A stretch of DNA of 64,000 bases from Moniliella sp. 'wahieum' (taxonomy: Eukaryota): NCBI GenBank assembly GCA_003971905.1, contig RSEE01000023.1:558001-622000 (forward strand). Reading direction: 5' to 3'. Positions 1 to 64,000 of the stretch are shown here, piece by piece. Each line of letters begins with the position of its first letter. Position 1 is the stretch's first letter. Position numbers and translations under genes: made by a program. The notes beneath the pieces were generated by a model. It saw nothing but the letters and a program-made list of their open reading frames with translations. It was not told where the DNA came from and did no database searches.

Positions 1-631
1 AAGTCAATGTCGCAAGGGTTGAGGCAAGTCTGCGTCGAAGCTGCATCAATGCAAAACAACGCCAGTTAGACACGGTCAGTTCGACCATGGATGGGGGTAG
101 TGAAGAGGCAACGTACGCGACTCGGGGCATTCGTCCATGATGCGAGCTTGCTGGGAACCCAGGATGCCCTTGATGGTAATGGTCTTGAAGCAGAGGTCCT
201 GGCGGCTGATGCCTTGGTCGGCAAAGTACTTGTATCCAGGCGTGGACAGAGCGACACCCATCTGTGCAAAAAAATGGGTCACCAGTCAGCACCAACCCCA
301 AAATGGCTCACTCCAGAGCCTTTGCTCTCAGCACAGATACGAACGGTGTTGTCATTCATGTCAGGGCCACCACACGAGCCTTGGGCAGATTCGCCCTCGG
401 TCTCGGGGTGGTAGTAGAAGGTGGCCTGGCCTTGGATCCCACGGGCAGCAACCTTGGCAGCCAGCGTGGCATTGTTAGCAATGTAGTCGTGGCGACCAGG
501 ACGAGGGGCCGGGCACGCGGGTGCTCAAAGTGGCCGCCAATGACACGGCGGTGAGGTGCGTGGTGGCCGGCGAGCGCACTGGTGGCACCAAGCAGGAGGA
601 GGAGGAGGGAAGTAAGGACCGTGGGTGCCAT
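1..631 (-). CDS. Secreted RlpA/expansin-like (DPBB, loosenin/barwin-like) protein; 3' end runs off the window
   Basis: Signal peptide MAPTVLTSLLLLLLGATSALA (ATG 631). After a frameshift: GVALSTPGYKYFADQGISRQDLCFKTITIKGILGSQQARIMDECPES. A GTACGT..CTAAC..GCAG intron (~114-41) is followed by STQTCLNPCDIDL, matching the DPBB 'C..I.I.....A.I.DxCP..C..DL' signature. Paralogue of 2733-3738. Confidence 0.75.
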
Positions 632-2538
632 AGCGATCGAATCGGAAATGGGGGAGGAACGGAGAAGGTGGGCAGGGGGGTGGAGGAGGAGGTAGGAGGA
701 GGCAGAGGGAGAGGAGGAGGTAGAGGAGGCGGAGGAGAACGCCAGGATTCTCTTTGGCAAGCGCAGTGAATATGTAGGAAGCCGTCCCCGGCAACCCGTC
801 GCTAGCCTTGCAAGCCAGGTTGTTAGGAACCGCCACGCGAGACCGGACGACGCGTGATGGAGTGATGCGTGACCGGTGCTGACTGGCAGACGGAGAGGTT
901 TTGCGGTGGCCGCTGTCCCCATGCGGGTGCCCATCCACTGGTTGCACCACTCCACTGTCGATCTGTGTCCGCACGAGGGCAGTGTGCTGATTCAACATTC
1001 ACCGGTCACAGCGGCATGCGCAGACGTCACCCGGCACAGGGCCTGTGCGCAGACGGCACGGCCCCACTGGCCCAGTGTAAGTCTCGGCATCTGGGCGATC
1101 ATCGATCAACGTGATCAGCACCGGTGGCCGGGACCTGCCGGGTTCTGCGGCAGCCGGCTGTGCCAGCGGCGCTCAGCCACGGCGGCACACGAAGCTCATG
1201 ACGCACATGAGCGATGCATCGCACACCTGGACATGCCACGGGAACAGTCGAGCGTCGGTTGCGAGTCTGCATGACGCATTGCCGGTTACAGCTGCCGGCA
1301 TTACCTGCATTACCCTCTACCGCGACGGCCAAAGTTGTCCGTCCCGAGTAGGACAACCGCAGTAGCCCTGCACTCACAACTCGGGCTGGAGCTTGTTGAA
1401 TACGTTGAATGTCGAAACACAAACACCCGTCGTGCTCGGCGTTCCGCTGGGCTTGGAAGATTGCGATACCATCAATATCATCATCGACACAGCCCCCGAG
1501 GAAACAAAGACCTTTGTGTGGCCCTGAGAATCTGCAACGCCATCAATCCAACGGGGAGGCACAGACGGTTTTAACGTTTACGCGTTACGTCGCACAGTCC
1601 AGGCTGCGCTGGCTGAGTGATGTGAGGCCCGTGGGGCCTGTAACATGTAAGGCTTCTCAGCACTCGGTGCAGTTGTGATTACTCAGTCCTCAAACTCGAG
1701 TTGCCATGAGCTATTCAGTACTCCGTACGCAACGTGTACTCAGCTGCGGAGTACGGGTACTATCCGAGGCTCGGTTGCATGGACCAAGTGCAAAGCAGTT
1801 AGAGGTGTCGATCCACAGCAAGCTAGCCTAGGCTATACCAAACCCACGCTAAACCCTAGGCTCAGCCTGAGCGGTCAGACTGACCGGGTTGAGTTCTGCG
1901 TTCAACTGAACGTTCAACACGTTCACCCCCAGCCGCATCGAGCCAGCCAACGAGGCCCAGCAGGCCCAGCCACGCCCAGCCACGCACCGGCGCCCATTGA
2001 ATATGGAGACGGCATGGCATAAGCTTTCCTTTCCGGTGGAGCTGGTGGGGCGGCTGAGAGCTGGCCAAGCGCTTCCTGGTCCTTCCGTGCCGGTGGATGT
2101 GTGCCTGATGTGGAGCTGCAGCCGCGCGGCGCTGCCTGGCGCTGCACACAGGCGGGATGCGGCTGCCGAAAAGGGGTGCGTGGAGGAGGCGTTTTTCAAA
2201 CCGCAGCACCCAAACTGGGCTGCGTTACTAGTTGATGCAGGTTCCTGCTGCACTGCGCCTCTGTTCTGGCGCCATGCCATACAGGCCACATGTCGCATGT
2301 CACATGTCACGGCTGCAGCCATGCCCCCCCCCGGATCGCCGCGTACACTCACCTGGTGCTGGCCATGTCGGATACCCGGTGCCCCCTTGCATCGCCTTGG
2401 CGCGGCACAGGGCCGCACCCAGCCGCAGTTGCAGCACGGAGGCAGTGGTGCCCTGTGGTGCCTGCCGGCCGGCTGCTCGGCGCCCTGTCTGTCAGATCTC
2501 AGATGGCAAACCACACGGCAGCCAGCCGGGTCCACTAC

Positions 2539-2547
2539 TATATAAAG
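2539..2547 (+). promoter_or_regulatory. TATA box of second DPBB gene
   Basis: TATATAAAG ~190 bp upstream of ATG 2733, followed by a CT-rich 5' UTR. Confidence 0.55.
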
Positions 2548-2732
2548 CTCCACCCGTGCCGCCACCGGCTCTGTTTCGCCTTCATCTCCATCTCCTACAC
2601 CCTCCCCGACTGCACGCTGGCGTGTATCCTCGACATCACCCTTCCTCTCCTCTCGTCTCTTCCTTCACCAAGCCTCTCTCTATAACACCTTCTACCCCCC
2701 CCCCTCTCTTTCTCCTACACTAGTCTTTTACA

Positions 2733-3738
2733 ATGGTTCGCCCTGTCATCGCCACTGCTCTCCTTGCCCTGGCGGCAAGCCAAGTCCTGCGGGCCACCAC
2801 TCGCAGCAGCGCCGCTCCCTCGGCTCTCACCAAAACATCCACGCCGTCCACGCTGCCCGCCGTGCGGATGCCAAGCCCGAGCGCCATGAGTACATCCGCT
2901 CGAACAGCACCTTGGCCGCCGCTCGGCCGAGCGTCGTGACAGTCAAGGCCAGGCCACCTTCTACCGTCCCGCCACCGAAGGCGGCTCCCAAAGCTCGTGC
3001 GGTCCCTACATTTCCGACAGCTCCAATGTCGTTGCCTTGTCGCAGGCTGGCTGGGACTACTTTGCGGGCAAGGGCATCAACCAACAGGAGCTCAACAAGG
3101 CGATTACCATCAACGGCCCCTGGGGGTCGCAGCAAGCCAAGATTCTTGACACGTGCCCCCCGGATGCGTCGACCAACACCTGCGGCAACATCTGCGACAT
3201 TGACTTGACGTACGACCTCTTCGGGTTGCTGGACAACTACGATGCAGGTATCTTCAACGTTCACTGGTCCTTTGACGACGGTACCCCCTCTCCCTGTGGT
3301 TCCGGGTCTGGGTCTTCGCATTCATCCTCTTCGAGTTCCTCCCCGTCGCCCACTCACAAGTCGGCCGTGGCCCCCTACTAGCTCGTCCTCGTCTTCGCGT
3401 TCGCCTTCGTCCTCTCCGTCGTCTTCGTCGTCGGCTCGTCCGGCTCGTTTGCCACCACCCTCCAGTGGTGGGACGACGTTGACCCTCAATGGTGCCCCGG
3501 CGTTACCATCCCGTCCGGCGCTGTTACCGCTGCCGTGGGCCCAACCAGCCAATACCCCAACGAGAAACTCGCCGACACGTGCGGCAAGTGGCTCACGATT
3601 GAGGCTGATGGCAAGAAAACGCAGGCGATTGCCGTTGAGTGGGTTCCTGACACGACCCAAAACCTTCTTGCTGTCGGAAACGCATACAACGACATTGTTG
3701 GCTCGGGTAGCGGCTCCGTCACTTGGAGCTTCAACTAA
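2733..3738 (+). CDS. Secreted protein with two DPBB/expansin-like domains joined by a Ser-rich linker
   Basis: Signal peptide MVRPVIATALLALAASQ. Domain 1: AGWDYFAGKGINQQELNKAITINGPWGSQQAKILDTCPPDASTNTCGNICDIDLTYDLFGLL..GIFNVHWSFD. Ser-rich linker. Domain 2: TCGKWLTIEADGKKTQAIAVEWVP..GSVTWSFN* (stop 3738). Several frameshifts. Confidence 0.75.
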
Positions 3739-5903
3739 GCTCCATTCGTCTTCTTTCTTTTTTCATCCCTCCAAACTTCGTAGGCCGGCTCCTACGTGAG
3801 TTCCTTGGAGGGCATTCTGTCCTCTTTATCCATTGCAATTACCGTGGCTGTGCCCTTTTCATATCCCACTTGCTCACATTGTCCATGTGGAATGGTTCCC
3901 CTGGATGATGTCTGTAATTCCATTATTGGTATTCACCGGTTCACCTATTACATTCTCGTCAGAAACAGTCCGTAGATTCGTACGGGCATAGGTCGTTGGT
4001 TGCCGGTTGGGCCTGACAAAAGAGGTACTCTGAACCTCTTCAGAGTGTACCGGCGAAACCCGGGTGTGCATTCGTTCCAAGGCGGGTAGGCATGTGTCCT
4101 TTAAGCCCCAGTCACGGAACATCCGGTTTCAAGCCAGGTTAAGGATCGACAATGATGGGAATCGAAGCGTGTCCAGCTACTGTCCTTGTCATGGCGAGAA
4201 GCGCAGGGGCCAAGTCGGCTGTGGTAGCGTGGGACATGCTCTTGTTTATGCGTTGAATGCGGTAGGGGTGCACCTTGTGTTGACGTGGATCCGGTTAGCC
4301 ACCACTGGTGATCCAGAACCCATCGGCATTCAGTGACACGTGGCCCGATGCACACAGTGCATCGAGGAAGTGCATCCCAGACTTTCCATGAAGGGCTTCC
4401 ACTGGCATCCGGCTCCGGAACCTATCACGGCCCATTGGTCTATAGCGTTCCTTGGTTCTCGAATGCCATCTCCATTCCCCATCGCCAGCATCGCTATATC
4501 AGTAGTAGCTACTATACCAGAACCGTAACAACAAATCGAGGCCAGCTCGAACTTGGGCATGAACGCGTTGAGGCACAAAGGCAGGAGATGAAAGCATAGG
4601 GGGTGTGAATACGTACGTCATGCGCAAACCCCTCCACGAGCATGAGACACGTCGATCACCAGACCCAGAAGAAGCATTTGCACTTGGAGGCGCAAGCGAA
4701 ACCATATGCTAGTAGACAAAAGAAAGAGAGGGTATCTGGATGAGGCGCGTTGACGAATAGCCACGTGGTATTCTTGCACAGCGCGATTGCTGGCTCTCTT
4801 CAAAGCCACTCGTTACTCGTTACCATCCCTAGATGGACTGATTTCGTTCACAGCCACGTCCATACAACATGGATATACCAATGGTCCTCTGCTTTCTCGA
4901 TCTGAACGATGTCCTATAAGTGCACAGGTAAAAGGGGGAGACAGGAGTTGGGTCAAACTCAGACTGGGTAAGAGAAGAGGAAGGAAGGGGAGTGGCACTA
5001 GGACAGAGGATAGGGATAGTGACACGGCGCCTGCATGCGGAAGAGGCTGAGTGTGACCTTGGAGGTGGCCTGCCCTCTTTGACCCTTTTGGTCAACAACA
5101 CGTTGTCATTACCGCACGCCTTGACTCTTTTGAGCTACATTCATCATTCCCTCTCTTTCTCCCGTTTACTTGAGAGCTGGACAAAACTCAACTCGGCTGT
5201 CGATCACGCTTGTGCTCTTTACAGTGTCCATTGACAGCGAAAGCGCATTGAGGGATTTCACTATCGGGAAAAGTTAGAGAGCCACCTTGCCTTTTCTATC
5301 CAATCAAACGGATTGAATGAGATGACTACAGAACCAACGAGAGCCCGGGGGGGAAAGGGGGATGGAACAAAAGGAAGCTATGCCGCAATTGAAAGGTGTC
5401 CCCTTCTTGCAGTTCTGTGACAGCTGGGCAGCGGTCCTCAGTTTTGTCGCCCTCATCGTGAGCCAGTCTGTCCCATTGGCGTCCCGTAGCGTATATATCT
5501 TTCTCACCCAAACAAGCGATTTTCCACCAGGTTCTAGGGATGAGTAGAACGGGTACCCACGGCGCTCCCAACGCGCCACACTTTGCTCGGTGCGATCCTT
5601 CCCATCTCATTTCTTCCGGTTCTGCCTGGCATCTCTTCAGGCCCGAAAAGTGTCTTAGCACAGGGCTATACTGACTTGCTGTTATATCCATCGGGCTAAG
5701 ACCCCCTTATTGGACTCTTCAGCATTTTGTTCCAGAGGTAGTTCCACTATGGGAGGCGGGTGAGGGGGGGAGTTGCATAGACTAAAGAGAGAGTGAACGG
5801 CTGCTAAGTCCAAGCATAACGTTTTGTCAATGGGAATGGGCCCATGAATACAGATGGAGCAAGCGCCTTCAAGAAGGGGAACGAGCAAGCCTCGTTTCCA
5901 GAC

Positions 5904-6453
5904 TTAGTCAAGCTGCTCAACCTCAGCCTCAGCGTCCTTCTTCTCAACGTCAAACGTCTCGGGCTGGGGAAAGGGAACGAGGGTCAGGATTCATCGCAAA
6001 GGAGCAACCAGATTGAATACGTACAACATCGGGAACGTCATCGGCGGAAGCGCCCTGGGCCTGCATCATCTGGTACGACTGGGCCAGCTGCCGGAGCGAG
6101 GCCATCGCCTCGGGGCCGAGCTGGTTAAGGATGCCAGGCACGAGCTCGGTCATGTCCTTGTCTTCACCATGGCCGGTGACAATGTGAGTGTTGGCGTCCT
6201 TGACAAGGGCAATGTTAGGGCGGGTGAAGTGGAGCACCTTGCCATCGTCCTTGAACATGTTGACCTCCTCGTACCCGGTCATGGGCAGCACGCCGCCCAG
6301 CTTCTTGAGCGCCGCACCCAGCTTCTTGTCGTTGCCGCCCTCGACGGCAGACTTGGGCGCAGTCTTCTTCACGACCTTGCGGCGGGGAGCACCCTTGCCA
6401 CCCTGCCGGCTGGCAGCCTGGAGCTTAGCGAGCTTCTCTTGGTCAACAACCAT
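5904..6453 (-). CDS. EGD1: Nascent polypeptide-associated complex beta subunit (BTF3)
   Basis: [30 protein letters not shown]...[15 protein letters not shown]...[33 protein letters not shown]...CCCCAG intron precedes last exon [19 protein letters not shown]. Confidence 0.95.
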
Positions 6454-7235
6454 GGTGTGGGCGAAGGGGGGGTGGGACAGAACCAAGTTGCGTGGCCGCC
6501 GCCCACCAGGAAGTCCGCAGGGCCGAACAATCGTGCGACCCCGCCCCCGGCAAGAGAGCAGTCCCTTCGAACGAGGAAGAACCAGAGCGCTAGGGTTGGT
6601 GGGAAGGGTCTTGTTTCAGGCTGGTCACTCGCTCACGTGACCCCGTCTTCTTTCCACCCCCGGTTGCTCGCTTGCCATCCATCGGTGCTCGGTCGGTTCT
6701 CGACTGCGCCCATCCGCGCCCTCGGCCTCACCCTCTTCCTTCCTTTCCCCATCGCACAATGTATTTTCACACTCTGGCATGGGGCAGCCCCGCATCCGTC
6801 TACAAGCAGAACGGGAGCGCATCCTGCTTACCATCACCGATCACAAGAGCCTCTTCCGCCTCCATAGCCTTTCCCTCTTCTCACTCTCTGGCATGTTTGG
6901 ACCGAGTCGCCAATGAGACTCCCACGGGTGTCCCTCTGGCAATCAATCAAACATGGGGTGCGATCGCTCCGAGGGCATCGACTGTTACATCGCCGACGCA
7001 TGGGTATCCCGCAGCGAGGGGGGGAGTTAGTTCAATGACCCTCCTCCTCCGTCCAATAAAGACGATCCGGCGTTTCGGCCCACCTGTCTCATCCAAATCC
7101 TAGTGCTGGTCGAGAAAGTACCACGACATCCAGGCCGACGCGCAAGTCGTGTCTCTTGGCTGAAAGGGTGCCAGTCCAGAGAGGGAAAAGAGCATATTTG
7201 GCAGGAAGATACCATTGGATCGACCCAGTCCCGTA

Positions 7236-7586
7236 TTACTTGTCCAAGCTTTCGAGGAACTTTTCCAGATCAAAGTCTGGGCTGTCTGGGTCGGTTATGA
7301 CTGCAGGCACAAAGGAGGGAGGTCAGCGCCAAGTCGTGCAAACGTCCGGAAGGGGTTACGTACCACCAGTCGTCTTCGGGGCTGGATGGAGCTCGGCCCA
7401 CTTGGCCTTGGCCTGCTCCACCAGCTCTTGCCGGTGGGCCTTGATAGCGGCGAGGTGGGCCTTGTCAGCGTCCCCCTGGAGCGAATAGCGGTGGTAGATA
7501 CCGTACGCCACGCCCCCCAAAAACGCCTGGTAGCGAGCGACGTTGATCAGCGGGGTAGGATTGAAGAGGGCGAAGATAGACGACAT
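7236..7586 (-). CDS. TIM11: Mitochondrial ATP synthase subunit e
   Basis: INVARYQAFLGGVAYGIYHRYSLQ (GxxxG TM) then HRQELVEQAKAKWAE. Intron ~7362-7301, then VITDPDSPDFDLEK..LESLDK*, the typical fungal subunit e C-terminus. Confidence 0.9.
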
Positions 7587-9146
7587 GGTCGGTGGTGCGT
7601 CGCTGGACAGGCAGGACTGGTGGCTGGGCGGTGCGATGGGTCAAGCAGGTGCCGTGGCCAGCGAACGAGCGGCCCAGGGTCGGGCCAAGGAGGGGAAGCA
7701 GCCGAGACGACTCCGGGACGACTGGGCCGCACGACGGCAGTGACTAGTGCTAGTGACGCAGCACGTGCGGGGTTGGCTAGTCGCTTCCGCCCACATTTGT
7801 AAGATGGACAACTAGCAGCGTTGCAATTTGAAACAGTTTTCTGACGCTGTCCGACGGCACTCAACTCAAGAGCATCACACGAAGTGGCTATAGCACCGGC
7901 ACAGGGGGGAACTTGCGTCGTGACCGGGTGACCATCCTGGCCCGTCTTGCTCTATCTCCACCGAGCAAGGACGTGGACTTGGGCCACGCCACTTGTTGCC
8001 CTCCACTGACCCGTACTTCACGCATTTGGTTACCAGCACGATCTCGAGGTGCATATTGGTCCTGGCTTCAAGCAACTCACGTCCGTCTTTTGACGCTCAT
8101 GTGAAAAGTGTGGGTCGAGCGATGCGGGCGAGGTGCGGCAACAGCTCTGCCTGCTCGCCAGCCACACCCCTCTCTCAGGATGACGCCGGTAAACTCTCCA
8201 GGGTCTTTGTGGTGCTGTGAGAGGGAAGGACCCTGCGATGACAGCAAGTCTCCATTCACAATCACCATCATGTCAGATGTGCACCTCGACTAGAAGCGAG
8301 ATGGGGCTACTTGGCTGCAGTATTTATAGTACATGAATTCATTGGAACGGTTTTGCTTTATGCCCTCTGCGCCCTTTTGTGTTGTTTAATAGTTGCCGTC
8401 ACTATTCTTCCGATTCTCGCATTGAAAGGACAACACCTTATGGTAATGTACACACAAGATCAAGTTCTCATCCCACAGGATCTTACCTTCCTTCTCTGAC
8501 CATCATTTTCCGAAGGCGCCATCCCCCCTGACATCCTAGAGTTTCGCTGCTCGAAGCCCCATCACAACTGGTAGTATCCACACTCCCCACATAATATTGC
8601 CCTCAATCTACACCCACCTTTGCACAGATGGACTAAGAGATTGCAGTGCTGGGACACCACTTGATTTGACCCACAATTTATATACGACACGGTCCGCAAG
8701 ATGCTGCCAGTCGACTCCCCAAATATATACATGCTTCCTATCGGTTTCCCACCCTCCCATTTGAAGCACCGGCGGTAGCCCAAGCAAAAAGCCCTCGTCC
8801 TTGCCTGTAGGCAAGAGGGAAGAGAGACGCGTACACACATCCAATGTAAGGGTGGTTGTGATCGAATCCAGAAAACGGCTATGGGACGATCACCAAGAAG
8901 TTGGTGCAGCCAGACTCCGAGAGGAGGCTTTTATGCAGTCTGGAAAATGAGGTTAATTCAAAGGTGAGTGGGTGTGCGATACACGCCACACGAGAGAGAA
9001 ACATGTGGGTATTGGTATCATGAACATATGCGAAGAATGGAAAGGTTGTGGAGTCTTGGCAGCCCTCTTCTAACTCAAATGGCAGACACTCAAGTCCGCA
9101 AGGGGGAAAGGGAAGGGTACAAAGACACGAATGAAATGGGAGGTGG

Positions 9147-10304
9147 TTATTCCTTGGGTGCAGTGTTGGGGGCGGAGCCCGTGACCTCCTCATCATTCTC
9201 CTTGGAGACGGGCTCTTCTAGCGGTTTATTGTCGAGGGCCACCTTGAGAACCAATTTGCGCCCTTGAAGTTCCTTGTCGTTAAAGGTTTCGATTGCTTCC
9301 TGTTGCTGCTCATGGGTGGCAAAGTCGACAAACGCATACCCACGGCTCTTCCATTCCTCCACCATTCGCTTCTTGGGCTTAACAGGCGCGTCCGCTTCTG
9401 CTTCGTCCGCCGCCTCAGCCTCTTCCTTCTTAGCATCAGTCAACTTCCTCACCCTCCGTACAACTGTGGTGCGGGCAATGGAGAGCTTCTTGATGGTAAG
9501 GTTCGTGTCCTTCTTGAAAAAGGCCTGGAGCTCGGGTTCCTTCACAGTGTAAGCCAAGTTGGCGACAAAGACAAGAGTCTCCGTAGGAGAACCAGTTGGT
9601 CCATCCTTCTTGCCCGTGCATCCTTATTGCCCGGTGCCGCCCCGATTGACTTCCTACCCTTCTTCTTCTGCGGCGGTTTACGGGTGAGGGTCTTGCCCTT
9701 GGGATTGGTCTCCTCTGCAGGCTCCTCTGCAGCGCGCGCTGGTAGGGGAGAAGAGAGACGTCGGCGTTGGACTGGCGCTCCTTACGCACCTTGCGGTTCA
9801 GCCAGGATTCGGTGGTGTGTGTTTCAAAGCTTCGATGACCAGCGGCCGACCAGCGACGTCGATGTTGTTGTACTCGGCAATCGCCCTCTCAGCATCCTCG
9901 GCACCATCAAAGGTAACAAAACCATACCCGCGGGGACGAGTTCCGCGACGGATAATCTGCACGTTCGACCTGGGGTGTGCGGGCACCCAACATCAGTACG
10001 GTGCGCCCAATATCTATACTAGAGACACACGTACACAGCCAGCGTAGGAGCAAAGACAGCCTTGAGATCAGCCTCGTTGAGGGAAGGGCTGAGCTGGCGG
10101 ACAAAGACTTTCTGTGGGGGAGGACGGTGTAGGTTAGCAGTGCTTGCACCGGCCGTGCCCATCTGTACGCACGGTGGCCAGTTCATCTAGGTCCGCGGGA
10201 GTGCGCTCGCTAGGCGGAGTCACGTCGGCACCAGCGGGGGTGGCGACGGCCGTAGAAAGGGCGGCGGGGTTGGAGGGGGCAGCAATGTCGACGGCGACGG
10301 ACAT
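9147..10304 (-). CDS. Two-RRM RNA-binding protein (Sbp1/Tcg1-like)
   Basis: RRM1 RNP1 RPRGYGFVTFD; RRM2 VFVANLAYTV...KSRGYAFVDFATHEQQQEAIETFNDKELQGRKLVLKVA. Several introns. Putative ATG 10304 (MSVAVDIAAP). Confidence 0.8.
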
Positions 10305-11113
10305 GGGGCGGGAGGAGACGTGAGGAAAGAGGGTGAAGGCGGAGGCGGGAGAGGTGAGGGTGAGGGGGGGGAGGATAGAGGCGCTGCGTTGGGGGCCAAT
10401 TTAAGTACGCGCGGCGTGGCGCCAGCAGCTGCGCCAGGTGCTTAGCTGCTTAGCTGGGCTGCGCCTGGCTGGCGCGGCGGGGGGCGGCCAGGATGTCCGT
10501 CCTGAGGGGGGACTGAGTAGGGGGGCCGACACAGCGGCGTGTCCGTCGTGTGCGGGGGGCTGACGCGCTGACGGGGCTGCGAGGGCGCGCGGCAGCTGTC
10601 GAGCACATGCCGCGCTCCACACTGGCGCCTGCCCGCCGTCCCACGCCGTCCGCCTGCCGCCCCCCCGCAGGCTGCGGCAGAATGGCCTGGACGCTGGCCT
10701 CTGAACATTGAACTGTTCAATACTGAAGACTGAGTACTGAAGCTTGAAGGCCATGCTTTCAACTTGCAAGTTGGGTGTTCCTTGGCATCATGCATCGGCT
10801 GCGGCTGCCATGCGCATGACATCATCGACGTGCACCGTGCGTACCCGCGTCACAGTGTATTTAGTGGCTACACTGACCCCGGCGCCGGGGTGCGTTCGCA
10901 GTTCGGCGCGTACACTAGGCAGGACGTGAGCGAACAGCGCCACCGAACGCGTGCGTCGACGTACAAGCGGCTCACCTCCCCCCTCCGCTGCTTTGTTGGG
11001 CCACGATCGCTTTAATTAGCTTGCTCTCTCTTATTAACCGCCTCGCCTACGCTGGTGCCGCTTCGTGTTGTGCCCCCACCACACTGCCGGGTGCCTGCTG
11101 CCGTCCCGTCATC

Positions 11114-12773
11114 ATGTCCCAGTACGACACCCACTCCATCTCCCGCTCGACCACCGTGTCCCGCAAGAGCACCATCACCTCCCGCAACGCCTCGCTCATC
11201 AAGAAGAACACCGGGCCCAACGAACTAAAGCCGTCGGACCTTCTAATTGAGCGCTTCAATGGTGTGTACACTTACCTCCTCCGTTGCGGCGCCCATTTCT
11301 TCTCACACTGTATATACGCTCGTCAGGATGGAAGAGCATCACGAAGCAGCTCATCTCCTATTTTGAAGGGATCGCCGACATTGAGTCCAACACTGCGCGC
11401 GAGCTCACCAAGCTCGGTGGCGTCATCCAAGTCCCATTCCGTGAAGGGAACCAGTTTCTGGGCGAGGATGGCATCCAAGACGTCTACTATGCGATTCGTG
11501 ACAAGACACGCGTCATTGCTGATCATCATGCCAATCTCGCAAAGACCGTGGAAGGTTCCATTGTCCAACACCTCCAAAAGCTCCGCACAGAGATCAAAGC
11601 CCATGTTCGCAATGTACAGCAAGACACGGGCAAGCTTGCAAATAGCGTGGCGAAAGAACGTGAGCTGTCTACAAAGCTCATTACCGACTTGGCCAAGGCC
11701 ATCACACTCCTCAAGAATGCACCATGAGTGTCACAGCTCGTGAGGATCCCTGGGCTCAGAATGCAACTGTTTTCCGTCAACTGCAGCGCCAGGTCAACGA
11801 GGAGAACGCTCTGCAAAAGTCAATCATCATCATGCAGCAGAACTCGGCCCACTTTGAAGAGGGAATTGTCCGCTCCATCCAGTCGGCCTGGCAGACTTTT
11901 GACGAATGGTCTGGTCGCATGTCGGCTCAAGTGCAAGATACTTGGCTCTCGCTGGGCGTGCAAATGCGAGGACTACAGCCCAACGCCGAATGGATCGCCT
12001 TTGCTGCTCGTTCAGACCACCTGCTCGACCCGGACACACCTCTGCGCAACCCGGAGACGATCGATTACCCGGGTAAGGATGACCCCTCGGTCATTCCTGT
12101 CCATCATGGCATTCTCGAGCGCAAGAAGCGCTTCACCAACAACTATAAGGAATCCTTCTACGTCCTCACTCCGGCTGGCTACCTGCACGAACTCCCTTCA
12201 TCTGACCCACAGCGCCACCCACAGCCGGTCCTTTCTCTCTTCTTGCCCGAATGCACGCTCGGTGCCCCCTCGACCAATGCAGCCAAGAGCCACAAATTCC
12301 ACATTACCGCGGCCAAGTCGGACAATCCCCTAGCGAGCTTGCGTGGTGAGCAGGCCTACACGTTCCGTGCGCGCAGCCACAACGAGATGATGGAATGGTG
12401 GAACGACATCAAGCAGCTCTCTAAGGTTTACCTCACTACGTCGGAGCAGATGGACCGCTCAGGCCCTGTGCCAGCGGCTGTGCGAGCTATCGGCTATCAC
12501 TCTGAGGTGAGAGTGAAGAGAGGATGAGGAGGAAGGATCGTCGATTGAGGAGGCAATCGATGAGGAAGGAGAAGAGGGTAACATTCCTGAAGAAGGTGGA
12601 AGTGGAAGAGGAGTACATCTTAGCACCTTCGGTGAGGAGGTGCCAGGGTACACTGGGGCTCCTGGTAATCCAGTATCCCGGTTGGGCACGAAGGCTATGT
12701 GTTCGAGAAGAAGGCGGAAGAAGCGGAGATTCCCCCTACCGCCCATGACGAAAGCGGCACCGCGCAAGCCTAG
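11114..12773 (+). CDS. SLM1: Slm1/2-like BAR-PH domain PI(4,5)P2-binding protein
   Basis: PSDLLIERF.GWKSITKQLISYFEGIADIE (BAR). PH domain GILERKKRFTNNYKESFYVLTPAGYLHE...LSLFLPECTLG...YTFRARSHNEMMEWWNDIK. Acidic tail. One intron (~11262-11327). Confidence 0.85.
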
Positions 12774-13485
12774 TGTACTGGCTCTACGGTCCACCGTTAA
12801 GTTCCCTTCTTTTTTCAGAGGATGAGCAAGGGGTCGGTCACTATCCCAGCTTAGTTCCTTTGGCCGTTCTACCCCCCCACCTATACTCTCTGTGCTCTCC
12901 TCCTCCGCCTGATGATTGTAAATAAAGTTGTGGGCTCGTCTGTTGCCCTCTTCTGCATGTACATTCTTTCGTCTCTCTCGAGATGCCACAGGGCTGTGTT
13001 GATGTTCGGTGGCTCGCCACCCCCCGCTTGGCTCTCGGTTTGATTCCCAACCGACGAAAAGGTCTGATTTTCCTCCTCATCCCCTCTTCTTTGCGGTGCC
13101 GGATGCGTGTCGTTGGAGGGACGTAACTTGGAGGTTTTTTTATCACGCGGTGCATCGATCCCAGGAGGCTCGACAGGGCGCACCTGCCAGCGTGCCAGCA
13201 GCGCCAGCCGCTTGGGGTCGGCGAGCGGAAGGGCGGAACGGCCTGCTGACATAACGTGGAGGCTGGGGCGGGCTTAGTAACAGACACTGGGGACTGGCGC
13301 TGTGCGGGGCAGGCAGGGCATGCTGGCACCCGTGCCGCACGGGGGCAGTGTGGGCCGGGCGGCACACTGCCCCTGTGCGCGCCGCCCGCTGCCCCGTTCT
13401 TCTCTCGGGACGGGCCGAGCGCAGCGGCCACCGGCAGCTCCAGCAGCTCCTGCCTTCTGCCAGGTCCCACCGTCTCGTCTGCACC

Positions 13486-15148
<1,663 letters not shown>

Positions 15149-15272
15149 TCCCGCTGTGTCGATGGAACCTCTGGTCCCCTAGGCTAAACCAATGATGCGT
15201 TGCAAAAGCTACTACTCGTTGCGGGACCGACAAGGCGGATAGGGGGCACATTTCATGGGTATTAGGTAGTTT

Positions 15273-15318
15273 GCTAGTTGGCTCGCGTGCTCGTCGCTAG
15301 TTGGCTCGTGTGCTCGTC
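15273..15318. repeat. 23-bp tandem duplication
   Basis: GCTAGTTGGCTCGCGTGCTCGTC / GCTAGTTGGCTCGTGTGCTCGTC (1 mismatch) downstream of ATP2. Confidence 0.8.
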
Positions 15319-15792
15319 TTTTCTTCAGTCACGCTGGTCAGGCCAGGCCAGGTATAGCAGCACACGAAAAGCCCGAAACTTGGTAGTGACGCTCATGAAT
15401 TAGGAGGTCGAGGTGGTTGATCGAGTATGGTGACAAAAAATAAAATGGGATGGGGTCGATAACAAGACAATAAGATGGTGCTGGAATCGAGAGTATAGTA
15501 TGCACAGAGAACAGAGAGGTATGGGGTACGGTTCCGGGGGCCAATGCAGGAGTGGAGAGGGGGTGATTATGGGGGGTGCAGAGAGGAAGAGAAGAAGGAA
15601 GGGAGGGACGATCGGGGGGTACTCCATCGTTTTCTTCGTTCCCCGCGAATGGCGCCGAAACACGACTAGCAGCCCCGGCTACTCTGGTGCCCGTATCCAA
15701 TACAAAGAGAGCTTGATGCAAGGGAAAGGGGAAATGGGAAAGGGGGAGAGGGAAAGATGGGGTAGGTATACCAAAACCACGTACAACTCACT

Positions 15793-17318
15793 TCACCACA
15801 ACGACGACACTGCCAGCAGAGCCACTGCCAAGGTGAGAGCAGGCGCAGTGGTGAGGCTAGCCACTGAAGAGGACGTGGCACCTGGAACGACGGTTCCGTT
15901 GGGCTCGGCCGTGGGCTGGTACCGGTTGTGCGTGCCAGGGCCGTAGAGGCCAGTGACGTTCCCGTTGACATAGTCCCGCCGCCGGCGGCCATGAGCAAGA
16001 TGAACGACAGCGCCTCGGGCGAAGTAGGTCCCGGCGCGTAAAAGTTCAAGACATTGACGGTGTTCAGGGTCCCAGCAATTCGCCCGCTGGTCCCAACGAG
16101 CCTTGAATGGTCTGGTAAATTTTCTCGGCGGCCGCCACATGCTGAGTCTGGTTGGCTGCCATGCTGGCCACGCGGAAGGCAGAATAAGACAAAAGTGCAC
16201 TACCCGCTGCATCAAGGAAGGGAGGTGTCGTTCAGGTGATTGTGCAGCAAGCCCGTTGAGGCATCTGCCGTGGAAAAGGCAGCGCCGAGAATCTGGTCGG
16301 TCCAAGTGTAGAGATCGTTGACTTGCGATAGCATCGCGGACGCATGACTGCTCTGCACGATGCTGGCTATTGTGCGGAGAAACCCGGCAGTGGCCCATCC
16401 GTTCCCAGTCGCCTTTAAGTCAAGAGATAGAAAAGCCCGTGTCAGTGCATCTTGGGTCATGCCAAAGAGCTTAGGAAAAGGGAGAAACGTACCCAAAGGG
16501 ACGGGTCCGAATTGTTGCCCGTAACATTGACAATGTGCGACAACAGCCCCGAGGGTTGGACCAAGCCCTCATGATAGAGTCGCATCTGGTCGTACGCCAG
16601 CTGGAGCAAAGTCTGGTTATCATACACGGTGCCGTAGATCCCCAGGGACGAAGCCATGTAGATCCCATCGGACCACAGTTCTTGCGTCGCAGTCCGCTGG
16701 CTGATTGCACCCGAAGGAGTACGCGGCGTCCGGTTCAAGACAAAGTCCAGTTGCTTCCGGGCGGCCGTGGTAAAGGTCCCATTGTTGTTAACGTCTTCGT
16801 GCCCCGTGATCTCGCCCGTACTGGTCGCCGCCAGTAGGACCGGGACCGAGCACGAGAGCGAGTCGAGGCTCGACCCGGCCCACACATCTTCTTCTCCTGT
16901 CACATACGAGCACAGACGCCCAGAACTGTCCTGCGACCCCACTGCCGAGTTGGCCAAGCTAAGCTGGACAACGGGAAGGTGCTCCTTGGGGAAAGGGAGC
17001 CGCTACCGTAGGCCAAACCATCCTTGCTGTCCGTAAAGTAGTTCCACTCGCTCGGGGCCTGGAGTTCAAGGAGGGTAGCGGCATAGGTGCCTTGCACCCA
17101 GCTCGGGCGCGACCGGCCGAGATGGCAGACAAGGCGGCTTCAATCAAGGTGTCGTTGACCTTGCCGCTGATTTTGGTGCTGCCACTGCCAGAGCGGCGCA
17201 GGCGCCGGAACCGGGGTGTACTGGGCGAGTCACGTTCGGCGGGCATGGCGCAGACAGAGGCGGGGAGGCCAGCTGCCAGGCCAAGAGCCAAAATAGCGGC
17301 GGCAGAAAGGTGGACCAT
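15793..17318 (-). CDS. Secreted GH105/GH88-like (alpha/alpha)6 unsaturated glycuronyl hydrolase, probable GPI anchor
   Basis: Signal peptide MVHLSAAAILALGLAAG. Motifs QGTYAATLLEL, RTPSGAISQR...ELWSDGIYM, GLLSHI, W-ATGNGWATAGFLR (W|ATGNGW split by an intron). C-terminal S/T spacer plus hydrophobic tail ALTLAVALLAVSSLW*. Confidence 0.8.
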
Positions 17319-20300
17319 GCCGCTGGTGGTTAAAGACGGGAGGGGGCGGGGAGAGGGCGGGGAGAGGGCGGGCAGGTGGGGGAAAAGAGCAGGCGGAAGC
17401 AGACCAGCTTCTGCAAGCGTCGCGTCGAACGGGGAAGATGGGCGGCAGGGGGACGGCGAGGCGGCGGCGGGGGGTGGGGGTATAAGTACACTACACTCCT
17501 CGGGTCTCTGACTGAGGCCTCCCGAGGTATGCAAAAAAGGCAAGAGAAAAGAGGGGTTAGGTACCGGAGACAGGCCCAGTCTGCACACCCGCTCAGGGCA
17601 TGCCTGAAATTCTGGCGAGCCGGCACACAGCGCAGCTGCCCAGTGCACGGAGCACACCTTGCCGTGTACGCACGAGCCCAGCCGCGGGGAAAACTGCCGG
17701 ACGACGGTGATCGATGACGAAGATATGACGCAGCGCGCTGCCCAGCTGGAGCACAGGGCCAGTGGTGTGCGGCACCGGTTTCACTGGAGCGGCTGCTGTT
17801 TCCATTCTTCGCAAGCGGCGTGCCGTGTATCACACTCAAAGCCGTGGGGGCAGCCTCTCCGAGATCTCACATACAAATCTCAATCGCATCCGCTCGCAGC
17901 AGTTTCCGCATGCAGAATGTGGCGAGCGTGCGCATGCTCCTCCAGCAGTCACGACTAGTCATCTAGTCGTACTCGTACTCAGTACTCGTGCATCATGCAC
18001 ATGCCCATGGTCAAACCCTCCCCTAGGGCCCAGCCATACGCTGAACTGAGCCCTTTTGGACGAAACCGCACATTCATCTGGCAACACTCCCATTCCAGTC
18101 TCCCCCCGCCATCCATCCCCATTTACGTCTTCTCGCTTGTGATGGAGATTTCTGTCGCCTCGCTTCTGCGCAGTTACTAGTTACGGGCTATGGGTTGCAT
18201 GCATGCCGTGCCTACATGGTTACAGGGCTATCGGCTGCATATGGTTACGCGTACGTCGGCACAGTGTGGCTGCGCGTCGCACGGCAGCTCCCGGCTCGGC
18301 CAAGCCGCTGCCGCGCGGCTTAGCACCGGTATAACCGGTATAACCTGGCATGGTGTAAAGCTTAAAGTGCATAGCATAACCGCCGCCTGCCCTCACTTGC
18401 CCTCCGAGCTTGAAAAGCATGTGAAGCGTCGAAATTCACATGCACCCACCACACCCTATACAGTGAGGAGGAGCGGTGACAGACTTGGACTTGTGACGAC
18501 GTGGCCAGCGACCGGTGATATTTTCCCATTGCAGAATTTATTCCTGCGGTGGCTGTGTGCAGTTGAGGCTCAACTGAACGTACTGAACGTGCACGTGCGA
18601 TGCACGGTGTGCGACACATGATCGAAGTGATCGATGTTGGGCGCTCCACGCAGGTCTTGTTTTCCGTATAGATGGTTGGGCAGGAAGGGTATCGGTGACC
18701 ACGTGAACTGAGAGAAGTCAATGATTAATGACGGGTGCCGTGGCCGCCGAGATCTGGGAGGTCCTAGGAAGGCGGGAGGCTAGAGTTGGCTATTGTAACT
18801 AGTGTCTTTGTTGCGCTGCAGCTTGGCCTTCTTGGCGAGCGTGGCGCATTAAGTGTGAGCGCGTAAGCCACAGGAAAAACAGGCTGTGCAGCTGTGACGC
18901 GGTGACGTTCAACGCGCAGTACACATTCGGGCCGCAGGGATGGACGCAGCGTACACACAGAGATAGCGTGCCCGCGCTGTATATCTCCCGATTGTACTTA
19001 CCTCGTATACATACCTCCTGTGGGCTCCGCGCGGCAGATGGCGGCAGAGTGGCGGTACGTTCTTTTTCCTTTTGCATTGTGACATGTACTGTGACGCGTG
19101 ACCGTCGCGCGCGAATCTGCATCAGGCCCTCAGGCCCTCAGGCCGGTCATCACCATCTCAAGATCTCTTCAAAAGTATATACTCACGACTCTTCCTCCAT
19201 CGATATGCTTCCGCTACAGTATTGCCATTTGACCAGCCGCATACTCACCACAGCGAGACACTTTCTGTGTCACAAGCATATACCTTTCACAACACCCATT
19301 CCTAGAGGATGGGCGCTTTTCATCGCATATATATGGACTCTATAATACTACCGTTTTTCTTTTTCCCCATCCGAGAAAGCCCGAGAGATCTTTTGGATCC
19401 CCCCCACCTCCTCTATCAGCAAACTTGCATTCAAAGGTTCACACCCCTCCCCAAAGCTCTGTTCATTTGAAACACATATTGCGCGCACTCTGTTCTCCAT
19501 GACCATCAGCTAACATCCGTCGACGTATCATGACGATATGTGCGTTAAATTCACCAGAGGAGAGCCCGTGTTTCTTGTCACATGTCATCCCGCCTCTTCA
19601 GAGGCATATTCGGAGAGCCACAGAGCGATATGTATTACGATCGATCATCGGGATTCTTCCTACCTCCTCTCATTTCATCGAATGTGCATACTCCCGGTAC
19701 TACTCACGTATACTGACCGTCGGATTTTGCAGGAAGAAATATATCACACAGAAAAGGACGTTTCTGACCGCAGGCCACCCTCAAGATATAGGAAGACAAG
19801 TAAGCACTTACACTACTAATATTTTGTGCGGTGGACGTTGATTCATCAACAGCATGGCCATCGCATATATACTGACTGATGCGGTTGTACACGCATTGTA
19901 AATGAGCACGAATACTGACTAACATTTAATGAGTTGTTACTATGTGCGACAACATCCTTCCGCCGTTTTTACTTGCAACACAGAAGAATGTTTAGAGACT
20001 CAATAAAGGCTCAACTGCCCACACAAAGGTGCTCATGGATGTTTTGGGAGCAACAGCCGTGGACCCTATAGGGGAAAACATTGATTCTCTCGCTCTAGCA
20101 CGCCTATGAGAGACACCGCGGCATAATGGGCTCGTATAAGCGCCAACGGTCACAATACCTTCGGCGATACCGGGACGGTAACTCGTCGGGGAGGGATTTA
20201 TACCAGTGGTCCAATCTTTGCAACATGATCTGCATGATCGGAAACCCTGTTGCCAACGGAGCTTAGTGGCACATCCATTCTTTTGCCAATGGAGAGATGT

Positions 20301-20899
20301 GTATCCAGTGTAATCCTCTGTTACTGACATTTTTGCAATATATACCCTCACTCATTTCTTCTAAACCTGTGGCAGCTCTTCTCTCATGAATGAATACTTG
20401 ACCTCCTTCTACAGTACTTCTTATACTTGCGATGACCGAGACTTTGTATAACCGGGGGCTGATGCACTGATGCAACAATTTCACCCGCCAAAACAGCTTG
20501 CCTCAGGCCTCACGGAGCAAGTGCAACGGGAGTATAGCTTTTGGGTTGTGCTTCGCCGAAATGAATCAGTAATCGCTCACACGAAGGGCTGCGAGAGCTC
20601 TACTGCTTCAATGTTTTTCCATGTGGCCGTGTCAGACGTAGACCTACATGGAATTTGAAGCGACACATCTATATGCTCTTGGTATCTATTACAATCCCTC
20701 GTCCCGTCAACGCTGGGTGACAGCCAACAGCGTTTAGCATCTACACCGCATTGAGGACAAAATGTGATGGGCCGCCTTCCTTTTCAGACTGCCCTCTCAT
20801 CTCCTTTTCACTTCTACCTATCTATCGCAAACCCTATACAAGGATGGTATGGCAGAAGACGAAAACAGTGTGTTTTCCCTACATCACATGAAAGGTTGT

Positions 20900-22104
20900 T
20901 TAGATGTTGTCCACTTCCATCTTGCGCAACTTGTCTTGAAGCTCTCCCTGCAACTTGTTGATGGCTTGGGTCGCCTTCTTGACTTCCTGTCAATCTATTC
21001 ATGTGAATGCAGAACCATTAGTACATTTCCCGGGGGTGTACGGGATCGCGTCACTTACCTCCTCTGCTTCTGACTCGCCCTCGTTTTTGCCCACTACCCC
21101 TTTGTTTGTATCCTTTTGAACGACCTTTCTCGCGCCTTTGCGTACATACCGTGCTTTGCGCCGGTAATGCTCGGCCACCGAAGCCACCTCCTTGACCATC
21201 TCCTTCCTGGTATCCTCCGTTGCTCTGATGTATTACATCACAGAGGAAGTTAGCTTGATTAACTGCAACTCGCCTTGGCATTTTGTTGCAGGCTGGTGGG
21301 GTGTGAGAACATGGATAATACGTACTTGGGCAAGGGGACACGGATCACTCCCTCATCGTTCGGGCTGCAAGGTAGGTACTAGGCTGAGGTGCGAGTCATA
21401 AATGGCCTTCTCGACTGCTTTGACGTACTGGATGCATAACCCAAACCCGCAGTCAGTGCTCTCCTCTGTGTCAGAATACGAAAGCGATAGGGACGTACGC
21501 TCTTGTCAAAGCAGCTGATCACGAAGCCATCGTTGTTGGCGCTCACATTGGCCAACTCTTTAATCTGGTGAGTTGTGTCGTCACGGTTGTGGTGCAACTG
21601 GGCTGGGAGTCGCTCGATCGTCTCTGGAATCAGCAATGGTCAGCGCTCTCGTCGTTCTTGACACACGCCGCACAGAGCTTTGAGGTAGGGCTGACAGGAC
21701 ATACTAGGATCCGGGTTGCCCAAACGGGACATCACTTCTGAAAAACGCATCTCGGCCTCCGAGACGACTTGCTCGAACTGCTCCCACGTCTCGTCTTGGT
21801 CATACTGTTCTCCCTTGCGTTTATCGTCTCCGACTGTGCCCGCATTCTTGCTCGAGTCATGCGGGTCGATCACCGCGGTCTCTCCTGCCGAATCACGTTC
21901 CATCTCCGTCAGGTCCCCGGGGTCGTCTTGCGCCCGTTTCTTTTGCTTTGCGCTGGGCCGGTTTTTTTCCGCCAGCGCCGAGGTGGTGAAGATACGTGTG
22001 GTACGAAGGGGTTGGGGAAACTGTGCGCGCATTCCCTGTGGCCATGCCATAGCCATAGGCAATGCCGTGCGCGCAATCCGACTGACCGACCGCATCAGGA
22101 CCAT
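20900..22104 (-). CDS. RRF1: Mitochondrial ribosome recycling factor
   Basis: Arg-rich presequence MVLMRSVSRIART. Spliced exons give IKELANVSA...VISCFDKS, VKAVEKAIYDSHLSLVP...IRVPLPK, TEDTRKEMVKEVASVAEHYRRKARYVRKGAR and a final coiled coil, matching the RRF fold. ~4 introns. Confidence 0.75.
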
Positions 22105-22899
22105 GGTGCTAGTCTCAACTGGCAAGGAAAACAAAAGGTGTTGGGAGGAGCAAGCGTTGCGGCGAACTATGCAGACTTGAGCACGCTGCTTTTAACCTCC
22201 TCATCAACATTGTCCCCTCATCCCCCCTTTCTCCGTAGACGTACGGTACTCTCACTATGGGCCCCACATTCTCGATGGGCGGCCTTAATCCGGGCGCGGG
22301 TCAACGAGGCATCGGGTATTGGTCAGGGTGTTTACCTGCAGTGGCCGATATGATGGCGGCCCACTACCTTTCAGATCGACCACTGGGTCTGGGCACCTGG
22401 AGACCTCGGAAGCCCATAACAAGCACAGTGACATCATCCTTCTCGATTGTAGCTACATCGGGCCAAGTGTGAATAACATCCGATCCTCACGATCTGACAC
22501 ACCCATCGATCATCCCATTCATCATTTGGAGTGACGCAGAAGGTCACGGTCGTAGAGACACCCGATCTCGGGGACACATATAATATTCCAGGATCAAGTC
22601 GAGCGAAAGAGAAGGAAAGGAAGGATGTGGCCCCAAGGAGAGGATGTAGAGAGAGGAGCTGCGTATGATGGGCGTGCGCGAGGGCTTGGCCATCTTGTCT
22701 ATCACGCGTCATGCATGATGCACATCACACATCACATTGCGAGGCAACTTCTTCCTTTTCGTCCCCATCTGTTGCGATTACATCTGATGTCGCCAGTTCT
22801 TTTCTAGACACGCAGTGACGCACACAAGCACACCCGACGAGACACACACGTCGACAACAATGCATGGTGTCCGCATCGTACCAACTCCATCATCTCAAC

Positions 22900-25007
22900 T
22901 TAGTAGAGCGGCCAAACATGGTCCAGGCCAACGCCTTCTTGCCGCACTGGGGCAGACCTTGCCCTCGATCGAGGGGTAAGCAGTCTGGTCGTTGGGGATG
23001 CACAGCGACTTGGCGCCCATCGAAGGTGCACGCTCATCCACCTCCTCTTCGTTCTCGACTGTCCGCGCGGAGCGGTCCTTGATGGCGTCCTCACATGCCT
23101 CCTCCTTGCACCACGGGATGATCACATGGTTCTTGGCGTTCAACAGCGTCGTAAATTCGTCCCACTGGGTGCAGACCTTGCGGTGCGCCGCATACTCTGC
23201 CTCTGCCTTCTTGTACATGTCCGACTGGATCGTCTCCAGCAGTTCCGACACGCTCTTCTCCACCCCCTCAAGCGGTAGGGCAGCCTTCTTAAACGTGTCA
23301 CGGCGCGCCGACAGCACCGACTTCTTCTTGAGGTCGAGCGGGCCAAGCTCCAAGCGGACCGGCACGCCACGCAGTTCCCAGTCATTGAACTTCCATGCTG
23401 GGCTGTAGTTGTCGCGGTCGTCGAATTTGGCCCGGATGCCAGCCGCAACGAGCTGCTTCCAGAGCTGCTCGCATGCATCGTGGATTTGCTTACGCTCCAC
23501 ATCACCGGTCTTGACGGTAATCCCAACAGGAATGATCACCACCTGCAGCTTGGCCACGCGCGGGGGCATGACCAGACCCTTGTCATCACCGTGCACCATC
23601 ACCATCACACCCAACGTACGGGTCGAGAGACCCCACGAGTTCTGCCACACATGGATCTTACCCTCCGGGGTGCCGCGCACCGACGCATCCGCTGCCGGGT
23701 CTTCCACTGTGATGTCAAACATCTTGCTAAAGTTTTGGCCAAGGCGTGCGAAGTACCACCCTGGATGCCACGGCCCACAGCCGGATAAAGCCCTCGACAG
23801 TCGTAGTAAACAGACCACCGGCAAATTTCTCCTTCTCCGACTTGACACCCGGCACGACAGGCAGGGCGAGGAGATCGGTATACACCTTGCGGTACAAGTC
23901 AAGGATGGTGTACACTTCCTCCTCTGCCTCCTTGCGGGTGAGGAAAGCAGTGTGGCCTTCCTGCCACAGGAACTCACGAGTACGGAGGAACGGCTGGGGG
24001 TGCTTGAACTCCCAGCGCACGACCGAGTTCCACTGGTTCAGCTTCAGTGGCAGGTCGCGGTGCGAGGTGATCCATTTGGCATAGTAGGGGTACATGACCG
24101 TCTCACTGTCGGCGCCGAATGGCGACCGGGCGTTCCAGCTCAGACTGGCCAGCACGCGTCACCAGGCTACTCGGGGGCAAAGCCCTCAATGTGGTCCTTC
24201 TCACGTTCCAGCACATCCTGCGAAACAAACGGGAAGTAGCAGTCTTCCACTCCAGCTTCTTGATCTCGGCGTCAAAGAAGCCTTGGATGCACTCCCACAC
24301 AAAGTACGACCACGGCTTGATCACATAGCACCCGACACGTTGTAAAGTCAATCATGTCCCTTGCGAAGAACCTGCTGGTACCAGTCCGAGAAGTCGCCCT
24401 CTTTCCGCACAGTAATTCCAATCAGCGAAGCATCCTCAATCTTAGCGTCGTTCTTTTTCGGTGCGGCGGCCTTCTTGGCTGCCGCTGGCGCCGCCGAGCC
24501 TCGGTCTGGAGTGCCGCAAAGTCAATCACCTCCGTCTTGACGCCCGTGGGCGAGGTATTTGGCAATGTCCTGCCCGACAAGAGCAGTGTCTTGTCGCTCG
24601 AACCGGCGTGCACAGCTTGCTTATCAGACGCAGCGCGGGGCGCCATCAAGCGCGACAGTTACCTGTTCTGCGTTGGCCTTGGTGATGGACAGCGGCGACA
24701 CATCCGGGTGCGCTAAGCGTAGAGGCAAGCACGTCCGCCGACGCGAGGCGCAGATCCTTCAGACCAAGTTTTTTCCCCAGCGGCGCGGAGCTTGTCTGGT
24801 TGTCTCGGACGCAATCACGACGAGCAGAGAGGCCTTGCCTTGGGCTTGAAGACGAGAGTCTTGATGTAGGCGGCCGGGCCGGAGTGGGCGGCGGCCACCG
24901 CCGTCTTGTACTCGGCGGGGCTGGCGGCAGGGGGTGCGCGATAGGCGCGTCGTGGCTGCGATGGAGAGGGTGGCGAGCTGGGCCTGGATGTCGGCAAGCG
25001 TCGGCAT
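22900..25007 (-). CDS. Cytosolic prolyl-tRNA synthetase with N-terminal YbaK-like domain
   Basis: [10 protein letters not shown] (YbaK-like); [107 protein letters not shown] end. Many indels. Confidence 0.95.
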
Positions 25008-25443
25008 GGCAGAGCAACGGCAGCGGCACACGACAGGTGGAGGGGGTGGTGGGGGGGGGTTGGGTCAAAGAAAAAGCCAGGCAAATCCACGTCGGCGCCG
25101 CCACACTGCTCCTGTGCCAGAGGAACGACTGGCCACCGTTCCGCAGCCAGTTCCGCACCGATACGAAAGTGCAACGAAACGCCTACCCGTGAGGCCCGTG
25201 GGGCGTGCCAATTCCGGGGTTCCACACCACTCCTGCCTGTCCCATGTCGTTGCTGCCGCCGCTCAAGAGGCTGCCACCGACCAGGCAATACGCGACCCTT
25301 ACGAGATGGGGACCGATCAGCGCGGAAAGCACATTTCTCTACCATTATCGCCCAGTAATGAAGAATCCGCATCCGGGAAAAGGGAAATCCCCAGAGATTG
25401 CTGGGGGCATGGTTTTGTTAAATACTTTCAAGCAGTGATCGAA

Positions 25444-25543
25444 GCTTCGTTGGCGCAGTTGGCTAGCGCAGGTCTCATACCATGAGTCTGAGTGGAATAT
25501 CCACGCCATCCTGAGGTCGCCAGTTCGAGCCTGGCACGAAGCA
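25444..25543 (+). tRNA. tRNA-Met (CAT), elongator type, intron-containing
   Basis: GCTTCGT/ACGAAGC acceptor stem, A box TGGCGCAGTTGG, anticodon arm CAGGT-CTCATA^A-TCCTG with a ~28-nt intron at 37/38, T arm GCCAGTTCGAGCCTGGC, followed by a T7 Pol III terminator. Confidence 0.9.
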
Positions 25544-25599
25544 TTTTTTTCGGTTCGTGGGGTTCCATGCTGCCACTCTGTGGATCTTTTTATAGTGAT

Positions 25600-27300
25600 G
25601 CAATGCATAGGACACCTACTATCTCTGGGAGAAGCGATATTGCAGCGGTATCACTTGCATGATAGGAGACTTTTACCGCGCCATGTGTCAATCCGTGGGG
25701 CACACACGCACCATCATCTATACCTATAATACACACCTTTTTCACCGCGTCCCCCTCCTCGAGGTTTTCTTTTGTCACTTGTTAGTAGTAGTCGGGGTGT
25801 AACAGGGTGTGTGCCATAATCTTCCGTGCCGTGACCACCAGATTCTCCACTCCCGGTGCCCCTTTGTAGTTACCGGCGACCGTCTTCCCACACCACGGCT
25901 TTGCTCTTCTTCGCTTTCCCTCTCACAAACACTTTGTTCTCCGCTTATAGTGTGCTGTTGAGTGACCGAGACCTGGGGGCACCCTCTCTCTCCTGTAAGT
26001 GGACTGCTGTACGGCGGAGACTGTCTTCTCCTGTTGCACGACGCGACACGCACAACACAGTGTGCTTATTACTGAAGTGTTGTGCGACAGTGACTGTAAT
26101 ATGCTATAGTACTAGTATTAGTAGACATGAATCAGTGTTTCTGGCTGGGGCCACCACCACCACCACACCGTCGCTACTGCGATGGCATCACCCTATATGT
26201 ATGGAGTGTGCACATGTACTAATATCGGATCACTGGGAGTCTCCCCTCTCATGGCAAACCTATGCGGGAGAAAGATGCAGAGAGCTGGAATATTATATAT
26301 CAGTGTGTTGGACGGGTTGATGTGGTTCCCACGGTACCGTTGGACACCCACTTCTCCGGCGGCAGGCTTTCCAAAACAGTCAGGCATCACACTTACGCGC
26401 GCGCTGAAACTCAGACAAGAAAAGGGGTGTGTCTCTCTGGTCAATCTTATCGGAGTTGATACTGGGCGTATAGTACTCATCCTGGAGCATACTCTCGTCC
26501 AACTTCTTTTACCTCTTTGAGACTCTATATGATAGCATTGGGATATAGACACCGCCGCGTCCTCTCTCCACTGTCATCAGAAATTCTTCTCTTCCGTAGT
26601 ACGAGTAGGAACAAGGGCAGCGTGAAAGACCTACAAAAGGTAGACCAAGACGTCATATTGCCTTTTGAGAGTCGCACCGTTTTTTGATGCCCCCCAGTAC
26701 TTCTCTTGTGGTTGGCTATGGCTTCCCCGCAAGCACCAATGTGGCTGCGTCTTCGCATCGCCCTGAAGTGTCACAGAAGGCAAAGGGGCATCGTACACGG
26801 GGATCCGAGTTGTGGGAAACGGTTCAGGGCATCTCCGACAAACGAACTTGGCCCAAGCTTGACGATGACTTTTGCAGTTAAAGCCTGTTGGCCTCTCTCA
26901 TCGAGCGAGAGGCCGGAATATAGTCTCAGCATCGTATACACCCTCACGAGCACGTTCTTCCCTCTCTCTTTGGAAAAGTGGAGCAACGAAGGGGTAAGGA
27001 AGAGGGTGATCACACCTTCTTAAACTCCTGTACAGCAAGGGCTGTGTGGTTGGATGTTGGAGAGGGGACCAAAGGCGATGTTGGCCACAAAGGTTGATGA
27101 AAAGGTTTGACCAACTCGTCTCCGGCGCACGGGGGGAGGGGCTGAGCTTTGGACAAAGGGATGGGCTCCTTAGCCCCACAACACAGAATCGAAAGTGGTA
27201 GGAACATCGACTAATATCAATGCTGCCAAAGAGACTTGCGCCCCGACACGGGCGCCATGGCGTCCTGCTCCTGTGTCTACTTCGTTGCGAGAGGCTTTTG
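25600..27300 (-). mobile_element. Possible highly degenerate LTR-retrotransposon pol remnant
   Basis: Lower-GC, ORF-poor block. Minus-strand fragments LTPSLLHFSKE (RT-RNaseH linker-like) and RDTPLFLSEF..LFWKA..HQP..TD (integrase SDRD..F.S.FW..HPQTD-like). Resemblance judged by eye only. Confidence 0.3.
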
Positions 27301-27734
27301 TCCTCGGGGGCGTCTGTCTGTGAAATGACATGTGACGCGGCGGTCATCAATTCTATCACCGATCAACTCACACCCATTTTAACTTTCAACTACGCACTGA
27401 GTACAAAGATAGGCGGCCCCAGATATAGTGCTAGTGGGCTGCAGGCGGCCCCTGTGCCCGCCTGGCGTGGCCAACTGACGTTTTAATGACAGCCAGGACT
27501 CCGGCAGCTGCATCAGCGGCTCAGGGTGCATCATGCATCATGCCTCTGCCCCCGGCCTGATGCATGATGACTGATGACTAGATGACTGATCTTCAGCCTT
27601 GTTCCGCATCAACCATCCACGTTCAGCGCAAGCTCCTCAGCCCCACCCTCCGGCCTCAGGCTGAGGCTTGTCCATCATCGCCATCCCCTGCCCTCACCAT
27701 CACCCCCGCTGGCTCGCACGCGGACGCCTGCGCC

Positions 27735-29164
27735 ATGTCCGGTTCTTCCAGCGTCGTTGGCGTCCACTACAAGGTCGGCCGCAAGATTGGCGAGGGCTCC
27801 TTTGGAGTTATCTTCGAGGGCACCAATCTACTCAACAACCAGACCGTGGCTATCAAATTTGAGCCGCGCAAGAGCGATGCACCCCAGCTGCGCGACGAGT
27901 ACCGCTCTTACAAAATTCTCAGTGCATGTTTCGGCATCCCCCAGGTCTACTACTTTGGCCAAGAGGGGCTGCACAACGTTCTCATCATTGATCTTCTCGG
28001 GCCCTCACTCGAGGACCTGTTTGACCTGTGTGGCCGCAGGTTTTCCATCAAGACTGTGTGCATGACCGCCAAGCAGATGATCACGCGCCTCCAGAGCGTC
28101 CACGAGAAGAACCTCATCTACCGCGACATCAAGCCCGACAATTTTCTCATTGGACGGCCCCACACCAAGGGAGCCAACGTGATCCACGTCGTCGATTTTG
28201 GTATGGCCTGTATCGCGACCCCAAGACCAAGCAACACATTCCTTATCGTGAGCGCAAATCGTTGTCTGGCACGGCACGATACATGTCCATCAACACTCAC
28301 CTCGGGCGCGAGCAGTCGCGCAGAGATGATCTCGAATCGCTCGGACACGTGTTTATGTACTTTCTCCGTGGCTCGCTCCCCTGGCAGGGGCTCAAGGCCG
28401 CCACCAACAAGCAAAAGTATGAAAAGATTGGGGAGTGCAAACAGTCCACCCCGGTGGCCACGCTATGCGAGGGCTTTCCTGAGGGATTCGCAATTTACCT
28501 CAACTATGTGCGTAAACTTGGCTTTGAAGAGGAGCCTGACTACGACTTTCTTCGTGACTTGATGGACAATGTACTCAAGTCTCGGGGTGAAGAGGAGGAC
28601 GAGAAGTATGATTGGAACCTACTCCATGACGGCCAAGGGTGGGAAGCATCTCTCCAAATGCAGCACCGCGAACGTGAGCGCGAACGCGAGCGCCGGGCCG
28701 AAGAGCGGGAGCGCCGCCGTCGACAGCAACACCAACAAGTCACTCCGTCAAATGCGGCGCATGTTGGGCCACCCACAGCCGCCCAAGGCGCACCAGCGAT
28801 TGGGCGAGGTGGGTCGCAACACCACCCTGCCTTGGCTGGGGGTGTGGCGACCCCCGTCTCGGGTGAAACAGGGCGCTCTCGCCCGCCGGGTTTGGGCTTG
28901 GACTCGGGGCCGGTGGAACCGTCCGGGTCAAAAATGGCGGTTCAGGGGGCCGGTACGCAAGCAGGGACTCCGTTTGGTACAGTCGGTGCCCATGCAGGCG
29001 AAACATCGGCAGTGGCTGCCCCCGCGGCTCCGGGGGGTGAGCTGCGGCATCGCCCAAAGAAAGTCCCTTCGCCTGCCAAGCCTGTTAACCTCCCCACTCA
29101 CGCCTCCAGCAACAGGAGACAAAGCAACACCTTCCTTCATATCTTGACGTGTGGCTGTGTTTAA
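27735..29164 (+). CDS. YCK2: Casein kinase I (Yck1/2 / cki1-type, palmitoylated C-terminus)
   Basis: [68 protein letters not shown]; ends LTCGCV*. One indel at ~28208. Confidence 0.95.
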
Positions 29165-29774
29165 AGGAGCACCCATTTCATCCATGTTCGTTCATGTCCT
29201 GCATCCGATTCAACCCTCAGCATACCACGCCTCGTTTCCCCGGGCTACATCTTCCTCCACACGCCCCTCATTTGCGAACCACTTTTCTTGGCTGTGCTCA
29301 CAATTTGTGCCCCTCTTTGCTGCCGGCTTTTTGTTCCGTTCTGATACTTGCACACCTGCTCTTACTGCAACCGTGATCATCACGGGCGTCGCCCGCATGA
29401 GTTTTGCGATGATAGGAATGCGTAGAGGGTTTTGGCGGTATAGTAACGATGGAGAGCATTGCAATTGGGATGGATGTGGACAAGTGGCGTACTGCCACCA
29501 GATGCTTGCTAAGCCAAAGTGGGGCGAGATGCAGGCGCTGCCTAACCCTGTAGGATACGAGGGGACGGGGGCTCTGAGAGGCGGGTGTTTCCTGCTTTTC
29601 CCGGGGCGGCGGCGAGCAATGATTAATGATTAATGGACGCAGTGGGATGCGATCGCACGTGCATAATTGATGGGCGGGTGACTGAGCGTGGGTTGGGATT
29701 TGCTGTGCGTCTCCAAATGGGGCTTCGCCTGCGCGGCGCTGCGCTCTGCTCCGCCGCTCGTCGCAACGCTGCGG

Positions 29775-32700
29775 ATGGCCAGCCCCGCGTCTCTGCCCGG
29801 CGTGCTGCCGCCTCCGCCCCCCCGTGGGCGCTGGCCGGCTCTGGCCTGGGCCCAGGCCCCGCCGCCGCGCCTGTCCCTCGCGCGCCTCGTGCACCAGCTC
29901 AGCTGCCTCGTCCACTGGGAGGAGCAGCGTGCGGCTGCGCTCGCCCACGCCGACACCCCCGCCGCCCCCGCGCCCGCCTCGGCCGCCCGCCGCCGCCCGC
30001 GTGCCCGCCACGCCTCCCGCCCTGCCTCCTCCACCACCACGCCCACCCATCCCACGCCCCCCCACAATGCTCCGCCGCTCCCTTCCCGGCGCCCACCGCA
30101 CGCCACACCCAGCCGAAGGACCCGCTTGACCCGCCGCCCCTTGCTGCCGACGCCCATCTCCTGGCCCAGGCGGACGACCTGATGAAGCGTCTTTGGGACC
30201 AGCGCTGGACCTCCGCCCAGCACACTGCCCTTCTCACCGCCAGCACCCCTGGCGTGCCTGACCCTTCTCCCTCCACCCGACTCCCAGGAGTGGTCGCGCC
30301 ACCCCCATCAGCCCCTTTGCCCTTTCCCCCTCGGCCACCGACGATCCCTCTGCCTCCCCGCTGTGGGAAAGCGTCGAACGGCACGCCCCACCTCTCTCGC
30401 CGGTTTCTCCCGACAGCGTGCCTCGTCTCTCTCCCACTCATTAGACGCATATATGCATGCAGAAGAGGATGCCGAGCCCCGCAGCCATCTCCCGGCGGTC
30501 ACGTTGATCTGGGGGAGGGCGAGCTCTGCTCCAAGGCCATCGCTATCCCGACACCGCACCCGCCCCTGATGCCGATTCCATCCCAAATGTTGGGTGGCGA
30601 ATCGCCCACGACAGTGATGCGTGACTTGGAGTTGGCATACGTCCCTACCGATGGAGAGGATGAGGAACATTCGCCTCTTCCCAAGCTGTCGGCGGAGGAG
30701 GAGCTACGTCTGCTAAAGGCTCAGGTGCAGGACATTGCTCGGGTTTGCAAGGTGAATTCATCCTCCCCTGTTTCGATGCGAGGCCTATGACTGAACCCCC
30801 CTTGTCGTTTGCAGGCAGTGGCGTTTGGCGACTTATCCCAGTACGTGACGGTGCCGACGCGTGGACTAGTGATGCAAGACCTCAAGGAGATTATCAACCA
30901 GATGGTCAAGACCCTCTCTGAGTTTACGGCAGACGTGACTCGGGTGAGCCTCGAAGTGGGCACACAAGGTGCTCGGCGGGCAAGTCAAAGCCGAAGGTGT
31001 CGAGGGCCGCTGGAAAGAGCTTAAGGACGTCGTCAACAATCTGGCCATGAACTTGACAAACCAAGTACGTGGCGTGGGCATGTGCACCAAGGCGGTCGCT
31101 CGCGGCGACCTGAGTCGCAAAATCGAGGTTCAAGCCGAGGGTGAGATGCGCGATTTGATCGATACGATGAACACGATGGTGGACCAGCTACGGGACTTTG
31201 CCAACGAAGTGACCCGCGTCTCAAGGGAGGTGGGGTCGATGGGCCAGCTGGGAGGCCAAGCTAGCGTCCCAGGCGTCGAAGGCGTGTGGGAGGAATTGAC
31301 CATCAACGTGAACCGCATGTGCTCCAACCTGACGGAACAAGTCCGGTCCATCTCCATGGTCACTACCGCTGTAGCCAAAGGCAACTTAACCAAGACGATT
31401 GACATTGAGGCTGAAGGAGAGATGGCACAGTTGAAGGATACGGTAAACTCCATGGTCGCCCGCTTGCGGGTATTTGCGTCTGAGGTGGTGCGCATGTCGA
31501 TGGAGGTGGGTACGTACGGCAAGCTCGGCGGGCAAGCTCATGTACCCAACGTCGAGGGCACATGGAAGGACTTGACCGACAATGTAAATCGGATGGCAGA
31601 CAATTTGACCTCCCAAGTACGCGAAATTGCTCGGGTGACCAAGAATGTCGAAGAGGGCGTCTTAACTGAGTTTATCAATGTGGACGCCAAGGGCGAGATC
31701 CTGGATCTCAAGATCACTGTCAACAATATGGTCAAGCAACTCAAAACCTTGTCCGATGAGATCATCCGTGTCTCCGTCGAAGTGGGAACTGAGGGACGAC
31801 TCGGTGGGCAAGCCAATGTTCGAGGCGTCAAGGGCCAGTGGCAGGTACTCACTGACCGGGTCAACATGATGGCTGCCAACCTAACGACCCAAGTACGCTC
31901 AATTGCTGCCGTCACCACGGCTGTCGCTCGTGGTGACCTGGGGCAAACTATCAATGTTGATGCGCGGTGAGCTGCTCGACCTCAAGTTGACCGTCAATGA
32001 GATGGTCAAGTTCCTCCGCACCTTCTCCACTGAGGTGACTCGAGTCGCCCGAGAGGTGGGTACTGAGGGCAAGCTCGGGGGTAAGGCTGTCGTACTCGGC
32101 ATTGAGGGGACGTGGAAAGACCTGACAGAGTCGGTGAATACGATGGCGGGCAACCTCACTCTGCAAGTGCGCACAATTGCGCATGCCACGACGGCGGTGG
32201 CCAACGGCGATCTCAGTCAGAAGGTTACTATTGCTGTTGCGGGTGAAATGCTGGATTTGGTCAACACGATCAACAACATGATTGACCAGCTCTCCTTCTT
32301 TGCCTCAGAGGTCACCCGCGTCGCCCGCGAGGTTGGCACTGAGGGAAAGCTGGGTGTGCAGGCTGAAGCCAAAGACGTCAAGGGCAAATGGGCGGAGATT
32401 ACAGACAATGTCAACATTATGGCCAACAACCTCACTTCGCAGGTGCGCGCCTTTGCTCAGATTACTGCGGCCGCTACCGATGGAGACTTTACTCGTTTTG
32501 TCACCGTCGAGGCGAATGGCGAGATGGACTCGCTAAAGACCAAAATTAATCAGATGGTCTTTAGTTTGCGACTCTATCCAGAAGAACACGGCGGCCAGGG
32601 AGGCGGCCGAACTGGCAAACCGATCCAAATCCGAGTTCTTGGCCAACATGTCGCACGAAATCCGGACCCCGATGAACGGCATCATCGGTCTCACCACCCT

Positions 32701-34200
32701 TACTCTTGAGTCAGAGCTCAGTCGTGGCCAGAGGGAGAACTTGGTTACCGTTTCGACATTGGGGGCGGTCTGCTCGCTATCATTGACGACATTCTTGACA
32801 TTTCCAAGATCGAGGCTGGGCGGATGACGGTGGAGGAGGTCCCGTTCAGTTTGCGGACTATCGTGCTGGGTGTGTTAAAGACTCTCTCTGTCCGAGCCAC
32901 ACAGAAGAAGTTGCGTTTACTTTACGAAGTAACGCGTGACTGCCCCGAACCGCTCGTGGGCGATGCGCTTCGCCTCAAACAGATTATCACCAACTTGATT
33001 GGCAATGCGGTCAAGTTCACCGAATCAGGGGGGCGCGTCTCTCTCACGTGCAAGGTTGCTCGGCAGATTTCGGAAAATGAGGTGATGTTGGAGTTTTGCG
33101 CATCCGACTCGGGGATCGGGATCAAGCCAGAGAAGCTGGATCTCATCTTTGACACGTTTAGTCAAGCGGACGGGTCGACAACGCGTAAGTATGGTGGCAC
33201 AGGCCTAGGACTCAGCATTTCTCGCCGCTTGGTTAAGCTCATGGGTGGGGATCTGTGGGTGCAGAGCGACTACGGTAAGGGGTCCGAGTTTTTCTTCACA
33301 ATGGTGGTGCGAATCGACAAGTTGTCGCAAGAGCAGGTACTGGACAAGATCCGTCCCTACATGGGCCGCAACATCTTCTTCCTCGACACGCTCCATGATA
33401 AGACGGGGATTGTGGACATGCTACGACAGCTCAAGCTGAACCCGATCCATTGTCACTCGGTCGAGGAAGCGCTTGTGCTTACCCGTCAACATCGTCTTCC
33501 TCGTATTGATTCAATCATCGTCGACTCGATTGAAGCGGTGGGCGATTTGCTTGGTCGAAACACTGCATTATATCCCCATCAACTTGATCACGCCCTATGA
33601 AATCACACTCAGCCTCACGTTCTGTCTCGATCATGGGATTTCAAGCTACATCACTACCCCGCCTCATTGGTGGACATTATGTACACCCTCCTCCCCTCAC
33701 TGGAGAGTGCTGCGGCTGTTCTGTCGGAGGGAACAACCGAAGTAACTTATGACATTCTCCTGGCCGAAGACAATCAAGTGAACCAGAAGCTGGCGGTCAA
33801 GATGCTCAGCAATCAGGGCCACCGCATCGACGTGGTGCCCAATGGGGCAGAGGCGGTGGATGCGATTAAGCGAAAGGCGTACGATGTGATTCATGGACGT
33901 GTCGATGCCCATCATGGGGGGGATTGAAGCAACAATGGCGATTCGCGCTTGGGAGAAGAGCGAGGGGATCGAAGAGACGGCGGTGCCAATCATTGCTTTG
34001 ACCGCACATGCCATGTTGGGGGACAAGGGCGCTGCCTCCAAGCTGGGATGAATGCCTATGTTTCCAAGCCCATCCGTCGTACCGAGCTGCTCAGTGCGCT
34101 TCACAATCTTCTTCCTCCGGCCAAAGTATTTGCCCGCCATGCAAACCATGCGGCGCTGAGCCCTGGGGACAAGTTGGCGCTCACTGCAAAGGGTCGGTGA
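29775..34200 (+). CDS. NIK1: Group III hybrid histidine kinase (poly-HAMP, HisKA, HATPase, receiver)
   Basis: Six ~92-aa HAMP repeats (..[16 protein letters not shown]..) plus a terminal HAMP; H box [21 protein letters not shown] boxes [27 protein letters not shown]; receiver [25 protein letters not shown]. Intron ~30752-30814. Start codon uncertain (Pro-rich N-terminus). Confidence 0.93.
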
Positions 34201-34616
34201 CGATGCGAAGGCTTATAAGGACGTTCAGACCATGCAGTGCCCTGATCTCATTAACCATTTCCTTTCTCACTTCTCATCCTACCCTTATTAGCGTTTCTTC
34301 ATGTATCAGCGGGCTCGGCGCGGCCTTTTGTAGGCTTATAACCATCCCTGTCTGATCCGATCTCGCCCCTCACCAGCACCCGTACGATTATGTCTGGAGG
34401 GCAACTCCACCAGGGCCTCCTTCTCGCGGCACCTTTCCCGTGTACGTGCTACGAAAAGCACTATGCTTCAATGTTATGAGCAGCCCTTTCATAGTACCTA
34501 GCAGAGCAGTAAAGAAAAAGGATAGAATCAATAAGTGGAAGTAGTGAGCGATTGACGCGATGAAGCTTGAAGCTTGAAGATGCACCGCCTCTGGCATTTT
34601 GCTCCTGCTGCCGTCT

Positions 34617-34716
34617 GTCGGGTTAGCTCAGATGGGAGAGCGTGAGATTGAAGTTACTCTTCAGTACCATATCCTCGGATTCCTCAAGGTCCCCGGTTCG
34701 ATCCCGGGACACGACA
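34617..34716 (+). tRNA. tRNA-Phe (GAA), intron-containing
   Basis: GTCGGGTTAGCTCAGATGGGAGAGCGTGAGATTGAAG-[intron]-..CTCAAGGTCCCCGGTTCGATCCCGGGACACGACA then TTTTT. One acceptor-stem and one anticodon-stem mismatch. Confidence 0.85.
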
Positions 34717-34838
34717 TCTTTTTCATAAGCACCAGTGTTCCCTTCTCTCTTTGGCCCCTCCCCGTCTCAGTGCATTGCTAGATGCCAAACTACTCTATTT
34801 ACTCCAACACCGGTCACTGTTCACAAACACACCATCGA

Positions 34839-37510
34839 TCACCCTGCTATGCCTCCCGCTTTGGTCTTGGCTCCAGCTTTGGCTGCAGCGGCGGCCGCCA
34901 AGGCACGCTGGGCCTCTTCGTAGTGGCGCAGATTGGTGCCGGTGAAGAAGCCATTAAAGTCGAGCCGGGCCGCGAGTTGGGTGAAATGTTGCCGTGCAGT
35001 CGCGCCCATCTCGGACTTGGGTTGTTCCGCACGCCCAACCCCCCCGTCGCAGGCAGCGGCTCGCGTGCCCCGGGTCCTTCAATGACAAACTCGAAAAAGT
35101 CCCGCAGCTGTTCTCGCACACCAACCACCAGCGCCAGCATGGTCTGGTACCGCTCCTTGAGCAGATCGACTCCTCTGCACTAGCCCGATCATCGCCCACC
35201 GAACCTTCGCTAAGCAAGTCCGGCACACATCGCCCCCCCACCGCTCGATCAAGCCAGCAAAGCGTCGCAGTTGCCCACCACCGCCATGACCAGCTTGGAC
35301 AGGGGTGGAAAGGAAAGAAGTAACCCGTCCTGAACGTATGAGAGAAAAGTGCGATGCAAAGTGCGTACATCCGCAAAATCCAGTCGAGAAGGTTGTTCCC
35401 TTGCCCCACCCCAGGCTTGAGAGGGAGCCACGCTCCGTGCCCCAAAAGAAGGGCGTACCTTGCGTGGAGAGAAGCTCGGCCCCAACGTACTGGGTGGGCG
35501 CAATTCAGGTCCGGGGGTACTCTGAGCCCGGGTTCGTATCTCCTCCAATCCGTGGGGAGGGCGCCCTCCTAACCTTGACGGGAAGGGAAGCAGTGCTTGA
35601 GTATGTTTACCAAGTTTGGTTGGGGAAGACAGGTGACGCACATTCCGCCCAGACAGGCCACTAGTTACACGGGATGGAGAGGCCGGGGGAGTGGAAGCAT
35701 TGCTAAGCCGCTTGTCCCGTTTATCTTGTCTTTCCTCGTGGGCTTGTACAGTTGGTTCAGCAGAGTGTGGTACTGTACTTCAATCACATCCGTCTACCCT
35801 GCAGTTAGTTGGGATCTAGTTGCCCCAAAAGGACGTACCTGGAAATGCCCGAGCAGCGTATCCAAAAACCAAATCAAGTCTCGAGCAGGCACCAAGTTAA
35901 GGAGCAAGTCAGAACGGTGCTTAACCTCTTTGGGGTTGACGCCGCCCTCGCCAACGCCGGTGAACTTGCGCCGCACTCGTTGGCTGTTGGAGAGGGAAGT
36001 CCAGCACCCACAACACGGCGGTGAGTATGACATAAAGCAAATAAGTAGAGAAAAAAGTCGCATACCGCCCCACTTCGGCAGGGGACAGGAATAAGTCCAA
36101 GGGAAACTCGGCCGTGTAGCTTAATTGCCACCCTGGCACTCCCGCATGAGGGAAAATTTCTCCATCTTCTCCGAGGGGACAGGACGCCAATGCAGCCGTT
36201 CCATCGATGGTTGTTCCATCTCCCCTACTGTTCGATGCAGGGCTTGTTCGAGGTCGGCTTCGTGGAGAGCGGCAGAAAACGGGGGCATACGCTTTCTCTT
36301 TTTCGTCCGCTCCAGCTCCGAGAGGAGAGAGCAGGCAAAACCGCCATTCCTTAGAAGAAAGAACTGTCCCAAGTCTTCCAGCGCCGATACGACTGCCTCG
36401 TTCGTCAATACGGTGCGCCAAAGCCACTCTCCCACCTCTTGTTGCAGGTCGAGCAAAGTTTGGGAAAACATGAGAGGGTGGCTAGGGCGTGCATCCGGTC
36501 GACGTAATCGTGCGCATGAACGGTGATGAGGGTTTGGGGTATAGGACCAGCCTCGGCCTGGCCCCGGTCCAGGGCAAAAAACTTGACCCGATGCAAGGCT
36601 CGGCCAATATAGAGGATGGTGTCAGCGAGGGGGGGAGGGATGGAGTGAGGAAAAGCATAAGGTCGTAACCCCCAATCAGAACCCACTTGCTCCACAAGAG
36701 CATCGCGACCAGATGAAACCAGGCGTGATCCCATGGACACCGGGCTTCCACTGACTGTACCCTGGCACACCCAGTCGATCAGGATCTCCATCCAGCTATG
36801 CTCCACCGCCGCGTACCAAGGCCATGAGGTCCGCCACTTGGGCAATCCCTGTATCCACCGCATGGGTCAGGAGGTCAATCAACAATCCCCCCGTCCATCC
36901 CTCCAGACCTGTGGGGAGCGTCTCCACGTCCACCTTTCGGGCAAGCCAAGTAGGTTGTAGCTCGCCCGTGGACCCAGGAGCAAGGCGCGTACCAGTCGCC
37001 GAAGTGCGACGAAACGAGGATACCAGTCAGCCAATTCGGCACGGACTGACAAGAGGGAGACAAAGGAATGGGATGCAACAAAGTCTGGGTCGCGCTCCAA
37101 TATACCCTGCTCGATGGCCACGATGCGTTTTTGGTAATCATCCAGCGCGTGCAGCAAAGCCGCACAGAGCGGGGCGAGGTGGGCAGTAACACACTCATCT
37201 CCGCGCGAGGCACGGAAGGCGACATGGCGAAGAAGTTGGGTACGGGAACGATCCATATTACTTGGGCGAAACGACGGACAATCCGGACGCTCCAGCCGAG
37301 TTCGGCTAGACTCTGGAGCTGTGCTCGCTCCCGCTTGCAGAGAAACCTCGGCGGGGACGCGCACTGAGGCATCGAGAGCGGCGAGCAGCTCGGCTCGCTG
37401 GCAAGGGTGGCCACATCATTCCCCTCTTGGATCGGGCTGCCATCAGGTGCATAGGCGGCCACAAGCGACGACGGATGACCGCCCAGGATGAGAAGCACCT
37501 CGGACAACAT
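34839..37510 (-). CDS. GCP4: Gamma-tubulin complex component 4 (Spc97/98 family, GCP4/Gfh1-like)
   Basis: N-terminus MLSEVLLILGGHPS (GCP4-type); LADTILYIGRAL; GQFFLLRNGGFA; YSPP..LDFPL..Y...F; C-terminal QLAARLDFNGFF. Many indels. Confidence 0.85.
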
Positions 37511-38133
37511 CCCCAGGCGCGTCCGGCTCGTTGCTGGCCAAGAGCGCGCCTACATTAAGTACACAAAACAGCACCCGCATTTCGCGCCCCCGGCACTGCT
37601 GACGTAATCCGGTATGTCACCTCGCTTCGTCCATGCATGTCGATGCTGTATAGATACACGCCGCGGAGGCTGGCTCCCCCCGTCATTCCGATCTCGCATC
37701 CTTTCTTCAACCACAGGCTCGAGTCACTTTGCGGCCAGGGGTGGGTGTTGGTATGGTTATGCACTCAAGATGATGTTGATGGTTGGAAGACCTGGTCCAC
37801 CCTTCCGATCATGGGCCTCGGTGTGTGTTATATCAGCCGCAAGCTCATTTTGTCGGTAAAGAAACTGCCCCTCATGCCCTCTCCAGCTTCAAGTACTTGG
37901 ACGCCCTTGCCCGAATGGCGAAGACAGATTCGTACATTCACGGTTCATGTCTCCCATCACCACTTCTAGCGTGTCTGTCTACGTCCAAAGATGATCTCAC
38001 CAAGCCAGAGGCCGGCACTCCCCGCAGCCACAAGCCAAGGCTTAATCAAGGCGATCGCCAAGTTTGCTCTATATGTCAGTTCCTTGTCGCGAGCGACGTT
38101 TCCCCGGCGGCAATGCGTAGCCAAAACGATCAG

Positions 38134-38646
38134 TTAGCTTTGCTGGGATGAGTTTCCGGTACGAGCATAGTACTCCTGGCGCAGTTCATCTTTCCACTTG
38201 TGGATCTCATCCTCAGTAGGGATGATCCCCCTTTTCCCCAGCTCGGAGCGGGCAACAGCCCTCATGCGGGCATCAAAGTCCCTCTCCTCCGATTCGTGCT
38301 GCAGCAGGGCTTTGTCTGCGGAGAGGGTGAACCAGGCCAAGGCCACTTATGGGATAAAGTCAGCCAATAGAGTTTCCACAGCCCACACCACATCCGCGCC
38401 ATATCCTATCGCATCCCAGTTGCGAGCGGGACATACCCGAGGCAGTGATAAAGACTTTGACCTGAACCTCTGGCGACCAAAGGCAGGGTAAGCAATGCCG
38501 CCAAAGTAACATCCGAGGCCGCCTAGGAGTGTGCCATAGAGCAGACCCTTGATTCCAGCAAGAGACTGCACCAGCGATGCATGCTCCGTCTCATCTCGGC
38601 GCCAAAATCTCCGGCGTTGTTCAAGAGGAAGCCCAGGATCGCTCAT
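38134..38646 (-). CDS. Small mitochondrial membrane protein, Rcf2 N-terminal/Rcf3-like
   Basis: GIKGLLYGTLLGGLG..YPAFGRQ..K.., a GTATGT..CTGAC..AAG intron, then FTLSADKALLQHESEER...ARSELGKRGIIPTEDEIHKWK, resembling a conserved basidiomycete family. Family assignment by recall only. Confidence 0.6.
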
Positions 38647-41600
38647 GGTGGCGGCGCGATGAACAATGAATGTTGGAGTTGAGTGTTGAGTGCTCGGTGT
38701 TGAGAGTTGAATGATGGTCAAGTCGATGTCATCTTCGTCTACCAACGGCTCGAGGCTTCACTAGAAGCGTGAAGTTCTTGAACGTTCAACGCTTCTGTGA
38801 CATATGACAGCTGATGCATGATGCATGATGCATGATGACACATGTCAACGTTGAACTTGAACGTTCAACCCGGAGCGAATTTCGGTGCAAGTGAGTACTA
38901 TTGTGGGGATCCGATCCTCGTCCCACCCACTTTTGGCTCCCCTGCTCTTCGTACTATTATGGCCTGTTTCTTCTCTTTCCTACTCAACATGTTCATTGAG
39001 AACGTGGGTGGCCCGGAAAGAGCGCGCAAACATGAATACTCCCATGTGGCCTCATGCATCAGTGCCCCAACTTGTATTTTTTGGTGCAGGTGAAAAAGAC
39101 GTCCTCAATGAGATGGCCGCACTTCTGTATACTTTTGAAGCAAATAGAAGAGAAAGAGAGGAACGGGGAGAATAAAGCAAGCGGAGTATACGAAACAGCT
39201 GAATGTCATTCAATCTGGACTTGATCTTGATAGTGTTGAGCTCTGTGGACTTGGCAGAGGACAAGGAGGAGAGCCAAGTCTCGTTGAGCCCATAGATATA
39301 CTCAATCACATCTCAAACTCATATTGCGCCTCATTCATAATGCGCTTCAAAACATTAAGAGCCTGCCGAGAGAAGCTCCACCACATCGCGCTGCCAGCAC
39401 TGGTGTTGCTTTTTATTCCCCCCTTCCCCGCTACACACACACAGGCCAAAGTGTAAGCCTACAACCTCGGGAAAAGTGGTGATAAGGTATGTTGCGTATA
39501 TATCCCTGTGCTCATCCAGTCCGCACGCTGTTTCGCCTTGGGGTGAAAAGGTCATTTTCTTACTGTACTAGTCCATGTGGAAAAGTTGTCTATCTTTTCT
39601 GAACCAGTATTTTTGAAGAGGGAGACGTACATGGTGGGGAGAGAATTAGGAAGGCAGTAATACATATTATAGAGGAAAAGGGGGATGATAGTCCTGAAAG
39701 AATGTGTGTTGGGTTAGAGTGCGAGAGAGATGAAGGGATGGTGACCCACCACAGAGGCGCGTACCGAAAAATAAAGAGCAACATCGAGGAAGGTGGTGAA
39801 GAGAGTGGCGAAGAATAGCAGGCTCCTTTGGAAGATGAAGAGTTACATGGCGAGACAGGGGAGCAGACCCACCCCCATGCCATATTTTCACAATATGATG
39901 TATAGGCAACCATTATGCATGGGGACCGAGATGGTATAACAAGGGTGTCAGACTCGGTTCAATCGTAAGCGTCCCCGCCACCATGGTTCAGTATGAATGA
40001 GGAAAGAGCACCATGAGCAAGTGCGAACACATACGCTCATAAGAACGCGGATGCCACAGCACAGTGGTTGCGCAAGGATGGGTCAGAGTGAGAAGGAAGG
40101 CTCACGCCGTTCCCACTTTTGCCACAATTATATGCAAAATCTACTCTAATGTGTAAGGGTTTGGCCTCCACGGACAGTCGCCTGACGTATGACGAACCAA
40201 AAGAAAGAGCCGACCTCTATAGCACCTTGGGTAAAGAGGTCCAAGGGCGTAATAGGCTTAAGCTTTTCTTACCATATTTTATAGTCGTCATCCCTCTCTG
40301 GCTCTTACTAGGGGGCGTGGAATGGATGAGGTAGAATTGAAGTAGAAACAGGGTGGCTGATGCCATTTTGTTAAAAGCCAGTGTGTGATTTCGCTCCCCC
40401 CATTTTCGATGTATTGTCTCGAGCGTCTCTTCACTCATTTCCCCATTTGGTGGTATTCAGCTTCGCTCCATGTCCTCTGTTTTCGTTTCTTCCACACGAA
40501 CGATTACCACCTTCCATGGGTTGTGTCTCCACTCTGGTCTCCATATTGCCTTCGCCCCCAGCTTGGACACAATTGGTCGCTTTTGACTGTCCAAAATCCA
40601 TTATTAGTCCGGAGAGAGGGTCTTTACGTCGACAGAGGTAAGGCGCATCACGCGCCCATTCATGCGGAACGGAACACTGTCTCGAAACCATGAGTATTCG
40701 AATGCTGTATAGTGGTTGACACGGAGTGATAATAACGGAGACGCGGCGGCGCGCTCTACTGGGCATCAGAGCAGGCGGGCCTTAGCTTGCATCAGAACAT
40801 CTTGGATCCAACGCAGCCCGTAGCAGTATGTCTGAGGCTTCTCCCCAGCCCGTTCGGTGACCATAGAAACGATCGACCCCCACCGTTCTGTCATCGCGTC
40901 CACAACCGCTCCATGGTCTACATTCCAGGAAAAAATGATCATAGCGATTCCAATACATTCCAAGTACCGTAACACATTTCCTTCAATATTGCCACAATTG
41001 CAGATACGTCTATAACCGTGGGCACGACCCAGGCCATGAGTTCGCCGAGTGACGGTCGGCGGCCCAGGTATGGATATTTCATACCGGGCAATAAGCCATT
41101 GAGTGAAGACGAAGGGGAATAATTAATAAGGAACCGATAAGAGCAACAGGCGGTGATGCTCACTTGTGAATTAATGAGAGTTTTGAAGCGCGAAAAGAGG
41201 CGGGGGAGTAATAAGTGAAGCTAGTGAAGAGTGGGGGGCGCGACTGAAGGTTGGTCAGCCTTGAAGAATGAGAGTTCTATAATGGCGAGGCTGTGAGAAG
41301 GCGGAGGGGGTGACACACTGGAAAAGAACTTTTGCGAGAAAAACGCCGCCTGAGAACATGCATAAACACAAAGCCTTGTGGAGAATAATAGAATGCCACC
41401 CAGTTGTTGCACCGTGGCTGTTGTGAGTGGCGCTACCCTAGTTAGCTAGGTGAAGGTTTTAGGCTTAGCCTGCGCCGCGCGCGTTCTATCCGTGGCGCCT
41501 CCGCTTGGGTCCCATTGTAAGCCGCACGTGTAGTAACTGTTGGCGCATTCCTCTGTTCTTCCTTACCACCGCCACCTCTTCACTCCACTCGTTACCTCGT

Positions 41601-42329
41601 TCTCGATCATCTATACTTCTGATAGCTCAGACCGCGCCGTCTGCCTGCCGTAGTATGCCGCTACACTGTGAACCCATTCCCCACTATGGGTATGTCTTTC
41701 CTGGCAAGCCATATGAGGTGAAGGCAGCAAGGCAGCCACAGAAGGGGACAGTCAGAAGGATGCAGTTATAATCTCTTCGGCCGCCGTTTCCGACGATTCA
41801 CAAAAAGGATGTTGGATTTTCCGGTTTCCAGTACCACATATATTGTGGTAGATATATTGGGGTAGATTCTGATGGAGGCGGAAGGGGAACGCACCGTTTC
41901 TCACAGAGATAGATATAAGGCATGCCATTGTGTCCCATTCTCACGGATGGTTACATTGCAAAGCCCCAAACTCAATCACAATTCAGACTCAGGGGTAAGG
42001 GCATATTGGCGTGAGGTTACTAAGAGAAGCAAAATTGGAACTGCGACGGTCTGAAGCGGCAACTTACAGAGAGACGAAGGAACAACAGGGTAAGGCCTAA
42101 GGGGGCGATGAACCAAAGAGAAGGAAGAACTCACACAGGGGTGGGAAGCGTCGGGAAAAAGCACATCTGGGAGAGGCGGAGGAACTGTGCTTGGCGTCAT
42201 CGATCATCCGGGCCTTTATTGAACTCCCTCGTGCCCCCCTGTCGGACGACACTCCCATTCTCGGCGAGCCCACCGCTGTGAAGAAAAATGCCGAGATGTG
42301 TGGCGTAGGTAGATATATGGCCAGGCGTG

Positions 42330-44170
42330 CGGACTACTGAGAATGGTGAGATCTGAGACTAGGAGTGTTCGGATGATCAGGAATGGAGAGCTCGGAGGAT
42401 GTTCGATGATCGATGACCGGATGACCGGCCGATGACCACTGCAGAAGGATTTCGATAGGGGAAGCGTTTCTTCTTTTTGTCCCTGCTGTGACATGTGCGC
42501 GTTGTGAATGCGCTGAACGTATAACGTTGAAGCTGTTGAAGCTTGAAGCTCGAAGCTTGAAGGTTGAAGTTCTGCAAATGCTTAGTATGAATTCAGAATT
42601 CGTTGAACTTGAAGCATGAAGCCTAACGTCGAACGTGGTGAACATGGTGAACGTTGAACGTGTTGAACGTTGAACCCCAGGCCAGGGGTGGGATCTGGGG
42701 GAAGCGCAAGTCGTCCTGTGGACGTGCAGGACATGGGATGATTAATGATTGAGGAAGATATGTATAATGGATGATGGATGATGCAATGATGGGCTGAAAT
42801 GCACTAGCATGGGAGAAAATGCGGGCGCAGAGATCGCTCTCAGGGCATCAGCGCATCATGTGAATCATGTATCAGCGCTGCGCCATTAGTACTTAGTGCA
42901 TTAGTGCATTTGTGTTTAGCCAAGCGAAACAGCGCTCCCAATTAGACAATTGGAGAGCGTGAGACTGAGGCTGGGAGGGCTACCCTGGGCGCCTGGGCGG
43001 CGACACCACCAGTGCGCCAGGACGCCACGCAATGCCTATATGCGCCCATGAGATCATTACAACTGAGATCTGAGAGAGTGTCGGACGTTCTACTGTGGCG
43101 GTAAATGCTGTGACACTGAGGCTGAACTTGCTCGGTACTGAATCTGAGTACCGAGTGGCTGGAAGCTCTGAGGACGGGCCTGTATGTACTGTCTGCGGGA
43201 AACTACCGCCGTGCGGGCTGTGCTGACATGTGACATGTGACATGTGCGTGTGATACGCAGTGTTTCACTGCCAGACCAACTTGGTACTCAGTCTGAGATC
43301 TGGGGGGGTCTGAGGATCTGAGGCCCTGTGGCCTGAGCGCCTGAGCGTCTGTTGAACGCGCGGCGGAGTACCAGTAATTGTGTACCGAGCAAAACTTGGT
43401 CTGCGTCACGCGTCAGGGGCTGGTGTTAGTGCATGTTAGCCATGTTAGCAGCGCAGCTGTGCTAAACGTTAAACACGCTAAGCGCAATATCCAGTGGCAA
43501 CGTGGATCACCATCGTCACCGATCACATGCATCACAGGCACAGGTCGTCTGCTGCCCCCTATGTTTAACGTTTAACGTTTAACGTCGTACCTTTACGTTT
43601 ACGCGTTACGCGCTACGCGCCTTTACATCTACCACCTACCGCTCAGCGTACTTCACGCTTCACGAGCTTCACGTTTAACACGTTAATGTAGGCTACCGGT
43701 TTAACGGGTTAAACGTTAACGTTTAACGCAGGTTAACGCAGGTTAACTAGCGCTTACTTGCGCTTAAGCTTTGAGCGTCGAAATCTAAGAGAGTTACATA
43801 CGATGCATGCTTGCCTAGTACCCGGTACACGTTCTCGGTTCCCGCTCGGCTGGTAGATGTTTACCAGGTAATAAAAAACGCAAAAGTTCTTGGTTGAATC
43901 AATCGATAATGGATAGGAAAGGCTGTTCGAGACCTTGCTGTGGGCCGTATGGCCGTATCACCGGCGTCGGTGACCGGTGGTGAGGAGCTGTGGCTCGGTG
44001 CCCATGCCCAGGTTTGAAAGTTAACCTCTGTAGGAAAACCATTAATCAGTACTGAGACTCAGTACTCAGTCTGAGTACCGTTTAACCACACGTCACGCGC
44101 CACGCACCACGCGTCACGCATCACAATCGTTACATGTTTCATGCTCGGTGTTACATGTTAGGTACGTTTG
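42330..44170. repeat. Dense array of heptameric palindrome tandem repeats (xy-T-N-A-y'x')
   Basis: For example CTTGAAG/GTTGAAC runs at 42520-42675, (TGACATG)3 at 43224-43244, (GTTTAAC)3 at 43563-43583, (ACTCAGT)2 at 44057-44070. Confidence 0.85.
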
Positions 44171-44536
44171 ATCCTAAGCTTTTAGAACACAGGGCTCGGC
44201 CGCACGCCGATCATCTGTACGTGCATGTGCACATGGATATTGGATGCGCACATGCAGCGCTCCTGCTCACACTCACCAGACGCACTACCGGCACAATGCA
44301 AACCCTTTCCTTCTCCCGCCTGCCGCCCTGAGCGTGAGCACTGAAACGCCGCCCAGGCACCAAGGTGGTGCAACCTCTTACGTAACTCCATTTCTCTTAC
44401 CCGAATCACACTGGAGTCCATGCCCCTTCTACTATTTCCCCCTTTCCCTTTTCTCCATCCTCTCTGCGTCCTGTCTCCCCCGCCCTCCAACTACCACCGG
44501 CCACCAGCCCACTCCAACTGAAGCTTCCCATCAGGT

Positions 44537-45003
44537 ATGCGCGTCCTGCTGCTGCTTGCCGCTCTTACCGGTGCTTTCGCATCGCGGGACATGTTGGTGA
44601 ATGTTCCCAATCCTGGGGATGCCCTCAATCTCGCCCAGCCAACCTATGATTGGAGCCCTCAGGGGCCAGCAAAACTTCGCTCGCTCTTTCGGTGGCAGTA
44701 TGACATGCGCGACACTGCATTTGACCTTGGACTGGATAAGTCTGAAATCGCTTTCGACTCGCCTCCGCCTATCTCATGGGAGCAGTGTTGAACCTTCCTC
44801 CCGAGCCACCTTTGGACCGCGGAAGGTCGGAGGAGCGCATCATCAACTACGCTATGGTACGTCTTCTCTATTTATCCATCACTACCACCCGAGCCGAGCG
44901 CTGACAGCCGACACCCGTGCAGCTGATGGCCCAGCAGCGCGATTTTCACAAAGCCCTTCAAGCTCGCCATGAGGCTGAAGAGACGCCTAATCAAAGCCCC
45001 TGA
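44537..45003 (+). CDS. Small orphan secreted protein (~130 aa)
   Basis: Signal peptide MRVLLLLAALTGAFA after a CT-rich leader. Frameshift(s), then EERIINYAM, a GTACGT..CTGAC..GCAG intron (~44857-44921), and LMAQQRDFHKALQARHEAEETPNQSP*. Confidence 0.6.
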
Positions 45004-45299
45004 ACACTCTGTGGCAGCATACCCTCGTCTCTGGTTCCTTCGACCTCTTCTTTGTTCTGCACCCCTCCGCACTGGGCTCGACCTATATTCGTTTTTTTCT
45101 CCGTTTTGCACATCAACTCTTTTTTGGTTACGACAGCGGTAAGCGCTATAGGCGCTACTCTATAATAAGGAGAAGACTGGCCTTATGGGCAATGGATTAC
45201 CCGTTATCGATTATCCCCGTTATGCGTTGTATTCTATACTCGTGTGCTGTTGTTATGTTACTGCACACATCCCAACGTTCCCAACAAAAATCAGTGTGT

Positions 45300-46000
45300 C
45301 GGTTTAGATCACGAGATCACAGAATATAGGTCACTGTCACATGCACAAGGGAACCTTGGGCCCCGCCCTGGCCTGAGGCCCTCAGGCGCAGGCCCCTGAA
45401 GCTTGAAGCTTGAAGCTTGAAGCTGAAGCTGGCAGCCCGCACATTCAGGGGGTGGGTGGTTGAACGAGTTGATGCTGGTCGCTGATCGAGATGATCCATC
45501 GATGTAATTTCGATGGGGACCTATGCCATCTATGCACTACCCTTCAAGCTGCAGCGCCTTCAGCGCTAGCTTCAGCGCCTTCAGCAATGGGTAACATGGG
45601 TAACCGGTAACAGCACGTGGTATCTGTGATGTGTGATGCACGATGGCCGATGCGCCGACCAGTAGTGCACCATACCCCGATGGGAAAGTTTTTTTTCATT
45701 CAAGCCGAGACAATAGGTGTCACTAGTGTCACATGTCACATGTAATGCATGTAAAACTAGTCACTAGTCACTAGAGTCACTAGTCACGCTATAAAAGGCA
45801 CGTTAGGCCTTAGGCCTTAGGATGTATTTAATGAAGCTCATCGGCCACCTTAGGCGTGGGGCGGCGTGAGGCCGTGATGTGTGAAGAGGCTTAAGGGCAC
45901 TCAGTGTACTCGTACTCCTTATAGTCCTTAGTGTTCTACTCAACGTACTCACTCAGGCCCAGGCCAGGCCCAGGCCTAGGTCTAACTATTAGTGACTTCT
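45300..46000. repeat. Second dense array of heptameric palindrome tandem repeats
   Basis: (CTTGAAG)3 at 45402-45422, TGTCACATGTCACATG ~45727-45742, (AGTCACT)2 at 45759-45772, (CCTTAGG)2 at 45808-45821. Confidence 0.85.
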
Positions 46001-46139
46001 GCCAAGCCCTAATACACTTCTCCTCGCGCTATATACAAAGAAAACATTGTTAGTTGCTTTCTTTGTTCCTCTCTTCCTCTTCCCCGGCACCTGCCATGGC
46101 CAGAAGATCTCAGAGACAATTAAGACATCATCTGCCCCG

Positions 46140-48050
46140 TCTCGTAAACTGTAACCCTAACCTAAATCGCGCATCGCATTTACCCCCGGCGTCTCTCTAG
46201 TAACTACCGGAAAGGGAAGAGGGAATTTAGGAGTTTATAGCGTCTCACCTTTATTGGAGAGGTTCCGCAATGGCCGGGATAGCTCAACGGTAGCATTGGC
46301 CTTCCATCTATGCTCTACTGTTGAGCCACCGGGTGGCTCGTGCTTTGGCCAATGTCATTTCAGTTCCTCCTCAGGCCTAGGAGTTCCGTTGTTTTTCTCT
46401 CCTGTTTTTCCTTGTTCTCCGCAGCTTAGCCCCTGGTGGCGACTCGCTGCATGATGTTCCTCAGTAGGCGTTGCTGGTTGGCTTAGACCACCACCACCAT
46501 CAGTGCGATTGCATCACCCTCGAGGACCAACCGGACTCCAGGTCTCATCATCTACATTAATGGAAATGGATCCATCAAGATTATTCCTCCCCCCCTGTAT
46601 CCACAGTTTACATCGTCTTCTCAAAAAATTCTGCACACATCCCAGCCGTTGCCGCATTATAGTTTGTTGATCTTTGTGGTGATGGGATGGGTAGAGAGGT
46701 CATCGAAGAAAGAAGAACTATTATGGATGGGTCTTCCTTGGCTTGTGCCCGAGCTGTTTGCCGTTGCCATTCTCTGTAGGGGTGTGGGTATAGGCTGCCA
46801 TCGAGGCGGAGGAAGAATGGGAATAAGAACATGTTGCTGTGGATGTCTCCATCACTAAATGGCTTCCCTTAACCCACCTAATCATAGCCGCAGAGGACGG
46901 CATAGGCATACGGACGAGCCTGATGAAGCTCATACGCCCCCTGATCCCACCTTGAATAATGACTTGAACTTGTTGGTGGAAAGGGAGGCACAGAAGTGTA
47001 GGCTCTGAGTTCAAGACCTGGACGTTAATTTTCCGCGACCTGTACGTCCCATTTTCGCCGCGAAGCTGTTCATATGGTTTCCTCTTGTTTCTCGCGGAGG
47101 GTGCGGGGAACCTGCTCTTTTCTTTGGACTTTTCTTGTTTTGACTAGTACTCTTTCCCGATCCTGGTTCAATGTGTGGGAAGCCATTTTCCCTGCTGGGT
47201 CTATGTTCCTGTCTGAGAACTGTCACGGGCTGCGGCGGACACGATGGTCCGACCGTAGCTAAGGCCCCCGGCTCCGCACATGCCCAGTAGAGCGTGCTCC
47301 GCAGGCCACCAAGTATGATGATGGTTGGTTGTACCCTGTGCGGTGGCACAAGGGCCATGCTCCGCGCGACAATAGTCGCCCACCGCCCAAGTCCAAGTCG
47401 GCCGGCCTAAATAAGGCCACCGAGCTTCCAATGCCGTGCGGCGTCTGCCGCCTCGTCCCCGTTTCCTTTTCCTTTCTCGGTCGCGCCTGCGGCGACCAAC
47501 CCCGCTTTTGACATGTCTTCCTTTCTACACCCCCCTCTTGTATCCGTTTCCCTTTTGATCCTGCCTGTACCCCTGGTTGATGGGGATCTTTTCCCCCACC
47601 TTCCATTCTCGTCCTTCTCGTCCTTTCTCGTCATCCTCTCGCCTTCCCGTCTATCCTGTCCGACTCCTGCCCGTTTCCAGCCAATTTATCCAGTACAGGC
47701 AGCTTCTCTTGTTAGCGTCCGACTTCTCCTCCGACCTCGTCCTCCAGCCCTTCGTCAGTCCAATCGCGCGAGCCCTCCTCTGGTCGCGGCGATTCCCAGT
47801 CTCTGTTGAGGCAGTGTTTGTCCCCCTCTGCCTCCCATCCCTAAGTCCCGGAGGCTTCAGACACGTTACTACGGCCCAAGCCGGTGCAGACGCAGCCTTG
47901 CCACACGTGCAGCCGCCCCACCAAAGGCCTCTCCTCGTCCCTAGCTCCGCTCGGACGCACCAACCAGCCTAAGCCCGAAACTACCGTGAGTCGACCTACC
48001 GTCGCCTAAGGGATTGTACCCCAAAACCCCCAGGGCGGGCCCCCTGGCGG
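46140..48050 (+). mobile_element. Degenerate tyrosine-recombinase (DIRS/Ngaro-like) element remnant, copy A
   Basis: Fragment TLSRSWFNVWEAIFP..NCHGLRR (HxLR box, 47145-47240), then a CT-rich tract and a ~210-bp 3' segment homologous to that of copy B. 5' boundary approximate. Confidence 0.45.
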
Positions 48051-51000
48051 CGCCCGCCCGTGACAAGAACCGCGGCGTTCTCTTTGCTTTACCCGTTTAT
48101 CCCACGCTGGGTTACTAATTCCTAAAATACTAACTGATCCTGTATATGTGACCGTTTTGATATCCATGCTACTTCACTCTATAGAGGACCAGGGTGTATC
48201 AAGATAATCATTTGTCGCATTTTGAGGAAGGGCAAGAGAGAGAGAGAAAAGATATTATTTATGCTATTCCAATAAGAGATGTGACGAGTCTATACAAGGC
48301 AAAGTCGTACACATAACCGAAGGGAAATCGTGGGGGGCATATCCGTGTCGTGTGATGTCTCTCTTCCCTGCCAGGGATTGGTCCTTAATGGACTCAACAA
48401 GCAACCCCTGCGTTTGTCCTAGTTTATTAGTGGCTGTAGAACATATACTCTCTACTGGGTCTTTCAGTTTCCCCTCCACCGGGCAGCTATGCCTTCCAAC
48501 TTTTCGCCAGGGGGCTCACCCGAGGGGGCTGAGGAGTACAATCCCTTGCATGTGCTAAAGTTGACTCACGGTAGTTGTGGCGCTTGGGCTGATTGGTGGG
48601 TCCGCGCGGGGCTCTAGGGACAAGGAGAGGCCTCTCGGCGTATAGCAGAGGCGGGTGCAAGTGTGGCAAGGTTGCGTAGCACCTCCGGCTTCGGTGCAGT
48701 AGCGTGTGTCTGAAGCCTTTGGGCTCAAGGGCGGGGAGAGGAAGGGGAGGACCCCCACTGCTGTTGGGGCTTGGAGAGCTGGACTGGGACTGGGGGCGGC
48801 GTGGCTCCGTTTGCGGCGTGGCTCCAAACGGGATCACACGCAGCTGAATTGAGCTGGACTTCGGCGTGGTACCTGAGAGACCGCGCGAACTGTGGGTTGT
48901 CTGAGGGACGGAAGGCTGAAGACGGGAGATGGAGAACGAGGACGGGAAGCGGAGAAGCAACTAAGCGGTGGAGTTGCCTGTACTGGGTTAATCAATAATT
49001 GGCGAAGAGAGTAAGGGGAGACGCCGAAGATGGATCGAGGGGGAAAACCACGAACTGCTGATAACAGACAAGGACTAAAAGGGAAACACACGCAATCGAG
49101 GAGAAGAACGTGGAACAGGGGGAAACAGGGAGACGGTTGCCGCAAGAGCAATCTAGAATGGCAAGGTAAACAGTCAAGGTGCGACTATCGTCGTCGCAAA
49201 GGAAAATACTGACAATTGGGTGGCCATGCGGTGGTCACCAATTCACTTGGGGAAGAGACGAGACTATTGCCGCGTGGATACGTAGAACTGGTAACCGTGC
49301 TGGCTGTCTCGCCAGCTGCGACCGAGCTGAGTTGGATCTGCGAGCATTCTATTGTTGGATAGAGCGGACGCACCTCAGCTGATATATCGGATCATATCGT
49401 CGAATCTGACCCCGTGGCCAAGGTGGGGACGGGGTTAGGAAGGCCAAGGGTGCGCGTAAGCTCCGCCGGGCTTGCGAGCCCGTTTTCACCCGTGACATCA
49501 CGATCCTCTTTACCAAGCGCGTCCCTCGCCCTTAAAGGAACGCGGCTTCCCTCTCTCTCAACATCGGGGAGGGTGTGAAGAAGTGTGCGCTTATAGCGCA
49601 CATCTCATTTCCACACTACGGTAAAACAATCGAGAGGTATGCCTTTTTGTCCTTAGGCCATTGGGCATACGATCGGCGTCACGTCCCTGTCTGCGCCGAT
49701 CAAACTTGGAACGGGGGATGGGTATTTGGATATTCGGCATGCCCCTGCTTCCTTCAGTCGTTAGGTATGCCATCCAAACTGGTTCTTGTTCGCACGCCCC
49801 TCCTTCCCTCGAACGTCGGGGGTGTGAGACAAAGCCATCTTGGGAGCAGGGGAACGGAGGGGGTAGAGGCGCTGTTGGCCCGCCGGCAAATACTCGCCTC
49901 TTCTGGGACTTAGGGGAGAGTATGGGCTCCCCTGTCCGCCTGCCTCTTACCAAACCTTCAAGTTCCGAGATTGTCGGGATCAGACCCACCTGATCACACA
50001 CATGGCCACCACGTTTAGCTGTGGGCCCTGAAGAGTTGTTCTAGACCTTGTTTCCCCCTTTGTCTATGCTCCCTTTCTTTGTCCGTATGAGACTCATCTC
50101 GCAAGTTGCCTTCTTCTCTTCCGAGAGACTGATATATATATCCGTCGCCTCCTTTCCACTCGATGAATACACGATACTCATAATCCTTTTCCACATCTCC
50201 AGATCTCCTGATATAGAGACTGCAGGCATGCTCGTCTTGCTCTCGTTCCGAGGCATACGCGGCCTTGGCCACGCGAGCTGACGCCCGGAATAAGAGGCCT
50301 CACCTCATACGTCATCCCTCCGCCTGGACCCCCCAATAACACGTTCAGGCGTCTTATAAACCGTATAAGTGATATCTTCTTCCCCGGTGCAACCCTCCCC
50401 CCTATAAACTCTGGATCGGGCCCCAGTCCGGGGTCCATCTATCAACAGTATAGATATCCATCCTGCGATGGTGACAATATATTCTTTTAGATACGTAACA
50501 GACCCCTGTGCCTTATTGCCCTCCAGGAGTGGTGCTTACCAGACTTGCGCAATGCAGTTACTCCCGCAAATTGGTGATGGGGGGAATGTCCTTGCCGTAT
50601 CGGTATCTTGGATGTACTCCCTATCTTCTGTTGTCTCGTGTGGGGGACGTGATGGGTGGGAAATAAACGGGTCCAAATCTGCGAATATAACTTGTAGCAT
50701 CATCTCCTCTGTTGACCCGGCCTTGAGCAAACTGCCAGAGAAACCACCTTGTTGACACCGCTGTCATAGGCTCCAGAACCCAAATTCAGAACCCAAATTC
50801 AAAGAGTTTCCTTAAGGTCTTCTGAAGCGTTTGTTCCACTTTTGGCGGCTATTTTGTCTCTGCAACACATGGCCTGTGATGCCATAATCCTGACGGAAGG
50901 GGCCGAATAAAAGCGACGCGGAAAGAAATCGTTTTCACAGTCTCTATCAGATGGCCGCATGACGATGGATGTTTCTTAGCATCCACTGGGCCCCTTTTTG

Positions 51001-51272
51001 GCATGAGGGCACTTATTGTCCCCAACTTTAGGGAACAGTGCAACTCAGAAGAGGGCTGGCAGAACACGACCCACAAAAAAGCAGAGGTCATCCTCATCGT
51101 TTTTACACCACGTTTTTCTTGTGGGCCACCGAGAGTCCAGTTTTTTCTCTTCATTTTCAGCTCGCCCCTATACATGCGCTTCCAACCTGGAAGCTGATAG
51201 GTGAAGTGCATGGTATTAGGATGAATCCCATCCGTGAGGAGGGCCAACCACACATCCGTACTGACGTATACC

Positions 51273-52801
51273 TGTTGGCCTAGGGAGCCGGACGGGCAGA
51301 AGGATGAGGAGAAGGTGATGGATTGGAGCCAGAGTTGGGTCTGGGTACAGAGGCATCTATATAGGAGGCTGGACTAGGCACAGGGACAGTGAGTCACCAG
51401 GAGAGAGTGCAGGGCACAGGGACAGTGACACGCAGGGACGTCAGCGTGGAAGCCGATGGAACCGAGGCGAACCTGGTCTACCGACTGGGAGCCAGAGGAT
51501 CACAGTCAACACCCCCGCTGGCCAGGGAACCCGGAGACATCGGTTGTGGGATGAGCCTGCCAGTGGATGTAGAGGGGAGGACTTGAGTGGCAACCGGGAC
51601 GAATGGCCTGGAGTTGTGCATGGCCACACGACTGGCCTACCCCCCGCTGTCCAGGATGACACCTGAACGAGCCGAGCGCTTGTGGTTGGTGTATTGTGCG
51701 ACCGCCAGATGCTTGTAGAAGTCTTAGAAGTAAAAGTAGTAGGGGTTGCGCCCCGAAGCGATTTGGTGGGCAAAAGTAAAAAGCACCAGTTATAGGTGTA
51801 GTGAAAGAAAATTGGAAACTTGGAGTAAATGCGGTCCAAGGTCGTTTGGCATCAAAATTGGATGCGTTTGGTAGTTGTTTGGTTCCGCATGCCTGGTGCC
51901 AGTGGGGTCCATTGGGCATGGGAAATGAACGGGCGCTATGCGTCAACCGTCTTGATCTGTTTGGGTTCTCTTTGTTGTTGAAAAAGAGGAGTGGAAGAAG
52001 TTGGGTGACCACCCCCCCCATCCTTTCCCCAGGTGCCCCGGATGAATTGGCAATCCGGGGCGTGTAGCCGTGGGTGGGGCACTTGATGAGCAGCCACCCC
52101 CGCTTTCTGCGATTCGCCTGCGCCGTTTTGTCGTTGGAGGAATTTCGTCTCGTTGACGATACCCGACACGTTTTGTTCCGTCGTGTGTTGTCCCTAAAAA
52201 TCATTGCCCCATCTGTGGGGGACGAGTGTGCCGATTGTGGCGGTAGTATGCCGATTGTGGCGGGTAGTATGCCGATTGTGGCGGTAAGGTGCCGATTGTG
52301 GCGGTGGTGTTGTTGGGCGGGAGGACGGGTGTGTCTTGTGGGCTTGGCGGCTTAGCTTGGGCTTGTAGGCTTGGGGGTGGGCTTGCTTGAAGAGCGCTCC
52401 CCTTCCGGGGGGATCAGATTGTAGCTCTGTTGGCCTAGGGAGCCGGACGGGCAGAAGGATGAGGAGAAGGTGATGGATTGGAGCCAGAGTTGGGTCTGGG
52501 TACAGAGGCATCTATATAGGAGGCTGGACTAGGCACAGGGACAGTGAGTCACACAGGAGAGAGTGCAGGGCACAGGGACAGTGACACGCAGGGACGTCAG
52601 CGTGGAAGCCGATGGAACCGAGGCGAACCTGGTCTACCGACTGGGAGCCAGAGGATCACAGTCAACACCCCCGCTGGCCAGGGAACCCGGAGACATCGGT
52701 TGTGGGATGAGCTCCTGCCAGTGGATGTAGAGAGGGGAGGACTTGAGTGGCAACCGGGACGAATGGCCTGGAGTTGTGCATGGCCACACGACTGGCCTAC
52801 A
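51273..52801 (-). mobile_element. Short non-autonomous LTR retroelement (~1.53 kb) with ATACC target-site duplication
   Basis: Near-identical ~370-bp direct repeats at 51273-51640 and 52428-52801. Termini TGTAGGCC...GGCCAACA (minus strand). ATACC at 51268-51272 and 52802-52806. TATA in the LTR, a G-rich PPT-like tract next to the 3' LTR, and a gag zinc-knuckle remnant inside. Confidence 0.92.
52229..52306. repeat. 4 x ~20-21-bp tandem repeat inside the LTR element
   Basis: TGCCGATTGTGGCGG(TAGTA) x4; reads PPQSA.. repeats on the minus strand. Confidence 0.85.
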
Positions 52802-53310
52802 ATACCTTCGACCCTCGACCGCGCTACAGCGGCTCCTCGGGGGGGGGAGTTGGCCAAAAGTATATATTTGAGGGTGCCGATCGGTGCAACAGCATCCCCA
52901 CATGGAATTGAGAAAGATTGACGTTGCAATTCTACGTTGGGAGCTTAGCGCATTCCCCTGCCTAACGGTCCCTTGGCCTTATCGGTGACCTGGTGACCGG
53001 TGACTCAGCGAACTCACTCCGAGGGCAGCACAGGAGCAGTGTGAAGGAAAACACTCCGTCGGCCCTGGGCCTGATCGATGACTGGCGACCGGTGACTGGC
53101 CCATGGGGCTGGGAGTGTCGAGGGCCTTCCTCAAGCTTGGCGCGTGATAATCATGCATGGCACGTGACACTGCGGTGAGCACTTCGGTACGCGCCTCCAT
53201 ACAGGCGCATCGGTCGCTTTCTCCCACCTCTGTCCCCATCCGCATCCAGCGCGTTCAGTCCGCGCGTCGCCAACCCAGCCACCGTCAGCACGCCCAAGAA
53301 GGAAGCGACC

Positions 53311-54658
53311 ATGGGCTTAGGAGCACGCCTTGCATTTCTGCTAACGCCCATCGTGGCCATCGCGCTTGGAACTGTTGTTTTCAAACTGGACGACAACGAA
53401 TCGGTACGTGCAAAGTGAATCTCACCATCTCACATTCTTGCCATCTCACAAGGCTTGCCGCGCTGACCGCTTCGCTTGCCGCACGTGTTCACAGTTTTGG
53501 TCCAGTCCTTCCCTGGCGTGCGAGCGGGAGAGTACGCAGGCCGTCCAAGCGGTGCAGCGCGTGTTGCTCTCTGCGTCTGAGCACCTCGCTTCCCTCCAGG
53601 AGATGACCGCCCCCCACTTGTCCCTCTCTTCTTTCCAGGCCATCCCGCACAGCCCCGCACTCGCCCGCACCATCACACGTGGTGCGCATCACTTTTGTGC
53701 TACAGGCGAGCTTGCTCCTGCCCGCCGAGCCTTGTTTTCCCTTGGCCTCTCCATTGCCCTTCCCTGGACCTTCCGATTGGGTGAGACGCTCCCCTGGCTC
53801 GCCGAGGTCTATCTCTTCTCCTCTCTGGCCAGCATGGGGATCGGTCTCCCAGCCTTGCTCACGCTTCCTGTGTATGCGCTGCACCTCTATGCTCAGGTCG
53901 GTGCGCGTGTCTCCCCATCCCCGCCCCGCGCGGCCCGGACGACAGTGCCTCTGCTGCTGGTTCCTTTATCCCTTTTTGCTCGTTCTGGTGGAGAAGGATG
54001 TGCTCCCCTGGGTTGCCCTGCCCTCCTGGGTAGCCTTATTTCTCGCGGCTCTGATGTTTGTCACACGCTTGTCGCCCGCCCATCTGCCACGGGATGAGGA
54101 ACAAGCAGCAGAGAAAGTGGCCGAGGCGTATGAGCACCGCTGGGTCGCTTACCGGCGGTCGCGTTGCTGTCCCTCATGCTCTGGGCGTATGGGGTGTACG
54201 GATTGGCACGAGCACCAGAGTACACGCTGCGGGCTGCCCAGACGGCAACGCGCTATCCCTGCGCTGCCAGCAGGTTTGCACTTGCCTTCCTGGGATGTCC
54301 CGTCCCCTGGACCGAGCTTGATACCGCACTGACCATGCACACCGCCGCCCTGCTTCTCTTGCCAGTGGGAGTGCTGGTGCTGGAAACGTTCTCGACCCGT
54401 GCCGAGCCACACGGCCTTCACCCGCTCACCGCCCGCCCGTTCCCAGCGGTCGAGGCGCGTGCGCAGCGGGCGCTTGCCCTCGCTCCAGCCGGTGCTCCGG
54501 CGCTGGAAGCCGGGTTGAGGAGGCCCGCCGTCTCCTTGTTGCTTACGCTAGTGGGAGGGCCTGCTTTCCCCCTCGCTCTCTGGTGGTCCGCGGGGGAAGA
54601 GCGCCAGGGCTGGTTGGCGCGCGTCGCGGCGCGTCAACAAGCCCAACATTTCCTCTAG
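53311..54658 (+). CDS. Hypothetical multi-pass membrane protein
   Basis: MGLGARLAFLLTPIVAIALGTVVF, a GTACGT..CTGAC..CACAG intron (~53405-53494), several hydrophobic segments, and a fungal-type tail LVGGPAFPLALWWSAGEER. Frameshifts. Confidence 0.6.
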
Positions 54659-54979
54659 CACTGTCGTTGGGTTCGATTCTGTCAACGGTGGTTTCTTCAA
54701 ATAGTGGACTGTGTTGGGCAATAATTAAAGAGCATAGACCAGAACGTAGGGCAGTGCTATTCCCGTCTTCCGCCCCCCGCTGGCTTCAAGCTACCTGTCC
54801 GATCTCTCCTGTCTGCTCTGCCTAGGGCATCTTCCAGTCTTTTTCCCAGTCGAGCTCGTGCAACCTACATGCACCAGTTGCAAGTAAGGCCAAAAGGAAA
54901 TGCATCGCGCCCAGTGCGAGAGGTGGTGGCACAGAACATGGTGAGTTTCCCTTGCCTTGGGGGAGGACCTAGGTCGCAT

Positions 54980-55435
54980 TTACTTGAGCACCTTCTTCTT
55001 GCGCAGCTGCGACGAGTGGCCGCACTTGCGCTTGCGGCAGTTGGTTGCACGCGGCGGCAGACGAGCGTAGCACTTGCGGCAAATTTGCTTCTCGACATTC
55101 GTCTTGGACGCAAGCACCTTGAGCGAGGGCTCAATGATACCTCCCAGCAGGCTGAGGAGACATTCGCACGTTAGTTCCCAGTGGCCAGACACGCGACACG
55201 CGACAAAAGATGGACAACGTACCTCAACGACATGTGCAGCGTAGCGTCCTTCTGGATGCCATAGTCGGCAAGGGTGCGGCCGTCGGCCAGCTGCTTGCCC
55301 GCGTAGAGCAGGCGCTGCTCCGAGGCGGGGATGCCCTCACGGGCAAAGTTGAGGGCCTTGACCGACTCGACCGTGGCCTGGGGCCACAGCGTGGGCCAGG
55401 GTGTTGCCCCGGACAGAGTTGACAAAGATTTGCAT
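54980..55435 (-). CDS. RPL40: Ubiquitin-like domain fused to ribosomal protein eL40
   Basis: eL40: [53 protein letters not shown]-terminal 76-aa [15 protein letters not shown]...[43 protein letters not shown]. Coding intron 55222-55152, 5' UTR intron 55556-~55441, one C-run indel at ~55381. Confidence 0.93.
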
Positions 55436-56687
55436 CCCTACTGCGAATGGTGGAGGGGTCAGTGGAAGCCGGAAGGGGGGGCGGTGGATGAACACAACAA
55501 GCGGAGGGAGGGGGAAGGCGCTGGGGGTGGCGCCGTACGCGAACACGGGCACTTACCTTGACTTGCTTGGTGGTGGACAGGCGGCAGTACCACGTCCGGG
55601 CGTCGGAGGGAGGCGAGGCGGGCAGGGGTGCCCACTAGTGCCCTGAGAATTTGCGAAACTGGCCAGGTGCTGAAGGGGTAGAGCTGTGAGTGGCCTGGTG
55701 CGGGCGTGAGTTTATTGCGCCGGGCCAGCCCTAGCCTGCGCTAGCACTGCGCGCGGCGGCGGTAGGGTCTGGCTGGCTGGGCGGAGCGGCGCAGTTGAAA
55801 GTTGCAGGGGATGGACGGCTGGTTTTGAAATGTGGAGGCGGGGCGCGGGGTCGGACGATGGCATGGATGACCTGCATGACACGGCCTGAGCGCTGGGCGG
55901 CAGAGCAGTGTGCGATTGAAAGCAAAGCTGAGCACTCGAATGCTTAACCCCGCTGGGGCAGCCGGAGAGACCAGGGTGACGAGGGTGACTAGGGTGACTA
56001 CGGGGCAGCACTGGGCAGCAGCCAGCACTCCCCCGAGAGTGGATACCGAGGACAGAGTGAGTTACCACTGTCATCGATCATCGATCACTTGTCCTCTTCC
56101 TCAGGCCGCGCTGGCCACACCACCGCCTCCTGGATGGGCTGCGGGAGGCCATGGCTGTACGCAGCGCCATTGGTGTGGTGGCCTCGGCGAGGCGGAAGCT
56201 GCCCGGCGCGACGAGCAGAGGAGGACAAGGCAAATGAAGCCAAGCAACAAGGGCCGCCAGGGGCCTATATTGTTGCAGATGCACATGGCAGCGCCCACAG
56301 AGGCGTACGCAGACAATGCCCGCGACGAGGCTCATCCATCTCATCATCCGTGGGGGAAGGTGGGCTGATATGCTGCCTGTGGCGCTGGCTGCTGCTCCAG
56401 CGTCTACCCGACTACGGACGGCTATCGACTGTCGGCTACCCCGGATGTGAAAGGGCGGGGCGGCACGGGGCTGGTGTGGGGTTAGGTGGCCGGCATCTGA
56501 ATCCGGCGGCGGTGGGGCGCACGGCCACACTCGCGGCGGGGTGTGCGGGGCAGGTTATTAGGCTCTATTGGCGATTGGTCAGCTCTTATAAAGCAGCACT
56601 GCTGCTTGCGCCCCGCAGCACCCGCCTCCTCTCCTCTCACACCCCCTGCCCCACCCTTGCCACCCCCCGCCTCCACCCCCCATCGCC

Positions 56688-58340
56688 ATGTCCGTCAAAA
56701 CCTTTTCCCGCGACGAGGTCGCCAAGCACAACACCCCAGGCGACACATGGATCGTGATTGATGCGACCGTGTACGATGTGAGCAAGTTTGCTGCCATGCA
56801 TCCGGGCGGCGAGGCGGTCCTACGACCCCGAGGTTGCTGGCGGCGATGCGACCGAGGCGTTTTATGGCCTGCACCGCGCCGACATTTTGAACAAGACCAT
56901 GGCCAAGCGCCTGGTCGTGGGGCAGATTGAAGGGGAGGAGCCCGAGGTACGCACCAAGGCAGTCGGTGCGCCTTCGCCTGTCCCTTTTGCCGAGCCCACC
57001 TGGCTGCACCCAGTGTTCAAGTCGCCGTACTACAAGGACTCGCACCGGCGTTTGCAGCGCGAGTTCCGCGCGTATGTCGAGGAGCACGTTATTGCCGTTG
57101 CGCGCGAGTGTGAGGCCAACGGCAAGCGTCCTCCGCTCGACTTGGTCAAGGATATGGGTGCCAAGCAGATCAATGCGATGCGCATGGGGCCTGGCAAGGT
57201 GCTCAAGGGCCGCAAACTGTTTGCCGATGTCAAGCCCGAGGAATTTGACTATTTCCACGAAATGATCTTGACCCAGGAACTGTCGCGGTCGGGAGTGCGT
57301 GGCTGGATGGATGGCCTGCAGGCCGGTATGGTCATTGGCCTCCCGCCCATTATCAACTTTGGCACCCCCGAGCTGCAGAAAGAGATTATCGAGCCCGTTC
57401 TCGCTGGCGAAAAGTTCATCTCGCTTGCTGTCACTGAGGCCTTTGCCGGGTCGGACGTCATGTCTATCCGTACCACTGCCCAAAAACAGAAGGACGGGTC
57501 GTACATTGTTAACGGGACCAAGAAGGTACGTTGTGTTGTTGCTAACCAAGCCCCGCCCCTCACCCTCTCGTGACGAGGACATACAAGACGCTGACATATG
57601 GGATGGTTTTTTTGCAGTGGATCACGAACGGTGTCTTCTCTGATTACTTCACGACGCTGGTTAAGCTCTTGGACGAAGAAGGCGAGGAGGGAGGGTTTGC
57701 AGTGCTGTGTATTCCGCGTGTGGAAGGGGTGGAGACAAAGCAGATCAAGACCCAGTACTCGACCACTGCTGGCACAGCCTTTATTACGTTTGACAATGTG
57801 CGCGTGCCGTCCAAGTACTTGGTGGGCGAAGAGGGGATGGGGATCATGGTCATCCTCTCCAACTTTAACCATGAGCGATGGGTGATGTGCTGCGGCACGA
57901 TCCGTGGCGCCCGCCTGATGCTAGAGGAGTGCATTACGTGGACCAGCCAGCGCAAGGCATTTGGCAAGCCGCTGACGTCGCAGGCGGTGGTGCGGCAAAA
58001 GCTGGGCCAGATGATGAGCGAGTGCGAGGCGGGGCAAGCTTGGCTCGAGGCTGTCACGTTCCAGATGAACCAGATGAGCTACAAGGAGCAGGCCAAGTAC
58101 CTGGCTGGCCACATGGCTTTGCTCAAGAGCTGGTCCACTGAGATCTCGACCAAGACGGCGAACGAGGCGATCAACTTGTTTGGTGGACGTGGCCTGACCA
58201 AGACTGGGCTCGGCGCCCTGGTTTCGGCGGCCCAGATGGGAACCAAGTTTGACGCCATCCTGGGTGGCACGGAAGACATTCTGCGTGACCTCGGTGTCCG
58301 GCAGGCACTGCGCTTTATGCCCAAGACGCACAAGATGTGA
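56688..58340 (+). CDS. Cytochrome b5 domain-acyl-CoA dehydrogenase
   Basis: b5: EVAKHNTPGDTWIVIDATVYDVSKFAAMHPGG..GGDATEAFYGLH. ACAD: SLAVTEAFAGSDV, YIVNGTKK|WITNG (intron ~57526-57617), QRKAFGKPL, FGGRGLT, ILGGTEDIL. TATAAA at 56587. Confidence 0.93.
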
Positions 58341-58701
58341 GAAGATGCACACTGTTCTTGCCGTTCAGGGTGAACATGTGACATGTGAACTCACACTATG
58401 GCGAACTTGCAAACTTGATGTTGATTGTCGACGACTGAATATTGATTGACCTACGCTTACACCACTTCGTGGCTCCGCTCCACTCACGCCGTTCTTTGCG
58501 GGACTCGTTCAGCTTTTATTTGTCAGACTCTGTCATCTTGGCTGTGCTCAGCCATGATTCTGTCTCCATAGCACGCCTCCCTATTCCCATTATTACCTCA
58601 ATGCAGACGAAAAAGGGTGGAGGGGGGCTGGCGGGAAGAATGATAGATTTGAACGAAAGGGGGGGGTACAACGAAGGGTACGACGAAAGTGGAACGTAAA
58701 C

Positions 58702-61382
58702 CTATCCCTGCAGCGCTCGCAGGAAGGAAGATTTGCGGGATGATTTGGCCTTGGTTTTGGGCTTGGCTTGCCCACCTCCGGCCAGACGGGAAGCAGGAAT
58801 AACACGCTTTTGCGACGAGGCGGCCACAGTGGCGGGAGCGGGTCCCGGCCGCCTCGGTGTCAGAGCCCGAGCTCGAGTCGGAATCGGAATCGGAATCGGA
58901 ATCTGAATCCGAGTCAGAACCCGAGGAGCCGGAGCCCGAGTCGGAACCGGATGTAGACGAGCCCGAAGGTGTAGGCGTAGGGCCCGACCGGGCTGCGATA
59001 CGCTCCGTCCCACGGGCCGGCGACGACGGAACGTATCTGCGTTCATCTCGCTGAGGCGCGTGTGGCCCGACAGCCGTGGCTTGGGCCGCTCGGGCTGCGA
59101 CAGACGCCCTTTGAGCGGCACCTTGGCTTCCGGCGTGGGCGTGAAATGCTCAACCACCGTCCCATCCCCGGGAGTGGGCGTGGGGCCACGAGGGTGGGCA
59201 TCAGCACCCCCAGCGGGCGTGGAGGGCGCCTCGGCCCCGCCCCCAATCGAAAGCGAGGGTGAGCGGAGCACCATCTGGTTTGAGGGAGGAGGGCGCGAGG
59301 GCGATCGAGAGCCATGGCTTGAACCAGAGTCCGAGTTGAGTCCGAGCCAGAGCCAGAGCCAGAGCCAGAATCCGAATCAGAATCCGAATCAGAATCTGAG
59401 CCCGAGTTGGAGCCTGAGTCCGAGCCCGAGCCCGAGCTGAGCGAGAGCGAGAGCGAGAGCCAGCGGAACTTGACCGACTTCCACTCCGACTGGACCTAGA
59501 CAGACGAGCGAGCGAGAGCTTCCAGACGAGCTGGCGGGCGACCCAGAGCGAGAGCGGGAACCAGAGCGGGAACGGGAACCAGAGCTCGATCGGCTGGAGC
59601 GAGAGCTGTGGGAAGAAGAGGGTGAAGGAGAACGGGGGTGTACAGGTGAACGAGCTGGGCTGCGTCCCCTTTCTTTCTGGGCCGACGGAGGGGTGAACTG
59701 TTCCTCGTCGCTCTCGAGGCCCTCTTGGGCCTTGGCCAGGGCTGCCAGATCTTCGTCCTCCTCCTCACCTTGGTCGGGCGTGGCCTGGGCTAGCGCGGCG
59801 TAGTCAGGTGTGGGAGAGGGGCGGAGGGATTCTTGTGTTTCCGGAATAGGCGTGGGAGCGACCTGAACAGGTGTAGGTTCGCGCACTGGCTCAGTTTCAG
59901 GCTCGGGCTCGGGGTTTTCGGGTTCGGGTTCGGGTTCGGGTTCGGGTTCGGGTCGGGTTCGGGTTCGGGCTCGGGCTCGGGTTCTGGATTAGGTACAGCA
60001 TTTCGCTTGCGCGCCCGGGGCGTAGGCGGCTCAATCTGATCAACTAATGCTTGAGTGGAATCGGGAAGGACGTCTCCTTGCGTCTTCTCGATGGGTTCAA
60101 TCGGATCCTCCTCCACCTGTGGTGCCTCTTTTGCGTTTTTGGCAGTGCGACCCGGGTAGCTGCGGCGCGCTTACTGCCTTTTTTGGGGGTGGCAGCCGAC
60201 GCCGTGACGCTGGCGCCTGGGGGCTCTCAGGAGCGGGTGAACCTGCTGGGGACTTGGATGATGCCGATGGGGGGGGACTTTGCGCTGTGCCATTTCCCAC
60301 AGCAGGCGTGGAATGGATTGATTGGGCTGCTCCGCCTCTGGCCAAGGGGCAGCAGATCAGCCCTTGGCGGACGGTATGCGCCCACCAGGGCCTGGGCGCG
60401 TTGCACCGCGGCGCGTCACGCTTACCCAACGTCTTGTGGCACGCGACATACGCCACTGCCGTCGAGGAAGGCATGGAGCACATTCTGTTCCGGCGTAACG
60501 CGCCGCATTGTCCTCATGGCCGCACTGCGATTTTTATCCAATGTCTCTTTGATGGCCCTCGTCTGCCTGGGGCGGGGTCGGCTCAAGGGGGGAAGAGGGA
60601 CTAGGTTGGCAGGTGCGGCAAGGGTGCTGGGTCATTGGGCTGGTGCGTCAGGGGGCGCAATGCTCTCTTGGTCCTTGGAAGGAGGGGGCTGATGTTCCGG
60701 GGATGGCTCCCTGGCTCATCGGTGGTGGCCGAGGGGAGCACCTCGGGCGCGGGGATCGGCGTCGGGATCGCGCAGCAGCCGGACGGGGGGACGGAGGGCC
60801 GTCATCGAGCGGGACGAGGCTGACGTTCAAATCGATAAACTCGGGGCGGAAGTGCTCGACGGTGGCAGCATAGGCATCGGCATCCTCGGCATCGCCATGG
60901 TCACCGCTGGGCCAGAGGCGGGCAGACTATAGGAGAGATGGTACGGCAGCGGGCCCAGGCGGGAGGCCAGCGCGGCATGGATCTGGGCCACGGAGCGCGC
61001 GTCAGAGAGAATGCGGGCAAAAGAAAAGCCAGGCACGGCATCGGTCGTAAGAGGCAGACTGGCAGAGACGACGAAGCGGACGATGGCGCGAACGGGGGCG
61101 CCCGCGAGAGGTGTTTGGCGCCGGCTGCTGTCGCCGTCGAAGCGGAGGGGTTTGGAGCTGGGCCCAGTGCTGGCGGGTGGCCTCAATGCGAGAGCGCTTG
61201 CTGGGAGGGGGCTCGGGGGTGGGGGTGGTGGCGGCGGTGGCGGTAGCGGCGCTGCCGGCGCTGTCGGTGCTGTCGGCGATGCGCTTGCGCTTGAGGTGTG
61301 GGCATGGGCCGGTGCTTGCGGAGAGGTGGTGGTGCGGCTGGGCAGAATTTGGGCAAAATCCACTGCCCAAAAAACCTGGCAT
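58702..61382 (-). CDS. Hypothetical low-complexity (Ser/Pro/acidic repeat) protein
   Basis: Consecutive minus-strand ORFs: a globular-looking N-terminal part (VRAIVRFVV..FSFARIL..YHLSY..EFIDLNVSLVP), a GTAAGC intron (~60426-60341), and EP/DS/RS hexamer repeats, ending KSSRKSSFLRALQG*. No family recognised. Confidence 0.55.
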
Positions 61383-61517
61383 CCGATCGGTGCAACCGGC
61401 CCGAGCGCTGAGGCTCAGCCCACAGCCTGAGGTAAGCAGTCGCTCGTTCCGGCTGCGGGCAAGAAGAAGACGGGGCTCCGCTCGCTGCTCGCTAGCCCCC
61501 ACGCCCGCCAGCTCACC

Positions 61518-63088
61518 ATGCGAGCGGCCACACGCGTGCCCGCCGCGCCCGCGCTCGCCCTCCGCCGCAGCATCAGCTCGGCCGCCGTGGCCCGGGCGCC
61601 GGCGCACGCCACCAACACCCCGGAGCCTCCCGCCCCCGAACGCCCCGCCTGGGAGACCAACAGCGCTGCCTATCTCGCCCGTCCGCTCCCCTCGCTCCGC
61701 GAGCTGCGCGCAACCCCCCTGACCGAGACGCCCTCCAAGGCCGTCCTCAGCAACCTCGAGCCTGCCTTCACAGCCGAGCCCGGCCCCTTCTTTGACCAGC
61801 ATATGACGTTTGTTGGTGGCCGCCCTCGCCCGGGTATGACCACGTTCTACATGCGCGACCCGTACTTTGAGGGCGCCATGATCCGCACCGGCAATCTGCT
61901 CGAAGAGACGCAACGCCGTCTCGAGCTGCGTGGAATTTTGCGCGCACGCGAGCTTCCGCCCCCGCCTGAAGAAAAGTATCGTCACAACACCCACTGGGTC
62001 AATGTGGAGCTCGCCAGTGCCCGTTTGGCCGGAGCCAAACCAGGTCACGAAGATCTATCGGAAAAAAACTACGTCACCTTGCGGCGCTTCCAGTTTGTTG
62101 AACTGCTGGATCGGCTCAAGGAAATTGCTCGCTACCTGCCCTACATTGCGCCTGGTGGGGTGCTTTCTGGATTGCCACCACCCTTTGGGACGGAGCCCCA
62201 CCCGTCGATTATCGGCCAGGAGGCCGCGTCGGACCGCGAGATTGCGCTGGCCAAGCAGCTGAACGAGGAGCTGGACAACTTTGCTGCTCCAACAACGGCA
62301 ATGGGCCAGGCCCGCAAGGCTCGGTTCAACATTGCGCTCAATGCACCCTCGGACCCGGACGTGGAGGTAGTACGCAACCAGCCCAACCCAGGCGCCATTC
62401 TGCAGGCCCGTCGGCCCGAGGACCGGTTCGCCAAGATGTGGACCATGGACGTCTCGGGCCGTATCCACAGTTCGGGGGCACGCAGAAGCCAAGGCGTCTG
62501 TGGGATCGTGCCATCGCGCACACGGAATGCGCCGGGGCAAAATGGCTTGGCGGTTGAGGATGGCAGCCGACCAGTGAGGGTGGGGGAAGCTGTTCTGAAG
62601 GCCCACGGGGGGCAGCACAACAAAAAGTCGATTCGTTCAATCCCTTACCTCCTGAGCACATGCTTCGCACGGTGCCCCAGGGCGTGGGCTCGATCCTGGT
62701 CAATGGTGAGCAATTGGGTCGGTACTTTAGTAACTACAAGGACACAGCCTATGTTCAGCGCGCGTTCAACGTCTTGGGTCTCGCAGGTGCTTTCATGTCT
62801 ATGCTCTGGTTCCGGTTCCGGTGGCATGACCGGTCAGGCGGTGCGATTGCCCATGGTCTTGCTAAGGCCCTCGTTGGCGCTGCCCAGGTTGGTTGGATCA
62901 CGTCCAAGTCTGCCCCCCGGAATTGCTACCACAGCAGACCAACAGGCCAAGGCCCAAGCTGAGTTGGCAGCGAAGATTCTGCTGTTCTGCGTAAGGATGG
63001 GGGTGCTGCGTCGCGACCCCGCATGCCCGAGCGGAAGAAGACGGGCAAGCCCGGTGCTCGTGCCTCCCATACCTGGGTCAAGCGTTGA
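61518..63088 (+). CDS. MRPS9: Mitochondrial small-subunit ribosomal protein uS9m
   Basis: Presequence MRAATRVPAAPALALRRSISS. C-terminal uS9 domain across frames: GSILVNG..YF, GGMTGQ.GAIAHGLAKAL, GVLRRDP.MPERKKTGKPGARASHTWVKR*. Confidence 0.9.
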
Positions 63089-63179
63089 GGGTCACCAGGT
63101 GTCCATATGGAGAGAATTTACCATCCATAAGTCCCTGGTATGCTATGTAGTGGTGGAAAAGCGCGCCATCGGATCCATT

Positions 63180-64000
63180 TCATCAGTGTGACTGTACTCG
63201 GGTGGTACTCTTGCTTGCCCTCGTCCGGTCGCGGTTGTCGATTGTGGTACTCGACAAAGGACTTTTCCCAGGCATGTAGTCGTGCCAATACTTGTCGATC
63301 GTTTGCTCTTCCTCTGATATTTTTTCGCCGGTTCAGAGTGGGTTGGGGTGGGCTCAGCCTGAGAGGGTGGCGCAACGACTGATCCTCCCCCGCGACAGCA
63401 GCAGTGGCGGCGGAAGAAGGGCCGGGCACTACAGCGGGGGAAGAGGAGCTCCACCAGCATGTCCATACCCTGCGTCGGCCGAGGGAGTACCGCCCTCATA
63501 GAAAGCCTTAGTCTTAGCATACTCTTCCCTTACCACTTCCATCAAATCCTCGGCCAACTCTTTGGCCTCTTGAACTCGGCCCGGATCAGGACCACAATGT
63601 GAATGTGCATCGGTTCATCTGCTTCCATGCCCGTGCTGTACTCGGTGTACCCTGACCCGCGCCCCTTGATCTGGACCCGGGTGCCAGTCTCTTCCTGGAT
63701 GTACTTGACAAACATGCCCCCAGGTCCGACGACCTTGGAACGGACATTGAACCAGCGCTTGTGCGACTCAATATCGATGGCAACCTTGGCCTCGGGGCGA
63801 CGTCCGGGGCGCGGAGCCTCCATCCGTTCAGGCACCTTGTTCATCAGCGTCCGCACGGCCTCCACCCCGCGTCGCACCTCTCCGGCGTCTTGGCTGTGAT
63901 CTCGAGACAGAGAGGGGGCTCGCCCCCCGGAGGCGCAGCGGAGCGGGACGGGTACCAAACGCCTTTGATTAGTACTGCGCCCGTGTCGCGGTGGATCTCG
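63180..64000 (-). CDS. KH-domain RNA-binding protein (KHDC4/BLOM7-like); 5' part outside the window
   Basis: FNVRSKVVGPGGMFVKYIQEETGTRVQIKGRGSGYTEYSTGMEADEPMHIHI, a KHDC4-type KH2 domain. Stop position uncertain. Confidence 0.8.

What the first reader, a model, noticed from the sequence alone, without database searches (positions are those of the whole stretch)
1090..58450. Intergenic DNA is filled with tandem 7-bp odd palindromes xy-T-N-A-y'x' of many different sequences
Seen: intergenic tracts repeatedly contain tandem (sometimes inverted) heptamers that share one symmetry rule but not one sequence. Examples: CATGATG x3 (38817-38837), CTTGAAG x3 (45402-45422; also 34561-34579), TGTGACA/TGTCACA (43224-43244, 45727, 58375), GTTTAAC x3 (43563-43583), GTTGAAC (42650-42675), ACTCAGT x2 (44057-44070), AGTCACT x2 (45759-45772), CCTTAGG x2 (45808-45821), AATGATT x2 (29618-29631), GGTGACC (52984-53004), GATCATC (56074-56088), GCTTAGC (10440-10456), plus CGTCACG and TGTTACA. 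Equivalently, a fixed T-N-A is separated by any 4-bp palindrome. By eye they are absent from exons and from the young LTR element. Established: ordinary slippage microsatellites are not palindrome-restricted, and a transcription-factor site would fix the sequence rather than only the symmetry. Inference: a process that cuts or primes at TNA and copies local flanks by fold-back. Candidates are repeated insertion/excision footprints of a TNA-targeting DNA transposon (PIF/Harbinger or CACTA-like 3-bp targets), or hairpin-templated repair synthesis. I know of no named repeat class like this.
Basis: partly seen in the sequence, partly recalled or inferred. Interest (0 to 1): 0.85.

Follow-up and report, generated by a model that had tools for sequence, protein, structure and literature searches.

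The report
Transposon scars building palindromic heptamer repeats
The palindromic 7-base repeats are real and look like scars left each time a jumping gene entered and left a T-N-A site, a process frequent enough here to have built new repeat DNA next to genes.

Summary
Perfect 7-bp tandem duplications number 30 against about 3 in shuffles. Nineteen have an odd-palindromic rotation, all with a T.A centre (0.015 expected).

The palindrome is a by-product, not the rule. The basic unit is a 12-mer, TNAab + rc(ab) + TNAab, or its mirror built from the two bases upstream of TNA. Removing one period leaves a site with only T-N-A and no palindrome.

Between two TNA copies 7 bp apart, the four bases are one of three things:
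- a palindrome made from the right flank (23);
- a palindrome made from the left flank (18);
- the plain flanks, giving a 7-bp direct duplication NNTNANN (10).

They are never both inverted halves (0). Period-8 and period-9 variants copy 1 or 2 upstream bases, never more.

This fits a 7-bp target-site duplication centred on TNA. Flank hairpins opened 2 nt from the tip would add the inverted bases, as in excision footprints of a cut-and-paste transposon. Repeat visits to the palindromic site add in-phase units.

The duplication is 7 bp, not 3. No element was found in the window, and no reads or relatives could be checked. I found no description of this in print. The fungus is probably Ustilaginomycotina.

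The parts
42301..44200 (.). Main hot tract, upstream of a small + strand gene whose ATG I read at 44537. It is dense in TNA-centred 7-bp footprints and arrays.
   Evidence: 89 TNA+4-bp-palindrome sites. 22 perfect events, 8.3% of the tract, can be removed by the rule. 23 model-consistent junctions fall in the 42-44 kb bin. Sequence read.
45201..46000 (.). Second hot tract, downstream of the same small gene.
   Evidence: 46 sites. 12 events, 11.0% of the tract.
38641..38880 (.). Hot tract directly upstream of a minus-strand gene start (my reading: ATG near 38646). It includes the array at 38812-38837.
   Evidence: 15 sites per 200 bp. 3 events, 8.8%. Sequence read.
38812..38837 (+). Clean-edged array TGATG(CA TGATG)x3. 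It keeps the frame W(xyW)n, starting at the T of TNA and ending 2 nt after the last TNA.
   Evidence: k=3, with no match in either flank.
34561..34579 (+). Clean-edged array TGAAG(CT TGAAG)x2.
   Evidence: k=2, with no flank match.
45803..45821 (+). Clean-edged array TTAGG(CC TTAGG)x2.
   Evidence: k=2, with no flank match.
42091..42102 (+). Single 12-mer footprint TAAGG CC TAAGG. Removing one period leaves TAAGG, a site with no palindrome.
10729..10749 (.). Two footprints that share one TGA. A left-flank type (ACTGA GT ACTGA) abuts a right-flank type (TGAAG CT TGAAG).
43651..43664 (+). Plain 7-bp direct duplication CTTCACG x2.0 with TCA at positions 3-5. This is a target-site duplication without inverted bases.
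   Evidence: One search gives exactly 2.0 copies, which fixes the frame..
45625..45638 (+). Plain 7-bp direct duplication TGTGATG x2.0 with TGA at positions 3-5.
18573..18590 (+). Period-9 variant: AC TGAAC + GT + AC TGAAC, then GT. The whole 7-bp NNTNANN is copied and 2 inverted bases are added.
19122..19144 (+). Period-8 variant: C TCAGG + CC + C TCAGG. One upstream base is copied and 2 inverted bases are added.
27301..27700 (.). Smaller tract upstream of the protein kinase gene.
   Evidence: 16 sites. Sequence read. Pfam Pkinase in frame 27582-28562.
17801..19700 (.). Smaller tracts of single footprints.
   Evidence: 7 events.
1001..2400 (.). Smaller tracts of single footprints.
   Evidence: 4 events.
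46001..52900 (.). Cold stretch with few long frames and no recognisable event. It serves as an internal contrast.
   Evidence: 0 events. No Pfam transposon or retroelement domain in the frames I scanned there.

Best explanation
The repeats are most likely excision footprints of a cut-and-paste DNA transposon, or of a nuclease derived from one.

Proposed steps:
1. The element inserts with a 7-bp staggered cut centred on the N of T-N-A. The target-site duplication is z1 z2 T N A a b.
2. On excision, both flanks are left as covalently closed hairpins exactly at the ends of the duplication.
3. Each hairpin is nicked 2 nt 3' of its tip. This gives 4-nt palindromic 3' overhangs: ab+rc(ab) on the left flank, and rc(z)+z on the bottom strand of the right flank.
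4. The overhangs are laid fully over each other and each strand is ligated. The net gain is 7 bp. One strand reads TNAab rc(ab) TNAab. The other reads z1z2TNA rc(z) z1z2TNA.
5. Replication or repair fixes one of the two.

Variants. Opening closer to the tip, or less overlap, gives a plain 7-bp duplication or the period-8 and period-9 forms.

Arrays. The product contains a perfect odd palindrome xyTNAy'x'. A further visit there yields two identical, fully complementary overhangs. Each cycle then adds exactly one in-phase heptamer, and slippage may also help.

Shown: the sequence geometry and its statistics. Inferred: the transposon, the hairpins, the nuclease that opens them, and end joining.
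For: 1. Elementary unit. 17 of the 22 motif-bearing period-7 runs with 5 matching positions (the 12-nt class) sit in 2 of the 7 possible frames (binomial p 3e-6). 11 of the 12 motif-bearing runs with 6 matching positions (13 nt) are the same frame plus one chance match. Clean-edged arrays of 19 and 26 nt keep that frame.
2. The four bases between two TNA copies, read with their flanks on the + strand (shuffle means in brackets): ab+rc(ab) 23 (0.25); rc(z)+z 18 (0.15); both readings, in a palindromic context, 15 (0.03); ab+z, a plain 7-bp duplication, 10 (0.17); rc(z)+rc(ab) 0 (0.12).
3. Left and right types are about equal, as expected if the two strands of one joint differ. Of 47 single junctions, 17 match the left flank only, 14 the right only, 6 both and 10 neither.
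4. The geometry is fixed. Two inverted bases plus 0, 1 or 2 copied upstream bases occur 71, 12 and 15 times (expected 0.4, 0.1, 0.1). With 3 or 4 upstream bases the count is 0 and 0. With 3 or 4 inverted bases it is 0 or 1 in every class.
5. The second TNA is a direct copy. The same N occurs 132 times against 4.7; the complementary N 16 against 5.5.
6. The inverted bases always mirror the end of the copied word away from TNA: 62 plus 9 ambiguous, against 1.
7. Six of the 11 non-palindromic perfect 7-bp arrays allow a frame with TNA at positions 3-5, by my reading. The two that are exactly 2.0 copies, CTTCACG and TGTGATG, are in that frame.
8. Location fits neutral scars. 0 of 66 junctions lie in 7,548 bp of Pfam-supported coding sequence. 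59 lie in the 27,949 bp outside long open frames.
9. A decay series suggests a long-running process. All 9 constraints are met 71 times against 0.5; 8 of 9 are met 89 times against 8.7.
10. Precedents read in papers. Flank hairpins and palindromic P-nucleotide footprints, with the Artemis-related Pso2, are reported for Ac/Ds in yeasts (PMC5873905, passages). DNA transposons with 7-bp duplications exist in Basidiomycota: hAT7 and Kyakuja (PMC12730594, passages and section 19). A TNA-targeting transposase group, NuwaII, occurs in fungi (PMC4482050, passages).
Against: - No element was found. None of the 40 longest frames, nor the 33 frames across 38.9-42.7 kb and 46.5-52.9 kb, matches a transposase or retroelement domain.
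- Among 1,823 pairs of identical NNTNANN 7-mers 40-12,000 bp apart, none flanks terminal inverted repeats. The single hit is two CTTGAAG arrays.
- The predicted no-overlap joint, TNA + two 4-bp palindromes + TNA, was not seen (0).
- Ligation across a mismatched 4-nt overlap is assumed, not shown, yet it would be the commonest outcome.
- The near-constant 2-nt inverted part is tidier than the mixed footprints reported for Ac/Ds. My search can only see footprints without deletions, which biases this.
- The density, at least 66 junctions in 64 kb, is far above what I know for transposon scars.
- Everything rests on one window. There are no reads, no second strain and no relative.
Confidence: 0.55

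Rival explanations
1. No transposon is involved. A host nuclease or a repair or replication quirk acts at T-N-A. One version is a 7-nt staggered break that is filled in and end-joined. Another is a polymerase that makes a 2-nt U-turn onto the complementary strand two bases past TNA and restarts at or just upstream of the T.
For: No element is seen in the window. Plain 7-bp duplications (10) need only a staggered cut plus fill-in. The constant 2-nt inverted part and the precise restart could reflect one enzyme's geometry. The event density is very high for transposon scars.
Against: Fill-in of a staggered break does not by itself produce inverted bases. A template switch needs two jumps without microhomology, since flanks next to clean 12-mers do not match. 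It also does not explain why the left-flank and right-flank palindromes are about equally common (18 against 23) and never combined (0). I know of no host enzyme with TNA-centred 7-nt staggered cutting (recalled, not searched).
Confidence: 0.22
2. One reading: footprints of a transposon with a 3-bp TNA target duplication, of the PIF/Harbinger, NuwaII or CACTA kind.
For: T-N-A is the only fixed sequence. A TNA / C|TNA|G target group, NuwaII, is reported from fungi (PMC4482050, passages).
Against: TNATNA is not enriched (47 against 39.5). The direct copy extends 2 nt on each side of TNA. By my reading of the flanks listed, there is no C..G preference around TNA. The 4-bp palindromes come from the local flanks, not from fixed element ends.
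Confidence: 0.05
3. These are ordinary microsatellites. Palindromic heptamers slip more easily because arrays of them can form hairpins, so they expand and persist.
For: Arrays of 2-4 units exist. Slippage would keep the frame of an existing run.
Against: Slippage cannot create the first copy, because the two inverted bases are absent from the pre-event site. It predicts palindromes with any centre, but only T.A is seen: 19 against 0 for the other three centres. It does not explain the single 12-mers, which are the majority (47 of 54 chains).
Confidence: 0.05
4. The tracts are selected regulatory arrays, that is, binding sites for dimeric factors in promoters.
For: They lie next to genes. Some perfect 10-bp palindromes nearby look like heat-shock elements (the motif is recalled).
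Against: By my reading of the arrays and single footprints, at least 12 of the 16 possible 4-bp palindromes occur in them. N and the flanks are free. The exact run boundaries and the dependence on flank sequence are marks of a mutation process, not of a binding site.
Confidence: 0.03
5. An assembly or base-calling artefact.
For: No reads could be laid on the window.
Against: The events avoid coding sequence (0 of 66 in 7,548 bp). They show a decay series by point substitution. They obey a flank-dependent rule that no sequencing error mode I know would produce.
Confidence: 0.02

Closest known systems
Excision footprints of flank-hairpin transposases, with P nucleotides as in V(D)J coding joints (RAG/Transib; Ac/Ds and other hAT elements)
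   Same: A target-site duplication is kept on both flanks. Short palindromic additions derive from the flank ends. The hairpins are opened a couple of bases from the tip and the ends are then joined. The Ac/Ds case in Candida and S. cerevisiae is from PMC5873905 (passages). The RAG and Artemis details are recalled.
   Different: Here the palindromes are even, meaning the tip lies between two base pairs. hAT footprints are centred on the complement of the base next to the element; that signature fits 1 of 63 unexplained spacers. The duplication is 7 bp, not 8 (hAT) or 5 (Transib/RAG, recalled). The outcome is unusually uniform and extremely dense.
Basidiomycete DNA transposons with 7-bp target-site duplications: hAT7 (Pucciniales) and Kyakuja of the KDZ group (Agaricomycotina)
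   Same: A 7-bp duplication in Basidiomycota (PMC12730594, passages and section 19).
   Different: Neither group is reported from Ustilaginomycotina in the text I read: a word search of the main text for 'Ustilagin' found 0 occurrences. Their target consensus and excision chemistry are not given there. No such element or transposase is in this window.
PHIS superfamily groups with TNA-type targets: NuwaII C|TNA|G and PIF/Harbinger TWA
   Same: T-N-A is the target core, and the groups are present in fungi (PMC4482050, passages).
   Different: They make 3-bp duplications. Here the duplication is 7 bp, and TNATNA is not enriched.
Tn10/IS10 target hotspot NGCTNAGCN (recalled from memory, not checked here)
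   Same: A symmetric target with T-N-A at the centre of the duplicated segment.
   Different: It is bacterial, makes a 9-bp duplication and has fixed GC arms. It leaves no footprints of this kind.
Cryptic simplicity, or microsatellite birth by slippage (recalled concept)
   Same: Local short tandem duplications pile up in non-coding DNA. Arrays can grow in phase.
   Different: Slippage is not site-specific and adds no inverted bases. See the rival explanation.

Membership tests
Cut-and-paste transposon excision footprint (TSD + P nucleotides) | A direct duplication of fixed length at the site (the TSD) | tested here: met
   The duplication spans at most 2+TNA+2 = 7 bp. With 2 inverted bases, 0, 1 or 2 copied upstream bases occur 71, 12 and 15 times, and 3 or 4 never. 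Plain NNTNANN duplications number 10 against 0.17 expected.
Cut-and-paste transposon excision footprint (TSD + P nucleotides) | Palindromic additions derived from the flank ends at the junction | tested here: met
   ab+rc(ab) 23, rc(z)+z 18, never both inverted halves (0). The inverted bases mirror the distal end in 62+9 cases against 1.
Cut-and-paste transposon excision footprint (TSD + P nucleotides) | An element with that TSD, or its transposase, exists in the genome | tested here: inconclusive
   None in the 64-kb window. The whole genome is not held.
Cut-and-paste transposon excision footprint (TSD + P nucleotides) | Filled, empty and scarred alleles at the same site among strains | not testable with these tools
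   No sequencing run was listed. The only close relatives are unnamed proteins at 90% and 84% identity whose DNA cannot be fetched.
PIF/Harbinger / NuwaII / CACTA (3-bp TSD) | A 3-bp duplication of the TNA / TWA target | tested here: not met
   TNATNA 47 against 39.5. The duplication is 7 bp.
hAT (including hAT7) | Footprints centred on the complement of the base next to the element (odd hairpin) | tested here: not met
   1 of 63 otherwise unexplained spacers fits. The observed palindromes are even.
hAT (including hAT7) | TSD length: 8 bp for hAT, 7 bp for hAT7 | tested here: inconclusive
   7 bp fits hAT7 only (PMC12730594). The hAT target pattern nTnnnnAn is recalled and does not match NNTNANN.
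Kyakuja (KDZ) | 7-bp TSD; CA..TG termini; KDZ transposase | tested here: inconclusive
   The TSD length fits. Termini and transposase cannot be tested without an element.
Transib/RAG-like | Even flank hairpins with P nucleotides; 5-bp TSD | tested here: not met
   The even palindromes fit. A plain 5-bp duplication of TNAab (no inverted bases, no upstream bases) is at chance: 5 against 5.0. The duplication is 7 bp. The 5-bp figure for Transib is recalled.
Slippage microsatellite | The unit pre-exists and copies are added without new sequence | tested here: not met
   The two inverted bases are absent from the pre-event site.

The most novel reading that the evidence does not exclude
A Ustilaginomycotina fungus harbours an undescribed, highly active cut-and-paste element, or a domesticated transposase, that cuts NNTNANN with a 7-bp stagger and uses RAG-like even flank hairpins. 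Its scars are so frequent near genes that they continuously create and extend palindromic heptamer microsatellites. That would make it a dedicated generator of new promoter-proximal DNA and of regulatory variation.
Probability: 0.3. Interest if true: 0.85.

Novelty: new variant of a known kind. Interest (0 to 1): 0.7.

Why it matters
If this reading is right, a whole mechanism can be read from genome sequence alone: target choice, stagger length, hairpin geometry and the joining step. It would show that transposon visits, not slippage, can give birth to a class of microsatellites. It would also show that such scars can make up about a tenth of some gene-flanking tracts.

It gives a concrete handle for finding the responsible element or enzyme in Ustilaginomycotina. 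The same rule could be used as a simple sequence test on other genomes.

If no element exists, the same rule defines a new site-specific mutational signature that still needs an enzyme.

Tried and rejected
Data I could not get:
- Whole genome: none is held.
- Sequencing runs: none was listed.
- Earlier notes of this scan: nothing on this genome or sequence. Only bacterial heptamer hairpins on other genomes came up, and I did not use them.
- Relatives: the one metagenome scan, with the ATP synthase beta frame, returned 80 loci at 69-82% identity and none close. I used them only as a negative control.
- Unnamed proteins at 90% and 84% identity exist, but their DNA could not be fetched.

Searches that found nothing useful:
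- Pfam scans gave no transposon domain in the window. One search failed because one reference I gave held stop codons. I dropped that reference and one other and re-sent the rest.
- The scan for elements flanked by NNTNANN repeats plus terminal inverted repeats found none.
- Literature searches for a description of the pattern found none. Two of them listed the three papers I then read in part.

Mechanisms I considered and dropped:
1. A palindromic 7-bp target preference. Isolated palindromes are not enriched, and the pre-event site is not palindromic.
2. A 5-bp duplication with one-sided P nucleotides. The period-8 and period-9 classes and the left/right symmetry replace it.
3. Fold-back priming of a 3' end through a T.A pair. 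It predicts a complementary N or longer arms.
4. A double Top1 cut at TNA forming hairpins. It explains T..A but not the tandem copy. This is reasoning only.
5. Flap ligation during lagging-strand synthesis. Reasoning only.
6. hAT-type odd hairpins.

One unexplained count: TNA + 2-bp palindrome + TNA is depleted (2 against 16.9).

Full report
**What the window is.** The window is fungal nuclear DNA. I read introns of the GTACGT...CTGAC...CAG type. Pfam hits include ATP synthase beta, prolyl-tRNA synthetase, a HAMP-repeat histidine kinase, a protein kinase and an acyl-CoA dehydrogenase.

The best named relatives of the prolyl-tRNA synthetase frame are all Ustilaginomycotina. The top named hit is Tilletiaria anomala at 67%, followed by Malassezia, Violaceomyces, Ustilago and others. 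Two unnamed proteins reach 90% and 84%. The ATP synthase frame points the same way but is too conserved to be decisive. No whole genome is held and no sequencing run was listed. Everything below therefore rests on this one window.

**Checking the observation.** Two details differ. GCTTAGC at 10439 has period 8. GGTGACC at 52983 is imperfect.

- Perfect period-7 duplications number 30 against 3.7 in dinucleotide shuffles.
- Nineteen of the 30 have an odd-palindromic rotation, all with a T.A centre. Over 200 shuffles the expectation is 0.015 for T.A and 0.31 for the other three centres together, of which none is observed.
- Among 16 classes 'X.Y followed by a 4-bp palindrome', only T.A stands out: 556 against 345 +/- 21.
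- Such sites are spaced 7 bp apart 50 times against 0.5 expected. Spacings of 9 and 8 bp come next.
- My 12-mer pattern occurs 71 times in the window, against 1.5 per 64 kb in 709,823 bases of unrelated metagenome loci.

The pattern is not spread evenly over non-coding DNA. 36 of 66 junctions lie in 42-46 kb. 46.0-52.9 kb has none and 39.0-42.3 kb has three.

**The palindrome is a product, not a target.** Isolated T.A-centred 7-palindromes are not enriched (201 against 184).

The decisive point is where the periodic runs begin and end. Among period-7 runs with exactly 5 matching positions (12 nt) that carry the motif, 17 of 22 sit in two of the seven possible frames (p = 3e-6). These frames are TNAab-rc(ab)-TNAab and its reverse complement. 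Of the motif-bearing runs with 6 matching positions (13 nt), 11 of 12 are that frame plus one chance match. Clean-edged arrays of 19 nt (34561, 45803) and 26 nt (38812) keep the same frame.

Removing one period from a 12-nt run leaves only TNAab. The site before the event had T-N-A and nothing palindromic. The event added seven bases, and two of them are an inverted copy of 'ab'.

Both T and A are needed: 71 cases against 0.3 expected, with the other base pairs at chance. The 11 cases with a different first base are mostly C, as expected from later T-to-C change. The second TNA carries the same N (132 against 4.7), not the complementary one (16 against 5.5), so it is a direct copy. The inverted pair always mirrors the end of the copied word away from TNA: 62 plus 9 ambiguous, against 1.

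**The duplication is 7 bp and symmetric about N.** The period-8 and period-9 arrays gave this away. Most have the form zTNAab + rc(ab) (12 of 23 hits) or zzTNAab + rc(ab) (15 of 25 hits).

A table of 'inverted bases added' against 'upstream bases copied' shows the limits. With 2 inverted bases, 0, 1 or 2 upstream bases are copied 71, 12 and 15 times (expected 0.4, 0.1, 0.1). Three or four upstream bases are never copied. Three or four inverted bases occur 0 or 1 times in every class.

I then read every z1z2-TNA-S-TNA-ab on the + strand (shuffle means in brackets). The four bases S are:
- ab+rc(ab): 23 (0.25);
- rc(z)+z: 18 (0.15);
- both readings at once, in a palindromic context: 15 (0.03);
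- ab+z, a plain 7-bp direct duplication of NNTNANN: 10 (0.17);
- rc(z)+rc(ab): 0 (0.12).

Two non-palindromic arrays of exactly two copies, CTTCACG and TGTGATG, have TNA at positions 3-5 of the duplicated word.

**Mechanism (inferred).** These counts are what one expects from a 7-bp target-site duplication centred on TNA whose two copies later meet again as hairpin-capped ends.

If each hairpin is nicked 2 nt 3' of its tip, the left flank ends in the 3' overhang ab+rc(ab). The right flank's bottom strand ends in rc(z)+z. Both recessed 5' ends then start exactly at the T of TNA. With the overhangs fully overlapped, both strands can be sealed. The net gain is 7 bp. One strand carries the right-flank palindrome and the other the left-flank palindrome.

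This explains four things:
- why the two types are about equally common (17 left-only and 14 right-only among 47 single junctions);
- why they are never combined;
- why no palindrome is ever built on the TNA end;
- why less overlap, or opening nearer the tip, gives periods 8 and 9 or the plain duplication.

The product contains a perfect xyTNAy'x'. A later visit there would produce two identical, fully complementary overhangs, so each cycle adds one in-phase heptamer. That would account for the arrays and for their being palindromic. Slippage may add to this.

A staggered cut that duplicates the target, followed by flank hairpins, is the known chemistry of several cut-and-paste transposases. 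Passages in PMC5873905 describe P-nucleotide footprints of Ac/Ds in yeasts and the Artemis-related Pso2. The 2-nt opening rule of Artemis is recalled, not read.

The hAT-specific signature is a palindrome centred on the complement of the base next to the element. It is absent here: 1 of 63. The hairpins implied are of the even, RAG/Transib type.

**Where it sits and how old it is.** No junction lies in 7,548 bp of Pfam-supported coding sequence. 59 of 66 lie in the 27,949 bp outside long open frames. Hot tracts flank genes on either side.

Patterns meeting all nine constraints (71 against 0.5) are accompanied by as many with one constraint broken (89 against 8.7). The failures are spread over all nine constraints. 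This suggests continuing production and decay rather than one burst. Recognisable events make up 8-11% of the two hot tracts.

**What speaks against the reading.**
- No element or transposase is in the window.
- The no-overlap joint was not seen.
- Sealing across a mismatched 4-nt overlap is assumed.
- The footprints are more uniform than those reported for Ac/Ds, although my patterns can only detect footprints without deletions.
- The density is extraordinary.

A transposon-free nuclease, or a polymerase U-turn, remains possible. I rate it lower because it does not naturally give the left/right symmetry.

The other rivals do worse. A 3-bp TNA duplication is contradicted (TNATNA 47 against 39.5). 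Slippage alone cannot make the first copy. A binding-site reading does not fit the free choice of palindrome or the flank dependence. An artefact does not fit the avoidance of coding sequence or the decay series.

**Comparison with what is known.** Transposon excision footprints with P nucleotides are textbook. DNA transposons with 7-bp duplications are described in Basidiomycota: hAT7 in rusts and Kyakuja in Agaricomycotina (PMC12730594, passages and section 19). A TNA-targeting group, NuwaII, has 3-bp duplications (PMC4482050, passages).

I found no description of three things: a TNA-centred 7-bp target, even-hairpin scars in fungi, or palindromic heptamer microsatellites born from such scars. 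Figures and supplements of the transposon papers, which might show target logos, were not seen.

I therefore file this as a new variant of a known kind. An undescribed element or enzyme behind it remains a real possibility.

Noticed in passing
51272-52800: Three blocks of 126, 159 and 70 nt are repeated at 100% identity with a spacing of 1155-1160 bp. This is a very young direct duplication of about 1.16 kb, or an LTR-like pair. No retroelement domain was found nearby.
   Followed up: partly
1907, 38779, 38858 (TGAACGTTCA) and 38845 (TCAACGTTGA): Four of the eight perfect 10-bp palindromes of the form TNA-4pal-TN'A have an ACGT core. The three TGAACGTTCA copies contain GAAnnTTC, which resembles a heat-shock element (motif recalled). 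Three of the four sit just upstream of the minus-strand gene start near 38646. They may be real binding sites rather than scars.
   Followed up: no
42536-42569 and 45397-45430: Two CTTGAAG arrays in the same orientation lie 2.87 kb apart and bracket the small gene at 44537 and its hot upstream tract. This could be coincidence, or an old insertion into one array.
   Followed up: no
whole window: TNA + 2-bp palindrome + TNA (same N) is depleted: 2 against 16.9 in shuffles. I have no explanation.
   Followed up: no
58878-59984: A dense run of hexamer and 12- or 18-mer repeats (TCGGAA, GAGCCA, CAGAAT, GAGCCC, GAGCGA, TTCGGG). Because the periods are multiples of three, I guess it is a low-complexity coding region. 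It is unrelated to the heptamer signature.
   Followed up: no
42001-46000: GC skew flips from +0.158 (42-44 kb) to -0.126 (44-46 kb). By eye, this matches a switch from TGA-type to TCA/TTA-type units along the hot tract.
   Followed up: no
29630-33600: A group III-like hybrid histidine kinase with repeated HAMP domains and an HATPase domain. A footprint array (AATGATT x2.6) lies right at the putative start of its frame.
   Followed up: no

Follow-up and report, generated by a model that had tools for sequence, protein, structure and literature searches.

Few known proteins are as strongly conserved as ubiquitin. In the 64-kb stretch of DNA analysed here (the window), a gene on the minus strand joins a leader that departs widely from ubiquitin to the ribosomal protein eL40, and the question it raises is what such a leader is: a domain still in use in its own lineage, the drifting leader of a second copy, part of a dead duplicate, or a new protein modifier. 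A divergent Giardia ubiquitin on eL40 is said to have been described by Catic and Ploegh in 2005, as cited by Dalhuisen et al. Before 2023 Giardia was the only known case of this arrangement (Dalhuisen et al. 2023, PMC10457151, in the part cited here), and the same source describes two independent cases in Plasmodium, in its lineages Vivax and Ovale, in which 11–23 residues have changed and the predicted structure keeps the fold. Its authors call such cases extremely rare and ask whether they are more widespread (PMC10457151, same part).

A two-exon gene for a ubiquitin-like leader on eL40

The gene consists of two coding exons and one intron within the coding sequence (Table 1). As read from the sequence, the intron (55222..55152) begins with GTACGT, contains the branch site ACTAAC and ends with CAG, and it interrupts codon 72, which reads AG|C (Ser), the C being the first base of exon 2. 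The original prediction had drawn codon 72 across the intron in the same way, and the exon sequences on either side of 55222..55152 bear it out. The translated pieces are a 19-residue N-terminal stretch, a 52-residue stretch in the next frame, and then LLGG followed by the 52-residue eL40. In Pfam the 52-residue piece of exon 1 matched ubiquitin (PF00240, E 8.4e-18, profile positions 19–68 of 72) and the exon 2 piece matched Ribosomal_L40e (PF01020, E 9.9e-29), giving the architecture of Ub-eL40 genes, a single ubiquitin-fold unit that ends in Gly-Gly and passes directly into a 52-residue eL40. The junction GG|IIEPS is identical across 106 sequences with the junction motif, namely 105 database proteins and the exon 2 piece of the window (P0002). 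A putative further intron in the 5′ UTR, proposed from the sequence alone, would have its 3′ end 5 nt upstream of the ATG. Tblastn with canonical Ub-eL40 and with a close relative of the leader protein, P0004, as queries found no second ubiquitin or eL40 locus within the 64-kb window, and an Rfam scan of the window returned no match.

Table 1. Features of the leader–eL40 gene in the window, and diverged eL40 leaders in other fungal proteins
Feature	Position or protein	Strand	Basis or detail
Whole two-exon leader–eL40 gene	55435..54980	−	Sequence reading
Start codon ATG	55435–55433	−	Sequence reading
Coding exon 1: leader residues 1–71 and AG of codon 72	55223..55435	−	Sequence, translations, PF00240
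Frame break inside exon 1, codons 19/20	55378..55381	−	Overlap of two reading frames
Intron, 71 nt, after base 2 of codon 72	55152..55222	−	GT..AG ends, X1 contig
Coding exon 2: base 3 of codon 72, LLGG, 52-residue eL40, stop	54980..55151	−	Translation, PF01020
Stop codon TAA	54982–54980	−	Sequence reading
Putative 5′ UTR intron, GTAAGT...CACTGAC...CAG	55441..55556	−	Sequence letters alone
Diverged leaders, Microsporum canis and Trichophyton	P0083, P0093, P0101		LDLPGG tail
Diverged leaders, Synchytrium	P0063, P0073		
Diverged leader, Pleurostoma richardsiae	P0018		
Diverged leader, Biscogniauxia marginata	P0065		
Diverged leaders, unnamed JGI proteins	P0007, P0050, P0057		

The leader lies far outside the ubiquitin norm

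Counted by script against canonical ubiquitin (the ubiquitin part of P0009, from Cryptococcus), the leader has the same residue at 40 of 76 positions and a different one at 36; an earlier hand count against yeast ubiquitin had given about 40/76. Four lysines are lost (K6N, K11N, K29L and K33R) and three are kept (K27, K48 and K63). The hydrophobic patch L8/I44/V70 has become V/L/S through L8V, I44L and V70S, and the relatives described below carry I or V, L or M, and S at these positions. The tail reads LSLLGG instead of LRLRGG, with R72S and R74L and with G75 and G76 kept, and among other positions R42, I36, H68, L71 and L73 are also retained. The lysines, the patch and the tail are all as the original prediction had them, the tail being given both by the script comparison and by the translation of exon 2. 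R72 is a main determinant of ubiquitin E1 recognition. In sequence identity, in the LRLRGG tail, and in the seven lysines and the patch, the leader thus departs from bona fide ubiquitin. The eL40 part, in turn, shares 46 of its 52 residues with eL40 from Cryptococcus depauperatus, Parajaminaea and Malassezia globosa and has six unusual residues; the variants KTNVEK and RKKKVLK, which had been pointed out earlier, are both present in it. Judged from its sequence, the leader is a real ubiquitin-fold domain on eL40 that lies far outside the ubiquitin norm.

An AlphaFold2 model of P0004, built from an alignment that included other leaders and canonical ubiquitin, reached a mean pLDDT of 95.6, and this predicted structure superposes on ubiquitin, as expected of a beta-grasp domain and with ubiquitin itself in the alignment. 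Compared with the PDB, the top 50 matches shown were ubiquitin chains or complexes at a TM of about 0.95, with one at 0.30. A model made from the five clade sequences alone was poor (pLDDT 58.1), so the P0004 model would add little beyond the Pfam match.

A frame break in exon 1 and an indel-prone assembly

Exon 1 as assembled is split between two frames. The first frame closes with CCA (55381–55379), the second opens with CAG (55380–55378), these two codons overlap by 2 nt, and the assembly is accordingly either 2 nt short for a 76-codon leader or 1 nt long for a 75-codon leader; the spliced mRNA as assembled meets a stop after 32 codons. The rest of the gene is clean, with this one disruption and no further stop in either piece. 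Aligned with the window, the relatives P0003–P0005 read through the break in one frame and keep both flanking residues, which fits the 76-codon reading. Residue 20 is E or N in these intact relatives; adding two C’s to the C-run would give Q20, and restoring an AG dinucleotide would give E20. The identity of this residue is therefore uncertain and the Q of the original prediction is not secure: of the C-run indel proposed there, the frame break itself stands, and its size and site are ambiguous.

Breaks of the same kind occur elsewhere in the window. Two conserved genes, those for ATP synthase beta (ATP2) and prolyl-tRNA synthetase (ProRS), were tested for frameshifts that no intron explains, and both are broken. 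In ATP synthase beta (14735–14750, plus strand), a change from frame 1 to frame 2, located by homology to a Jaminaea protein, falls at about 14742–14747 inside the invariant GIYPAVDP, with no intron, and is most likely an assembly indel. In ProRS (23764–23781, minus strand), the frameshift leaves no room for an intron: PDB residue 220 falls at 23781 and residue 227 at 23764, 16 nt away in another frame, and a short run apparently lacks one C relative to solved ProRS structures. Since the relatives are intact, ATP2 and ProRS are broken as well and the remainder of the leader–eL40 gene is whole, the frame break in exon 1 is most likely an assembly error and not a defect of the gene.

Pfam domains are also split between open frames around ProRS, a protein kinase and a hybrid histidine kinase, introns and frameshifts being told apart here for ProRS only. 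The hybrid histidine kinase (HAMP repeats, HisKA, HATPase_c and receiver; 29630–34200, plus strand) takes up five or more open frames, and its HisKA match breaks off at position 47 of the 66 in the profile, at a frame change; this region likely contains more indels or short introns. The Pfam match of the protein kinase (27582–28559, plus strand) stops at profile position 153 of 263. A BAR/PH-domain gene lies at 11664–12527 on the plus strand.

Splicing and expression in public contigs

Contigs matching the window came from two public runs, X1, for which no library type is recorded, and X2, an insect gut metagenome, with shares of the stretch of 0.07 and 0.06, respectively. A 196-nt contig from X1 matches 55110–55151 without mismatch and 55223–55376 with two mismatches, skipping exactly the 71-nt intron. 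It joins 55151 to 55223 at the predicted GT..AG intron and so provides the check on splicing for which the original prediction had called. We read this contig, from a run of unrecorded library type, as spliced mRNA of the gene itself or of a near-identical strain. It stops at 55376, 2 nt before the frame break, and 55377–55800 and 54800–54969 are free of contig cover.

A second X1 contig, differing at 13 of 111 nt, follows exon 2 as far as 55150 and continues, by hand translation, into a P0004-type end of exon 1 and a Ser codon, so that LSLLGG seems to be the tail in a second taxon as well. X1 holds two diverged leader–eL40 transcripts, about 99% and about 88% identical to the window (contigs at 55110–55376 and 55040–55150); the sample is therefore mixed, or else one organism carries two divergent copies. 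The X2 contig covers 54971–55175 with 6 differences and, because it reaches into the intron, represents genomic DNA from a close relative. Both runs also contain fragments with a canonical ubiquitin tail on eL40 at higher depth (loose ends, translated by hand), and in X1 the depth of these canonical Ub-eL40 fragments is 26.5 and 20.8, whereas the diverged form reaches 3.2. Their source may be the same genome or other organisms in mixed samples.

Relatives share the leader and appear to maintain it

The closest proteins, P0003–P0005, are proteins of public read assemblies found in a collection of 5.8 billion proteins; they are 85–91% identical over the part searched and are the only three above 60% identity. 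Within exon 1, the leader is identical to theirs at 61–63 of 71 residues. Across the window and these three relatives 54 of the 71 positions are invariant, 33 of them as in ubiquitin and 21 as common departures from it, and the few variable positions show conservative exchanges (A/S/T, E/D, V/I and L/M). Judged on protein sequences, this pattern suggests that most of the divergence is older than the split of the four taxa and has been maintained since. The relatives’ contigs show 10 listed differences in the eL40 exon, all at third codon positions, nine of them synonymous and one changing E to D. The original prediction had asked for orthologues in related taxa and had named a decaying duplicate as an outcome that would speak against it; three intact relatives with a conserved leader were found, and the 21 fixed differences that they share, along with the few conservative changes, argue against decay. 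To judge by these comparisons, the gene is very probably alive.

Wider searches gave no further relative of this kind. A clade-profile search of a library of 1.84 billion representatives listed 150 matches, every one with at least four ubiquitin-like stretches and at least 326 residues, which we read as polyubiquitin-type multi-domain proteins and not as a census of diverged leaders. A scan of metagenome contigs with P0004 kept 80 loci, all 53–60% identical, which is the level at which the window leader stands to ubiquitin, and no close relative was among them. An ESM Atlas look-up of P0004 returned generic ubiquitin-like clusters only.

A probable change within a basidiomycete lineage

The window has a G+C content of 51–63%, fungal-type introns and the HAMP-repeat hybrid histidine kinase. 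No named protein is more than 86% identical to its ATP synthase beta, which in a single-gene tree falls with Ustilaginomycotina, beside Malassezia, on a long branch and with moderate support (88/89); the eL40 part has a basidiomycete signature. Canonical leaders are found in Malassezia, Sporisorium, Moesziomyces, Pseudozyma and Parajaminaea, and these, together with the placement of ATP2 among Ustilaginomycotina, fit a leader change that would have arisen within the window’s own lineage.

The intron points to the ancestry of the gene. In 13 of the 120 listed canonical fungal Ub-eL40 proteins, an intron is read through after LVLR and the protein resumes as S-LRGG (protein sequences only), a resumption that fits CG|Y for Arg72; the AG|C of the window is one base away from this. 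After base 2 of codon 72 is also where canonical basidiomycete Ub-eL40 genes have their intron. Such a shared position could reflect either orthology with the standard gene or a duplicate made at the DNA level, and it fits orthology.

Diverged eL40 leaders in other organisms

The window gene has the architecture, the Gly-Gly|Ile-Ile-Glu junction and the eL40 zinc-ribbon of yeast UBI1 and UBI2, human UBA52 and Cryptococcus UBI1, and it shares its intron position with the canonical basidiomycete genes. It differs from canonical Ub-eL40 in having a leader that matches ubiquitin at 40/76 instead of 76/76 positions, with four of seven lysines lost and LSLLGG for LRLRGG. Like the UbL40 (RPL40) of Plasmodium and Giardia, it has one ubiquitin-fold leader on a 52-residue eL40, the eL40 conserved and the leader diverged, the fold predicted to be retained and the change specific to one lineage and independent. 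Unlike the Plasmodium cases in the cited part of that work, it has a fungal host, has 36 of 76 residues changed instead of 11–23, and carries R72S and R74L in its tail. With FUBI-eS30 (FAU, holozoans) and UBL-1-eS27a (Caenorhabditis) it has in common a lysine-poor ubiquitin-like leader that has to be removed from a ribosomal partner, in the case of FUBI by USP36 (PMC8354635, in the part cited). The partners differ, being eL40 here and eS30 or eS31 there, as does the origin. The description ‘FUBI-like’, given in the original prediction, therefore holds as an analogy only: FUBI sits on eS30, and Pfam identifies the partner in the window as eL40.

Other fungi also carry diverged leaders on eL40. 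From 766 eL40 matches, 120 cluster representatives were listed, 39 of them with a complete leader, and 8 of these 39 are at most 60/76 identical to ubiquitin, a ratio that is no frequency because the cluster list favours odd sequences and canonical proteins collapse into few clusters. The eight come from Microsporum, Trichophyton, two Synchytrium species, Pleurostoma and Biscogniauxia, with two unnamed metagenome proteins. Like the window’s, the other fungal leaders are fused through Gly-Gly to a normal eL40, at 41–55/76 identity to ubiquitin, and L74 recurs in two of them; unlike it, four share a 2-residue deletion after residue 6. Compared with the window leader they are identical at 34–43/76 positions, no closer than ubiquitin, and by this comparison they are events separate from that in the window.

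Our literature search found no published account of a diverged ubiquitin leader on a fungal eL40, and thus nothing to suggest that the variant had already been described in this lineage, an outcome the original prediction had allowed for; the supplements of PMC10457151 and PMC8122580 may list more. A 2021 review dropped domains less than 80% identical to yeast ubiquitin (PMC8122580, in the part cited), and with this filter it could not detect such leaders. Nevertheless, the kind itself, a divergent ubiquitin on eL40, was known before, since the Giardia and Plasmodium cases are published (PMC10457151, as far as cited here) and the fungal cases, among them dermatophyte, Synchytrium and Sordariomycete proteins, stand in public annotations, so that the original prediction overrated its novelty. 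To this kind the window leader adds a new fungal member, one that has diverged unusually far.

Discussion

We conclude, with a probability of roughly 0.7, that the locus is a working, expressed basidiomycete gene of the Ub-eL40 type, probably from Ustilaginomycotina, whose leader has escaped homogenisation and selection and is now a lineage-specific ubiquitin-like domain. In yeast, the ubiquitin of eL40 is a cis-acting chaperone for eL40 expression, for which SUMO is a partial substitute (PMC6721733, in the part cited). By analogy to the ubiquitin of yeast Ubi1, the leader would be translated ahead of eL40 and would aid its folding and expression in cis; a deubiquitinase-type protease able to tolerate S72 and L74 would then cut after Gly76, at LLGG|IIE, freeing eL40 for the 60S subunit. 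A leader that keeps its cis-chaperone job and is then cut off would be the simplest reading of the retained fold, di-Gly and GG|IIE. With R72, R74 and the L8/I44/V70 patch changed, the freed leader would probably stay outside the ubiquitin pool, and from what is generally known of ubiquitin recognition, its charging by the ubiquitin E1 and its reading by most ubiquitin receptors are unlikely. The original prediction had spoken of an independent conversion of the eL40 ubiquitin; an origin within the lineage and the separateness of the other fungal leaders fit this, while the loss of E1 charging and a chaperone-only role are steps that we infer.

The alternatives differ from this reading in different ways. 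The gene could be a specialised second paralogue, one that supplies eL40, perhaps a variant eL40, under certain conditions and whose leader drifts while a canonical Ub-eL40 gene is kept elsewhere; this differs from a diverged standard gene in copy number alone, and we consider it possible and rather unlikely. Xylariales contain both kinds within one order, canonical in Hypoxylon (P0066) and diverged in Biscogniauxia (P0065), six of the 52 residues of the eL40 part are unusual, and canonical Ub-eL40 fragments accompany the diverged form in both X1 and X2. Those fragments may, however, belong to other organisms, X2 being an insect gut metagenome and X1, with its two diverged forms, a mixed sample; no further ubiquitin or eL40 locus lies in the 64-kb window, and the intron sits where the standard basidiomycete gene has it. 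That the locus is instead a dead duplicate with a real frameshift is suggested by the stop after 32 codons in the assembled frame, over a break that no contig spans. We regard such decay as very improbable: the disruption is single and the pieces otherwise free of stops, the splice signals are intact and used in the 99%-identical contig, the relatives are intact with conservative changes only and with all their eL40 differences at third positions, and the essential ATP2 and ProRS genes of the window have the same kind of break. A real frameshift bypassed by programmed ribosomal frameshifting has nothing in its favour besides the break itself and is scarcely credible, given that a single frame encodes these residues in the relatives, that no slippery-site logic was seen and that unrelated genes in the window are similarly broken.

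Finally, the freed leader might be a new conjugatable modifier that Uba1 or some other E1 activates and that is joined to proteins as a distinct ubiquitin-like tag. A conjugation role may be conceivable from the residues retained, as the di-Gly, K27, K48, K63, R42, I36, H68, L71 and L73 are kept in the clade (residues 72–76 being read in the window only). The changes of R72, a main determinant of E1 recognition, to Ser and of R74 to Leu speak against it, as does the V/L/S patch, and divergent leaders on ribosomal proteins have been interpreted as chaperone-only in the discussion of PMC10457151, in the part cited. We therefore think a modifier improbable, and favour the leader as a domain that serves eL40 in cis within a working gene.

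Why ubiquitin is fused to eL40 and eS31 is described as an open question in a review (PMC8122580, in the part cited). A leader that drifts while its eL40 stays fixed separates the two roles such a leader can have, aiding the expression of eL40 and supplying ubiquitin, and natural variants of this kind are ready-made tests of the minimum that a leader needs in fold, di-Gly end and protease site. If this were the sole eL40 gene in its little-sampled, Ustilaginomycotina-like lineage, a source of ubiquitin, one of three that are universal, would have turned into a dedicated, separately processed cis-chaperone, and with at least five further independent fungal cases such escape would be recurrent and not ‘extremely rare’, a proposal to which we give slightly less than even odds. 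The locus is one more example and brings no new principle. Its most useful by-product is the hint of recurrence across fungi, where this locus and the other examples suggest that eL40 leaders of this kind are more widespread than ‘extremely rare’.
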